This document shows positions 1 to 44,039 of a stretch of 44,039 nucleotides of DNA, piece after piece. This stretch comes from Actinomycetota bacterium. Its GTDB lineage: Bacteria; Actinomycetota; Acidimicrobiia; Acidimicrobiales; VFJN01. Both the position numbers and the translations under genes were made by a program. How positions within the stretch are numbered: the first letter of the stretch is position 1; each line of letters begins with the position of its first letter. The notes below the pieces were generated by a model, which did not search any database, had not been told where the DNA came from, and saw only the letters and a program-made list of their open reading frames with translations. The stretch spans positions 1 to 44,039 of the forward strand of contig JBKPHT010000012.1 in NCBI GenBank assembly GCA_046730015.1, in the 5' to 3' direction.

Positions 1-76
1 GCCCCTCTAGCTCAACTGGCAGAGCAACGGACTCTTAATCCGCAGGTTCTGGGTTCGAGTCCCAGGGGGGGTACCA
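1..76 (+). tRNA. tRNA-Lys (anticodon CTT)
   Basis: Cloverleaf readable by eye: acceptor GCCCCTC/GGGGGGT, D-arm TAGCTCAACTGGCAGAGC, anticodon arm CGGA-CTCTTAA-TCCG, T-arm CTGGG-TTCGAGT-CCCAG, encoded ACCA end at 73-76. Confidence 0.97.
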
Positions 77-79
77 CAC

Positions 80-114
80 GAAGGCCCTGCTCAGTGGTGC
101 TGACCAGGGCCTTC
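80..114 (+). terminator. Hairpin directly after the tRNA (probable terminator or processing stem)
   Basis: GAAGGCCCTG-c-TCAG / CTGA-c-CAGGGCCTTC inverted repeat with a 5-nt loop; weak U-tract. Confidence 0.65.
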
Positions 115-155
115 CTCGTTCTCCGGATGGGTGTAAGGACCGCCCGGTCTGACAC

Positions 156-497
156 TTGACGAGCCTTACACCTTCTGAGTTCACCGTCACCGCCGGCCGG
201 TACGCAGATGGCGGAGTACGTCGCCTGCACCGCACCGTCCAGGCCCACACCGAGGCCGAGGCGACACGGGCGCTTGCTGCCTTCGTCGCAGAAGTCCGCC
301 GAGACCGGCTCCCCGAGCACCGGCGGGACCGCGAAATCACGGTCAATGAGGCGATCGACCAATTCCTCACGGAGCACCTGCTGAACGAGAAGGGCCGCGA
401 ACCCCGCACGGTCGACGACTACCGGCGACTGCACAGGAAGTGGTTCCGACGACGGACGACAAGTTGCTTGCCAACCCATGTGAGTGAGACGAAGTGA
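156..497 (+). pseudogene. N-terminal fragment of a tyrosine recombinase/integrase
   Basis: RRLHRTV...EAEATRALAAFVAEV (arm-binding-like) then ITVNEAIDQFL...REPRTVDDYRRL (core-binding-like). Breaks off after RKWF with no catalytic domain; sits next to the tRNA. Confidence 0.8.
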
Positions 498-583
498 ACC
501 CTGCGTGCGCCGCCGCTGCAGTAGCCGATCGTGTCGGCCGTCCAGGCGTGGTGGACGAGCCAGTGGTCGCCGGCCGGGCCGGT
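455..583 (-). pseudogene. Possible C-terminal fragment of a GH43-type glycoside hydrolase
   Basis: GPAGDHWLVHHAWTADTIGYCSGGARRVHFVSLTWVGKQLVV resembles the last blade of GH43 enzymes (W-x-x-Y/H-H-A-W ... R ... L-x-W-x-x-x-x-x-V). Recognised by eye only. Confidence 0.5.
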
Positions 584-719
584 GGCCCGGCTGCCACCAC
601 TCAGACGGGACCACGGGCAATGGTGATCGCCGCAGCGGGACGGCTTGTCGGCAGGGGACTGGTGTTGCCGGCGACGGTTGTCGGCAAGGGACCCCCGTGC
701 TGTTGGGCGGATCCTGCAG

Positions 720-2060
720 TCACCCGGCCGCGAGCAGCACGACCGACGTCTGAGGGGCCAAGGTGATCGTGGCTGGCGCTGGCGTGCCATCGATGCGGGT
801 GTAGCCGGCAGGGACCGTGAATGTGGCGCTGCCGATGTCTGGCTCGCGGGTGACGACGATCCCGCCATCGAAGTCCCGGCGGATGAACCCAGCCCAGTCG
901 TAGCGGGCACCTAGCGCGTCACCGAGGTCGAGCTGGAACCCTGCCCAGAAGTTGTCGGGGTTGACGATCTGCCACATCTCGGAGCCGACCATGTCGTTGC
1001 CTTCGGTCACCAGCAGATAGGTCGCCAGGTTGTGTTCGGCCTCCGTCATCGTCGACCCGACGTCGTCGTTCACGATCACGTTCGTGCCTTGGGCGTGGAC
1101 CCGGTCTATGAACGCCAGGAGCGTGCGGTATCCGTATGCGCCACCGGCGTCGAGGCCACCATCGTTGCCACCGTGTTCGATCATGACCCAGTCCGCGGCG
1201 GCGATCTCGCGAGACACGAACGGGTCACCGAAGGCGGTTTGGTCGGCGTACCAGATCGTGTTGTGGACGATCTCGATGCCCGGGAACTCGGCCCGGATCG
1301 CCTCGGTGAACTCGGCGAAGTAGCGCTGCCAGTCCGCCAGCGTCAGCAGCTGACCAGTGTTGGGGTCGAGGATCCGTGACGTGCTCGTGGTGCCGTTCGA
1401 GAACCGGAACACGAGGTTGGTGTCGTCGAGGTAGATGCCGTGGTAGCCGAGATCGACCTTGGCTTGGATCCGGTCGAGGAACCACTGCCGATAGGCAGGG
1501 TTGGAGATGTCGGCGGCGTACTGCGGGCAGGTCCCGCCTGAGCAGCCCCAGTCGATGAACACCTGCCGGCCAGTGTCGAAGTCGGTGAGGATCCATTCGG
1601 GGTGCTGCGCGTATTGGGGCCACGCCGGCTTGATGGCGTAGGCGTCGGTGTATTCGACGGTCCGGTCGTACCAGGTGAGCCGCGAGTCGAAGTAGGGCGA
1701 GTCCACAAGCATCCGGTGGTAGTTGTCCCGCATGAACTGCTTCTGGGCATCGGTGGGGTTGCTGGTCCACGGGTCGAGCGCCGACTTCGGCGTGAAGAAC
1801 TTGACGTCACCCGCGCCCGGCTGGGTTGGTGGTGTCGTAGCGGTCCTGGTCGGCGCGGTCGTGGTCGGGGTCGGGATGGTCGTGGTCGTCACGGGAGTAG
1901 TGGTTGTCGTCGTCGGTGCCGTCGTCGTCGTGGTAGAGACAGTCGCGGTCGTGGTGGGTTTGCGGTGGCGGTGGCCGGGTTTGTGGTGGGCCGCGGCCGG
2001 GGCGATCGCCGCAAGAACCAACAGCGCCAACAGCGCCAGCAGGACACCGGATCGCCTCAT
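720..2060 (-). CDS. Secreted putative glycoside hydrolase (TIM-barrel, 'GHL15'-like) with Thr/Pro-rich linker
   Basis: ATG 2060 follows GGGGAGG; Sec signal (LLALLALLVLAAIAPAAA); Thr-rich linker; motifs HPEWIL, YAADISNP, GIYLDD, IEHG, FIRRDFDGGIV. Confidence 0.75.
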   Translation of the reverse strand: MRRSGVLLALLALLVLAAIAPAAAHHKPGHRHRKPTTTATVSTTTTTAPTTTTTTPVTTTTIPTPTTTAPTRTATTPPTQPGAGDVKFFTPKSALDPWTSNPTDAQKQFMRDNYHRMLVDSPYFDSRLTWYDRTVEYTDAYAIKPAWPQYAQHPEWILTDFDTGRQVFIDWGCSGGTCPQYAADISNPAYRQWFLDRIQAKVDLGYHGIYLDDTNLVFRFSNGTTSTSRILDPNTGQLLTLADWQRYFAEFTEAIRAEFPGIEIVHNTIWYADQTAFGDPFVSREIAAADWVMIEHGGNDGGLDAGGAYGYRTLLAFIDRVHAQGTNVIVNDDVGSTMTEAEHNLATYLLVTEGNDMVGSEMWQIVNPDNFWAGFQLDLGDALGARYDWAGFIRRDFDGGIVVTREPDIGSATFTVPAGYTRIDGTPAPATITLAPQTSVVLLAAG

Positions 2061-2129
2061 GATCGTCGACCTCCCCAGCCCCGCCAACGGCGGATGCTAC
2101 TTCACGGTTCGGTCGCCTGGACCAGGCAC

Positions 2130-2609
2130 GCCGAGCGGTGGCTGCCGGGCCTGCCGGCCGAGGCGACCATCGCGCTGGATGATGTCGCCGGCGCGGTTCG
2201 GGAGGGGCTGCTGGCGTTGAGTTGCTCGGCTGGGCTGTTGGTGATGCCGCAGATCATGGCCGAGGAGATGACGGCGAAGGTCGGTCCGAAGGGCCTGCAC
2301 AGCCGGAGCGGATCGTGACCTGCGCGAGGGGCTTGAGGACATGTTCACAGTGCGCCGCCTCGTGAGCGACCGGCTCGCCCGCTCGCTGTCATGCACCAAC
2401 AGCATCGAGTCGATGATCTCAATCGTGCGGACCACCGCCGGGGTGAAGCGGTGGAAGGACATCCCCACCCAGCGCCGTTCGAGCCGAAGTCGCCTGTCGC
2501 GTCGCCGAAGGCGCCGGCGAGACCGTCACAGCACCGGAGTACGATCAGGCAGCAGCCTGAACCGAAATGGGACCGTCGGCCGAAGTCCCACAACGGTCGG
2601 GACATCCTC
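2130..2609 (+). mobile_element. IS256-family element, internally deleted and frameshifted remnant
   Basis: Fragments DVAGAVREGLLALS...MAEEMTAKVGPKG (N-term), LREGLEDMFTVRRL...LARSLSCTNSIESMISIVR...VKRWKD (C-term) and ETVTAPEYDQAAA*. Probable right end CCGAAGTCCCACAACGGTCGGGACATCCTC. Confidence 0.8.
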
Positions 2610-2903
2610 GGGCTCCCTACCCTGATCGAGAGCTCCTCAAGGAACGCTCCGAGCGTTTCCGTGCCCCAGGCTAAAAGTCGCCATGAGTCTTAGAAGTCAA
2701 TGGTCAGGCCCTGGAGTCAGTTGAACACGAGGCGGTGAGCAAACCAGCCGTCGAGTACGGGGTCGGATCGCGGCCAAGCCAGATGTCGCTCGTTGGCGGA
2801 ACGTCGTCGACTACAATCGCCGTCGTTGTCGAGTCATCCTGGCATCTGGCCAACCGGGGATGGCCCACGGCGACATCGGACTACGCCTCGGATCGGGAGA
2901 CCT

Positions 2904-4292
2904 ATGGTTGCGCAGTCGGCCCTATCTGTGCCCGCGCAGGCCACGCCGAGCCGACTATCCGGCTCCAATGGTTCCGGGATCGCATTTCGCCTGTACCTGC
3001 TGGCAGTCTTCCTGATGCCCCTGCAACTCGAACTGCAGCAGTTCCGGGGTGTCGTCGAGAGCCGACTTCCGCCCGGTGACTTGGTGCTTGTCGCCTCGAT
3101 CCTCCTCGCCCCGACGACCCTGAGGCTGATACGGCATCCGCTCTTCCTGCTGCCCCTATTCCTGCCCGTCGTCCTCGCATTCGGGATGTTGCTCGCCGTC
3201 GTGCAGCGAGGTGATGTGACCCCTCATGCGCTACGCGTGAAGTTCCTTGGCGCGTGGATCCTCGTCGCATGGTGCATCGTCACGGCCGCATATGCCCGTG
3301 CCGGCCACAGCAGAAAGATCCTGCGCGTCTGGGTGATCGGCATGGCAGTGTGGGCCGTGGTCGCCTACATCGACTGGCGGGTCGTCGACCTCATCTCCTT
3401 TCTCGAGTTCGATGAGCCGACACGTTTTGGTGGGATGCAGTTCGACGTGAATAACGCAGGAGCGGCCTACGGCGTCGCAGTCATTGTGCTGTGGCGCATG
3501 GGTGGAGAACTCTTCCGATCGACCGTGGCCCGGACCCTGGCGCTCGCCACCTGTCTCGCGGCCCTGGCGCTCACGCTCTCGCGCGGTTCTTACGTCGCAG
3601 TCGCCGCGGCCGTGATCGTCGTGCTCGCAGTGACCAGGAGCACCGCCAAGAACTGGGCGAGGTACGCAGGCTTCGTTCTGGTGGTGCTGGTGGTCGGGCT
3701 CGCCACAGGGTTCCTCGGCTCCGCGTTGCAGGACTTCGCCAATCGGCCGGACACCGTGTTGGAGCGTGAGGATCTGACCGCGGAGGCGCTGGACTCGTTC
3801 GCCGAGTCGGATGGCCTCGGGATCGGCCTCGGATCCCAGTTGGCCGACACCGACGCTCGGCTCGACGTGAGCCAACAGGAGGGCGGACAGATCGTTCACA
3901 ACACTGCGATCTGGCTCCTGGTTGAGATGTCTGTGGTCGGTATCGTCTTCTTGGCCGCAATGGCCGTACTGCCCATTCAGGTAGCGCTGAGGATGAGAGC
4001 CTTCGACCGCCAGCTGGCATTGGCTCTTCTGGGATCGCAGATCGTGATGCTGGTTGCGTCTATCGGCATCGAAGCGCTGTATCAGCGCCAATGGTGGCTG
4101 ATCATTGGCTTGGCGATGGTGCAGCCGGGCGAGTCCAGGGCAACCGGAGCTCCGCGCGCCGACGCTGACTCAGCGCTTGACGGTGCTCAGTCGGGTCCGA
4201 TGTGGCGGCAACGTGCCGCTAGTACGAGATCAGCCGGCCGACCTTCTACAATTGGCAGCGCCAGTGCGAGGAGTTCGGCGAGGAGGGGTTGA
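2904..4292 (+). CDS. O-antigen ligase / Wzy-polymerase family membrane protein
   Basis: Many hydrophobic segments; motifs RFGG..DVNNAG, LTLSRGSY, GIGLG, HNTAIWLLVE; ATG 2904 follows GGGAGA. Confidence 0.85.
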   Translation: MVAQSALSVPAQATPSRLSGSNGSGIAFRLYLLAVFLMPLQLELQQFRGVVESRLPPGDLVLVASILLAPTTLRLIRHPLFLLPLFLPVVLAFGMLLAVVQRGDVTPHALRVKFLGAWILVAWCIVTAAYARAGHSRKILRVWVIGMAVWAVVAYIDWRVVDLISFLEFDEPTRFGGMQFDVNNAGAAYGVAVIVLWRMGGELFRSTVARTLALATCLAALALTLSRGSYVAVAAAVIVVLAVTRSTAKNWARYAGFVLVVLVVGLATGFLGSALQDFANRPDTVLEREDLTAEALDSFAESDGLGIGLGSQLADTDARLDVSQQEGGQIVHNTAIWLLVEMSVVGIVFLAAMAVLPIQVALRMRAFDRQLALALLGSQIVMLVASIGIEALYQRQWWLIIGLAMVQPGESRATGAPRADADSALDGAQSGPMWRQRAASTRSAGRPSTIGSASARSSARRG

Positions 4293-4367
4293 GGGTCACC
4301 GGGCTCGGCACCAATCCGAGCTGTCAGTGGCCAGCCGCATCACGCAACCCGTGACGCTTCGGCAGAT

Positions 4368-5759
4368 CTACACCACTCGGTGGGACTCACCCCTTTCGGT
4401 GTCGAACTGACGGAGGTCGTTTACAGCCGAGGTCTCCCTTGCGAGAGGAGACTCGGATGGACGAGCGGGAACAGCGGCGCAAGATCCGGCACCGCCCAGC
4501 GGTTGCTTCGAGATGCGGAGCAGGTGTCGGGGAAGCGCGCGGTAACGCCGCCACGTCACCCACGCCCCGAACCAGGTCGCCACCGCCAAACCGAAGGCGC
4601 CGCCGTCGACGCCGGCCAGCTGGAGGCCGACGACTGCTGCCACCCAGGTCGCAAGGGTCCCAACGATCCGAGACTCGAGCGTCTCGGCCGACGCATCCGC
4701 GATCATGAGTCCCACCGCGGGACCGCGCAAGAAGGCGAGCCCCAGGAAGCGTAGGAGGGTCGCGGTGAACAACGCCGCGGTGATGCCGTTGGCCGAGAGC
4801 GCGAAGGGGCCGGAAGGCAACCCCAACGCCTCGACGGCGAGCAGACACCCTGCCCAGCCCAGGGTGATCGCCGACACTCCAGCGATGACCTGCAGCGGGA
4901 TGCGCTTGTCCACCACGTGCACGCCCAGCTTTCTGATCTGGCTGGGTATGGTGATCGCCCCCGCTGTTGTGTTGACGACGCTCAGCGGAGAGAAGACGAC
5001 CACCGCCGCGGCGAGCGCACCGGTCGCCTCGGTGCCGACGATGACTGCGGTCGCGATCAGAGGAACGATGAACACGCTGCGGCTGAGAAGTCCGGCGAAG
5101 CCGTATCGGATGGCCTGCGGACCCGTCGCCAGCCAGAACGTCCTGAGCTGGCGGCGGCCCCGAACCACGCCCGCGCGTATGAGCGGTGCCGCGCTGATGG
5201 TTCCCCCGGCCAGCCAGACGGCGAGATAGGCGGTGGGAGATCCTCGCCAAGGGCTGAGGGCGTCGACGAGCGCGCCGCCGAGCACGACGGCGAGCCAGAT
5301 CGAGTCGGCCCTCAGCACCCCGAGCTGATCGTGGCGGGCGAACCGCAGCCCGCGGAGCGTGTACTGCGACACCAGACCTGGCGTGCCGAATGCGACTAGG
5401 AGCAGTGAGAGTCCGAGCGGGCCGCCGACGACGACTCCGGCGATCGCGATCGGGACGGCCAGGGTCGCGCCAAGTACCAAGGCAGCGCCAGCCGTCCCGT
5501 CGCTGAGAGATTGGCGCTCTGCATCAGCGAGTTCACGCGACCCCTGGATGAGCGCTGCCGAACCTGTGGACGCTTCCCCTATCGACACCATGACGAGACC
5601 GAGTTGGTAGGCGATGGAGAACCGCCCGAACTCCGCGAGGTTGCCTGATGAGAGCGCGAGCGCTGCGGCCGCGAAGTTCGTGATGCTCGCCGTTCCCTGC
5701 GCAGCGGCCGCGAGTAACCACGCCCGCGAGGGCCTCGTCTTCCGAGTGAACTGTCTCAC
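4368..5759 (-). CDS. Polysaccharide flippase (Wzx-like)
   Basis: Polytopic membrane protein; QGTASITNF...EFGRFS N-terminal pattern, YTLRGLRFA, GALAAA...FSPL; polysaccharide-cluster context. Confidence 0.75.
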   Translation of the reverse strand: MRQFTRKTRPSRAWLLAAAAQGTASITNFAAAALALSSGNLAEFGRFSIAYQLGLVMVSIGEASTGSAALIQGSRELADAERQSLSDGTAGAALVLGATLAVPIAIAGVVVGGPLGLSLLLVAFGTPGLVSQYTLRGLRFARHDQLGVLRADSIWLAVVLGGALVDALSPWRGSPTAYLAVWLAGGTISAAPLIRAGVVRGRRQLRTFWLATGPQAIRYGFAGLLSRSVFIVPLIATAVIVGTEATGALAAAVVVFSPLSVVNTTAGAITIPSQIRKLGVHVVDKRIPLQVIAGVSAITLGWAGCLLAVEALGLPSGPFALSANGITAALFTATLLRFLGLAFLRGPAVGLMIADASAETLESRIVGTLATWVAAVVGLQLAGVDGGAFGLAVATWFGAWVTWRRYRALPRHLLRISKQPLGGAGSCAAVPARPSESPLARETSAVNDLRQFDTERGESHRVV

Positions 5760-6259
5760 GGCTGACCCCGTGTCCGAGGGAATTCGATCACCGTGTCGCG
5801 TCCCCGACCGGCAACGATGCTCATGCCCATGCGATCCACTCCTGCATCGTCCGGGAAGCGATCCGGCGCCCGCGTACGCTCTGGCGCTCCGACACTGGAT
5901 TGCTCGATCGACCCGTCATAGGAATCGTTGCCGATCCCGACGGCGTCGGCTTCCGGGATCGTGGGTTCCGTCCAGGACAGGACATGATGGGCCCGAACTC
6001 GACGCTCGTGCGCTGGAGCACGAGCGTCGACCGGCGGTGCGACCGGTGTTCCCGGGCGCGGGCGGCTGCATCATCGACTCGGTCCGGGGCCAAACTTCTC
6101 GCTCGGGACGGGTTCCCGAGACTACTACTGGATGGTGGCCGATAACGGCGGCGCCTTCGTGATCGGTGCCCGGTTCAGGGCTCCCTTCCCGGCTCGGGCG
6201 TCAAATTCGAGGGCCTGGTCGCTCCGGTGAACGGCATGACACCGTCCGGCGCCGGCAAC

Positions 6260-8383
6260 CTATTGGTTGGCGGCGACGGAGGAGTGTTCACGGCCTCCTA
6301 ACTGCCAGTCGCACGTCGCTGTCGACGTCGTCGACAGCGACGTCGTCGGGCTTGTGCCGTTGATGGCAACGGGCTGAGGGCCGCGGCTCCTGACGTGTGA
6401 TGCATCGCGCATTGCCCGTGCGGACCGGAAGATCGCCAGGAACTCGTCCGCCACCTTGTCCACCGACCACTCGGCACGGGTCAACTGGGCTCGATGGGCA
6501 CGTTCGACGCTTGGACGATCAGGAAGCGTCGACGTCGTCGCAGCAGCGACGACGTCGTGCACGGAGTCGCAGACCGCTCCCATGTTCAGCGATACCGCCT
6601 CGCTACCGCCGACGTCGGTCGTGAACACCGGCAATCCTGTTGCCATGGCTTCAAGAATGACGAGACTGAATCCTTCTCCGAGAGAGGCCACTACAAGGGT
6701 GTCGGCGGCACCCATGAGCCGTGGGATGTCACGACACCATCCGGCGACTTCGACGCGACTGCCCCCTTCCTGCTCGACACGAGCTCGCTCGGGACCGTCG
6801 CCGACGAAGACCAGCCGGTTGCCCTCGGGTGCGCAATCACGCCAACACCGCGCCAGCGCAACTTGGTTCTTGCGGTGGCTGAGCTCGCCGACGCAGAGGT
6901 GGACCCGCTCGTACGGCGCCCAACCGCGAGCGGCGCGGATCTGCTGCCGCTCCTCGTCGTCGAGTGACCGGAACCCGGTGAGGTCGACGACGGGCCGCAC
7001 CTGTGTGCTGGACCGGCCGGAGGGAGCATCGTGCTCCTCGTGAGTGCTCAGCGTGAGGAGCAGGTCGGTTCGGGGATCGAGCATCCGCTCGACGAGACGA
7101 ACGATGCGAGCCCCCGCCGCGGTTCGAGCGGAGAGATGCCCCCAACCGTGAGGCTGGTAGATCAGCGGGACATCGAGGTGACGCAGGCGCGCTGCGATCC
7201 CTGCGAATGTCGCATGCGCATGGACGAGATCGATGCGCTTCGAGTCGATGAGGCGTCTGATCTCCGCGGCGATCCGGTAGGCGTCGACCGGACGACGACG
7301 CCAGTGCCGGCAGGTCAGAGAGTCCGCCCAGGCGTCGAATGGCCACGGCTCGGTGCCTTGCCCAGCGTCCGCCGCCGCGGCGGCGAGTACATGCTGTTCG
7401 ACTCCACGGTCTGCCAGCGCCCGTCCGAGCGCATCGACGTACGCCGGAACGCCGGCGATTCGCGGCTCGAGAACGTGCAGCACCCGCATGCCGGTCGCCG
7501 GTTGCATGTCGGTTGCCTTCGCCGCATCCGGATTGGGACCAACGACCTCGACGGTCTGACTTCCTGGGTCGGATCGCTCTGATCGACAGGATGGCGCATC
7601 GCGAGATCCGTTCAGGCGGATGACGGCTGGCGCCGCAGTATCGTTGCTCTCTTCGGGCTCGTCGTTCTTTCTGGTGCGGCCCAGCAGAACGGCGAAGGTC
7701 CGCAGCACGATCGCCAGGTCGCGCCGAAATGTCAGGTCACCGACGTACTCCTCATCCATTTGGACGTTGAGGTGCACGAAACCATCGCGGTTCTCGGAGA
7801 CCTGCCATGCGCCCGTCATGCCGGACCGGACCATGTGGCGGGGATGGTCGATGAGATCGAACGCCGCTGCGACCTCGGGCAGTTCGGGCCGGGGGCCAAC
7901 CAGACTCATGTCGCCCTTCAGGACGTTCCACAATTGCGGCAACTCGTCAAGGGCGGAGCGACGGATGAATCTGCCGAAGGGCGTGTGGCGGAGGCTGTCG
8001 TCGGCTGCGTGGAACCGACTCGCTCCAGCAACGTCGTCGGGCACGGCCGACTCGGGCAGCATCGAGCGGAACTTGTACATCGTGAAGGGCCGGCGCCCCC
8101 TGGTGAGCCGCACCTGGCGGAAGATGACGGGAGGCCCCATCGTCACACGGACGCCCACCGCGACAGCGAGCATGAGAGGCGTCGTCAGCAGGAGCAGGAT
8201 TGCCGAACCGACGATGTCAACAGGACGCTTGACATACCTCTCGTATCGGGTCCCGCGACGCTCGGTCGGTTCGAGGCCGTGGGCCTGCTCGTGCGGTGTG
8301 CGATGCGTTAGAACTATCGATACGCGACGATCGGCATGGCCGAACAACAACGTCCACGCTGCATTGCCCTGTGTCCCACCCAC
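6260..8383 (-). CDS. Priming phosphoglycosyl transferase fused to a GT4 glycosyltransferase (true start probably somewhat downstream of 8383)
   Basis: N-domain KRPVD...FRQVR...KFRSM...LDELPQLWNVLKGDMSLVGPRP; C-domain VHAH, VGELSHRKN, EGFSLVILEAMATGLPV. Confidence 0.92.
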   Translation of the reverse strand: MGGTQGNAAWTLLFGHADRRVSIVLTHRTPHEQAHGLEPTERRGTRYERYVKRPVDIVGSAILLLLTTPLMLAVAVGVRVTMGPPVIFRQVRLTRGRRPFTMYKFRSMLPESAVPDDVAGASRFHAADDSLRHTPFGRFIRRSALDELPQLWNVLKGDMSLVGPRPELPEVAAAFDLIDHPRHMVRSGMTGAWQVSENRDGFVHLNVQMDEEYVGDLTFRRDLAIVLRTFAVLLGRTRKNDEPEESNDTAAPAVIRLNGSRDAPSCRSERSDPGSQTVEVVGPNPDAAKATDMQPATGMRVLHVLEPRIAGVPAYVDALGRALADRGVEQHVLAAAAADAGQGTEPWPFDAWADSLTCRHWRRRPVDAYRIAAEIRRLIDSKRIDLVHAHATFAGIAARLRHLDVPLIYQPHGWGHLSARTAAGARIVRLVERMLDPRTDLLLTLSTHEEHDAPSGRSSTQVRPVVDLTGFRSLDDEERQQIRAARGWAPYERVHLCVGELSHRKNQVALARCWRDCAPEGNRLVFVGDGPERARVEQEGGSRVEVAGWCRDIPRLMGAADTLVVASLGEGFSLVILEAMATGLPVFTTDVGGSEAVSLNMGAVCDSVHDVVAAATTSTLPDRPSVERAHRAQLTRAEWSVDKVADEFLAIFRSARAMRDASHVRSRGPQPVAINGTSPTTSLSTTSTATCDWQLGGREHSSVAANQ

Positions 8384-8542
8384 TGGTCCGCGCCCGCTCT
8401 CTCCCAGCGCCCCTATTGCGTCCGCGCCGTCCGGAGGGCTGGTTCACCCTCCGTTCATGACAAACCGACTGTACGTTCATGTAAACGAAGGCCGCAACGC
8501 CTGGTTACACATCTCGTATTGCAGTTTCATGACGATTCACGT

Positions 8543-9352
8543 TCATGACGATTCGGTGACGGATGTGCGCGGCGGCTTGCTGGGTCGGCAGATAAACAGG
8601 TGCTCATCGGTACGCAGCCCATATCGACGGCGGATGTCCTCGTCGATGCCCGTCGCCCAGTCGACCCTCACCTCGAACCCCGAGGATTCGAGACGGTTCC
8701 CGAGGTCGGGTCCGTACAGACGTACGTGACTGCGTTCACCAAACAGTCGCTCGCGTTCGACAGGATCGGTGATTGACGGATTCTCGTGAGTCGGCGCGTC
8801 CATGCGGAGCGGAACGCTGACGATGGCTACCCCGCCGGGCCCGAGCGACTGGCGCAACTCGCTCATCACACGCAGGTCGTCGTCGACGTGTTCGAGCACG
8901 TGAGTGCAGAGCGCGATGTCGAAGGATTCCGGCCGGACCGGGAGGAACCTGGCGTCGCCGACCACGTCGACGTGCCGGCCGTCCGATCGCAGGTCGATCC
9001 CCACGTGGGCGACGCCGGGGAGACGGCGCAGTCCCCTCGCGAGCGACGGCCAGGGCGCGACTTCGAGCAAACGAACGGACCCATCGCGGAGAAGCCCGTG
9101 CTCCTCAAGGTGTAGCCAGAGGCGACGGTGGCGAGCCTTGGCATTGCACCGCGGGCAGTAGCCGTCGCTGTTGCTGCGAACTGTGCCCCACCGACCGACG
9201 AAGCCACGCAACGACCACCCGCAGCAGGGGCACACATAGCGCCTTCCTGCGAAGACGACGCCGCGCACGAGCAGCACCATCGCCTTCAGGGCTGCACCAC
9301 GGTGTCCTCGCAGCCGCCCGGCCGCCCGGTGTGGCAACGAGGAGAGATTCAT
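8543..9352 (-). CDS. Class I SAM-dependent methyltransferase with N-terminal Cys cluster
   Basis: CPCC...CPRC...RHR, LLEVAP, FDIALCTHVLEHV, FGERSHVRLYG; ATGA overlap with the upstream gene at 9349-9352. Confidence 0.85.
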   Translation of the reverse strand: MNLSSLPHRAAGRLRGHRGAALKAMVLLVRGVVFAGRRYVCPCCGWSLRGFVGRWGTVRSNSDGYCPRCNAKARHRRLWLHLEEHGLLRDGSVRLLEVAPWPSLARGLRRLPGVAHVGIDLRSDGRHVDVVGDARFLPVRPESFDIALCTHVLEHVDDDLRVMSELRQSLGPGGVAIVSVPLRMDAPTHENPSITDPVERERLFGERSHVRLYGPDLGNRLESSGFEVRVDWATGIDEDIRRRYGLRTDEHLFICRPSKPPRTSVTESS

Positions 9353-10590
9353 GCCATGGGCCTCCGGCCCAGTTGCTTCAGTCGACGGATCGACGGGTGC
9401 CGCCGTATCAGCCGATCGTGGACTCGCAGATAGGTCATCCGCCCTCGACCCGCGATGTGGTGGCGAGCTGCCAACATCAGACGGCGGGGGCTCCCATGGG
9501 CCTGTCCGAACGCAGCGCCTCCTCGGCCGCGACGCGTGTCGACGAACGGAACGAGGGGATCTAGCGGTTCGACGATCGCATACCCGTGGTCGGACAGGAA
9601 GCGGTCGAGTACCGACCTGCCGAGGTCGACCGCATCGTCGTCGAGATCTTTGGAGCAGGACCGGTCGACGACCCTCGCCGCAGCGGACACGAGTTGATCG
9701 TCCCGGCCGGACTCGGGACGGCGATGGGTCAGACTCCGGTACAACTCGACAGCCCCTGCATTGCGTGAGTCCAGTTCGAAGATCCCTGTCGCGGCGAGCA
9801 CGCGGGACCGGAGACATTCGCTGGCCCAGCTCGGGTCGATGAAGCGATCCCCGACGAAGCGGATCCCGAGGCACAACGGCCGACCGCCGACGCGGACCGT
9901 GAACCCTCCGCCGACAGCGGCTGGCAGCCGGAAGGCAGACCGCGCTCCCAGAATGGTGTGCAGGCTGTGGTAGTCGTCGCAGAGGATTTGGACCCCGTGG
10001 GCGACGTTCGACCCCTCCGACGTCCCTGCCGAGTGCAGCCTCGGGAGTACGACGTAGTTGATGGTCTCGTTGAGCGTGCGGTACATGTCGAGCTCGGATT
10101 TCCAGCCGTCAGACCCGGTCACGTCCCGCGCTATCCGCTCTATCCCTCCGTCCCAGGTCGCACGCGGGCCGGCCGCGATCATGTCCGGCTCGCCCAGCAG
10201 CATCGTCAGGTCACGCCGGGTCTCGTGAGACGTCTCACCGCAGTGCACACCTAGCGCACCGCACCACTCGCGGTAGCGGAGCTTGGCGTCCAGAAAGTTT
10301 GCGTTCACCTCCCGGGGACCCCTGGAGGTCACCCTCACCTCGACAACCGGATCCGGATCCCACAGCACCACAGCGAGTAACGGCCCAGCACCCTTGTTGA
10401 GGACGTGGTAGACACCCCGCACTTGCAAGTCGGAGTAGAAGCGCTCGTAGTTCCTTTCGACTCGCCTGGGGGTCCATTCGACCTCCGTGACCGACACCAC
10501 CCCGAAACGCCGCTCGAGATCCGCCAGGATCTCCGACTGGTGACCACGTACCGCATCCCACAGCACGAAGAGGCCCGCGCCAGGATGCAT
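9349..10590 (-). CDS. Hypothetical protein with NDK-like N-terminal domain (alternative GTG start at 10632)
   Basis: Fills the gap between the ATP-grasp and methyltransferase genes with coupled ends; globular composition from MHPGAGLFVLW onward; see findings. Confidence 0.75.
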   Translation of the reverse strand: MHPGAGLFVLWDAVRGHQSEILADLERRFGVVSVTEVEWTPRRVERNYERFYSDLQVRGVYHVLNKGAGPLLAVVLWDPDPVVEVRVTSRGPREVNANFLDAKLRYREWCGALGVHCGETSHETRRDLTMLLGEPDMIAAGPRATWDGGIERIARDVTGSDGWKSELDMYRTLNETINYVVLPRLHSAGTSEGSNVAHGVQILCDDYHSLHTILGARSAFRLPAAVGGGFTVRVGGRPLCLGIRFVGDRFIDPSWASECLRSRVLAATGIFELDSRNAGAVELYRSLTHRRPESGRDDQLVSAAARVVDRSCSKDLDDDAVDLGRSVLDRFLSDHGYAIVEPLDPLVPFVDTRRGRGGAAFGQAHGSPRRLMLAARHHIAGRGRMTYLRVHDRLIRRHPSIRRLKQLGRRPMA

Positions 10591-10631
10591 GCCGCGCCCG
10601 TCGTGCCGACCATCTGAGAGACGAGCTGCCA

Positions 10632-11855
10632 CTACCGCGTCCCTGCCCTGCCCGATCGGAGCGACCGTTGCCCCACCTGCTTCGCCGCCTGCCACAGGTC
10701 GGCGAAGAACGGAGCCGGGTCGCGCCAAGAGAAGATGGCATGGGCTCTGCGCCCCCTGTACGAGCGCACCCACTCGCCGAGACCCAAGCGGTCTGACCGC
10801 CAGTAGGTGAACCCGGACTGGACGTCGTGGCGCAGGTCGACCCACTTCGTTCCGGTGTACCTCTGCGTCCGGTCGACGATCGGTGGGAGCGGCAGCTGCA
10901 GCACATCGCAGTACATTGTGTAAAGCAACTCCACTCCACCGGCCTCGGCGATGGCCGACCGGCCAGTCGGTCGACCGACATTTGGCTCGATGACGTAGTA
11001 CGCGCCTGACTCCTCGTCCTTCTTCAACTCCAGATATGCCAGACCGTGGTACGGCACGGTGGCGAAGAAGCCGAGCGTGCCTGCCAGTGTCGCGTCGTCC
11101 CTCACCTCCTCCCCAAGGCAACTCGAGCCGGCGTCGACCGGCCACTGACGGAGCTTTCGTGCGACGAACGTCGCCAGGGGTTCACCGTTACGGTCGAAGT
11201 AGCAGTTGCAGGAGTACAGGTTGGTGTCATCCCCGCGTATCCACTGCTGGGCGATGAACGCCGCAGACCACTCCCGGCAGGTCTCGTACGCCTGCAGGAG
11301 CTCTTCTCCGCTGGCGAGCATGAACACCTTGCACTTCGTATGGCTGTCCCAGGCCATGTCCCGGTACGAGGGCTTCAGCAGACAGGGAAACGTCAGCTCT
11401 CGGGCGGCGCGCTCCGCATCGCTCCAGGAGCGGATCACGATGGCCGGCGGAACCGGCACTCCGTGAGCCTCGGCGTGCTCGAGGAAGCGGATCTTGTCGA
11501 GAAAGGTCTCGACGACCTCGGGAGGCGGGAGCGCGTACTCGAAGAAGGGCTCCCGCTGCTCCCGATGGCGGGAGACCACGCGGACGCTCCTGTCCTGACA
11601 CGGGAACAGAGCCGCCCGTTCATCCAGCTCGGCCCCTAGCTCCAGCAACGTGTCGATGAGCTCGGGCGTCCCCGTCGGGGTGATCCGCAGATCGCGACAG
11701 ACGTTGGTCCGGCAGTTCGGGTGGGAGCGGTCCTCGGCGATGGCGACTACGGGGATCCCGTGTCCGTCCAGAATCCGTGCGGCCTGGATCCCCTGGAGAC
11801 TGTCGAGACCGATTACAACAGCCGGAGGAAGGATCCGTGAGGAGGGCCTTGGCAT
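10632..11855 (-). CDS. ATP-grasp carboxylate-amine ligase (D-aspartate-ligase-like)
   Basis: LFPCQD, DKIRF, FPCLLKP, QQWIRGDD, RKLRQWP, YLELKKD...IEPNVGR. Confidence 0.88.
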   Translation of the reverse strand: MPRPSSRILPPAVVIGLDSLQGIQAARILDGHGIPVVAIAEDRSHPNCRTNVCRDLRITPTGTPELIDTLLELGAELDERAALFPCQDRSVRVVSRHREQREPFFEYALPPPEVVETFLDKIRFLEHAEAHGVPVPPAIVIRSWSDAERAARELTFPCLLKPSYRDMAWDSHTKCKVFMLASGEELLQAYETCREWSAAFIAQQWIRGDDTNLYSCNCYFDRNGEPLATFVARKLRQWPVDAGSSCLGEEVRDDATLAGTLGFFATVPYHGLAYLELKKDEESGAYYVIEPNVGRPTGRSAIAEAGGVELLYTMYCDVLQLPLPPIVDRTQRYTGTKWVDLRHDVQSGFTYWRSDRLGLGEWVRSYRGRRAHAIFSWRDPAPFFADLWQAAKQVGQRSLRSGRAGTR

Positions 11856-12184
11856 GGCGGAACACTGTAGGTGGGCTCGCTCCCGCGGGTGTCCCCTATG
11901 GCACGTTGTCTGGAGGACGACCTCTGGGGCACGCGGTCCAGCGGTGGTCATCCGACGGACAGGCTGGGATCGATCCTGCGAGTCCCCGAATTGACTTCCC
12001 CCGGCGCGGGCGCTGGGCCTCCACGAGAGCTACCCTGCGCGACTGACTGATCGGTAGGACCAGCGGGTCGGTGAGCGGAAGGCGGGCGGCCTGACCGACG
12101 GTCACGGTCGCCGGACACACCGTTTCCTCGTCACCGGGTTGAGTGCGAACGAGCGGCACGCAGCGAGACCGGGAGGAATCCAAC

Positions 12185-13819
12185 GTGAGCAAGACCGAGC
12201 AGTTCCGACAGCTGTTGCACTCGGGGGAACTTGAGTTCCTCCTCGAGGCGCACAACGGTATGAGCGCCAAGATCGGTGAGGAGGCCGGGTTCAAGGGGCT
12301 CTGGGCCAGCGGGCTCTGCATCTCGGGACAACTGGCCGTCCGGGATTCGAACGAGGCGAGCTGGACGCAGGTCCTCGACGTGCTCGAGTTCATGACGGAC
12401 GCAACGAGCATCCCGATCCTTCTCGACGGCGACACCGGCTACGGGAACTTCAACTCGATGCGGCGTCTAGTCCGCAAGCTCGAGCAGCGGGACGTCGCCG
12501 CCGTTTGCATCGAGGACAAGCTCTTTCCGAAGACGAACAGCTTCATCGCCGGCGAGACGCAACCCCTCGCAGACATCGACGAGTTCTGCGGCAAGATCAA
12601 GGCTGGCAAGGACGCCCAGTCGGACCCCGACTTCGCCATCGTGGCCCGGGTCGAGGCGTTCATCGCAGGGTGGGGACTCGGCGAAGCCCTGACGCGGGCG
12701 CATGCCTACGCCGACGCGGGTGCCGACGCCATCCTCATGCACAGCGCCAAGTCAACTCCCGATGAGGTCCTCGCCTTCACGAGCGAGTGGCACCGCGAGT
12801 GTCCAGTGATCATCGTGCCGACTCGCTATTATTCGACCCCTTCCGATGTCTACAGGACTGCCGGGATCTCGGTGGTCATCTGGGCCAACCATCTCCTGCG
12901 GGCCGCGATCGGGGCGATGCAGCAGACCGCAGCGTCGATCAAGGCCGAGGAGAACCTGTTCTCGGTCGAGGACCAGGTCGTGCCCGTCGCAGAGATCTTC
13001 CGCCTCCAGGGTGCACCCGAGCTGGCCGAGGCCGAGAAGCGCTATCTCCCGAACCGGAACGCCGGCGTCCGGACCGTCGTCCTCGCCGCGTCACGGGGAG
13101 AAGAGCTCGGTGAGCTGACCAGCGACCGTCCGAAGGCGATGGTCGAGGTCAACGGACGCCCCCTGGCGCAGCACATCGTCGATGCCTTCAATGCGATCGG
13201 CGTGAAGAACATCACGCTGGTGCGCGGCTTCCGCAAGGATGCCTTCGACATCCCCAACCTCCACTACGTGGACAACGACGACTTCGAGCAAAGTGGCGAG
13301 CTCGCGTCGCTGCAGGTCGCCCTCGACGCCCTGCCCGCCGAGTCAGCCGACGCGACGTTGGTCGTGTGCTACGGCGACGTGCTGTTCAGCAAATTCGTGC
13401 CGCAGGCGTTGCTTGACCTCGAAGCGGACCTCGCGATCGCAGTGGACACGGACTGGCGCGTGAGCGCCAACCGTGACCGAGCCGCTGACCTCGTGCGGTG
13501 CTCGGCGCCCCACTCGCGTGACGCCTTCTACAAGCGGATCAACCTGGAGCGGATCTCCACAGAGCTCCCGGAGGAGGAGGTCCATGGCGAATGGATGGGA
13601 TTTCTGAAGATCGGCGCGGACGCCCGGCCCCTCGTACGAGAGCTCACCGCGGAGCTCCTCTCCGCCCCCGACGGGCGGCAGGCGGCTTTGCTGGATCTCC
13701 TCCAAAGCCTGGCGTCGTCACATCGTGCTGTCGAGGTGTTCTACACGACAGGTCATTGGCTCGATGTCGACAGACTCACCGATCTCGGTTCTGCCGGCAG
13801 CTTCGACGGACCGGGGTGA
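12185..13819 (+). CDS. pepM: Phosphoenolpyruvate mutase fused to a C-terminal nucleotidyl (cytidylyl) transferase
   Basis: Diagnostic EDKxxxxxNS motif ([10 protein letters not shown]), EAHNG, DSNEASW, DGDTGYG; C-domain LAASRG...RPKAM, YGDVLF, GEWMG, WLDVD; GTG 12185 follows GGGAGGA. Confidence 0.97.
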
Positions 13820-13825
13820 CATCAA

Positions 13826-15958
13826 ATGATTCGTGCGTCCGACTTCGTCGAGCAGGCTCGCGTGCGCGGCTTCTCCATCTACGCCGGCGTCCCGTGTTCC
13901 TTTCTCAAGCCGTTCATCAATTACGTGATCGACGACGATTCACTGCGATACGTCGCAGCGGCCCAGGAAGGGGACGCGGTTGCCATCGCCGCAGGCAGTG
14001 ACCTCGGTGGAGTGCCAGCGATCTGCATGTTCCAGAATTCAGGTCTCGGGAATGCGGTCAGCCCGCTGTCATCGCTGACAGCGACGTTCAGGATCCCGGT
14101 CCTCCTCATCGTCACGCACCGCGGCAGGCCGGGACCTGACACGGACGAGCCCCAGCATGAGCTGATGGGGCGCATCACCCGTGACATGCTCGAGTTGCTG
14201 GGGATCCCATCGGAGGACTTCCCCACCGATTCCGCCCAAGTGGCCCCCGCGCTCGACCGCGCGACCACCTGGATGCGGGAACACTCCTTGCCATATGCGC
14301 TCATCATGGCCAAGGGATCCGTCGAGCCGTGGAAGGAGCCACAACAGCCACCGGTGGGCATCCACCCAGAGTCCACAGTGCCCATATCCTCACCACCCGA
14401 GACCTCCCGGGGGGCGATGTTGGACGCACTGCAGGCCTCGCTCGACCCGAGCGACGTCGTGATCGCCACCACCGGCTACACGGGACGGGAGCTCTACGCC
14501 CACGGCGATGCGGCGAACCAGTTCTACATGGTGGGGTCGATGGGTTGTGCGTCGAGCCTGGCGCTCGGTGTCGCCATCACCCGACCGCAGAACCGTGTCA
14601 TCGCCGTCGACGGCGACGGTGCCGCGATCATGCGGCTAGGCGCCCTCACCACGCTTGCTGCCGAGCGGCCGGCCAACGTGGTGCACATCGTGCTCGACAA
14701 CGGTCAACATGAGTCGACGGGCGGACAGCCCACGTCGACGGCCACGACCGATCTCGCCGGCGTGGCCGCAGCGTGTGGCTACCGACATGTCCAACGGGCC
14801 ACGAGCCCTGAACGCCTGAGCGACCTGTTGCGCGAACGCCTCGACGGACCCCTGTTCATCCACGTACCGATTCATCCGGGTGTCACACAGAAGCTGCCGC
14901 GTCCGGCGATGACGCCCCCTGAGGTGGCGGCCCGGTTCCGTCGCCACCTCCACGACTACGCGACTCGCCACTCCTCCGACAACGAGGTGTCACTGGGCGG
15001 GCAACCACCCCGCCGCCGGATGAAGATCCTCGTGGTCACCAAGTTGTTCCCAGACGCGATGGAGCAGCTCCGCCACGACCACGATGTCGTTCAGCAGATC
15101 GACCCGTCGGCCGACGAGCTCTTGGAGCTGGTCGGCGACCGGGAGGTCCTCATCTTCCGCAGCGGTGTGCAGATCACCGCCGAGGTCCTGGGCAAGGCCC
15201 AGCACCTCGAGCTCCTGATCCGTGGAGGCTCGGGCCTCGACAACATCGATCTGGCTCATGCCGACCAGAACGGCATCGAGCTCGTCCGTATCCCACAACC
15301 GGGGGCTCGAGCCGTGGCCGAGCTCGCCTTTGCGCTGATGTTGAACCTGGCGCGGCGTGTTCTCGAGGCAGATTCGCTGCTACGCCAGGGACGCTGGGCG
15401 AAACACGACATCGTCGGGCGTCTCCTGGCCGACAAGACACTCGGAGTCTATGGGGCCGGCAACATCGGCGGTCAGATCGCTCAACTGGGCAGAGCCTGGG
15501 GAATGAAGGTGCTCGGCTGTGTGGAACACCCGACGGACACGCGAGCTCGCGAGCTTGCCGCGCGTGGTATCGAGCTCGTCAGCGACGCCGAGGTCCTCGC
15601 CCGCTCCGACTTCCTCACACTGAGCGTCCCGCTGAAGCCGTCGACCCGCCATCTCATCGACGCCGAGGCCATCGCAGCGATGAAGCCGGGTGCGTTCATC
15701 GTCAACGTGGCTCGCGGCGGGGTCGTCGATGAGGAAGCGCTGGCCGAGGCGCTCGACTCCGGTCATCTGGCAGGTGCGGCGCTCGACGTCCACGAACGCG
15801 AGGGCGAAGGCGCGGTCTCCCCCCTCGCAAGACGTCCCGACGTCGTGCTCACTCCCCACATCGGTGCCGGCACAGTCGATTCCCAGCGGATGATCGGGGA
15901 GCGCATCGTCGAGATCCTCCGGGAGCGCGCCACACGCCTTCCCGCGGCGGCGGGCTGA
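13826..15958 (+). CDS. ppd: Phosphonopyruvate decarboxylase fused to a D-isomer-specific 2-hydroxyacid dehydrogenase
   Basis: Ppd: GVPCSFLKP, QNSGLGN, DEPQH, FYMVGSMG, DGDGA...DNGQHESTGGQ. From codon 399 (ATG 15020): MKILV, GSGLDNID, AVAE, GAGNIG, NVARG, DVHERE, TPHIG. No stop between the two domains. Confidence 0.95.
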   Translation: MIRASDFVEQARVRGFSIYAGVPCSFLKPFINYVIDDDSLRYVAAAQEGDAVAIAAGSDLGGVPAICMFQNSGLGNAVSPLSSLTATFRIPVLLIVTHRGRPGPDTDEPQHELMGRITRDMLELLGIPSEDFPTDSAQVAPALDRATTWMREHSLPYALIMAKGSVEPWKEPQQPPVGIHPESTVPISSPPETSRGAMLDALQASLDPSDVVIATTGYTGRELYAHGDAANQFYMVGSMGCASSLALGVAITRPQNRVIAVDGDGAAIMRLGALTTLAAERPANVVHIVLDNGQHESTGGQPTSTATTDLAGVAAACGYRHVQRATSPERLSDLLRERLDGPLFIHVPIHPGVTQKLPRPAMTPPEVAARFRRHLHDYATRHSSDNEVSLGGQPPRRRMKILVVTKLFPDAMEQLRHDHDVVQQIDPSADELLELVGDREVLIFRSGVQITAEVLGKAQHLELLIRGGSGLDNIDLAHADQNGIELVRIPQPGARAVAELAFALMLNLARRVLEADSLLRQGRWAKHDIVGRLLADKTLGVYGAGNIGGQIAQLGRAWGMKVLGCVEHPTDTRARELAARGIELVSDAEVLARSDFLTLSVPLKPSTRHLIDAEAIAAMKPGAFIVNVARGGVVDEEALAEALDSGHLAGAALDVHEREGEGAVSPLARRPDVVLTPHIGAGTVDSQRMIGERIVEILRERATRLPAAAG

Positions 15959-15965
15959 CCCCGGC

Positions 15966-17213
15966 TCAGGCCCCGACGACCGAGCGAATCGCCTTGAGTA
16001 CGCGCGCGCCGGACTGGTCGTCATCGAATGCGTGCAGCCTGGCCATCGCCGTGTCCCGCCGCGCACCGTCGTGAGACATCGCCCGGTCGGTGGCGATCTC
16101 GGTGAGCGCTCCGAACAGATCCACCGGGGTCGAGAGACAGGGCCCGACTGCGATGTCCTCCGGGTCGAAGACCAGCTTGCGGCTGCTCGCGCGGAACTCG
16201 GCGAGGTCAGGCATGTAGTAGATGATCGGCCGTTCCATCAACATGTAGTCGAAGATCACCGACGAGTAGTCGCTGATCAGTGCGCTGGTGAACGGCAGCA
16301 CGTGATAGACGTCGAGCTCCTGCGGCAGCAGGACGACTCTCGGCGACCGATGATCGAAGCTCGTCACATCCATCGGGTGGAACTTGATCAAGAAGACGCC
16401 GTCCACCTCCTCCATCAGTGCTTCGAGACGGTCCCAATCGATGTTGAGGTACGGCTTCGCGCTGTCGCGGAACGTCGGCAGGTAGAAGAACACAGCCGTG
16501 CCCGCATCCGCAGCCGCGAGCACCTCCGGTGGACACTTCGACCGTGCATGACGGTGACCCTCAGCCGACAGGAGCAGGTCGTTGCGCGGGAAACCAGTGA
16601 CCACGACCGCGGCCTCCGGAACGTCGAACGCCCGCCGCGTGATGGCTGCCGTCTCCTCAGATGTCGCGATGATCAGATTGGGACGGACAAGGTGCCAGGG
16701 CATCATCGCGCCGTACGCGAGTCTCACCGGCGGGACACCGTGGAACAACCGGTGATACCTGCTGGCCGGATTGTCGATGTCCCGCTCGAACGCCTTGAGC
16801 GGAACGCCGCTCCAGAGGTTCACCGTGATGGCGTTGCGCGACAGCCAGAAGTTGATGTCCTTCGAGAAGCAATCGAAGACGAAGACGCCGGCGCGCAAGC
16901 ACCGAAGCATCCCACGCACCGACCAGACCCAGTTCGCCGCGTATCCCTGACGCCGTAGGTCGTCCACGATGTCCCGCCGCCTTGAGATCCAGACCAGGTC
17001 GACTGCGTCGACGTCGACCCGGTAGCAGTACTGGAAGAAGGCAGCAGCGTTGTCGGCAAACCGATGGCCCCCCCACGAGCCGAACACCCACAAAGAGTTC
17101 CGGCGCGGGACAAGGCCGGACAGAAGGTACAGCGCGAACTGCGCAGGTCGGGCCACAGCGGTTCCGAGCAATGTACCGGCGCGGGTGAGCCGATCCCTCC
17201 ATCTACCGGTCAT
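15966..17213 (-). CDS. CDP-glycerol glycerophosphotransferase family protein (TagB/TagF-like)
   Basis: WVFGS, NLWSGVPLK, TGFPRND, YLPTFR, KFHP, ISDYSSVIFDY. Confidence 0.92.
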   Translation of the reverse strand: MTGRWRDRLTRAGTLLGTAVARPAQFALYLLSGLVPRRNSLWVFGSWGGHRFADNAAAFFQYCYRVDVDAVDLVWISRRRDIVDDLRRQGYAANWVWSVRGMLRCLRAGVFVFDCFSKDINFWLSRNAITVNLWSGVPLKAFERDIDNPASRYHRLFHGVPPVRLAYGAMMPWHLVRPNLIIATSEETAAITRRAFDVPEAAVVVTGFPRNDLLLSAEGHRHARSKCPPEVLAAADAGTAVFFYLPTFRDSAKPYLNIDWDRLEALMEEVDGVFLIKFHPMDVTSFDHRSPRVVLLPQELDVYHVLPFTSALISDYSSVIFDYMLMERPIIYYMPDLAEFRASSRKLVFDPEDIAVGPCLSTPVDLFGALTEIATDRAMSHDGARRDTAMARLHAFDDDQSGARVLKAIRSVVGA

Positions 17214-17246
17214 TGCGTGCCAGTCCCGTCGTCGCCGGCCACGGGC

Positions 17247-18044
17247 TTACCGACGTCCTTCCTTGGCGACGATGGCTGGGAACAGCTCGTTCCGGATGTA
17301 GGCATAGTCGTCGGCCGTGTCGCACTCGGCGTACGCGAGACCCGCAGGGACCTGAGCGGAGACCATGCGCCGCAATGTCAGGCAGTACTGCCACAGTTCC
17401 TCGTGCTCCGACTGCGACTTGGCGAATCCGTAGGCAGGGCTCTCGTCGGGCCATCCGGTGAGCCATCGCGCGATTCCCTGGACGAACTCCCGGTCCTCGG
17501 CGGCCACGTGGATGATGCCGAGGCTCTCTCCGAGAAGGTCGAGACCAGCCGTCAGTAGAGGAGACAACCCTTTACCGATCAGGACGGGGTGCTCGTGTCC
17601 GTGCCCGTAGACCCTCACTTCCTCGTCGTCGCCCGAGACCTGAGGAGCGAGGAACAGGCAGCTCCGGCCACACGACCCGATCACCGACTCCAGCAGCGTG
17701 CGCTCGTAGACGATGTCGGCGTCGGTGATCAGCAGTCCACCATCGTGACAAGCTGCGGCGCGAAGGCCGCAGAGCAGGCTCAACGTCGATCCGGTCGTCG
17801 ACGTGTCGAACGTGTTGACGACGAGCTCGACGCCCTCCAGATGCTGAGCGCTGTCGACATTCCCCTCACTCAGCACGACCAGCACCTCGTCGACGCCGCA
17901 GTTCCGAAGGATGCCGACGTGCCGCCCCAGAAAGGTCGGCCCACCCTCCTGGTGGGACAGCGGAAGGAGCGACTTCGGCACCGACGGCCGTCCGAGCCGC
18001 CGCCCGATCCCCGCAGCGAGGACGACAGCCGTCAGCCCGCCCAT
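17247..18044 (-). CDS. Stand-alone nucleotidyltransferase (LicC/PntC-like cytidylyltransferase)
   Basis: VLAAGIGRRLG..PKSL, DADIVY, DDEEVRV, GESLG, ECDTADD. Confidence 0.88.
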   Translation of the reverse strand: MGGLTAVVLAAGIGRRLGRPSVPKSLLPLSHQEGGPTFLGRHVGILRNCGVDEVLVVLSEGNVDSAQHLEGVELVVNTFDTSTTGSTLSLLCGLRAAACHDGGLLITDADIVYERTLLESVIGSCGRSCLFLAPQVSGDDEEVRVYGHGHEHPVLIGKGLSPLLTAGLDLLGESLGIIHVAAEDREFVQGIARWLTGWPDESPAYGFAKSQSEHEELWQYCLTLRRMVSAQVPAGLAYAECDTADDYAYIRNELFPAIVAKEGRR

Positions 18045-18057
18045 GCGACCGTGCTCC

Positions 18058-19203
18058 TCACGTCCTGAAGCCCATTTCTTCCCGCACGGCTGCGATCTCG
18101 GTCATGAGGCGATCGATGTCGGACGGGAAGATGTTGCCGATCGAACCGATGCGGAACGTCGAGAGCTCGGAGACCTTCCCTGGGTAGATCATGAAACCGC
18201 GGTCCTTGAGAAGATCGAAGAACATCTGGAAGGAGAATCTCTCGTCCCCGGGATAGTGAAACGAGGTGATGATCGGTGACTGCAGCTCCGCTGGGAGCAG
18301 GGTTCGGAAGCCGAGCCGCTCCATACCTCTGACGATCGCCTGCTGGTTCTCACAGTACCGCTGGTGACGACCTGCCAATGTCTCCACGGCGAGTTCTTCG
18401 AGCGCCTGGTCGAATCCCAGAACCGCATGAGTCGGCGAGGTGAAGCGCCACTTGCCGTGGCCTTCCTCGAGGCCACGCCACTGATCGCCGAGATCAAGGC
18501 TCAAGGAGCGGGCGCAGCCCTCGGTCTTCTCCAACGTCGCCCGGTGGGCGATGACGAACGCGAAACCGGGCACACCCTGGAGGCACTTGTTGGCCGACGA
18601 CACGGCGTAGTGGGCACCGAATGTGACCATGTCGAAGGGGATGCCCCCGAACGACGACATGGCGTCGACGACGAGGCACTTCCCGTGGGCCGCGACGAGC
18701 TCGCCGATCGACGCGGCATCGTTCACGATGCCCGTCGTCGTCTCGCAGTGGACGTACCCGACGTGGCTGATGGACGGGTCAACGGTGAGCGCTGCGTCGA
18801 TCCGGTCGGGATCGATGCGCTCGGTCTCGGGGTGACTCAGCACCACGCAAGAGATCCCCAGCCGCTCCGCGATCGCCGCCATCCGTACACCGTAAGCGCC
18901 ATTTGCCGCGATCAGAATCCTTCCATCGGACGGGATCACGGAGCCGAGGGTGGACTCGATGGCAAACGTGCCGCTCCCCTGCATCAGCACCGAGGTGTAG
19001 TCCGGCCGACACCGGTGATCCGACACTGCGATGTCGACCAACCGGGAGCGGATCGACTCGCAGATCGCGATGTAGTCAGGATCCCACGTCGACAGCTCGC
19101 GCAACGTCGCGGATCGAACGGTCCGCGTGGTCGAGAGTGGCCCCGGGGTCAACAGTAGATAGGGGTTTTCCTCGCCGCGCATAGTGGCGGGTGACTTTAG
19201 CAT
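18058..19203 (-). CDS. phnW: 2-aminoethylphosphonate aminotransferase (AepZ/PhnW family; alternative start 19182)
   Basis: LLTPGP, QGSGTF, NGAYG, HCETTTG, DAMSSFG, SSANKCLQG (PLP lysine), RFTSPTH, IYPGK. Confidence 0.95.
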   Translation of the reverse strand: MLKSPATMRGEENPYLLLTPGPLSTTRTVRSATLRELSTWDPDYIAICESIRSRLVDIAVSDHRCRPDYTSVLMQGSGTFAIESTLGSVIPSDGRILIAANGAYGVRMAAIAERLGISCVVLSHPETERIDPDRIDAALTVDPSISHVGYVHCETTTGIVNDAASIGELVAAHGKCLVVDAMSSFGGIPFDMVTFGAHYAVSSANKCLQGVPGFAFVIAHRATLEKTEGCARSLSLDLGDQWRGLEEGHGKWRFTSPTHAVLGFDQALEELAVETLAGRHQRYCENQQAIVRGMERLGFRTLLPAELQSPIITSFHYPGDERFSFQMFFDLLKDRGFMIYPGKVSELSTFRIGSIGNIFPSDIDRLMTEIAAVREEMGFRT

Positions 19204-19216
19204 GGGTCTCGCTCTA

Positions 19217-20581
19217 TCAACCGGAACGGCAGGGGTGCCGGTGGGGCCCGCCCCCCCGGGTCCCAGTCCTGGTTGCCGCTGTGGTCGTCGGTGCCGATGT
19301 CGCGTCAGGATGTGTGAGCACGATCGCTTCACGGTCGCCGAGCGTGACCGAGGTGACGCGCTGTCCCGATGGCGTCCGCATCGGCGCATCGAGCCGGATC
19401 GTGACCCGGTCCCCGCCGGGTTCGTTCAGGAGAACGATGCCCTCGGTGAAGTCGCGGCGAATGAGGTTCTCGTCAACGTAGCGGGGGCCCAGCGCACGCC
19501 CCAGGTTCGTGGTGAAGCCGCTCCAGAAGCCAGGGGGGCTGATGAGGTCCCAGTCCTCGGTGCTGACGAGATCGTGGCCGTTACTCGCGAGCAGGCCTGC
19601 AGCGAGATTGAACCACTGTTCCTTGATCGTGGAGGCCGTTTCGTCCAGCAGCAGCACGTTGGCTCCGAGCGCATGCACGCTGTCGATGTAATCGAGGAAC
19701 GTCCGCATTCCAAATCTGCTCGTGCCCTTGACGAGTCCCGGATCTGTGGCACCGCGCTCAAGCATCAAGTAGTCAGCGGCGGCAATCTGCCGCGACAGGT
19801 AAGGGTTGTCGTTCTGAGGAGGCTCGGCGTACCAGATGACGTTGTGCATGATCTTCAGATCAGGAAATGCTGATCTGATCATCTCGACGAACTCTGCCAT
19901 GTAGCGCTGCCAGTCCTCGAGGGTTAGACCGGCACCGGTTCGCGGGTCGATCGGCGCGATGTCGTCTCCCTTTTGGTCGCTGAAACGCCAGTCGAGGTTC
20001 ACGTCGTCCAGCATCAAGCCCGGATATCCGCGTCGCACGAGCGTGGCGATGTCGTCGAGCATCGCCTGCCGGAATTCCGGGTTGCCGACATCAGCGGCGT
20101 ATTGTGGACAGCGGTTCGTGCAGCCGAACGGTATGTAGACGGGGTCACCGTCTGCGTCTCTCAGGATCCACTCGGGGTGCTTGATGGACCTGGTGTCCTG
20201 CGAGGTGTTGACCTTGATGGAATAGGCATTCCGCGAAACAAACACGCGGTTGAAATCGTCGAGACGCGAGTCCCAGTAGGGCTCCCACACCACCATGCTG
20301 TCGTAGGTCTTGTTCATCCAGGACCAATAGCGCCCTGCGGTCCATTGATCGAATTCGGACTTGGCGTTGACCAGAACACCCATGCGGCCCTCGTCGTCGC
20401 TTTCACCGAGAGTCGTCGCGCCGGCGCCTGGGCTGTCCGACCCGACGGTCGACGGATCAGCGTGATCGACCCCGACATGGCCGGCGGTGCCCTCTTCCGG
20501 CTCGGCTCGGCCCGATCCGCAGGCTGTCAGTCCGAGTACCGCGAGGAGAAGACCCGTTAGGGTCGGTCGAACTGTCCGCAC
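19217..20581 (-). CDS. Putative glycoside hydrolase lipoprotein, paralogue of 720-2060
   Basis: Lipobox-like LLLAVLGLTA-C; shared motifs HPEWIL, GC...CPQYAAD, LDD.NL, DWQRY.AEF, HN.IWYA, IRRDF..GIV; start approximate. Confidence 0.75.
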   Translation of the reverse strand: MRTVRPTLTGLLLAVLGLTACGSGRAEPEEGTAGHVGVDHADPSTVGSDSPGAGATTLGESDDEGRMGVLVNAKSEFDQWTAGRYWSWMNKTYDSMVVWEPYWDSRLDDFNRVFVSRNAYSIKVNTSQDTRSIKHPEWILRDADGDPVYIPFGCTNRCPQYAADVGNPEFRQAMLDDIATLVRRGYPGLMLDDVNLDWRFSDQKGDDIAPIDPRTGAGLTLEDWQRYMAEFVEMIRSAFPDLKIMHNVIWYAEPPQNDNPYLSRQIAAADYLMLERGATDPGLVKGTSRFGMRTFLDYIDSVHALGANVLLLDETASTIKEQWFNLAAGLLASNGHDLVSTEDWDLISPPGFWSGFTTNLGRALGPRYVDENLIRRDFTEGIVLLNEPGGDRVTIRLDAPMRTPSGQRVTSVTLGDREAIVLTHPDATSAPTTTAATRTGTRGGGPHRHPCRSG

Positions 20582-20722
20582 AGCAGAAGTCTGGCGGTTG
20601 GATCGGGTAGTGTCGTGGGCATTGCACCGTGGCGCAAGGTGGCTGAACACGCCACAACCAGTACGGCGTTGCCGCCTGTCCGAGGAGAGATCGATGTTGT
20701 CGTCACCGACTCTACACCTAGC

Positions 20723-21251
20723 TGTTCCTCTCATAGAGGTTGGTGACGCGGTAGGGGTCCACCAACGCGAAGACCTCCGGTTGTAGGTGTGCAGGTGTCC
20801 AAGCCAGCACCTCCCAGAGGTCCTCGTGAGCCACCGTAACGACCCGCTGACCCCGCAGGGACGACTGCTGTTGTGTCGCCGGATCGAGGCCGGCACCCCG
20901 ATTGCGCATGTGGCCGCAGCGGTGGGGATCTCGCGCCGTGCGCGTCGAAGTGGTGGCATCGTTACCTCGAGCTGGGCACGCACGGTGTCTGTGACCGCTC
21001 CAGTCGCCCGCGGCGCTCGCCCCGGCGGGGTCGCCGAGCGGGTCGAGGCCAAGATCTGCTGGCATCGCCGGGTTGAGAAGGTCGGCCCGGACCGTTTGGC
21101 GATCCATCTCGACCTGCCGGCCTCGACGATCTACCGGGTCTTGGTCCGCCACGACCTCAACCGGCTCTCCCACATGGACCGCCCCACCGCGGCGCCGATC
21201 CGCCGCTACGAACCGTCCCGGCCCGGCGAACTGGTCCATGTCGACATGAAG
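20723..21251 (+). mobile_element. IS481-family element, frameshifted and 3'-truncated
   Basis: Left end TGTTCCTCTCATAGAGGTTGGTGAC; transposase from GTG 20826 (SHRN.PLTPQGR); CASKWWHRY...DRSSRP lies in another frame; ends at RYE..RPGELVHVDMK, so most of the DDE domain is missing. Confidence 0.9.
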
Positions 21252-21304
21252 AGTGAATCGGCCGTACGCGGTGGTACCGTCGGTCCTCCGACGGAGTAGA
21301 TGAC

Positions 21305-22948
21305 GTGACCGACGGCGACGACCTCCATCTCGACGATTATCTCGGCATCGCCCGCCGTCGTTGGCGTTGGCTGGTCACGGTGCCGGTAGCGAGCCTAGCG
21401 CTCGGAGCGCTGTTCAGCATTACGCGCGAAAGGGTCTATGAGGCCAAGACCGAGGTCCTCATCCTCACCGATTCGTCAAGATCTCTCTTCTCGGCCAGTC
21501 CAGCAATGGCTGAGCGCTTCGGCCGAAACCCGGTGAGCGAGCTGCAGTATCTCTCTAGCGACGAGTTTCGCGAATCGGTCGCTCCGGTGGAACCGGGTTT
21601 CGACGTCGACTACGAGCTCGTAGTGACGAATGCTGGACAGGACGATTTGGACAGCGATCTCCTCGCCTTCACTGCACGGGGTCCGGACGCCGCTAAGGCC
21701 GCCGGCATCGCAACTCGCTATGCGGAGACCTACATCTCCGAACGTCATGACCACGACGTCGAGGCCAACGCAAGGAGCCGAGAACGGGCCACCGCGCGTC
21801 TCGACGCGCTCGAGCAAGAGCTAGTTGGGGCCCAGGACAAGATCGCCGGATCGCGTCAGGAACTCGGGGACGCAAACGATGAGCAGCAGAGCGCTGCGCT
21901 TGCTGTCGCCGAACAGGAATTCCTAACGCGCTCGCAGGTCCTCACCGGTGCTATCGAGGACACGCGCCAAGAGCTGGCGACATCGATCCAGCTCGAGACA
22001 GAGCTGGACGAACCCAACGCCCTCGCCCGTATCATCAACGACGCGGCGATACCGTCGGCGCCAAGCGCCCCCAACGTGTCACGTAACATGATTCTGGCCT
22101 TGGTCGCGGGACTGGTCGTGGGAGTCGGCGCGGCCGTCAGCCGGGACCTGTTCGATCGCAAGGCGCGTGACGGCGTTGCCCTGGCACGAGAACTCGATGT
22201 CCCGTTGCTCGGTGAGATCCGTCATCGAGAGGGTCGGAGACCTGTGGTAAACGGCGGATCTCATGCGGACGGCGACGACTTCGAACCCTATCGAGGCGTC
22301 TCCAACTCCATCTGGCTGAACAGCCCTGAGGAAGCTCCTCGGACCTTAGCGATCACCTCCGAACGACCGACGTCAGGACGGACCACTGCTGCGGTCAGGC
22401 TCGCGCAGCTCGAGGCATCTCGCGGTCTGGACGTGTTGATCGTGGACGCTGACACGCTCGATCCTTCAGTTGCCGGCCGACTTGGCCTGCAGCGACCGAA
22501 CATCCAACTCGGCGAGGCCATGGAGCCCTCGGCCGACGCGCCCGGCATGATCGACGCCCAGCCGGGGATCGCGGCCGGGACCGTCCAAACCGGAACTCCG
22601 CGGTTGGATTATGCCGAGGTCTCCGGGGATCGCTTCGAGCACGACCTCCGCTCTGGAGCGTTCCATGATCTGGTGAAAGACATCCGGGTACTATATGACC
22701 TCGTGGTCTTCGATATACCTGCAGTTCACGGTGGTCGAGATCCGCGGCCGGCGGCCGGAGTGGTCGACGCCACAATCCTCACGTACGATCCGTCCGTCTC
22801 GCGTACTGTGGACGTCAAGAACTCGATCGAATCCCTTCGTGAGGCCCGAGTCAACGTCATCGGGCTCGTCTCGATTGAGGTGGGGCGCCGGAAGGGAATC
22901 AGCGCTAGGTTCCGTCAAGCGCGCCGCAGTATCGGGAGGCGCTCCTGA
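21305..22948 (+). CDS. Polysaccharide co-polymerase / Wzc-like protein (Wzz domain + coiled coil + degenerate BY-kinase domain)
   Basis: LDDYLGIARRRW + TM, coiled coil, PSAPN..RN + TM, LDVPLLG, ITSERPTSGRTT, IVDAD, YDLVVFDIP. Confidence 0.88.
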   Translation: MTDGDDLHLDDYLGIARRRWRWLVTVPVASLALGALFSITRERVYEAKTEVLILTDSSRSLFSASPAMAERFGRNPVSELQYLSSDEFRESVAPVEPGFDVDYELVVTNAGQDDLDSDLLAFTARGPDAAKAAGIATRYAETYISERHDHDVEANARSRERATARLDALEQELVGAQDKIAGSRQELGDANDEQQSAALAVAEQEFLTRSQVLTGAIEDTRQELATSIQLETELDEPNALARIINDAAIPSAPSAPNVSRNMILALVAGLVVGVGAAVSRDLFDRKARDGVALARELDVPLLGEIRHREGRRPVVNGGSHADGDDFEPYRGVSNSIWLNSPEEAPRTLAITSERPTSGRTTAAVRLAQLEASRGLDVLIVDADTLDPSVAGRLGLQRPNIQLGEAMEPSADAPGMIDAQPGIAAGTVQTGTPRLDYAEVSGDRFEHDLRSGAFHDLVKDIRVLYDLVVFDIPAVHGGRDPRPAAGVVDATILTYDPSVSRTVDVKNSIESLREARVNVIGLVSIEVGRRKGISARFRQARRSIGRRS

Positions 22949-23175
22949 CGTCGCGGTAGGGGTCGCCCAGGGCCCAGCCGTGCTCGGCGGCGGCCTGCTC
23001 GTTATCGGCGTGCTGCTCCTCGGGCGACCGCTCGCGGCCGCTCTTGTCGACGCTGATGCGAGGTACTCCCGGGCGGTCGTCGAGGTCGTGGGGCTCGTGG
23101 CGGCGGTTGCCGTGGTGGTGGTCCTCATGGCCAGGACCGCACCACGCCGGCGAGAAGGACGACGGCTCGGTCGAC

Positions 23176-24069
23176 CTACGAGTCCCGGCGGGCCTTGGGG
23201 GCCGCCGTCCGTACCGCGTCACCGGGTTCTGCACTCTGGGCTGCCGGCGCTGACCGACCGCCGCGAGCCCGGCCTTCTCTTTCTGCCCAATAGCGCGACC
23301 ATCGCCGCTTGAATGACTCCACGTATCGCCGGATCCCCCGTGGTCTCAGCTGTATGACTTTGGGAACCAGTCCGGCGCAGCGCATTTTGTGAATGGTCGC
23401 TTGGTGATCATAGGGCAACTCCCGGTACGCAATCGTCTGACGCTCTGCGTCGAACACGGCGTAGCGAGCCAGCGGTTTTCCGTCGCGCGACTGCCCGACG
23501 GCTCCTGGGTTCACGACATGGGCTATGCCCGGGGTCAACGGCAGCTCGGTCGTTGAACGAACCAGCGAGAAGCCCCGTTCGCGGGAATAGACCGCGGCGT
23601 GATGGGTGTGCCCACACACAAGCATCATGGCACGCGGCCAGCGCTCCTCCAGCTGTCGCAGCGCGCTTTCGGCCCTGACCGTATCGCTGACGTAGGTATC
23701 GGCATTGTCGAGATTGCCGTGACAGACAACGACATGGGGAGTCGCCTCCAGCCATGGAGGCAGCGAGTCAAGGAATGCCCTCGCCCCGGGAGACAGGTTC
23801 TGCCTCGTCCACAGCGCCGCGGTGATCCCGGAATGGACACATCGGGAGAAATCCCGTCGACCGAGGACCATCTCGTCGTGGTTGCCCATGACGCACGGCA
23901 CACCAATCGACCGCAGTCGGTCGATGCACGCCTCCGGATCGGGACCGTAGCCCACGACATCTCCAGCGCACACGATCCTCGCGTCCGGGCTGCGCTCGTC
24001 GATGTCTGCGATCACGGCTTCCAGCGCCTCGAGGTTACCGTGGACGTCCGCGATCAGTGCGAGTCTCAC
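23176..24069 (-). CDS. Calcineurin-like metallophosphoesterase
   Basis: DVHGN, GDVVGYG, GNHD, HG, GHTH, NPGAVGQSRD; GTGA overlap with the upstream ATP-grasp gene. Confidence 0.92.
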   Translation of the reverse strand: MRLALIADVHGNLEALEAVIADIDERSPDARIVCAGDVVGYGPDPEACIDRLRSIGVPCVMGNHDEMVLGRRDFSRCVHSGITAALWTRQNLSPGARAFLDSLPPWLEATPHVVVCHGNLDNADTYVSDTVRAESALRQLEERWPRAMMLVCGHTHHAAVYSRERGFSLVRSTTELPLTPGIAHVVNPGAVGQSRDGKPLARYAVFDAERQTIAYRELPYDHQATIHKMRCAGLVPKVIQLRPRGIRRYVESFKRRWSRYWAEREGRARGGRSAPAAQSAEPGDAVRTAAPKARRDS

Positions 24070-25283
24070 GGGAGGTCAACCACCATCCGACGGTCCTTGG
24101 GGAACATCCTCGTGAGCAGTCGGGTCACGTCCGCAATCATCGGCATGGGATCGCTGATCTGGAAGCCTTCGTTGACGTCGACCGTCAACATCTCGAACAC
24201 CCATCGGGCTCGCGAGAGTTGCCCGGACGCGTGGTACTCACCAAATGCCCTGGCATCGGACATCGGAGCCATCCAGCGGACCCCCTTCTTCGCGGACTTC
24301 ATCGGCTCGACCGTTTCCGGTTCGACACAGTCCCAGAACACTGCCTCCGGGATGCCGACGCCGGCCACGGTCGCTGGATGGTGCCAGAGGTTGAACCGGG
24401 GATTGATCTCGAGCATGTACAGCCGGTTGTCACGTCTGTCCCGCTTGAAGTCGATCTTGAGGACCCCCGAGAAACCGAGGTTCGCGACCGTCGCTCTTCC
24501 GAGGTCTCGGACTTCCCGGTCGTCCGTGATCTCGACATAGGTGGACCTGCCGTAGACCTTCGGCGCGGTGCGGATCTTGCGCCCCGTGAACTCGGCGACG
24601 ATCTCGCCGCTCGGGCGCACGTAGGCGTGGTAGCTGAGAATGTTCTCCTCGCCGCCCTCCACGGATGCTTGGATCAGGAAGCGCGCATTCGAGGCCTCGA
24701 TCTTCGGCAAAAGGCCTTCGAGCTCGCCTCGCGTCTCGATGTGCAGGGCTTTCTGATACCTGCCGATGAACTCGTACCAGTTCTCGGCGCGCCTCGCGGG
24801 CTTGCACACACAGGGGAAGCGGTCCCACTGTTGCAGGGCCTTCGATGCGCCGGCGCCGAGGGGGACGGCCAAGGTATCCGGAACGAGCAGATCGTGCCTC
24901 CTGGCCAGCGCGAAGAACCGCACCTTGTCGGTGAGATCCTCCACCAGCTCGGCGCTGGGCAGCACGAAGCGAAAATGAGGAGCCAGTCTCTCCCGGGCGC
25001 GGGAGATAGCCACCAGGTCGTGATCGCCCTGATAGAAGAGCACGGGAAGCGAGGCTTGCTGCCTGGCCCACTCGATGATCGCCGTCACCGCAGCTTCTGG
25101 TTCACGGAACCAGCTCGGCGTCTTCACCACGATCCGGCAATACCGGGATCGGAGGCACTTCGCGTCGCCATCGCTGGTCGCCACGGCCACGGGCAGCTTC
25201 CGGATCCCCAATGCGCGCACCAGGCTGATGTCGCCGACGACGCAGGCATAGGGAGCTGTGCGAGCGCGAGATCGACTGTTCAT
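24066..25283 (-). CDS. Second ATP-grasp carboxylate-amine ligase
   Basis: SRYC, DKVRF, FPCVCKP, RKIRTAP..YGRST, KIDFKRD, LEINPRF; start at MNSRSR chosen over the low-complexity 5' extension. Confidence 0.88.
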   Translation of the reverse strand: MNSRSRARTAPYACVVGDISLVRALGIRKLPVAVATSDGDAKCLRSRYCRIVVKTPSWFREPEAAVTAIIEWARQQASLPVLFYQGDHDLVAISRARERLAPHFRFVLPSAELVEDLTDKVRFFALARRHDLLVPDTLAVPLGAGASKALQQWDRFPCVCKPARRAENWYEFIGRYQKALHIETRGELEGLLPKIEASNARFLIQASVEGGEENILSYHAYVRPSGEIVAEFTGRKIRTAPKVYGRSTYVEITDDREVRDLGRATVANLGFSGVLKIDFKRDRRDNRLYMLEINPRFNLWHHPATVAGVGIPEAVFWDCVEPETVEPMKSAKKGVRWMAPMSDARAFGEYHASGQLSRARWVFEMLTVDVNEGFQISDPMPMIADVTRLLTRMFPKDRRMVVDLP

Positions 25284-25733
25284 GGCCGTTCCGGGGTGAG
25301 GCAGGGTACCGGGGTTGGCTGGCAGCCCAGCGATTGCCGCCTGCGTGCCGGGCGAGATGGAAGTGTAGAGCGCAGGTTCAAGGGGTCGTCGCAACAGGCC
25401 GGACCCGTCGTTGCGCGTGCTGTTGACCGTCGTGGACACGGGCCGGGCGACCAGCAGCTCGGCCGGGGCGGGCACCAGCAGCTTGCCGAGCGGCTCAGCG
25501 TCGTCGTTGCAGCTCGTTTGGCGACATACCGGCAACAACTACTGGTCAGGATCATGGGCCGGTCCACCCCGGGGCACCGTGGTGCTCGAATCGAAGACGT
25601 GCGAGTGAGTTGCTTACATGCGGCTTGAGGAGCCGCCGGGTCTGTCGCCGATGACGACTGTGGGCCGGTTCGTCGGGCAGCACCCACGAAACTCTGACCC
25701 CTCCCGACCGACTTCCCCAACAGCCGCGGCGCC

Positions 25734-26298
25734 TTAGGGGGGCGGAGGCACGGGGTCCGTCGTCGTGGTGGTCGACGGGATCGTGGTGGTGCGGATCTCG
25801 GTCGTGGTCGTGGCTTCGGTGGTGGTAGTGGTGGTGGTGTCCTGAGTCGTGGGCGGGCTGGCGCTGGGGGTCGGGTTTCCGGTCGTGGACGTTCCGTGGG
25901 ATGTGGTGCCGGTCGTCCCGGTCCCCGGCCCGCTCGTCGCCGTGCCACCCGGCCGTGTGGTCCCGGTGCTCCCGATGGAGGCCACCTCACGGGCGATCAC
26001 CGTCGAGCCGGGCGGCAGGGGGACCAGCACCTCCTCGCCGGTCTCGGTGTCGATGATGCGCACCGTCGGCGGGATCCTCGCCGGGGGCGTCTGGGCCGAC
26101 GCCGCCCGGTACGTCGGTGGCGCCGGCGGCGCGCTGGCGGCGCGGCCGTCGATCATCCGTGTCAGGCCGACGGCGAGCAACACGAGCAACACGAACCCAC
26201 CGGCGACGGCCGTGCCGACCTGCGCCTGAATGCGTCGATCTTCGGGCCCACCTCCGCCCAGCTTCACGCACCCATCATGCACCCGACGCGCCCACATG
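25734..26298 (-). CDS. Membrane-anchored Thr/Pro-rich hypothetical protein
   Basis: One hydrophobic helix (AVAGGFVLLVLLAVGL) followed by a long T/P/G-rich tail; start uncertain. Confidence 0.55.
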
Positions 26299-26345
26299 TC
26301 AGCACCGCGACTCAAGGGGCGCCTTTGATCCTCTTTCAGCCCTGT

Positions 26346-26369
26346 TTCAGGCATAGCTAAAGTTTAGAG
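26346..26369 (+). promoter_or_regulatory. Probable leaderless promoter with ArsR operator
   Basis: Palindrome CTAAA-G-TTTAG (26357-26367) overlaps a TAnnnT -10 box (TAAAGT) just upstream of the ATG; no SD. Confidence 0.5.
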
Positions 26370-26705
26370 ATGGACGCGGTGCGAGCGGTAGCCGAGCCGC
26401 GGCGGCGCGAGATCCTGCGGCTGTGCTGGGACCATGAACGCACCGCGGGCGACATCGCCGGCCAATTCGACGTGACGTTCGGGGCGGTGTCCCAGCACCT
26501 GGCGGTCCTTCGGGAGGCCGGCCTCATCGCCGTCCGCCACGAAGGCACCCGCCGCTGGTACCGGGCCGACCGCCAGGCCCTCGGTCCGCTCGGTGCCTAT
26601 CTCGAGTCGCTGTGGGCGGATCAGCTGGATGCCCTGGCAACCCTCGCCGAACAGGCCGAAGACGCCGAGCACGCTGCGGACCAGGAGGTCCGACGTGACC
26701 CGTGA
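26370..26705 (+). CDS. ArsR/SmtB-family transcriptional regulator
   Basis: AEPRRREILRL...AGDIA..F.VTFGAVSQHLAVLREAGLI...GTRRWY. Confidence 0.92.
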   Translation: MDAVRAVAEPRRREILRLCWDHERTAGDIAGQFDVTFGAVSQHLAVLREAGLIAVRHEGTRRWYRADRQALGPLGAYLESLWADQLDALATLAEQAEDAEHAADQEVRRDP

Positions 26706-27846
26706 CGACGACGCTGGAACCGGCGGCGACGATGCCGTCACGATCGAGCGGTGGATCGACGCCACCCAAGAGACGGTCTTCTCGTTCTTCTCCGATCCCG
26801 GGCGATGGCTGTCGTGGCAGGGAGTCACGGCCGAGATCGACCCCCGCCCGGGCGGGACCTTCCGCATGAACGTGCGAGGCGACGGCTACGCCGCCGGCGA
26901 GTTCGTCCTCATCGACCCCTGCGAACGGATCGTCCTGACCTGGGGCTGGGAGAACGAGGCCGTCGCGGTTCCACCCGGCTCCAGCACGGTCGAGGTGACC
27001 TTCGAGGCCGACCGGGGCGGCACCTTGGTACGGCTCCGACATGCCGGCCTGCCCCCGGACGCTCTCGCTTCCCATAGCCAGGGCTGGGACCACTACGTCA
27101 GCCGGCTCGCGGTGCTGGCCGGCGGAGGCGACCCGGGGCCAGATCCGGCGCTGGTGGCCCCATCGTTCGCGTTCCCGCCCGACACGCTCGCCTTCCTCGA
27201 GGAGCTCCGCCGCGACAACACCAAGGCGTGGTTCGAGGCCAACCGCCCCCGGTACCAGAGCGCGTACGTCGAGGCCGCCAAGGCGTTCGTCGAGGCCGTC
27301 GCGCCGGTGCTGGCCGGCATCGTGCCTGGCATCCGAGCCGAACCCCGGGTGCTGGGGTCGATCTTCCGCATCAACCGCGACACCCGGTTCAGCGCCGACA
27401 AGCGCCCGTACAAGGACCACCTCGACTTCTGGTTCTGGGAAGGCGAGCGCAAGACCGCGGTCTCCGGGCTGTTCGTGCGGATCTCGCCCGACCTCGTCGG
27501 CGTGGGCGCCGGCAGCCACAGCTTCGACAAGGCGGCGCTCGGCCGGTTCCGGGCTGCCGTCATCGACGACGCTGCGCGGGCCGATCTGGCCGACGCGGTC
27601 GAGGGCATCGAGAAGGCGGGTTACCCGGTCGACGGCCAGACCTACAAGCGGGTGCCGGCCGGCTACCCAGTCGACGCCGAGGGGCCCGCGGCCCGGTTCC
27701 TGCGTCATAGCGCCCTGTTCGTCCACCACGACGAACCCGACGACCTCGCCCTCGACGCCGAGCGGCTGTTGCCCGCGCTCGGCGGCCACTGGAGCGCACT
27801 GGCGCCGCTGCACCGCTGGCTCGTGAACCACGTGCAGTTGCGCTGA
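26695..27846 (+). CDS. SRPBCC (AHSA1) domain fused to a DUF2461-like domain
   Basis: N: IERWIDA..ETVF..F.DP...DPRPGG...WGW...S.VEVTF...LRH...GW; C: FL.EL..DNTKAWFEANR..Y, FRINRDTRFSADKRPYK, YKRVP.GY; GTG follows AGGAGG. Confidence 0.85.
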   Translation: MTRDDDAGTGGDDAVTIERWIDATQETVFSFFSDPGRWLSWQGVTAEIDPRPGGTFRMNVRGDGYAAGEFVLIDPCERIVLTWGWENEAVAVPPGSSTVEVTFEADRGGTLVRLRHAGLPPDALASHSQGWDHYVSRLAVLAGGGDPGPDPALVAPSFAFPPDTLAFLEELRRDNTKAWFEANRPRYQSAYVEAAKAFVEAVAPVLAGIVPGIRAEPRVLGSIFRINRDTRFSADKRPYKDHLDFWFWEGERKTAVSGLFVRISPDLVGVGAGSHSFDKAALGRFRAAVIDDAARADLADAVEGIEKAGYPVDGQTYKRVPAGYPVDAEGPAARFLRHSALFVHHDEPDDLALDAERLLPALGGHWSALAPLHRWLVNHVQLR

Positions 27847-27867
27847 CCAACCTTGGAGGTGTCGATC

Positions 27868-28227
27868 GTGGAGATGCCCAAGCCCACCGAGGCCGACAAG
27901 GAGCTCTTCCGCTCGCTGGTGCCCGACGATCCCCGCGTCGAGGTCAAGCCGATGTTCGGCAACCTCGGCGCGTTCGTGAACGGCAACATGTTCATGGGCC
28001 TGTTCGGCGCCGACGTCGGCGTCAAGCTGCCCGACGCCGACCGCGAGGCGCTGCTCGCCGAGGAGGGGGCCGGGCCCTACGGACCGAAAGAGCGCCCGAT
28101 GGGCGGCTACGTCACGCTGCCGGCCGCCTGGCACGCGGCACCGGCCAACGCCGAGCCCTGGATCTCCAAGGCACTCGACCACGTCGGCTCGCTGCCCGCC
28201 AAGCCGAAGAAGTCGAAGAAGAGCTAG
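27868..28227 (+). CDS. TfoX/Sxy N-terminal-domain protein
   Basis: KPMFG..GAFVNGNMF, RPMGGYV.LP, W...A..HV..LP.K; SD GGAGG at 27855. Confidence 0.82.
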   Translation: MEMPKPTEADKELFRSLVPDDPRVEVKPMFGNLGAFVNGNMFMGLFGADVGVKLPDADREALLAEEGAGPYGPKERPMGGYVTLPAAWHAAPANAEPWISKALDHVGSLPAKPKKSKKS

Positions 28228-28240
28228 CCGCTCCGGTCCT

Positions 28241-28263
28241 GGGCGGGTTGCGGCCGCCCGCCC
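28241..28263 (+). terminator. GC-rich hairpin after the TfoX-like gene
   Basis: GGGCGGG...CCCGCCC inverted repeat shortly after the stop; no U-tract. Confidence 0.4.
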
Positions 28264-28294
28264 CGGGGGACGGCGAACGGCTACGGTTCGTGCC

Positions 28295-28419
28295 GGCGAT
28301 CCAGGACGCCACCGGTTCGCGGAGAGGGCCCAGCCCACCTGGTGCGAAGCGCGGAGACCAGAGCACCGCTTCCCTCCGGCCCGGTCGTGCGGACATCGGG
28401 CACTCGGAGAGGAGGCCGC
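28295..28419 (+). ncRNA. Candidate structured cis-regulatory leader of the ankyrin gene
   Basis: Alternative pairings GGTGC/GCACC and GAAGCG/CGCTTC, hairpin CCCGGT/ATCGGG, and CCTCC complementary to the SD; no family assigned. Confidence 0.4.
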
Positions 28420-29883
28420 GTGCCGACCCGACCCCTGCCCGACAACCCCGACATCGACAAGCTGAAGGGGATCGCCAAGCTCGTCCGTGACCTCGTGCGA
28501 GCGGGAAACGCCGACACCACGGCGCTCGTGCGGGAGCACCACCCGCGCGCCGGGGACGTGATCGGACCCGACTTCAAGCTGGCCGACGCCCAGCTGACGA
28601 TCGCCCGCCAGCACGGTTTCGCGAGCTGGCCGAAGCTGCGGGCGCACGTCCGGCTGATCAACGACCTCAGCCGCTCGCCCCACTTGGTCCCCATCGGCGG
28701 CGCCCCGCCGGAGGACGAGCTCCTGAAGCTGGCCTGCCTCAACTACGGCATCGACGACGGCTCCCGCCCTGCCGCCGCCCGGGCACTCCTGGCCGAGCGG
28801 CCCGAGCTCGCAGGCGCCTCGATCTGGACGGCGGCGGCGACCGGCGACGTCGCCGCCGCGAGCGCGCACCTCGCCGCCGATCCCGCGCTCGCCGACCGCG
28901 ACGGCGGGCCGTTCCGCTGGCCGCCGCTCCTGTACCTCACGTACTCCCGCCTGGATGCCGGCGACCCGCTGACGGTCGCCCGCCTCCTGCTCGATCACGG
29001 CGCCGATCCCGGCGCCGGGTACCTGTGGGAGGGGCTGACCTCGCCGTTCACCGCGCTGACCGGCGCCTACGGCGGCGGCGAGCAGGGCCAGGGCGGGCAC
29101 CCCGACGAGCTCGCCCTGGCCGAGCTCTTGCTCGCGGCCGGTGCGGACCCGAACGACAACCAGACCATCTACAACCGCGGCATCAGCGGCGCCGCCGCCG
29201 ACGACACCGGGTACCTCGAGCAGCTGCTGCGCCACGGGCTCGGGCGGGGCGACGGCGGCCCGTGGCGCGCCCGGCTCGGGCCCGCCGCGCCGACGCCCGC
29301 CGAGCTGCTGGGCGAGGCGCTCCAGGGCGCGGTCGAGAACGGCAGCGTCGAGCGGGTGCGGGTCCTCCTCGCCGGCGGCGCCGACCCCAACGGGCGGGGG
29401 CTCCACCCCGCGTTCCGCGGCCGCACCGCGATCCAGGGGGCGGTCCGCACCGGCGTCCCGGAGATCGTCGAGCTGCTCGTGGGCGGCGGCGCCGACCTCT
29501 CGACGGTCGACCCGCTGGAGGCGTTCCTCGGCCACTGCCTGACCCCCGACCGGGCGGCGGTGGCGGCAGCACGGGCGGCCGACCCGACGATCCTCGACCG
29601 GGCTCGGGAGAAGGAGCCGGGCCTCGTCGGCCGGGCTGCGGAGCTGGGCCGCACCGGGGCGTTCGCGTTCCTCGTCGAGCTCGGCTGGGACGTGAACCAC
29701 CGGGAGCGGACCACCGCGCTCCACGGGGCGGCGTGGCGCGGCGACGCCGACGCCGTCCGGGCGCTCCTCGCCCTCAGCGCCGACCCGACCATCGAGGACA
29801 CCGAGCACCACTCGACCCCGCTCGGCTGGGCCCGGTTCGGCGGCCATGACGCCGCCGCCGCGGCACTCGAGTCCGCCGGGTGA
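28420..29883 (+). CDS. Ankyrin-repeat protein with a small helical N-terminal domain
   Basis: GTG follows AGGAGG; repeats LLLDHGADP, LLAAGADPND, TALHGAAWRG...LLALSADP...TPLGWA; N-term LPDNPDIDKLK...LADAQLTIARQHGFASWPKL. Confidence 0.9.
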   Translation: MPTRPLPDNPDIDKLKGIAKLVRDLVRAGNADTTALVREHHPRAGDVIGPDFKLADAQLTIARQHGFASWPKLRAHVRLINDLSRSPHLVPIGGAPPEDELLKLACLNYGIDDGSRPAAARALLAERPELAGASIWTAAATGDVAAASAHLAADPALADRDGGPFRWPPLLYLTYSRLDAGDPLTVARLLLDHGADPGAGYLWEGLTSPFTALTGAYGGGEQGQGGHPDELALAELLLAAGADPNDNQTIYNRGISGAAADDTGYLEQLLRHGLGRGDGGPWRARLGPAAPTPAELLGEALQGAVENGSVERVRVLLAGGADPNGRGLHPAFRGRTAIQGAVRTGVPEIVELLVGGGADLSTVDPLEAFLGHCLTPDRAAVAAARAADPTILDRAREKEPGLVGRAAELGRTGAFAFLVELGWDVNHRERTTALHGAAWRGDADAVRALLALSADPTIEDTEHHSTPLGWARFGGHDAAAAALESAG

Positions 29884-29895
29884 CTTCCCCGAACC

Positions 29896-29992
29896 CGGGG
29901 CCATAGGGGTCGTTCCTCCGAGCCCGAGGCGATAGGGGTCGGGGGCCGACCGCGATCGCCTCGAGAACCGGAGTCCGACCGCTATCGCCTCG
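29896..29992. repeat. Intergenic REP-like palindromic element: two direct plus two inverted 17-mers
   Basis: CGGGGCCATAGGGGTCG (29896), CGAGGCGATAGGGGTCG (29925), CGACCGCGATCGCCTCG (29947), CGACCGCTATCGCCTCG (29976). Confidence 0.8.
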
Positions 29993-30089
29993 CCTCGCCA
30001 TCGGGACCCTCCGCGAATGCGTGTGCCCCGCGGACGGTGGCCTGCCATCATGCGCCGGCCGACCGGCACAGCGGCGACGAGGAGACGCG

Positions 30090-31034
30090 ATGTCACGACG
30101 GGGATGGGCGCTGTTCATCGCCCTGGGGGTCATCTGGGGCACCCCGTACCTGCTCATCAAGGTCGCCGTGGAGGACCTGCCGCCCGCGTCGCTGGTGCTC
30201 GCCCGCACGTCGCTGGCGACCCTGCTGCTCCTGCCGCTGGCGGCGGCGCGCGGCCTCCTGCGCCCGCTGCTCCCCCACTGGCGGCCGCTCGTCGTCTACA
30301 CGCTCGTCGAGATCTGCGCCCCCTGGGTCCTGCTCGGGTACGCCGAGCAGCACCTGTCCAGCTCGCTGACCGGGCTGCTGGTCGCGGCCGTCCCGCTGGT
30401 CGGGGCGGTCCTCGTGAAGGTCACCGGCCACGAGCCGATGGCGTCGCGCCGGGTCCTGGGGCTGCTCGTCGGGTTCGCCGGCGTGGCCCTGCTGGTGGGG
30501 TTCGACGTCGGCGCGTCCAGCCCCGGGCCCGTGGCCGCCGTGGGGCTGGTGTCGATCTGCTACGCGCTCGGCCCGCTGATCCTGGCCCGCCGCCTCGCGG
30601 ACCTGCCGGGGCTCGGGGTCGTGGCATCGTCGCTGGCCATCTCGGCGATCCTCTACCTGCCGCTCGGCCTCGCCCAGTGGCCGGCCGAGGCGCCGAGCGC
30701 CGACGCCGTGTGGTCGGTGGTGGGCCTCGCGGTCCTCTGCACGGCGGTGGCCTTCATGGTGTTCTTCGAGCTGATCGCCGAGGTCGGACCGTCACGGGCC
30801 ACGGTGATCACCTACGTCAACCCCGCCGTCGCCCTGGTGCTCGGCGCGCTGGTGCTCGACGAGCGGATCACGCTGGCCACCGCCGCGGGCTTCGCGCTGA
30901 TCCTGTTCGGCTCGGTGCTGGCCACCCAGCGGGAGCCGGCGCGCGAGCGGGCCGAGCGGGTGCCGGTCGGGGCGCGCGGCATCGACGACGTGGCGGGCGA
31001 GGACGTGGCCGCCTGCCCGGTGGCCGAGCCCTGA
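30090..31034 (+). CDS. DMT/EamA-family transporter
   Basis: IWGTPYLLIK, AEQHLSSSL, CTAVAF, GPSRATVITYVNP; about 10 TM; SD AGGAG. Confidence 0.93.
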   Translation: MSRRGWALFIALGVIWGTPYLLIKVAVEDLPPASLVLARTSLATLLLLPLAAARGLLRPLLPHWRPLVVYTLVEICAPWVLLGYAEQHLSSSLTGLLVAAVPLVGAVLVKVTGHEPMASRRVLGLLVGFAGVALLVGFDVGASSPGPVAAVGLVSICYALGPLILARRLADLPGLGVVASSLAISAILYLPLGLAQWPAEAPSADAVWSVVGLAVLCTAVAFMVFFELIAEVGPSRATVITYVNPAVALVLGALVLDERITLATAAGFALILFGSVLATQREPARERAERVPVGARGIDDVAGEDVAACPVAEP

Positions 31035-31670
31035 TCAGAGCAGCCCGCCCTCGTGGAGGCGGTTGAGGGCCTCGATGCGGTTGCGGGCCCCCAACTTGTT
31101 GAGGGCGCTCTGGACGTAGGTCTTGACGGTGTTGCGGGTCAGTCCCAGCGCCTCGGCGATCTCGGGGTTCGTCTCGCCCATCGAGATGCGCCGGAGGATG
31201 TCGTATTCGCGCCGGGTGAGCGACCACTGCCGCAGCTTGCGGGCCAGCTGCGGGTTGGGCCCGCCGGGGCCCGTGCCCTCACCGGCGGCGCCGACGGGGA
31301 TCGTCTCGCCCGCCGCCACCCGGCGGACGACGCCGACGAGGTCGGCCCGGTCGGCGTCCTTGAGCACCACCGCCCGGGCGCCGGCGGCGAGGGCGGGCTC
31401 GACCGCGGCATGGTCGGCGTACGCGGTGAAGAGGACGACCCGGGCGTCGGGTGCGCCGCGGCGGATGCCGTGGATCACCTCGGGACCGAGCATGTCGGGG
31501 AGGCGCAGGTCGAGCAGGACCACGTCGGGCTGGGTCTGCTCGGCGATGGTGATCGCCTCCCGGCCGGTGCGGGCATAGCCGGCGAGCGTGATCCACGACG
31601 TGCTGTCCACCAGGAGGCGGACGCCGTCGAGCACGATCGGGTGGTCGTCCACGACGAGGACGCTCACCAT
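31035..31670 (-). CDS. NarL/LuxR-family response regulator
   Basis: VLVVDDHP, LLDLRLPD, LTRREYDIL...GETNPEIA..LGLTRNTVKTY. Confidence 0.95.
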   Translation of the reverse strand: MVSVLVVDDHPIVLDGVRLLVDSTSWITLAGYARTGREAITIAEQTQPDVVLLDLRLPDMLGPEVIHGIRRGAPDARVVLFTAYADHAAVEPALAAGARAVVLKDADRADLVGVVRRVAAGETIPVGAAGEGTGPGGPNPQLARKLRQWSLTRREYDILRRISMGETNPEIAEALGLTRNTVKTYVQSALNKLGARNRIEALNRLHEGGLL

Positions 31671-31705
31671 GTCGCCCCGCTCGCCCGTCGGCCCACCCCC
31701 CGCAC

Positions 31706-32851
31706 TCACTCGGGCACCCACGCCTGGACGGTCACGCCGCCGTCGTCGTTCCTGCCCATGGTCAGGCGGCCCCCGACGCGGGCGAGGCGCTCGGTCGCCG
31801 CCGCGAGGCCGAGGCCGCCGCGGTCCTCCCCCGGCGGCGGTGGCCCCACACCGTCGTCGTGGACGGCGACCGCGACCCCGTAACGACCGATGAACACGCT
31901 GACCAGCACCGATGCCGCCTGGGCGTGCTTCTCGACGTTGAGCAGCGCCTCACGTACCGCGCCGGCCAGGGCGCCGCTGCGAGACGCGTGGAGCGGCGGC
32001 AGGTCGTCGAGCACCAGCAGCCGGGTGGCGACGCCCGTCCGCTCCTCGAAGCTGCGGCAGTCGGCCCGCAGCGCGACGCCGAGCGCGACCGCCTCGGGCG
32101 GCGCGTGCAGCGCGTCGAGCGACTCGCGGAACACGGCGGCCGCCTCGGCGGCCTGGCGCTCGATGGTCTCGAGCCGGGCCCGCAGGTCGGGGTGCCGGGC
32201 GAGGTCGTCGCCGAGGCTGCGGACGCCGGCGCCGATCGTGAACAGCATGGCCCCCACGGTGTCGTGGAGCTGCAGCGCCAGCCGGCGCCGCTCCTCGTGC
32301 ACCGCCACCTCCGCGCTGTGGCGGGCCCGCTCGGCCACGACGGCCGCGTTCGCCGCCCGGGCCGCGGCGGCCTCCAGCGCGGTGACGGCGAGGTCGCCGT
32401 AGTGCGTCTCGGCCCGGTCCGCGGCGTAGAGCACCCCCAGCCGGCGGCCGCCGTGCACGAGTGGCACCGCGATCATCCCCCGCACCCCCTCACGCTCGGC
32501 CTGCGAGCCGAACTGGCGGCTGAGGTCGGTCGCGTTGGGGTAGTCGGCCACCCACTCGGGTCGCCCGGTCTGCATCACGAGGCCGCCGAGCCCGACCCCG
32601 GGCGGCACGACGAGCCCGTCGACCGCGTCGGTCTTGGTCCGCACGGCGTGGCCCAGCACGATGTCGCCGGTCGAGCCCAGCTCGCCGATCCAGGCGACGT
32701 CGACGCCGACCTCGCCGGGGAGCCGGTCGAGGATGGCACGGAACGCCGTGCGCCGGTCGAGCAGGCTGAGGACCTGGGCGTACCCCTCGTCCAGCTCGAA
32801 CAGGGCGTCCGCGGGCGCCCAGGCCTTAGGGCGTCGGGCCATCCGCCGCAT
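31706..32851 (-). CDS. Cytoplasmic GAF-domain sensor histidine kinase (HisKA_3 type)
   Basis: GAF (GVGLGG...AVPL...LGVLYAA), H-box ERRRLALQLHD, EALLNVEKHA, DDGVG, GLGL; no TM. Confidence 0.92.
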   Translation of the reverse strand: MRRMARRPKAWAPADALFELDEGYAQVLSLLDRRTAFRAILDRLPGEVGVDVAWIGELGSTGDIVLGHAVRTKTDAVDGLVVPPGVGLGGLVMQTGRPEWVADYPNATDLSRQFGSQAEREGVRGMIAVPLVHGGRRLGVLYAADRAETHYGDLAVTALEAAAARAANAAVVAERARHSAEVAVHEERRRLALQLHDTVGAMLFTIGAGVRSLGDDLARHPDLRARLETIERQAAEAAAVFRESLDALHAPPEAVALGVALRADCRSFEERTGVATRLLVLDDLPPLHASRSGALAGAVREALLNVEKHAQAASVLVSVFIGRYGVAVAVHDDGVGPPPPGEDRGGLGLAAATERLARVGGRLTMGRNDDGGVTVQAWVPE

Positions 32852-32935
32852 GTTAAGCCCGGTCCGATGGTCCCATGCCCTGCATGGTGCGCCATCGCGC
32901 CCGGCGTGACCACCTGCCGTCGACCGTCTCCATCC

Positions 32936-32988
32936 GGAGACCCTCCGGAGGGAGGTCTCCACCGGCAGCTACCGTGACCGCAGTCACT
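32936..32988. promoter_or_regulatory. Palindromic operator-like sites in the divergent kinase/ABC promoter
   Basis: GGAGACC...GGTCTCC arms around the perfect palindrome CCCTCCGGAGGG (32941-32952); CRP-like CGTGA-N6-TCACT at 32973-32988. Confidence 0.4.
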
Positions 32989-33005
32989 TCCGCATCCTGC
33001 CCGGC

Positions 33006-33805
<800 letters not shown>

Positions 33806-33809
<4 letters not shown>

Positions 33810-34630
33810 CCGCGGCGACCGGGACGAACGGCGCCGGCGGGACCGGCCTGGCGATCGACGGGGTGACCGTGCGCTTCGCCGGGGTCACGGCCCTCGACGG
33901 GGCGACGCTCCGGGTCGGGCCGGCCTCGATCCACGCGCTGATCGGCCCCAACGGGGCCGGCAAATCGACGATGTTCAACGTCGTGTCCGGGGTGTACCGG
34001 CCCGACCGGGGGTCGGTGCGGTTCGCCGGCCACGAGCTGGTCGGGCGCCGGCCCTGCGAGATCGCGGGCCTGGGCGTGGCCCGGGCGTTCCAGAACATGG
34101 CGCTGTACCCCCAGTCCAGCGTCGAGGAGAACCTGCTGCTCGGCCGCCACCACCTGACCCGCTCGGGCTTCGTGGCGGGCGGGCTGCGGCTCCCGTCGGC
34201 CCGGCGCGAGGAGCGCCGTCACCGGGCCCGGGTGGCGGAGATCGCCGAGTTCCTCGGCATCGCCCGCCTGCTGCCGGTGCCGGCCGGCGACCTCTCCCAC
34301 GGCGACCAGAAGAAGGTCGACATCGCCCGGGCGCTGTGCGTCGAGCCCTCGCTCCTGCTGCTCGACGAGCCGGTCGCCGGCATGGGCGCCCAGGAGACCC
34401 ACGAGGTGGGCCGGCTCATCCGCGACATCCGGGCGGCGATGGAGATCCCCGTCCTGCTCGTCGAGCACGACATGGCGCTCGTGATGGAGATCGCCGACCG
34501 GGTCACCGTCCTCGACTTCGGCCGCGTGATCGCGGACGGCACGCCGCTCCAGGTGCAGCACGATCCGGCCGTCATCCGGGCGTACCTCGGGAGTGGCGAC
34601 GAGGACCAGGCCCCGATCGGAGGGCGATGA
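33806..34630 (+). CDS. Liv-type ABC transporter ATP-binding protein (LivG-like)
   Basis: GPNGAGKS, LLLDEPVAG, VEHDM, VIRAYLG; ATGA overlap. Confidence 0.95.
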
Positions 34631-35523
34631 TGGAGAAGCTCCTGCAGCTGCTGTTCAGCGGGGTGGCGCTCGGGGCGGTGTACGCCCTGCTCGCACTCGG
34701 GTTCGTGGTGGTCTTCAAGGCGACCCAGGTCGTCAACTTCGCGCACGCCGGGCTGCTCATGGTGGGCACGTACTGCACGGCACGGTTCAGCGCCGCGGGC
34801 CGCCCGTTCGTCGTGGCGGTGCTGCTCGGCATCGCCGTGGCCGTGGCCCTGGCGCTGGTCATCGAGCGGGCGTTCGTGCGCCCGGTGGTGCGGCGCTCGG
34901 TCGTCGCCGTCGCGATCATGACCATCGGCGTCGACGTGGTGCTGCAGACCGAGATCACCCGGCGCCTCGGCATCGACATCCTGCCGGTGGGCGATCCGTG
35001 GCAGAGCTCGACGGTCGAGGTCCTCGGCATCACCGTGCCCCAGACCCGGGTCGCGGCCCTCGTCGTGGCGCTCGTCGTGCTCGCCGGCTTCTTCGCCTGG
35101 TCGCGCTGGTCCGACTGGGGGGTCGCCATGCGGGCGAGCGCCGAGGACCACCGCACCGCCGAGCTGATGGGCGTGCGGCTCGGGCGGGTCTCCGCGATGG
35201 TCTGGGTGATCGCCGCCGTCCTGGCCGTGGTGGCCGGAGTGTTCCTCGGTGCGTTCCCCTCCCCCGGCGTGTCGCCGACCACCTCCGCCGCCGCGCTGCG
35301 GGCCTTCCCGGCCGCCATCCTCGGCGGCCTCGACTCCACGGGCGGCGCCCTGGTGGGCGGCCTGCTGATCGGCCTCGCCGAGACGCTGACGCAGGGCTAC
35401 CAGGACCAGCTCTCGTTCCTCGGGCAGGGCTTCTCGACCGTCATGCCCTACGTGGTGATGGTCGCCGTCCTGCTTGTGCGGCCCACGGGCCTGTTCGGCA
35501 CGGCGGAGGCGACCCGTGTCTGA
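34627..35523 (+). CDS. Liv-type ABC transporter permease (LivH-like)
   Basis: GAVYALLALG...VVNFAH, G.AMRA, AAILGG, RPTGLFG; ATGA overlap. Confidence 0.95.
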   Translation: MMEKLLQLLFSGVALGAVYALLALGFVVVFKATQVVNFAHAGLLMVGTYCTARFSAAGRPFVVAVLLGIAVAVALALVIERAFVRPVVRRSVVAVAIMTIGVDVVLQTEITRRLGIDILPVGDPWQSSTVEVLGITVPQTRVAALVVALVVLAGFFAWSRWSDWGVAMRASAEDHRTAELMGVRLGRVSAMVWVIAAVLAVVAGVFLGAFPSPGVSPTTSAAALRAFPAAILGGLDSTGGALVGGLLIGLAETLTQGYQDQLSFLGQGFSTVMPYVVMVAVLLVRPTGLFGTAEATRV

Positions 35524-36694
35524 CACCGTGCGCCGGATCCCGGACGGCGGGCAGGCCGCCTTCCTCGGCCTGCTCGCCGCCGGTCTCGTCGCCCCCTTCT
35601 ACCTCGACGCCTTCTGGGTGCAGGTCGGGGTGTTCGCCTTCGCCGCCATGGTGGCCGCCCTCGGACTGAACCTGCTGGTGGGCGAGGGGGGCCAGCTGTC
35701 GCTGGCCCACTCGTTCTTCATCGCCGTCGGCGCCTACGGCTACACGCTGTTCGCCTCCCCGCCGCGGGAGGCCGGGACGACCGGCCCCATCGGCTGGGGC
35801 CTGCCGCCGCTCGTCGCGGTGGCGCTGGCCGTCGCCGCCGCGGGCGTGGCGGGGCTGCTGTTCAGCCCGATCGCCGCCCGCCTCCGGGGCATCTACCTCG
35901 GGGTGGCCTCGCTCGGGCTCGTGTTCTTCGGCCAGCACGTGCTGGTCAACGCCGAGGCGGTCACCGGCGGCTTCAACGGCCGCGACGTCCCCCCGCTCAC
36001 GGTCGCCGGGTTCAGCTTCGACGACGTGCCGGGCGAGACCCTCCACGTCCTCGGCGTGCCGTTCACCCGGGTGGAGAAGCTCTGGTACGTCGGGCTGGTC
36101 GCCGCGGTGCTGGCGTGGCTCTTCTACCGCAACGTGCGCACCAGCCGGGTCGGCCGGGCGCTGCACGCGGTGCGCGACGGCGAGACCGCCGCCTCGGTGA
36201 TGGGCGTCGACGTCACCCGGTTCAAGGGCGTCGCCTTCCTCGTGTCGTCGATGCTCGCCGGCCTGGGCGGCGTGCTGCTGGCGCTGGCGTTCCGCCACCT
36301 CGTGCCCGAGACCTTCGGCGTGCTGCTGGCAATCGAGTACCTCGCGATGATCGTCATCGGCGGCGTCGGCTCCCCCGGCGGCACACTCGCCGGTGCGCTG
36401 TTCGTCTCGTCCCTGCCGGTCGTCCTGCAGCGCTACAGCGACTCGCTGCCGTTCGTGGCCGAGTCGCCTACCGGCGGCGGCGTGACCGCCGGCATCGCCG
36501 CCCGCTTCTGCTACGGCGCCGCCATCGTCGTGGTCCTGCTGGTCGAGCCGGGAGGTCTCGCCGCGCTCGCCCGGCGCGCCCGGCTGCGCCCCGCCGGCCG
36601 GACGCGCCGACCGGCGGTTCGGCCCGCCGGCGTCGACATCGGCGACACCGTCGACGTCGGCGAGGACGTCGCCCCCGCCACACCCGGCCCCTGA
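35516..36694 (+). CDS. Liv-type ABC transporter permease (LivM-like)
   Basis: GLNLLVG..GQLSLAH, RLRGIYL, GRALHAVRD.E.AA..MG, MIVIGG.GS. Confidence 0.95.
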   Translation: MSDTVRRIPDGGQAAFLGLLAAGLVAPFYLDAFWVQVGVFAFAAMVAALGLNLLVGEGGQLSLAHSFFIAVGAYGYTLFASPPREAGTTGPIGWGLPPLVAVALAVAAAGVAGLLFSPIAARLRGIYLGVASLGLVFFGQHVLVNAEAVTGGFNGRDVPPLTVAGFSFDDVPGETLHVLGVPFTRVEKLWYVGLVAAVLAWLFYRNVRTSRVGRALHAVRDGETAASVMGVDVTRFKGVAFLVSSMLAGLGGVLLALAFRHLVPETFGVLLAIEYLAMIVIGGVGSPGGTLAGALFVSSLPVVLQRYSDSLPFVAESPTGGGVTAGIAARFCYGAAIVVVLLVEPGGLAALARRARLRPAGRTRRPAVRPAGVDIGDTVDVGEDVAPATPGP

Positions 36695-36727
36695 GGCCGG
36701 CCCACCGATCTCCTGAGGAGGGGACCC

Positions 36728-38005
36728 ATGTCCAGACCATCCATCCGGCGCCGCCTGCTCGTGTGGGCGACGGCCACCGTGATCGCGGCCGGCGCCGCGT
36801 GCTCGACCAAGGACGACGACGACGCCACGGGCTCGGCCGCCGAGACCGGCGCCGGGGCGCTCGAGACCGGGCCCGGTGTCACCGAGGACACCATCACGCT
36901 CGGCGTGCTGACCGACCAGTCCGGCCCCTTCGCCGGAGCGTCCAAGGGCATCGCCCAGGGACGCCAGCTCTTCTGGGACGCCCGCAACGCCGAGGGCGGC
37001 GTCTGCGATCGCACCGTCGAGTTCACCGTCACCGACCATGCCTACAACGCCCAGAACGCCACCACCCAGTACGCGGACATGCAGCCCGACGTGCTCGCCT
37101 TCGACGAGCTGCTCGGCTCGCCCATGATCGACGCGCTGCGGCCCACCATCGACCAGGACAACGTCCTCACGATGGCCGTGTCGTTCTCGTCGTCGGTGCT
37201 CGAGAGCCCGAGCATGGTGGTCACCGGCGCCACCTACGACATCGAGATGATCAACGCCCTCCAGTGGCTGATGGACGACGGCCAGATCGCCGAGGGCGAC
37301 ACGGTCGGCCACATCCACCTCGAGGGCGACTACGGCGAGAACGCCCTCGCCGGGGCGCAGTACGCCGCCGACGAGCTCGGCGTGGAGATCGCCGCGCAGA
37401 AGGTCCAGCCCACCGACGCCGACCTCACCGCCGCGGTGACCGCGCTCGACGACGCCGGCGCCCGCGTCGTGCTGCTGACCACCACGCCGCCCCAGGCCGC
37501 CTCGGCGGTCGCTGTGGCCCAGGCCAACGGCCTCGATATGAGCTTCGTCGGCTCGAACCCCACCTTCAGCCCGGCGCTGCTGTCCAGCCCCGCGGCCGAG
37601 GCGTTGCAGGCGTCGTACGTGATGGTGTCGTCCATCGCCCCCTTCGCCAGCGACGCCGCGGGGCCCACCGCGGTGCGGGACGCGTTCGCCGCCGAGTTCG
37701 CGGGCGAGACGCCGACCCACTTCGTGATGTACGGCTTCGCCCAGGGCGAGCTGATGGCCCGGATCCTCGAGACGGCCTGCGAGAACGGCGCGCTCACCCG
37801 CGAGGGCCTGCAGGAGGCCTTTGAGAGCCTGGACGAGGTCGACACCCGGGGCCTCATGGCCCCGATGGACTTCAGCGACCCGGGCCAGCCGCCGGCCCGC
37901 GAGGTCCTCATCCTGAAGCCCGACGCCACCGTCGACGGCGGGCTGACCGAGGTCGAGGGCCTGTTCGCCTCGCCGCTGGCCGCCGACTTCCGGCTCGCCG
38001 GCTGA
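36728..38005 (+). CDS. ABC substrate-binding lipoprotein (Liv/type 1 fold)
   Basis: Lipobox-like AGAAC, GPGVTEDTITLG.LTD.SGP, N.EGGVC.R; SD GAGGAGG. Confidence 0.92.
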   Translation: MSRPSIRRRLLVWATATVIAAGAACSTKDDDDATGSAAETGAGALETGPGVTEDTITLGVLTDQSGPFAGASKGIAQGRQLFWDARNAEGGVCDRTVEFTVTDHAYNAQNATTQYADMQPDVLAFDELLGSPMIDALRPTIDQDNVLTMAVSFSSSVLESPSMVVTGATYDIEMINALQWLMDDGQIAEGDTVGHIHLEGDYGENALAGAQYAADELGVEIAAQKVQPTDADLTAAVTALDDAGARVVLLTTTPPQAASAVAVAQANGLDMSFVGSNPTFSPALLSSPAAEALQASYVMVSSIAPFASDAAGPTAVRDAFAAEFAGETPTHFVMYGFAQGELMARILETACENGALTREGLQEAFESLDEVDTRGLMAPMDFSDPGQPPAREVLILKPDATVDGGLTEVEGLFASPLAADFRLAG

Positions 38006-38019
38006 CCGGAGGAGGGGCC

Positions 38020-39680
<1,661 letters not shown>

Positions 39681-39684
<4 letters not shown>

Positions 39685-41393
39685 CGACCTCGGTGGACCC
39701 GCCGGCGGCACCCGCCCCGCCGCCGGCGACGGGGCAGTTCGACCGCGACGACCCACCCGTCCTCGGCGCCAACCCCTTCGTCGGCCTGACGCGCCGCCAG
39801 GTCGGCGCTGCGCTCGGCCGGCTGCTCGGCCGGGTGGCGGTCGAGCCGGGCGTCCTGGTCGACGGCGCGGTCGACGCGGGCCGCCAGCTGGTCGACGTGG
39901 CCAGAGGGCGGAGCGACCTCGCCCCGGTGCCGTCGGACAAGCGGTTCACCGACCGGGCCTGGGTCGACAACCCCGTCTACCGGCGCGTCCTGCAGGCGTA
40001 CCTCGTCGAGCGCGACGCGCTGTTCCGGCTGATCGACGACGTCGGCCTGGACGACAAGAGCCGCGAGCGGGCGCACTTCGCGGTGTCGCTGGTCACCGAG
40101 GCGGTGGCCCCGACCAACACGCTGGTCGGCAACCCCGGGGCGCTGGCCAAGGCGTGGCAGACGCGGGGCCAGAGCCTCGTGGCCGGGCTGCGGCACCTGC
40201 GCCACGACCTCCGGCACAACGGCGGCATGCCGTCGATGGTCGACACCCGGCCGTTCACCGTCGGCGGGAACCTCGCCGTGACGCCCGGCCAGGTGGTGCA
40301 CCGCGGCGACCTGTTCGAGCTCATCCAGTACACGCCCGCCGCGGCGCGCACCTACACCCGGCCCCTGGTGGTGATCCCGCCGCAGATCAACAAGTACTAC
40401 ATCTCCGACCACGCGCCGGGCCGCAGCTTCGTCGAGCACACGGTCGCCGCCGGCACCCCCTACTTCGCGGTGAGCTGGCGGAACCCGACCCCGGCGCAGC
40501 GGGACTGGGACCTCGCCGCCTACGTGGCGGCCTGCAAGGAGGCCATCGAGATCGCGTGCGACATCAGCGCGACCGACGACGCCAACGTCGCCGGCATGTG
40601 CGCCGGCGGCATCACGCTCGCCTGCCTGCTCGGGCACCTGGCGGCCACCGACGAGGCGCTGGTCAACTCGGCCACCTTCATGGTCGCCGGGCTCGACACC
40701 GCCGCCGAGTCCACCGTCGGGCTGCTCACCTCGAAGGCGTCGATCGAGGCCGCGCGGGCCCACTCGCAGCGCCGGGGCGTCCTCGACGGCCGCAACCTCG
40801 GGCGCATGTTCGCCTGGCTGCGGCCCAACGACCTCGTCTGGAACTACTGGGTCAACAACTACCTGCTCGGCCAGAACCCGCCCGCGTTCGACATCCTCTT
40901 CTGGAACGCCGACACGACCAACCTCCCGGCGGGCCTGCACTCGGACTTCCTCGACCTGCTCGGTTCGGCGGGCCTGGCCGAGCCCGGCGCCGTCGAGGTG
41001 CTGGGCACGCCGATCGACCTGGGCAAGGTGCGCTGCGACGCGTTCGTGGTGGCCGGGGCGACCGACCACATCATCCCGTGGACCGGCGCCTACCGGACCA
41101 CCCAGATGCTCGGCGGCGACAGCGAGTTCGTCCTGGGGTCGAGCGGGCACATCCAGGCCATCGTGAACCCGCCCGGCAACCCGAGGTCGCGGTTCCTGAC
41201 CCGCCCCGGCCCGCCGCCGCCCAACCCCCACGAGTGGCGGGCCGGGGCAACCACCAACGATGGCAGCTGGTGGGACCACTGGCTGCGCTGGCTCGGCGAG
41301 CGCTCGGGAAGCGAGCGGCGGGCCCCGACCCGGCTCGGGAACCGCCGCCACCCGCCGATCGAGCCCGCGCCCGGCCGGTACGTCCACCTGTGA
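39681..41393 (+). CDS. phaC: Polyhydroxyalkanoate synthase (single-subunit, class II-like)
   Basis: F.D.AW..NP, NLAVTPG.VV, ELIQY.P, PPQINKYY, SWRNP, catalytic GMCAGG, WLRPNDLVWNYWVNNYLLG, DHI.PW, SGHI, GSWW, APG.YV. Confidence 0.95.
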
Positions 41394-42226
41394 CTCGCCG
41401 GACCCCCAGCGCGGACCGGCTGCTCACGTTCGTCGAGGTCGACGGCCGCCTGCTGCGGGTGTCGGTCCGCGGCGAGGGGCGGCCCCTGCTGCTGGTCATG
41501 GGCCTCGGCGGGAACATCGAGATGTGGGGCCCGCTCGAGCGGGCGCTCAACGCCCACGGCATCCAGACGATCGCCTACGACGCGTCGGGGACCGGGCACT
41601 CGCCGACCCGCCTCGTCCCCCAGCGCATGCCCGGGCTGGCCCGCCAGGCCGCGCACCTGCTGGACGCGCTCGGCCACCCGCACGCCGACGTGCTGGGCGT
41701 GTCCTTCGGGGGAGCGGTGGCCCAGGAGCTGGCGCTCGGCAACCCGCATCGCGTGCGCCGGCTGGTGCTCGCCTCGACCGCCTGCGGGCTGGGGGGCGTG
41801 CCCGGCAACCCGCTCGCCGTGTCGATCCTCGCCACGCCCCTGCGGTACTACTCCCCCGCGTTCCTGCGGCTGACGGCCGGAGTCCTCTACGGCCCGACGG
41901 TCACCCCCCGGGACGACCTGCTGCGCGAGCAGATCAACGCCCGTCGGGCCCGGCCGCCCACCCTCTGGGGATACGCCAGCCAGCTCATCGCTGGCGCGGC
42001 GTGGACGAGCCGGCCGTGGCTCGGCCGCATCGGCGCGCCCACGCTCGTGCTCGCCGGCGACCGCGACCCCATCGTGCCGCCCCGCAACGCCCGCATCCTT
42101 GCCCGCCGGATCCCGTCCGCCCAGCTCGAGCTGGTCCCCGGCGCCGGCCACCTGCTCGTGCTCGACCGGGCCGAGCACTGCGCCGCCGTCATCGCCGAGT
42201 TCCTGGCGCGGGAGCCCGCCGCGTAG
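41390..42226 (+). CDS. phaZ: PHA depolymerase-like alpha/beta hydrolase
   Basis: GLGGNIE, lipase box GVSFGG, TPLRY, W.S.PWL..I..PTLVLAGD.DPIVP..N, GHL; GTGA overlap with phaC. Confidence 0.85.
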   Translation: MTRRTPSADRLLTFVEVDGRLLRVSVRGEGRPLLLVMGLGGNIEMWGPLERALNAHGIQTIAYDASGTGHSPTRLVPQRMPGLARQAAHLLDALGHPHADVLGVSFGGAVAQELALGNPHRVRRLVLASTACGLGGVPGNPLAVSILATPLRYYSPAFLRLTAGVLYGPTVTPRDDLLREQINARRARPPTLWGYASQLIAGAAWTSRPWLGRIGAPTLVLAGDRDPIVPPRNARILARRIPSAQLELVPGAGHLLVLDRAEHCAAVIAEFLAREPAA

Positions 42227-42244
42227 GCGGTCGCACCGCGGCGC

Positions 42245-42628
42245 TCAGGCGCCGTGCATCACGGCGAGGTGCCGGAGCGGCCCGGGGATCGGGACGGTGG
42301 GGAGCTGGTCCTCGGGCCGGGGCAGCTTGGGGGGCCTGCCGCGGGCACGCTTGACCGTGAGGATCCTCCCGTGGTGGAACAGCTGACCGCCCCACACGCC
42401 CCATGGTTCACGGCGCAGGAGGGCGCCCTCGAGGCATGGCGCCATCACCGGGCAGGTGGCGCACACCAGCTTGGCCCGGGCGATGTCGCGCGGCCGTTGG
42501 CTGAAGAACGCGCCGGCGACGTCGCCGCCGACCTCGCGGCAGCGAGCGTGCGCCCACCAGCCCTCCCCGCGTTCCACGAGCCGGCGGGTCAGGCCGTTGG
42601 CGACCCCGGCCGCGCTCACACCAGGCAT
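42245..42628 (-). CDS. WhiB-family Fe-S regulator, WhiB7/WblC-like with AT-hook
   Basis: C...CATCPV...C, EPWGVWGG, C-terminal KRARGRPPK; SD GGAGG. Confidence 0.9.
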   Translation of the reverse strand: MPGVSAAGVANGLTRRLVERGEGWWAHARCREVGGDVAGAFFSQRPRDIARAKLVCATCPVMAPCLEGALLRREPWGVWGGQLFHHGRILTVKRARGRPPKLPRPEDQLPTVPIPGPLRHLAVMHGA

Positions 42629-42786
42629 CACGCCTCCGGCCGGACCGTCACGCGGCCGCGCTGGTCGATCATTACAACCATGTGCGACGCCTCGTCCACC
42701 AGCACCACGGCGTGGTCGACCGTCCGGGACGCATACATGGCGTCCTCCAGAAGACTCACGGTGAGTCCATAGACATGCGTGCTCAT
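42628..42786 (-). CDS. 52-aa small ORF translationally coupled to the whiB gene (not in the ORF track)
   Basis: MSTHVYGLTVSLLEDAMYASRTVDHAVVLVDEASHMVVMIDQRGRVTVRPEA*; SD GGGAGG upstream; TGATG stop/start overlap. Confidence 0.6.
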   Translation of the reverse strand: MSTHVYGLTVSLLEDAMYASRTVDHAVVLVDEASHMVVMIDQRGRVTVRPEA

Positions 42787-42965
42787 GGCCGGCCTCCCGA
42801 CTCTCGTACCGTCCTCTATGACGACCGTACGGACCGGATGTGACCGGTAACGTCCGGGGTTTCCCTGATTTCGTCCCCGAAAACCGCCGAACGAGGCCCG
42901 GACCGGACGAGCAAACCTCAGCGACGCCAGGCGGCGGCGGCCGGGCGCGGCGGTACGGTGCGGCG

Positions 42966-43925
42966 ATGGCCGATCCCGTCGCCGCCCGACGCCGCCGCCT
43001 GGCGGAGGAGCTGGAGGAGAGCGGGCTGCGCCACGCCGGCCCGGAGGCCGTCCACGAGATGCTGGTCGAGGAGGTCGATGGTGCGCTCCGGCCGCCCGTC
43101 CACGAGCGGCGGGTGGCGAGCGGCGGCACGATCCTGGAGCCCTCCTCCGATCCCGACACGTGGGGGCCGGGGACGCTGCTCGACATCACCCGCAAACCCG
43201 TGCGCGACCAGCCGCTCAGCTCGATCCGCCGGTTCGCCGACGGGCTGTCGAGCTGGGTCCTCCGCCGGGTCGACGGGCCCGACGAGTGGCTGGTGTTCGA
43301 CCGGCCCGCCGGGTCGGAGCGGGACCTCGGCGTGATCGCCAAGGTCCTCGGCGCCACGATCGTGCAGCGGCACCCGGTCGGCGTGGTGCGGGTGGTCGGG
43401 AGCTTCGGGGTGCTGCGCTGGGAGGGCCTCACCTGGCACCACGAGCCGCCGATCGACAGCTGGATCGACGTGGTCACGGCGTGTGCGGTCCACGGCGACC
43501 CCGACGTGCTGGCGTCGCTGCTCGACTTCGCGGTCTTCGACCTCGGCGCGGGCGGCATCGGCGCGCTACTGGTGTACCGGCCGGGCGAGTCCCCCGGCCC
43601 CGCGGTCGAGGAGCGGCTGCCGACACCGCCGCCCCTGCAGGTCCGGCAGCCAACCCACCTCGCGCCGCTCCGTCACGCCCTCGGCCAGGTCGACGGCGCC
43701 GCCGTGTTCGACGCCGGCGGCGTGCTGCGCCAGCTGGGCGTGCAGCTCGTGCCCAGCCGAGAGGCCGAGTCGTCGGTCGACGCGTTCCGCGGGACCCGGC
43801 ACACCTCGGGCCGCCGCTACAGCTACGACGACCCGCGGGCCACGGTCATCGCCGTCAGCGAGGACGGCCCGGTCTCCGTCCTCCGCAAGGGCGCCGTGCT
43901 CGGCCGCTCCGACACGACCGGCTGA
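42966..43925 (+). CDS. Diadenylate cyclase (DisA_N/DAC) domain protein with uncharacterised N-terminal region
   Basis: GIGALLV, VDGAAVF, GTRH.S, IAVSEDG.V; no TM and no HhH domain. Confidence 0.85.
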   Translation: MADPVAARRRRLAEELEESGLRHAGPEAVHEMLVEEVDGALRPPVHERRVASGGTILEPSSDPDTWGPGTLLDITRKPVRDQPLSSIRRFADGLSSWVLRRVDGPDEWLVFDRPAGSERDLGVIAKVLGATIVQRHPVGVVRVVGSFGVLRWEGLTWHHEPPIDSWIDVVTACAVHGDPDVLASLLDFAVFDLGAGGIGALLVYRPGESPGPAVEERLPTPPPLQVRQPTHLAPLRHALGQVDGAAVFDAGGVLRQLGVQLVPSREAESSVDAFRGTRHTSGRRYSYDDPRATVIAVSEDGPVSVLRKGAVLGRSDTTG

Positions 43926-43950
43926 TCGGCAATCGGGACGCATCCTGGTT

Positions 43951-43966
43951 CGACCCCTATCGCCTC
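43951..43966. repeat. Single copy of the REP-like unit seen at 29.9 kb
   Basis: CGACCCCTATCGCCTC is the exact reverse complement of 29926-29941. Confidence 0.7.
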
Positions 43967-44039
43967 ACGGAACGACGTCCGGCGGCGCCGAGGCCGCCGG
44001 GCGGGCCGCGAGCGCCGCCAGGACCGGTGCGGCGCCGAC

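Follow-up and report, generated by a model that had tools for sequence, protein, structure and literature searches.

A most likely acquired locus of a soil actinobacterium, predicted to build a phosphonate-decorated surface glycan

The locus described here probably builds a Wzx/Wzy-type surface glycan that would be decorated with phosphonate by a TagF-like enzyme with serine in place of the catalytic histidine, a product deduced from gene content. It lies in a window of 44,039 nucleotides (the whole stretch of DNA analysed) from a host represented only by metagenome-assembled genomes (MAGs), in keeping with the little-studied lineage suspected in a first-pass annotation. The genes named there were all recovered, at or near the positions given (Table 1), and the close linkage of phosphonate and glycan-assembly genes stands.

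Origin and gene order of the locus

The segment 707-26313 is most likely a horizontally acquired locus in a soil actinobacterium, as had been proposed. This is indicated by the drop of both GC (65.5% versus 74% for the genome) and GC3 across the phosphonate/glycan segment, the tRNA-Lys gene and integrase remnant, the presence of this PepM in only 1 of 24 same-genus genomes (the sister-genome comparison suggested earlier as a check), the finding of the TagF-like gene in 0 of 400 other Actinomycetota sampled, and the closest outside copy being that of a Planctomycetota MAG (PepM, 79%). The integrase remnant is 53-58% identical to residues ~8-100 of frames of 452-534 aa in same-genus genomes; two of these, scanned as ORFs of 449 and 496 aa, matched PF00589 with 24.8 and 32.5 bits (cut-off 27.1), and each has a tRNA gene a few hundred bases upstream. 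Searches found neither a phage match for the remnant nor an att repeat at the far end of the island. The borders proposed earlier, 720 and 25283, coincide with genuine gene ends (a stop codon and an ATG start) and the tRNA-Lys is present, but the segment shared with the related genome G022 is wider, 707-26313. Its last gene (79% nucleotide identity to G022, as far as 26313) had no family match in Pfam, NCBIfam or further profile scans.

A 7-kb block (12146-19206) is collinear in loci L129 and L130, and both its ends are present in G022, on contigs that break inside it; around it, the order of the glycan genes is shuffled while their adjacency is kept. In the Planctomycetota MAG, one contig end carries MTase-X-ATP-grasp and PepM-NTase-Ppd-DH, and an end of another contig PGT with NT2-TagF-like; NT2 and the TagF-like gene are neighbours in two phyla. 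The glycan priming enzyme adjoins phosphonate genes in three arrangements (window, L129 and G443), and in L129 the MTase-X-ATP-grasp genes are missing between PGT and PepM. Packing is tight: 13 bp separate GHL15b from AEPT, another 13 bp AEPT from NT2, and 33 bp NT2 from the TagF-like gene. Exported GHL15 genes share an operon with AEPT, and no reading frame is broken.

Table 1. Features of the locus and its borders (positions in the window).
Feature	Position	Strand	Evidence
tRNA-Lys (anticodon CTT)	1..76	+	ARAGORN; Rfam RF00005 63 bits; very start of contig C12
Tyrosine integrase, truncated N-terminus, ~100 aa	156..497	+	phrog_1 integrase E=1.1e-3
GHL15-family glycoside-hydrolase-like protein, exported, Thr/Pro-rich linker	720..2060	-	PF14885 37.8 bits; ATG at 2060
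Wzy-like polymerase / O-antigen-ligase family membrane protein	2793..4292	+	PF04932 (Wzy_C) 54.2 bits; 10 hydrophobic segments
Probable Wzx-like (MOP) flippase, divergent	4368..5759	-	At least 8 hydrophobic segments
PGT: priming polyprenyl-phosphate glycosyl-1-phosphate transferase fused to GT4	6260..8383	-	PF02397 179.9 bits (residues 52-234); PF13692 and PF00534 (residues 479-608)
MTase: SAM-dependent methyltransferase	8543..9352	-	PF13489, PF08241; frame set by 59% identity to L050; ATG at 9352 overlaps protein X stop
Protein X: NDK-like N-terminal, nucleotidyltransferase-like C-terminal domain	9349..10590	-	Predicted model, pLDDT 90.2
ATP-grasp ligase 1	10632..11951	-	PF13549 E=1.4e-4, NF009402 E=1.7e-9 (both sub-cut-off); 62% identity to L050
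PepM: PEP mutase fused to PF12804 nucleotidyltransferase, PntC-type architecture	12143..13819	+	TIGR02320 385.3 bits vs 319.55; PF12804 54.4 bits
Ppd-DH: phosphonopyruvate decarboxylase fused to phosphoglycerate-dehydrogenase-like D-2-hydroxyacid dehydrogenase (short)	13826..15958	+	TIGR03297 408.5 vs 312.5 bits
TagF-like phosphotransferase, Ser-for-His444 subfamily	15966..17213	-	PF04464 178.9 bits
NT2: second nucleotidyltransferase, MobA-like	17247..18044	-	PF12804 63.3 bits; NF038362 'Sden_1164 family' 281.3 vs cut-off 300
AEPT: 2-aminoethylphosphonate:pyruvate transaminase (PhnW/AepZ)	18058..19203	-	TIGR02326 481.5 vs 400.8 bits; TIGR03301 434.3 vs 360.8; ATG at 19203
GHL15b: GHL15-family hydrolase-like predicted lipoprotein	19217..20581	-	PF14885 52.1 bits; GTG at 20581
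Small ORF, uncertain gene	20787..21299	+	Weak helix-turn-helix match PF02796 E=8.6e-4, under cut-off; GC3 0.80
Wzc-like polysaccharide co-polymerase, degenerate BY-kinase-like P-loop domain	21305..22948	+	Wzz, GNVR, CbiA, TIGR01007, all sub-cut-off
Calcineurin-like metallophosphoesterase	23176..24069	-	PF12850 68.2 bits
ATP-grasp ligase 2, paralogue of ligase 1	24066..25283	-	PF15632 E=3.7e-6 (sub-cut-off); NF009402 E=1.8e-11; 26-28% identity to ligase-1 orthologues
Thr/Pro/Gly-rich membrane-anchored protein, last gene in G022-shared segment	25734..26354	-	One hydrophobic segment

Phosphonate enzymes and the TagF-like transferase

PepM (Ppm motif at residue 124), Ppd and AEPT all exceed their NCBIfam equivalog cut-offs, and would form, in turn, phosphonopyruvate, phosphonoacetaldehyde and 2-aminoethylphosphonate (AEP), steps supported by sequence; since Ppd and AEPT are retained, AEP should clearly be made. 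By analogy with PntC enzymes, the PepM-fused nucleotidyltransferase (NTase) would yield CMP-AEP: fusion of PF12804 to Ppm is described as the commonest Ppm architecture (~33%), and two such fusion enzymes make CMP-AEP (Rice et al. 2019, PMC6697681). The locus resembles the Pnt pathway of that study in its PepM-PF12804 fusion, adjacent Ppd and AEPT, second NTase close by and glycan neighbours. The downstream enzymes named for that pathway are, however, LicD-like phosphotransferases or glycosyltransferases, whereas the window has a TagF-like enzyme and no LicD, and the words 'TagF', 'glycerophosphotransferase' and 'dehydrogenase' are absent from the main text of that paper (PMC6697681).

The dehydrogenase domain (DH) of the Ppd fusion matches PF00389 and PF02826 (the latter with 190.8 bits), as well as TIGR01327 at 267 bits, under the cut-off of 454. 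Its nearest PDB entry is 1wwk (E=2.4e-65), in alignment to which the Arg, His and Glu positions are kept, as read by eye. The linker retains the dehydrogenase's own Met (RRRMKILVV), and the fusion is rare: of the best 120 clusters in a listing from a collection of 5.8 billion proteins, 16 have it. As a close mimic of phosphoglycerate dehydrogenase (PGDH), DH may convert phosphonopyruvate into phosphonolactate, the reduction also proposed for VlpB (PF02826), the putative phosphonopyruvate reductase of valinophos biosynthesis (Li and Horsman 2022). Compared by description only, both are 2-Hacid_dh_C-family dehydrogenases encoded beside PepM, but VlpB belongs to a 'pre-Ppd' branch in which Ppd is unneeded, whereas the window has the domain as part of a Ppd fusion, along with AEPT. 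NT2, which is 58% identical to the product of a gene that immediately precedes the TagF-like gene in G443, would activate phosphonolactate, and together with DH it points to a second phosphonate besides AEP.

Neither a LicD-like nor a CDP-alcohol transferase turned up in the locus, so the transferase role falls by elimination to the TagF-like enzyme, which would pass a CMP-activated phosphonyl group to a sugar hydroxyl and release CMP. TagF performs the same chemistry with CDP-glycerol as donor. The enzyme has the PF04464 fold and K-x-H-P histidine in common with TagF/TarF/TarL, Cps3D and Bcs3, and its expected donor is likewise a CMP-linked phospho-type group from which CMP leaves. It differs at the catalytic base: His444, reported for TagF to be both invariant and catalytic, aligns with Ser135, and this serine is found in all 121 members of the subfamily, within a W-S-G-x-P-x-K motif (121/121). 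The Ser-type subfamily spans multiple phyla, with 72 positions at least 97% conserved. Scores of the window enzyme against NCBIfam TarF, TarL and TarB (85, 63 and 33 bits) are far under the cut-offs (550, 1000 and 500), and the genes sit with phosphonate genes instead of those for CDP-glycerol or CDP-ribitol. Of 160 Ppd neighbourhoods, 15 contain TagF-like genes, and 10 of the top 120 standalone-DH clusters match a Ser-type TagF-like cluster (among the top 120) in exact longest-contig size, from which equal sizes we infer their co-location.

Glycan assembly and tailoring genes

In the proposed assembly route, the PGT-GT4 fusion would prime the glycan, the Wzx-like protein would flip it, and Wzy would polymerise it together with a kinase-dead co-polymerase. 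The two exported GHL15 proteins may trim or release it. The earlier label 'Wzx' is favoured by hydrophobic segments, by Atlas neighbours (at 0.99, with PF01943/PF13440 on 19-34% of members) and by a weak tblastx match (42% over 50 aa) to a Polysacc_synt/MatE ORF of L050, but a Pfam/NCBIfam scan gave nothing at E<=0.01. 'Wzc-like' agrees with the sub-threshold matches, but the G-x4-G-K-[ST] motif (TSGRTT instead) and the C-terminal tyrosines are absent; the protein, with hydrophobic segments at residues 21 and 258, looks kinase-dead. The locus holds one glycosyltransferase (GT) besides the priming enzyme. The two hydrolase-like genes are indeed predicted to be exported, the N-terminus of the first, MRRSGVLLALLALLVLAAIAPAAA, reading by eye as a Sec-type signal peptide and LLLAVLGLTAC in the second as a lipobox.

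The MTase, protein X, both ATP-grasp ligases and the metallophosphoesterase would tailor the phosphonate or the sugar. In 4 of 160 loci, homologues of the metallophosphoesterase (25-28% identity) are encoded shortly after Ppd. Protein X matches no Pfam family. In its predicted model, residues 1-145 superpose on nucleoside diphosphate kinase (NDK; Z 10.3-11.5, sequence identity 11-21%) and residues 163-363 match NTase folds (Z 5.3-7.5), with middling matches to the Pol-beta-type enzymes MenT1, TM1012, TglT, ANT(2'') and LnuA (Z 5.8-7.5); unlike either group, it is a two-domain protein without a Pfam model. It has 905 representatives at E<=1e-3, with His116 invariant in 61 sequences, its identity to L050 is 47% over 304 aa (tblastx) and 44% over 413 aa (tblastn), and the domain is elsewhere fused to kinase-like or methyltransferase domains.

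Proposed product and alternatives

The scheme first put forward, in which PepM, Ppd and AepZ make AEP for PntC-type activation and TagF-like transfer, holds for the AEP enzymes, but the plain route from AEP through CMP-AEP to transfer is probably incomplete: DH and NT2 suggest a second phosphonate, and the catalytic His is missing from the TagF-like enzyme. It would be odd for a dehydrogenase to rival its fused partner for phosphonopyruvate, and DH could instead act on phosphonoacetaldehyde or a non-phosphonate substrate. The weak Wzx assignment, the missing Walker lysine of the Wzc-like protein, the single non-priming GT and the lack of MTase-X-ATP-grasp between PGT and PepM in L129 were also counted against the phosphonate-decorated glycan.

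It is unlikely that the product is teichoic-acid-like instead of a simply decorated glycan, with DH making phosphonolactate, NT2 making CMP-phosphonolactate as a CDP-glycerol analogue, the TagF-like enzyme adding one or many phosphonolactyl units via the 2-hydroxyl, the neighbouring carboxylate replacing the His base, and ATP-grasp ligases joining AEP as an amide. Phosphonopyruvate should mimic the keto-acid substrate of PGDH, which DH resembles, and VlpB-type PF02826 enzymes are a proposed phosphonolactate branch point (Li and Horsman 2022); the pairing of NT2 with the TagF-like gene in two phyla, the conservation of the remaining site around the His444-to-Ser change and the apparent co-location with standalone DH agree with this. 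However, no description of CMP-phosphonolactate or of such a polymer was found in the literature examined, the TagF-like protein is short (415 aa) and without the extra N-terminal domain ascribed to polymerases in the TarL paper, and AEP would clearly also be made. We consider unlikely a small diffusible molecule or phosphonopeptide, in which ATP-grasp ligases would join AEP or phosphonolactate to amino acids before methylation, the polysaccharide locus being an unrelated neighbour. The locus has two such ligases and a methyltransferase, AEP cores between two ATP-grasp ligases are taken as possible peptide producers (Li and Horsman 2022), and L129 shows MTase-X-ATP-grasp to be separable from the core block; but neither an exporter nor an NRPS or self-resistance gene was seen in the locus, the TagF-like enzyme and two NTases suit macromolecule tailoring, and the adjoining priming enzyme and the operon of GHL15 with AEPT also speak against it.

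Reduction of phosphonoacetaldehyde by DH to 2-hydroxyethylphosphonate (HEP), with a glycan carrying NT2-activated HEP and AEP as in the Stackebrandtia exopolysaccharide, is very unlikely. Phosphonoacetaldehyde lacks the 2-oxo-acid carboxylate that D-2-hydroxyacid dehydrogenases bind. The known phosphonoacetaldehyde reductases are Fe-ADH (PF00465) enzymes (Li and Horsman 2022), although fusions mostly join consecutive steps, phosphonoacetaldehyde is the Ppd product, and a HEP conjugate of an actinobacterial exopolysaccharide is in print. That the locus is a silent, decaying relic of an old insertion is barely plausible: the integrase is cut, the att repeat is absent and the Walker motif is degenerate, but the biosynthetic frames are all open, nucleotide identity to G022 is 84-93%, similar to the core flanks (87-88%), and the locus occurs in 14 runs (12 coded studies) that carry the label soil metagenome or metagenome. 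Four soil metatranscriptome runs had short contigs on pepM-ppd/DH and other genes which, without a DNA carry-over control, are only a hint of expression.

Characterised phosphonoglycans include Bacteroides fragilis polysaccharide B, with AEP (Li and Horsman 2022), and the exopolysaccharides of Stackebrandtia nassauensis and Glycomyces, with a HEP conjugate (Yu et al. 2014, via Li and Horsman 2022). The proposed glycan would similarly be a polysaccharide outside the cell that bears phosphonate, and Actinomycetota account for two of these producers, but the cluster of Stackebrandtia belongs to the PhpC (Fe-ADH) type. The window has AEPT and a PGDH-like dehydrogenase, and its PepM is only 37-41% identical to the two named Actinomycetota copies among the loci fetched. 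The predicted polymer chemistry had not been matched to a described one in the first-pass annotation; some of the enzymes are rare or variant, but nucleotide-activated phosphonate tailoring of glycans is a known kind of system. Because PntC-type activation and phosphonoglycans, including actinobacterial ones, are already in print, what is new is the variant enzymes rather than the system itself: a rare Ppd-DH fusion, a Ser-type TagF-like subfamily spanning several phyla, and the conserved, unannotated NDK-like and NTase-like protein X.

Setting and distribution of the low-GC segment

The phosphonate and glycan genes of the window, which is contig C12 of a host assembly of 5.0 Mb (465 contigs, 93.6% complete), lie in a segment (707-26313) with a GC content of 65.5%, versus 74.0% over 26314-44039. 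Mean third-position GC differs likewise (0.79 over the 16 genes of the segment versus 0.95 over the 11 genes of the right part). The right part encodes a WhiB-domain ORF, a DisA-like cyclase, PhaC, an ABC transporter and a two-component system, and is an ordinary high-GC actinobacterial set. At the left border, the product of the integrase remnant shares 53-58% identity with the first part of 452-534-aa frames at three same-genus loci, all just downstream of a tRNA gene. Two of these frames, scanned as ORFs of 449 and 496 aa, scored 24.8 and 32.5 bits with Phage_integrase (cut-off 27.1). The remnant had no phage match, and an Rfam scan of the window gave no match besides the tRNA.

Among sister genomes, a comparison proposed by the first-pass annotation, this PepM was present in one of 24 from the same genus (G022, 95%), and the remaining 23 gave weak matches to the PepM-NTase query, nearly all in the NTase domain. 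At E<=1e-60, the TagF-like gene was found in none of 400 other Actinomycetota genomes (249 genera). Within the fetched loci, the window PepM was 79% identical to a Planctomycetota copy, 70% to that of Anabaena lutea and 37-41% to two named Actinomycetota copies. The drop in GC and GC3, the tRNA-Lys gene with its integrase remnant and the patchy distribution bear out the earlier claim of a foreign, acquired locus.

A clean, recent insertion is nevertheless disfavoured. The window shares with tRNA-linked genomic islands a border tRNA and an adjacent, here truncated, integrase, but lacks a repeat at the far border: with up to three mismatches allowed, the 3' end of the tRNA matched only the tRNA itself, and the repeat families shown for the window included none of this kind. 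The same segment occurs in G022 on four contigs at 84-93% nucleotide identity, with different DNA on both sides (a right flank with tRNA-Arg and tRNA-His; a left flank corresponding to contig C96 of the host assembly, 95%). Since the core flanks are similarly diverged (87-88%), the segment is probably older than the split between the host and G022. The position of the tRNA at a contig end and the MAG-type nature of the assemblies also weigh against the clean, recent event. The last 1.1 kb of contig C96 (L041 9976-11044) matches neither G022 nor the window, and a DUF3089 split over two frames there suggests a frameshift or a pseudogene.

The first gene past the low-GC segment (26362-27846, + strand) carries AHSA1/SRPBCC and DUF2461 in a single frame behind an N-terminus whose sequence reads as an ArsR-type HTH. 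Relatives of its product occur in seven of 27 same-genus genomes, in the AHSA1 part only (39-47% identity); because they match only residues 31-197, a synteny test through this gene could define no empty site. A 513-aa ankyrin-repeat protein (28342-29883, + strand) lies inside a 77% GC stretch and adjoins a TfoX_N-domain gene (27853-28227); neither gene had a counterpart in G022 by DNA search. Further right, a 437-aa ORF with a WhiB domain at its C-terminal end (42245-43558, - strand) overlaps on the opposite strand the DACNK-DAC gene for the DisA-like diadenylate cyclase (42840-43925, + strand), and is probably over-extended.

Phosphonate core and glycan-assembly genes

Features of the left border and of the phosphonate-glycan segment, with their best supporting matches (L050 is a locus of the Planctomycetota MAG G443)
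Feature	Position	Strand	Evidence
tRNA-Lys(CTT)	1-76		Opens the window, at contig end
Integrase remnant	156-497		N-terminal ~100 residues of a tyrosine integrase, truncated
Wzy_C protein	2793-4292		PF04932, 54.2 bits (cut-off 31.7)
Priming glycosylphosphotransferase (PGT) fused to GT4	6260-8383		PF02397, 179.9 bits
Methyltransferase	8543-9352		59% identity to L050
Protein X, 413 aa	9349-10590	-	L050: 47% over 304 aa (tblastx), 44% over 413 aa (tblastn)
ATP-grasp 1	10632-11951		62% identity to L050
PepM fused to PF12804 NTase	12143-13819		TIGR02320, 385.3 bits (cut-off 319.55)
Ppd fused to D-2-hydroxyacid dehydrogenase (DH)	13826-15958		TIGR03297, 408.5 bits (cut-off 312.5)
TagF-like protein	15966-17213		PF04464, 178.9 bits (cut-off 22.1), positions 8-365 of 367
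Second MobA-like nucleotidyltransferase (NT2)	17247-18044		PF12804; NF038362, 281 bits, just below cut-off 300
AEP transaminase (AEPT)	18058-19203		TIGR02326, 481.5 bits (cut-off 400.8); TIGR03301, 434.3 bits (cut-off 360.8)

PepM, which scored 387.8 bits with TIGR02320 in the genome search, carries at residue 124 the EDKXXXXXNS motif that, according to the main text of Rice 2019 (PMC6697681), sets Ppm apart from other isocitrate-lyase-family proteins. Its PF12804 domain spans residues 312-433; the same main text gives this fusion as the commonest Ppm architecture (~33% of Ppm proteins) and reports that two such Ppm-fused NTases make CMP-AEP. With PF12804 fused to Ppm and a second PF12804 protein nearby, the window would by domain content belong with the PntC type, a further mark of which is CTP-dependent activation of AEP in preference to phosphocholine. 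Li and Horsman 2022 already describe, in their main text, AEP cores that have a second PntC as well as cores with ATP-grasp ligases on their flanks. The Ppd half of the neighbouring fusion has both TPP domains (PF02776 and PF02775).

The 7-kb block 12146-19206 (PepM-NTase, Ppd-DH, TagF-like, NT2 and AEPT) is collinear in two closely related JGI metagenome loci (L129 and L130), and G022 has both of its ends (to 15948 and from 17897), its contigs breaking inside. The glycan genes around the block are inverted or reordered among relatives, and in L129 the PGT-GT4 gene directly adjoins PepM, without the methyltransferase, protein X and ATP-grasp genes. Two observations concern phosphonate genes elsewhere. 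In a Promethearchaeota MAG (L062), four TagF-like paralogues, all with the catalytic histidine, surround a Ppd-AEPT core; in the Planctomycetota MAG, a Ser/Thr kinase with TPR repeats and a 1366-aa PKD-repeat protein lie near the phosphonate genes (L050 71-2746, + strand; L211 8438-12538, - strand).

Pfam and NCBIfam scans bore out the genes named in the first-pass annotation, although its 'Wzx' and 'Wzc-like' labels proved weaker than it implied. The window has the priming enzyme and the Wzy-type protein of Wzx/Wzy-dependent assembly. The 'Wzx' protein (4368-5759) matched no Pfam or NCBIfam model, and its label comes from its hydrophobic segments, from Atlas neighbours in which only 19-34% of the members carry Polysacc_synt, and from a weak 50-residue tblastx match. 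In the 'Wzc-like' protein all family matches fell below cut-off; it differs from Wzc/BY-kinase co-polymerases in having no G-x4-G-K-[ST] motif, with TSGRTT where the Walker A lysine is expected, and no tyrosine in its last 60 residues, where these have a tyrosine cluster. Two GHL15 proteins have N-termini read by eye as a Sec signal and lipobox.

The gene observation behind the proposed phosphonoglycan locus was upheld; the product is a predicted one. To judge from gene content, an acquired phosphonoglycan locus in an actinobacterial lineage represented by MAGs only is the best reading and on balance a probable one. The system is of a known kind; its novelty lies in a subfamily of TagF-like enzymes with serine in place of TagF His444 (hereafter Ser-type), in the joining of Ppd to a dehydrogenase, and in protein X.

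The Ppd-dehydrogenase fusion and protein X

When 5.8 billion proteins were searched and the best 120 clusters examined, all four domains were present at >=98% coverage in 16 (58-100% identity), every one from metagenomes or MAGs; the other 104 comprised one DH-only fragment and otherwise standalone Ppd. By this sequence count the fusion is rare. Of the 80 loci retained from GTDB species genomes, only two have a match that extends past the Ppd half: a G022 contig, and L050, in which the ppd and dehydrogenase genes are distinct and overlap by 4 bases. The same holds for only two of the 80 retained from JGI metagenomes (L129 and L130, 86% and 93%). The linker keeps the dehydrogenase's own start methionine, which fits a fusion that arose when ppd lost its stop codon. 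Of the best 120 matches listed for this domain, 119 were standalone dehydrogenases (56-67% identity), which are thus plentiful.

The closest solved relatives of the dehydrogenase domain are short D-3-phosphoglycerate dehydrogenases (1wwk, E 2.4e-65), but it falls short of the SerA equivalog, a full-length type with C-terminal regulatory domains (TIGR01327, 267 bits against a cut-off of 454, over model positions 1-299 of 525 only). With the VlpB type of Li and Horsman's classifier, as set out in their main text, the window shares a PF02826 dehydrogenase (190.8 bits) in a Ppm neighbourhood; PF02826 enzymes such as VlpB are proposed there as a Ppd-free branch from phosphonopyruvate to phosphonolactate (Li and Horsman 2022). 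That branch acts before, and without, Ppd, whereas the window enzyme is fused to Ppd in one 710-aa frame. The terms 'phosphoglycerate dehydrogenase' and '2-hydroxyacid' are absent from the main text of Li and Horsman 2022, and 'dehydrogenase' from that of Rice 2019 (PMC6697681).

As phosphonopyruvate closely mimics the keto-acid substrate of phosphoglycerate dehydrogenases, we tentatively favour its reduction to phosphonolactate, at a little under an even chance. Reduction of phosphonoacetaldehyde to 2-hydroxyethylphosphonate (HEP) seems unlikely, and other roles take the remainder. A lack of AEPT in the Planctomycetota MAG would have pointed to HEP and was ruled out, as the gene scores above cut-off on another contig; its neighbours there have no Pfam matches, and its presence speaks neither for nor against HEP.

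Overlapping ORFs at 8.4-12 kb were sorted by translated comparison with L050, which also placed protein X between the methyltransferase and ATP-grasp 1; the segment further encodes a second ATP-grasp paralogue and a metallophosphoesterase. Protein X has no Pfam family, and its own family numbers 905 representatives at E<=1e-3 and 128 at E<=1e-30 (P0242-P0391 among the proteins noted). In a confident model built from 61 sequences (pLDDT 90.2, pTM 0.89), the N-terminal domain is predicted to have the NDK fold: residues 1-145 align structurally with nucleoside diphosphate kinases at Z 10.3-11.5 and an rmsd of 2.3-3.2 for 111-129 residues (Foldseek E ~1e-3). Residues 163-363 resemble Pol-beta-type nucleotidyltransferases to a middling degree (Z 5.3-7.5). 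His116 does not vary across the family and may correspond to the catalytic phospho-histidine of NDK. Among 33 longer members scanned, 15 carry protein-kinase/APH/Kdo-kinase-like domains (one of them also GT2), seven methyltransferases, one a polysaccharide deacetylase and two TPR only, and in eight nothing was recognised; one X-methyltransferase fusion (44% identity) mirrors the adjacent gene pair of the window. Our guess is that protein X handles nucleotides or phosphoryl groups in glycan or phosphonate tailoring.

In four of 160 Ppd neighbourhoods (L148, L194, L106 and L105; Bacteroidales-type), the gene immediately downstream of Ppd encodes a metallophosphoesterase that shares 25-28% identity with the 23176-24069 product. 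Such an enzyme may recur alongside phosphonate pathways for reasons yet to be explained.

A Ser-type TagF-like enzyme and its possible role

The TagF-like protein has the PF04464 fold of CDP-polyol phosphotransferases without their invariant His444: in the PDB alignment its Ser135 stands at this position (W-H-G in the wild-type entry 3l7i, W-N-G in 3l7j). The TarL paper describes an 'invariant histidine' that deprotonates the acceptor hydroxyl, and the equivalent H300N mutant was used to inactivate TarL (PMC10901376). We aligned the window protein with its 120 best homologues (47-92% identity). All 121 sequences read W-S-G-x-P-x-K, and 72 positions were conserved in >=97%. His279 of a K-x-H-P motif is likewise present in every one of the 121; it lines up with the histidine of 'mHpf' in TarL and of 'mHyl' in TagF, and we take it to be TagF His584. 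Named members come from MAGs of Planctomycetota, Gemmatimonadota/Gemmatimonadales, Longimicrobiales, Acidimicrobiia and Gammaproteobacteria. TagF-like genes lie near Ppd in 15 of 160 loci, and the histidine is retained in each of the 16 alignment rows drawn from 13 further Ppd neighbourhoods with such genes (23-33% identity); the window enzyme is therefore part of a distinct subfamily under constraint, whose active site has been remodelled.

Ser-type and phosphonate genes were seen together directly in the window, L129 and L130, and in the Planctomycetota MAG G443, where one contig ends in NT2 (58%) and the TagF-like gene (62%), and a second one in PepM-NTase, Ppd and DH. In G022 the Ser-type gene was not recovered, its contigs breaking inside the block. 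Longest contigs of identical size, which suggest but do not prove the same contig, link Ser-type clusters to four fusion clusters and one standalone Ppd, and to 10 of the top 120 standalone dehydrogenases. Among 400 sampled Planctomycetota genomes, no further Ser-type context besides G443 was found, so a phosphonate link for the whole subfamily rests on two directly seen lineages and these size coincidences. A literature search over main texts found no link between the TagF family and phosphonates; PEP mutase was paired with a TagF, PF04464 or CDP-glycerol-type term only in an iron-stimulon study.

Ser-type enzymes, NT2 and the PGDH-like dehydrogenase could conceivably form the transfer arm of a widespread, undescribed phosphonate-tailoring module, a reading that we consider rather improbable. 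The dehydrogenase would supply phosphonolactate, NT2 would convert it to CMP-phosphonolactate, a C-P counterpart of CDP-glycerol, and the Ser-type enzyme would use this to substitute surface glycans or to build a polymer on them. If so, teichoic-acid-like C-P material would be expected in soil Actinomycetota, Planctomycetota and other phyla.

Fourteen runs with the label soil metagenome or metagenome, which come from 12 coded studies, contained the block at >=82% of sampled words; one of these runs may be the source sample. Four soil metatranscriptome runs (four coded studies) held short contigs on the locus (151-373 bp, 1-21 differing letters), and pepM to ppd/DH was covered in all four; with DNA carry-over possible and no silent control stretch, this is only a hint of transcription. 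Bins without RNA-library contigs in all four runs include 8788-9434, 16552-17198 and 18493-19139, holes that prove nothing. One RNA-library contig (run X20) joins 11697 in ATP-grasp 1 to 24438 in ATP-grasp 2 with 23 other letters between, and probably either stems from a relative in which the genes are ordered differently or is chimeric between these paralogues.

The locus provides a concrete candidate for the transfer step, a large and strongly conserved TagF-like subfamily that has serine for the catalytic histidine and that is linked, in two phyla, with phosphonate genes and a dedicated NTase. It also points to a second phosphonate branch, in which a PGDH-like reductase is joined to Ppd, and to a family of NDK/NTase-like proteins that lacks annotation. 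Since the block is nearly unchanged across these runs and studies, the locus may add to the pool of C-P compounds in soil.

What the first reader, a model, noticed from the sequence alone, without database searches (positions are those of the whole stretch)
13826..15958. Phosphonopyruvate decarboxylase fused to a D-2-hydroxyacid dehydrogenase: a possible branch point on one polypeptide
Seen: one 710-aa ORF with complete Ppd motifs, a short linker, then a full dehydrogenase with its GxGxxG motif and Arg/Glu/His catalytic residues (NVARG, DVHERE, TPHIG). Known: Ppd is usually paired with AEP transaminase or an Fe-type alcohol dehydrogenase. D-2-hydroxyacid dehydrogenases appear in phosphonate pathways as phosphonopyruvate reductase (VlpB of valinophos, giving phosphonolactate) or as PhpE. 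Reduction and decarboxylation are normally alternative ways of pulling the unfavourable PepM reaction forward. Inference: this protein may split phosphonopyruvate between phosphonolactate and phosphonoacetaldehyde/AEP, or the domain may be a new phosphonoacetaldehyde reductase making 2-hydroxyethylphosphonate. I do not know of a characterised fusion of this kind.
Basis: partly seen in the sequence, partly recalled or inferred. Interest (0 to 1): 0.85.

Follow-up and report, generated by a model that had tools for sequence, protein, structure and literature searches.

The report
Phosphonopyruvate decarboxylase fused to phosphonopyruvate-reductase-like dehydrogenase
One soil-bacterium gene joins two enzymes that probably both consume phosphonopyruvate, so a single protein may feed two different carbon-phosphorus building blocks into a cell-surface sugar polymer.

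Summary
The 710-aa ORF at 13826..15958 (+) is real. It joins a full phosphonopyruvate decarboxylase (Ppd) to a phosphoglycerate-dehydrogenase-like D-2-hydroxyacid dehydrogenase (DH) through a poorly conserved linker.

It is not an assembly error. Contigs from four separate sequencing runs cross the linker without indels, and 16 protein clusters (58-100% identity) carry the same fusion. One Planctomycetota MAG has the two parts as separate genes overlapping in ATGA.

The DH domain is not SerA. It belongs to a large, strongly separated family whose gene sits next to PEP mutase in 15 of 15 loci examined. Nine of those loci have no Ppd, and three of the nine lie in genomes with no Ppd anywhere, so there the DH is the only candidate to pull the PepM reaction. 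Only one alignment column separates fused from Ppd-less DHs.

My reading (about 0.6) is that the DH reduces phosphonopyruvate to phosphonolactate, as VlpB does, while Ppd and the neighbouring AEP transaminase make 2-aminoethylphosphonate. That makes the protein a branch point inside an exopolysaccharide cluster. The main rival (about 0.15) is a phosphonoacetaldehyde reductase. No enzyme activity was shown, and no VlpB sequence could be obtained. I rate it a new variant of a known kind.

The parts
13826..15958 (+). Whole fused gene, 710 aa: Ppd domain, linker, then DH domain
   Evidence: ORF and translation. Four Pfam domains. 16 fused clusters. Linker bridged without indels by contigs from four runs.
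13868..14950 (+). Phosphonopyruvate decarboxylase domain (residues 15-375), ThDP-dependent
   Evidence: TIGR03297 scores 408.5 bits against a cut-off of 312.5, and 411 bits in the genome search at these coordinates. The ThDP-binding stretch D262-G-D264-G ... D291-N292 and E48 are invariant in 14 fusions.
14954..15019 (+). Linker (residues about 377-398), variable in length and sequence
   Evidence: Alignment A1 columns about 380-425 are not conserved. Residues 379-395 have pLDDT under 50 and are coil in the AF2 model. No Shine-Dalgarno-like GGAGG lies just upstream of ATG 15020 (read by eye).
15020..15955 (+). PGDH-like D-2-hydroxyacid dehydrogenase domain (Met399-Gly710), proposed phosphonopyruvate reductase
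   Evidence: PF00389 and PF02826. Best solved relatives are PGDHs, 1wwk at E 9e-65. In 48 of 48 family members: R445, K526, R630, E659, H678, and the family-specific R488 and H656. Family clade has SH-aLRT 100.
12143..13819 (+). PEP mutase fused to a MobA-like nucleotidyltransferase; ends 6 nt before the fused gene
   Evidence: TIGR02320 scores 385.3 bits against a cut-off of 319.55; PF13714 21-266 and PF12804 312-433. The [10 protein letters not shown] motif is in the translation. It is 62-71% identical to PepMs of DH-linked loci and 32-42% to other PepMs of the phylum.
10632..11951 (-). ATP-grasp-like protein (carboxylate-amine-ligase-like), diverging from PepM; co-conserved with DH and PepM
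   Evidence: Weak ATP-grasp hits. Atlas neighbours are called ATP-dependent carboligase or carboxylate-amine ligase, a lead only. Found in 11 of 15 DH-family loci, with and without Ppd.
15966..17213 (-). TagF/TarF-like glycerophosphotransferase-family protein, convergent with the fused gene
   Evidence: PF04464 at E 1.9e-52. TarF model scores 85 bits, far below its cut-off. Conserved next to the fusion in L087, L088 and L089.
17247..18044 (-). Second nucleotidyltransferase (NTP_transf_3, near the Sden_1164 family)
   Evidence: PF12804 at E 3.8e-17. NF038362 scores 281.3 bits against a cut-off of 300.
18058..19389 (-). 2-aminoethylphosphonate:pyruvate transaminase (PhnW/AEPT); the start is probably called too far upstream
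   Evidence: TIGR02326 scores 481.5 bits against a cut-off of 400.8, over residues 74-434. Present in 4 of 4 fused loci that have downstream flank.
8543..9874 (-). SAM methyltransferase, co-occurring with the DH family
   Evidence: Methyltransferase Pfam hits at 291-402. Homologues lie beside the DH in L002, L087-L089 and G160.
24066..25538 (-). Second ATP-grasp protein, a distant paralogue of 10632..11951
   Evidence: ATPgrasp_Ter at E 5.3e-6. It hits the same places as the first ATP-grasp at 25-28% identity.

Best explanation
The gene encodes a bifunctional enzyme in which both halves use phosphonopyruvate (PnPy), the product of the PEP mutase encoded 6 nt upstream.

- The N-terminal ThDP domain decarboxylates PnPy to phosphonoacetaldehyde. 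The neighbouring PhnW-type transaminase turns that into 2-aminoethylphosphonate (AEP).
- The C-terminal PGDH-like domain reduces PnPy with NAD(P)H to phosphonolactate (PnLac). This is the reaction known for VlpB of the valinophos pathway.

The protein would then be a fixed 1:1 branch point. It pulls the unfavourable mutase reaction forward in two directions and supplies two phosphonates to an exopolysaccharide-tailoring cluster. That cluster holds two nucleotidyltransferases, a TagF-like transferase, two ATP-grasp ligase-like proteins, a methyltransferase, and Wzy, Wzz and priming-transferase genes.

The fusion arose once, from a separate, translationally coupled Ppd-DH gene pair.

Shown here: the architecture, its conservation, intact catalytic residues, family membership, and gene context.

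Inferred: both substrates, the cofactor, and the fate of the products.
For: 1. Both domains are intact.
- The Ppd model scores above its equivalog cut-off.
- R630, E659, H678 and GxGxxG are invariant.

2. The DH domain belongs to a distinct family.
- In the tree, 48 rows form a clade with SH-aLRT 100 on a branch of 1.48. The clade excludes the genome's own SerA-like gene and eight other 2-HADHs.
- R488 (Asn in PGDHs) and H656 (Phe in PGDHs) occur in 48 of 48 members.

3. The DH-family gene lies next to PepM in 15 of 15 loci examined.
- Nine of those loci give no Ppd hit at E <= 1e-3.
- Three of the nine lie in genomes whose best TIGR03297 score is 31.5, 27.9 and 35.1 bits against a cut-off of 312.5. 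These are G047 and G160 (99% and 98% complete, in 2 and 1 contigs) and G764 (completeness not given).
- Pfam scans of 19 neighbouring genes in L090, L091, L092 and L109 found no other known PepM-coupling enzyme.
- So in those loci the DH is the only candidate to consume PnPy.

4. One 640-aa protein, P0242, fuses this DH directly to PepM.

5. Fused and Ppd-less DHs differ consistently at 1 of about 313 columns (T405 against S). The split form L002 sides with the Ppd-less ones at that column.

6. The three cationic residues that bind the carboxylate and phosphate in all PGDHs are kept as R630, R445 and K526.
- The review passages seen are in PMC6300728. The W+2 rule comes from PMC8081924.
- The mapping uses.

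7. The ATP-grasp-like partner of the Ppd-less operons is retained in 5 of 6 Ppd-containing loci. This suggests the product of the DH is still used.

8. Precedent.
- VlpB is named 'PnPy reductase' and used in an NADH-coupled assay (PMC11867202, passage).
- 2-hydroxyacid dehydrogenase is listed among the enzymes that drive PepM forward (PMC12871164, passage).
- A PGDH-like gene in the PepM operon of Ppd-less Pelobacter carbinolicus was guessed to reduce PnPy (PMC3543383, passage).
Against: - No enzyme activity was measured for any member of this DH family.
- No VlpB sequence could be obtained, so kinship to the one characterised PnPy reductase is untested.
- Fusions usually join consecutive steps, not competing ones. 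That favours the rival reading of a PnAA reductase.
- In the quick tree the verified Ppd-less DHs and the Ppd-linked DHs (fused plus L002) fall in different subgroups (SH-aLRT 90 and 89). A change of function between them is therefore possible.
- The context of the closest stand-alone proteins, P0122-P0128, is unknown.
- Six of the nine Ppd-less loci are metagenome contigs of 1.3-9.7 kb, and a Ppd could lie elsewhere in those genomes.
- The retained Arg, Lys and Arg residues would also fit 3-phosphohydroxypyruvate.
- Nothing here shows what uses phosphonolactate.
Confidence: 0.6

Rival explanations
1. The two domains act one after the other. Ppd makes phosphonoacetaldehyde and the fused DH domain reduces it to 2-hydroxyethylphosphonate (HEP). 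A nucleotidyltransferase then activates HEP as CMP-HEP, and the TagF-like enzyme transfers it. The DH would replace the usual Fe-type alcohol dehydrogenase.
For: - Fusions commonly join successive steps (general knowledge).
- No Fe-ADH domain was found in the 17 window gene products scanned between 720 and 25538.
- A PepM-fused cytidylyltransferase that makes CMP-HEP is known: Fom1 (PMC6697681, passage).
- An HEP-decorated exopolysaccharide is known from an actinomycete (PMC8942020, passage).
- Ppd-linked DHs form their own subgroup in the tree.
Against: - Orthologues at 54-62% identity sit with PepM in loci without Ppd, three of them in genomes with no Ppd at all. No phosphonoacetaldehyde can arise there from PnPy.
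- Only 1 column separates fused from Ppd-less DHs, and it is not one of the active-site positions checked.
- A PhnW transaminase in the cluster already consumes phosphonoacetaldehyde.
- The family keeps the Arg that binds the substrate carboxylate in PGDHs, and phosphonoacetaldehyde has no carboxylate.
Confidence: 0.15
2. The DH domain acts on a 2-oxo or 2-hydroxy acid other than PnPy. Candidates:
- 3-phosphoglycerate or phosphohydroxypyruvate, as SerA does.
- Pyruvate released by the AEP transaminase.
- A later intermediate of the glycan pathway.
- The oxidative direction, phosphonolactate to PnPy, feeding Ppd.
For: - The best solved relatives are PGDHs.
- The PGDH phosphate- and carboxylate-binding residues are kept.
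- Sources name the stand-alone relatives 'D-3-phosphoglycerate dehydrogenase'. These are automatic names.
Against: - The PGDH model scores 267 bits against a cut-off of 454.
- The genome has a separate SerA-like gene, 43% identical, in a 548-aa open frame.
- The family is separated from it by a long, fully supported branch.
- It differs at invariant positions: N to R488, F to H656, and V or I at the position where the genome's own SerA-like protein has Asp.
- The gene is next to PepM in 15 of 15 loci.
- The transaminase idea fails in the nine loci that have neither Ppd nor AEPT.
Confidence: 0.1
3. The fusion is an artefact (a frameshift or a lost stop from assembly), or one half is a dead remnant.
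For: - The window comes from a 465-contig assembly.
- One related MAG has the two genes separate.
Against: - Contigs from four separate runs cross the linker without indels.
- 16 fused clusters down to 58% identity keep both halves, with all catalytic residues invariant.
- The fused DHs form one clade (SH-aLRT 97).
Confidence: 0.02

Closest known systems
VlpB, the phosphonopyruvate reductase of the valinophos pathway (Streptomyces durhamensis)
   Same: - A D-2-hydroxyacid-dehydrogenase-family enzyme (PF02826) encoded with PepM.
- It pulls the mutase reaction by reducing PnPy to phosphonolactate without Ppd (PMC8942020 and PMC11867202, passages).
- The stand-alone orthologues of the window's DH domain have exactly this context.
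   Different: - Here the DH is fused to Ppd and sits in a cell-surface polysaccharide cluster, not a small-molecule cluster.
- The Pfam scans of neighbours found no glycolysis-like enzymes. From memory, the later valinophos steps that make dihydroxypropylphosphonate use such enzymes.
- Sequence kinship to VlpB could not be tested.
- VlpB was used with NADH. This family has Val or Ile where the genome's own SerA-like protein has Asp. That this Asp selects NAD is my recollection.
Canonical phosphonopyruvate decarboxylase (Ppd/Fom2/AepY) working with AEP transaminase
   Same: - The N-terminal half scores as an equivalog of TIGR03297.
- It follows PepM and has a PhnW transaminase nearby.
   Different: - Of 78 ordinary Ppd loci, only 1 had any 2-HADH homologue within about 10 kb (33% identity, not this family). 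None had the ATP-grasp-like partner.
- Ppd fusions in print that I saw are to PepM, not to a dehydrogenase (PMC8942020 and PMC6697681, passages).
SerA / D-3-phosphoglycerate dehydrogenase, short type III form such as 1wwk
   Same: - Same fold family, and the best solved match (E 9e-65 over the whole domain).
- Same Arg-Glu-His catalytic set and the same three cationic substrate-binding positions.
   Different: - Below the PGDH model cut-off.
- Distinct clade.
- R488, H656 and V566 replace Asn, Phe and Asp.
- Always encoded with PepM.
PhpC/FomC-type phosphonoacetaldehyde reductase (Fe-ADH)
   Same: It would be the functional analogue if the rival reading is right: an NAD(P)H-dependent step immediately after Ppd.
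   Different: An unrelated fold (PF00465 in PMC8942020, passage). No such domain is in this protein.

Membership tests
Phosphonopyruvate decarboxylase (TIGR03297) | Score above the curated equivalog cut-off over the full model | tested here: met
   408.5 bits against 312.5, model positions 1-360. 411 bits.
Phosphonopyruvate decarboxylase (TIGR03297) | ThDP-binding N- and C-terminal domains with the GDG...N motif | tested here: met
   PF02776 and PF02775. D262-G-D264-G ... D291-N292 are invariant in 14 fusions. The form of the motif is recalled.
Phosphonopyruvate decarboxylase (TIGR03297) | Encoded with a true PEP mutase | tested here: met
   PepM (TIGR02320, 385.3 bits against a cut-off of 319.55, EDKxxxxxNS present) ends 6 nt upstream.
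Phosphonopyruvate decarboxylase (TIGR03297) | Decarboxylates phosphonopyruvate | not testable with these tools
   Needs an enzyme assay.
D-isomer-specific 2-hydroxyacid dehydrogenase (PF00389/PF02826) | Both Pfam domains, GxGxxG, and the Arg-Glu-His catalytic set | tested here: met
   E 2.3e-19 and 1.8e-56. G543/G545/G548, R630, E659 and H678 occur in 48 of 48 family members.
SerA / D-3-phosphoglycerate dehydrogenase (TIGR01327) | Score above the curated cut-off | tested here: not met
   267 bits against a cut-off of 454. Only model positions 1-299 of 525 match, so there are no regulatory domains.
SerA / D-3-phosphoglycerate dehydrogenase (TIGR01327) | Groups with the genome's housekeeping PGDH | tested here: not met
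   The own SerA-like gene (C377, 43% identity) falls outside the 48-row clade (SH-aLRT 100).
VlpB-type phosphonopyruvate reductase | A 2-HADH encoded next to PepM | tested here: met
   15 of 15 DH-family loci have PepM adjacent. There is one direct DH-PepM fusion, P0242.
VlpB-type phosphonopyruvate reductase | Works as the PepM-coupling enzyme in the absence of Ppd | tested here: inconclusive
   Met by context for orthologues: 9 loci without Ppd, 3 of them in genomes with no Ppd. Not met for the window's own locus, which has Ppd. This is context only, with no activity data.
VlpB-type phosphonopyruvate reductase | Sequence relatedness to VlpB itself | not testable with these tools
   No VlpB sequence was reachable. 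The valinophos paper PMC9284248 is not held. None of 8 other PepM loci fetched from the phylum sample had a 2-HADH neighbour.
VlpB-type phosphonopyruvate reductase | Reduces PnPy to phosphonolactate | not testable with these tools
   Needs an enzyme assay.
PhpC/FomC phosphonoacetaldehyde reductase (Fe-ADH, PF00465) | Fe-dependent alcohol dehydrogenase domain | tested here: not met
   No such hit in the protein, nor in the 17 window gene products scanned between 720 and 25538.
PhpE (hydroxymethylphosphonate dehydrogenase of the phosphinothricin pathway) | A PGDH-like enzyme in a cluster with HEP dioxygenase and Fe-ADH (recalled) | not tested
   No PhpE sequence was available. No Fe-ADH is in the cluster. 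HEP dioxygenase was not searched for specifically.

The most novel reading that the evidence does not exclude
The cluster builds a cell-surface polymer that carries both phosphonates. Phosphonolactate and AEP would be made in fixed proportion by the fused enzyme. The co-conserved ATP-grasp (carboxylate-amine-ligase-like) protein would join them into N-(phosphonolactoyl)-AEP or a similar unit. One phosphonate would be CMP-activated by a nucleotidyltransferase, and the TagF-like enzyme would attach or polymerise the unit. The result would be a phosphonate analogue of a teichoic acid.

More broadly, the large stand-alone DH-PepM-ATP-grasp family would mark a widespread, Ppd-independent route to phosphonolactate-decorated cell envelopes in several phyla. 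According to Li and Horsman (2022), phosphonolactate has so far been isolated only from the spent medium of one Streptomyces.
Probability: 0.12. Interest if true: 0.85.

Novelty: new variant of a known kind. Interest (0 to 1): 0.6.

Why it matters
PEP mutase needs a second enzyme to pull its unfavourable reaction forward, and which enzyme does so decides what phosphonate a cell makes. Decarboxylation and reduction have been treated as alternative early branch points (PMC8942020).

This protein puts both on one polypeptide. It would be a rare case of two domains that compete for the same substrate being fused. It predicts a product, or a pair of products, that needs AEP and phosphonolactate together.

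The work also shows that the dehydrogenase half belongs to a large, uncharacterised family. Automatic annotation calls its members 'phosphoglycerate dehydrogenase'. In fact the gene sat next to PEP mutase in every locus examined, often inside cell-wall polysaccharide clusters and without any decarboxylase. If these enzymes are phosphonopyruvate reductases, phosphonolactate-derived surface decorations could be much more common than the single known natural-product case suggests.

The prediction can be tested directly with a few recombinant enzymes and 31P-NMR.

Tried and rejected
- Plain SerA. Rejected: the model scores below its cut-off, the domain forms a separate clade, and a separate SerA-like gene exists.

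- Assembly frameshift. Rejected.

- Tree with VlpB and PhpE. Could not be built.
  - No tool gave those sequences, and the valinophos paper (PMC9284248) is not held.
  - I looked for VlpB-like genes by fetching 8 of the 11 other PepM loci found in a 401-genome sample of the window's phylum. G047 and G160 were studied separately. G001 is flagged unpublished and was not fetched.
  - None of the 8 had a 2-HADH neighbour, so no outside PepM-linked dehydrogenase could be added.

- Context of the closest stand-alone DHs (P0122-P0128). The cluster look-up showed only that P0019 (a 395-aa Ppd) and P0126 (a 310-aa DH) each come from a 3701-nt contig in the same two sources. That is a hint of another split pair, not a finding.

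- Sample of 401 genomes of the phylum of L002's genome. It gave one further DH-family genome besides L002's own: G764, which lacks Ppd.

- AF2 model of the whole protein from 14 sequences. It was mediocre (mean pLDDT 69.3, pTM 0.43). I used it only to note the disordered linker and ran no fold search on it.

- RNA evidence. One contig from an RNA-library run covers 14733-15105. DNA carry-over cannot be excluded, so I do not claim expression.

- Cofactor preference. V or I at position 566, where the genome's own SerA-like protein has Asp, suggests NADP(H) may be accepted. This rests on recalled rules and was not tested.

- Literature. Searches found no description of a Ppd-dehydrogenase fusion in the held library.


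Full report
OBSERVATION

The window holds one uninterrupted ORF at 13826..15958 (+), 710 aa, with an ATG start.
- Pfam finds ThDP domains at residues 14-112 and 234-347, and D-2-hydroxyacid dehydrogenase domains at 401-696 and 502-680.
- NCBIfam places residues 15-375 in TIGR03297, phosphonopyruvate decarboxylase, at 408.5 bits against a cut-off of 312.5.
- The C-terminal half is most like phosphoglycerate dehydrogenase but stays below that model's cut-off, 267 bits against 454.

IS THE FUSION REAL?

A protein search listed 120 best hits.
- 16 clusters of 709-724 aa carry all four domains at 58-100% identity. One of them is the window's own.
- One hit is a 442-aa fragment.
- 103 are ordinary Ppds of 390-442 aa at 51-63% identity.

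In an alignment of 14 fusions, both halves are well conserved and the catalytic residues are invariant. Columns about 380-425 vary in length and sequence. They end in the conserved RRMKILVVT, whose Met is residue 399 (ATG at window 15020).

In a Planctomycetota MAG (L002, 64% and 60% identical in the two halves), the parts are two genes. The Ppd stop overlaps the dehydrogenase start in ATGA. So Met399 is the old start codon, and the fusion arose by reading through into a translationally coupled downstream gene.

An AF2 model built from the 14 sequences is mediocre (mean pLDDT 69.3). It puts residues 379-395 below pLDDT 50, as coil.

- 14 public runs hold at least half of the sampled words of 14400-15600.
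- Contigs of the four runs I laid cross the linker with substitutions only, and with no inserted or deleted letters.
- Contigs drop rare variants, so raw reads of the source sample would be the stricter test.

SURROUNDINGS

The fused gene starts 6 nt after a PEP mutase that is itself fused to a MobA-like nucleotidyltransferase (12143..13819). That PepM scores 385.3 bits on TIGR02320 against a cut-off of 319.55 and has the EDKxxxxxNS motif.

Convergent with the fused gene:
- a TagF/TarF-like glycerophosphotransferase-family gene;
- a second nucleotidyltransferase;
- a PhnW-type AEP transaminase, 481.5 bits against a cut-off of 400.8.

Diverging upstream:
- an ATP-grasp-like gene;
- a conserved 598-aa ORF with no family hit;
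- a methyltransferase;
- a priming glycosylphosphotransferase fused to a GT4 domain.

Further out:
- a Wzy-like protein and a Wzz/kinase-like protein;
- two GHL15 proteins;
- a metallophosphoesterase;
- a second ATP-grasp protein.

This is an exopolysaccharide cluster with phosphonate tailoring. It occupies the first 26 kb or so of the contig, at about 65% G+C. The rest of the contig is about 74% G+C and carries unrelated genes.

WHAT IS THE DEHYDROGENASE HALF?

Searched alone, the domain finds 119 stand-alone proteins of 304-346 aa at 56-67% identity among the 120 best hits, all at E <= 1.3e-106. Many are automatically named phosphoglycerate dehydrogenase.

A quick IQ-TREE of 57 rows gives these groupings.
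- All fused domains, the split L002 gene, all sampled stand-alone proteins and all context-verified genes form one clade of 48 rows (SH-aLRT 100, branch length 1.48).
- That clade excludes the genome's own SerA-like gene (43% identical) and eight other 2-HADHs.
- The 14 fused domains form a single clade (97). Their nearest neighbours are stand-alone proteins and L002, which fits one fusion event.

All 48 members share R445, K526, R630, E659 and H678. They also share two family-specific residues: R488, where PGDHs have Asn, and H656, where PGDHs have Phe. Val or Ile takes the place of the Asp found in the genome's own SerA-like protein.

[quoted passage not shown] One Arg binds the substrate carboxylate. 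An Arg, plus an Arg or Lys from the other subunit, bind the phosphate. These map to R630, R445 and K526. The last lies two residues after the conserved Trp, as in E. coli W139/K141 (PMC8081924). The domain therefore looks built for a 2-oxo acid carrying a distal phosph(on)ate.

CONTEXT OF THE FAMILY

I examined 15 loci that hold a family member:
- the window;
- two from species genomes;
- nine from metagenomes, of which L090 and L091 carry identical dehydrogenase sequences;
- three cut from whole genomes.

PepM is adjacent in 15 of 15. Ppd is present in 6: five fused and one split.

The other nine give no Ppd hit even at E 1e-3. There the order is DH, then a 300-aa PepM without a nucleotidyltransferase domain, then usually the ATP-grasp-like gene. 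Common neighbours are a thymidylate-kinase-like P-loop protein, a polysaccharide deacetylase, or cell-wall glycan genes.

Three of the nine lie in whole genomes. Two are 98-99% complete, in one or two contigs. Their best match to the Ppd model is 31.5, 27.9 and 35.1 bits against a cut-off of 312.5, which is the level of unrelated ThDP enzymes.

Pfam scans of 19 neighbouring genes in four of these loci showed none of the other known PepM-coupling enzymes. In those organisms the dehydrogenase is therefore the only visible way to consume phosphonopyruvate. That is the role described for VlpB, the 'PnPy reductase' of the valinophos pathway (PMC8942020, PMC11867202 and PMC12871164, passages). It was also guessed in 2012 for a PGDH-like gene in the PepM operon of Ppd-less Pelobacter carbinolicus (PMC3543383).

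A search for longer proteins found one 640-aa protein in which this dehydrogenase is fused directly to PepM.

The PepMs travel with the dehydrogenase:
- 62-71% identical to the window's PepM across DH-linked loci;
- 32-42% for eight other PepM loci of the same phylum, none of which has a 2-HADH neighbour.

Conversely, of 78 ordinary Ppd loci only one has any 2-HADH homologue nearby (33% identity). None has the ATP-grasp-like gene.

DOES THE FUSED COPY STILL DO THE SAME JOB?

I compared 14 fused domains with 8 verified Ppd-less ones. Only one of about 313 columns is fixed differently (T405 against S), and the split gene L002 sides with the Ppd-less group there. None of the active-site positions checked differs. 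The ATP-grasp-like partner is kept in 5 of 6 Ppd-containing loci.

This argues for an unchanged reaction. The caution is that Ppd-linked and verified Ppd-less genes fall in different subgroups of the quick tree (support 89-90), and the context of the closest stand-alone proteins is unknown.

MECHANISM PROPOSED (ABOUT 0.6)

PepM makes phosphonopyruvate.
- The N-terminal half decarboxylates it to phosphonoacetaldehyde, which PhnW aminates to AEP.
- The C-terminal half reduces it to phosphonolactate.

Both reactions pull the mutase equilibrium forward. The 1:1 fusion fixes the ratio of the two active sites.

The window-type cluster reads as a phosphonolactate module (DH, PepM, ATP-grasp proteins, methyltransferase) merged with an AEP module (Ppd, PhnW, nucleotidyltransferases, TagF-like transferase).

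What becomes of phosphonolactate is open. The ATP-grasp protein resembles carboxylate-amine ligases (a lead only). It could join the acid to an amine such as AEP or an amino sugar.

RIVALS

- The main rival (about 0.15) is that the domain reduces phosphonoacetaldehyde to HEP. That would be the usual logic of a fusion, and it fits the absence of an Fe-ADH in the cluster. It cannot hold for the orthologues in Ppd-less genomes, and it would need a change of function that left no mark in the active-site positions checked.
- Another 2-oxo acid, or an oxidative role, gets about 0.1.
- An artefact gets about 0.02.

NOVELTY

Both activities are known kinds, and PepM-linked 2-HADHs have been catalogued by Pfam domain (PMC8942020). 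I found no description of a Ppd-dehydrogenase fusion in five searches of the held library. The fusions named in the passages I read are PepM-nucleotidyltransferase and PepM-Ppd. Supplementary tables were closed and might list it.

I rate it a new variant of a known kind, with interest 0.6. It is a rare fusion of two enzymes competing for one substrate. It also points to a large, mis-named dehydrogenase family that may mark a widespread Ppd-independent route to phosphonolactate-bearing cell surfaces.

LIMITS

- No enzyme activity was measured.
- No VlpB or PhpE sequence was available.
- The tree is a quick search with SH-aLRT support only.
- Six of the nine Ppd-less loci are short metagenome contigs.
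- The read check used contigs, not raw reads.

Noticed in passing
window 1-26000 against 26000-44039: G+C steps from about 0.65 to about 0.74 near 26 kb. The low-G+C part is the polysaccharide/phosphonate cluster. The high-G+C part holds unrelated genes (DUF2461, ankyrin repeats, an EamA transporter, a histidine kinase). Five cluster genes are 41-70% identical and syntenic in a Planctomycetota MAG (L002). This suggests transfer between phyla, or possibly a chimeric contig.
   Followed up: partly
window 9349..11145 (-): A 598-aa ORF with no Pfam hit is conserved at 41% identity over about 600 aa in L002 and at 82-86% in L087 and L088. It overlaps the called ATP-grasp ORF by about 500 nt and the methyltransferase ORF by about 500 nt, so the starts of its neighbours are probably called too long. 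Its function is unknown.
   Followed up: partly
P0242 (640 aa) and P0241 (747 aa): Two other fusions of the same dehydrogenase family. P0242 is DH (3-303) plus PEP mutase (353-600). P0241 has an N-terminal region of about 415 aa with no Pfam hit that contains a Walker-A-like GGKT stretch, followed by the DH. Each is a single cluster from one short contig.
   Followed up: partly
L090, L091 and L094 downstream of DH-PepM-ATP-grasp: In L090 and L091 the Ppd-less operon continues with a DUF4956 protein, a VTC-domain protein and a large CotH-kinase/beta-helix protein. ORFs of similar sizes follow in L094 but were not scanned. L091, L094, G047 and G764 also have a thymidylate-kinase-like P-loop gene nearby. 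The role of these genes in the phosphonate pathway is unknown.
   Followed up: no
window 18058..19389 (-): The AEP transaminase ORF is 443 aa, but the PhnW model matches only residues 74-434, and homologous loci align from about residue 36-70 onward. The true start is probably downstream of the first start codon.
   Followed up: no
window 720..2087 (-) and 19217..21052 (-): Two GHL15 'hypothetical glycosyl hydrolase family 15' proteins flank the cluster, and a calcineurin-like phosphoesterase lies at 23176..24069. They may trim or remodel the polymer.
   Followed up: no
G001: A genome flagged unpublished has a PepM in a 556-aa open frame, the same length class as the window's PepM-nucleotidyltransferase fusion. 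It was not fetched and nothing rests on it.
   Followed up: no
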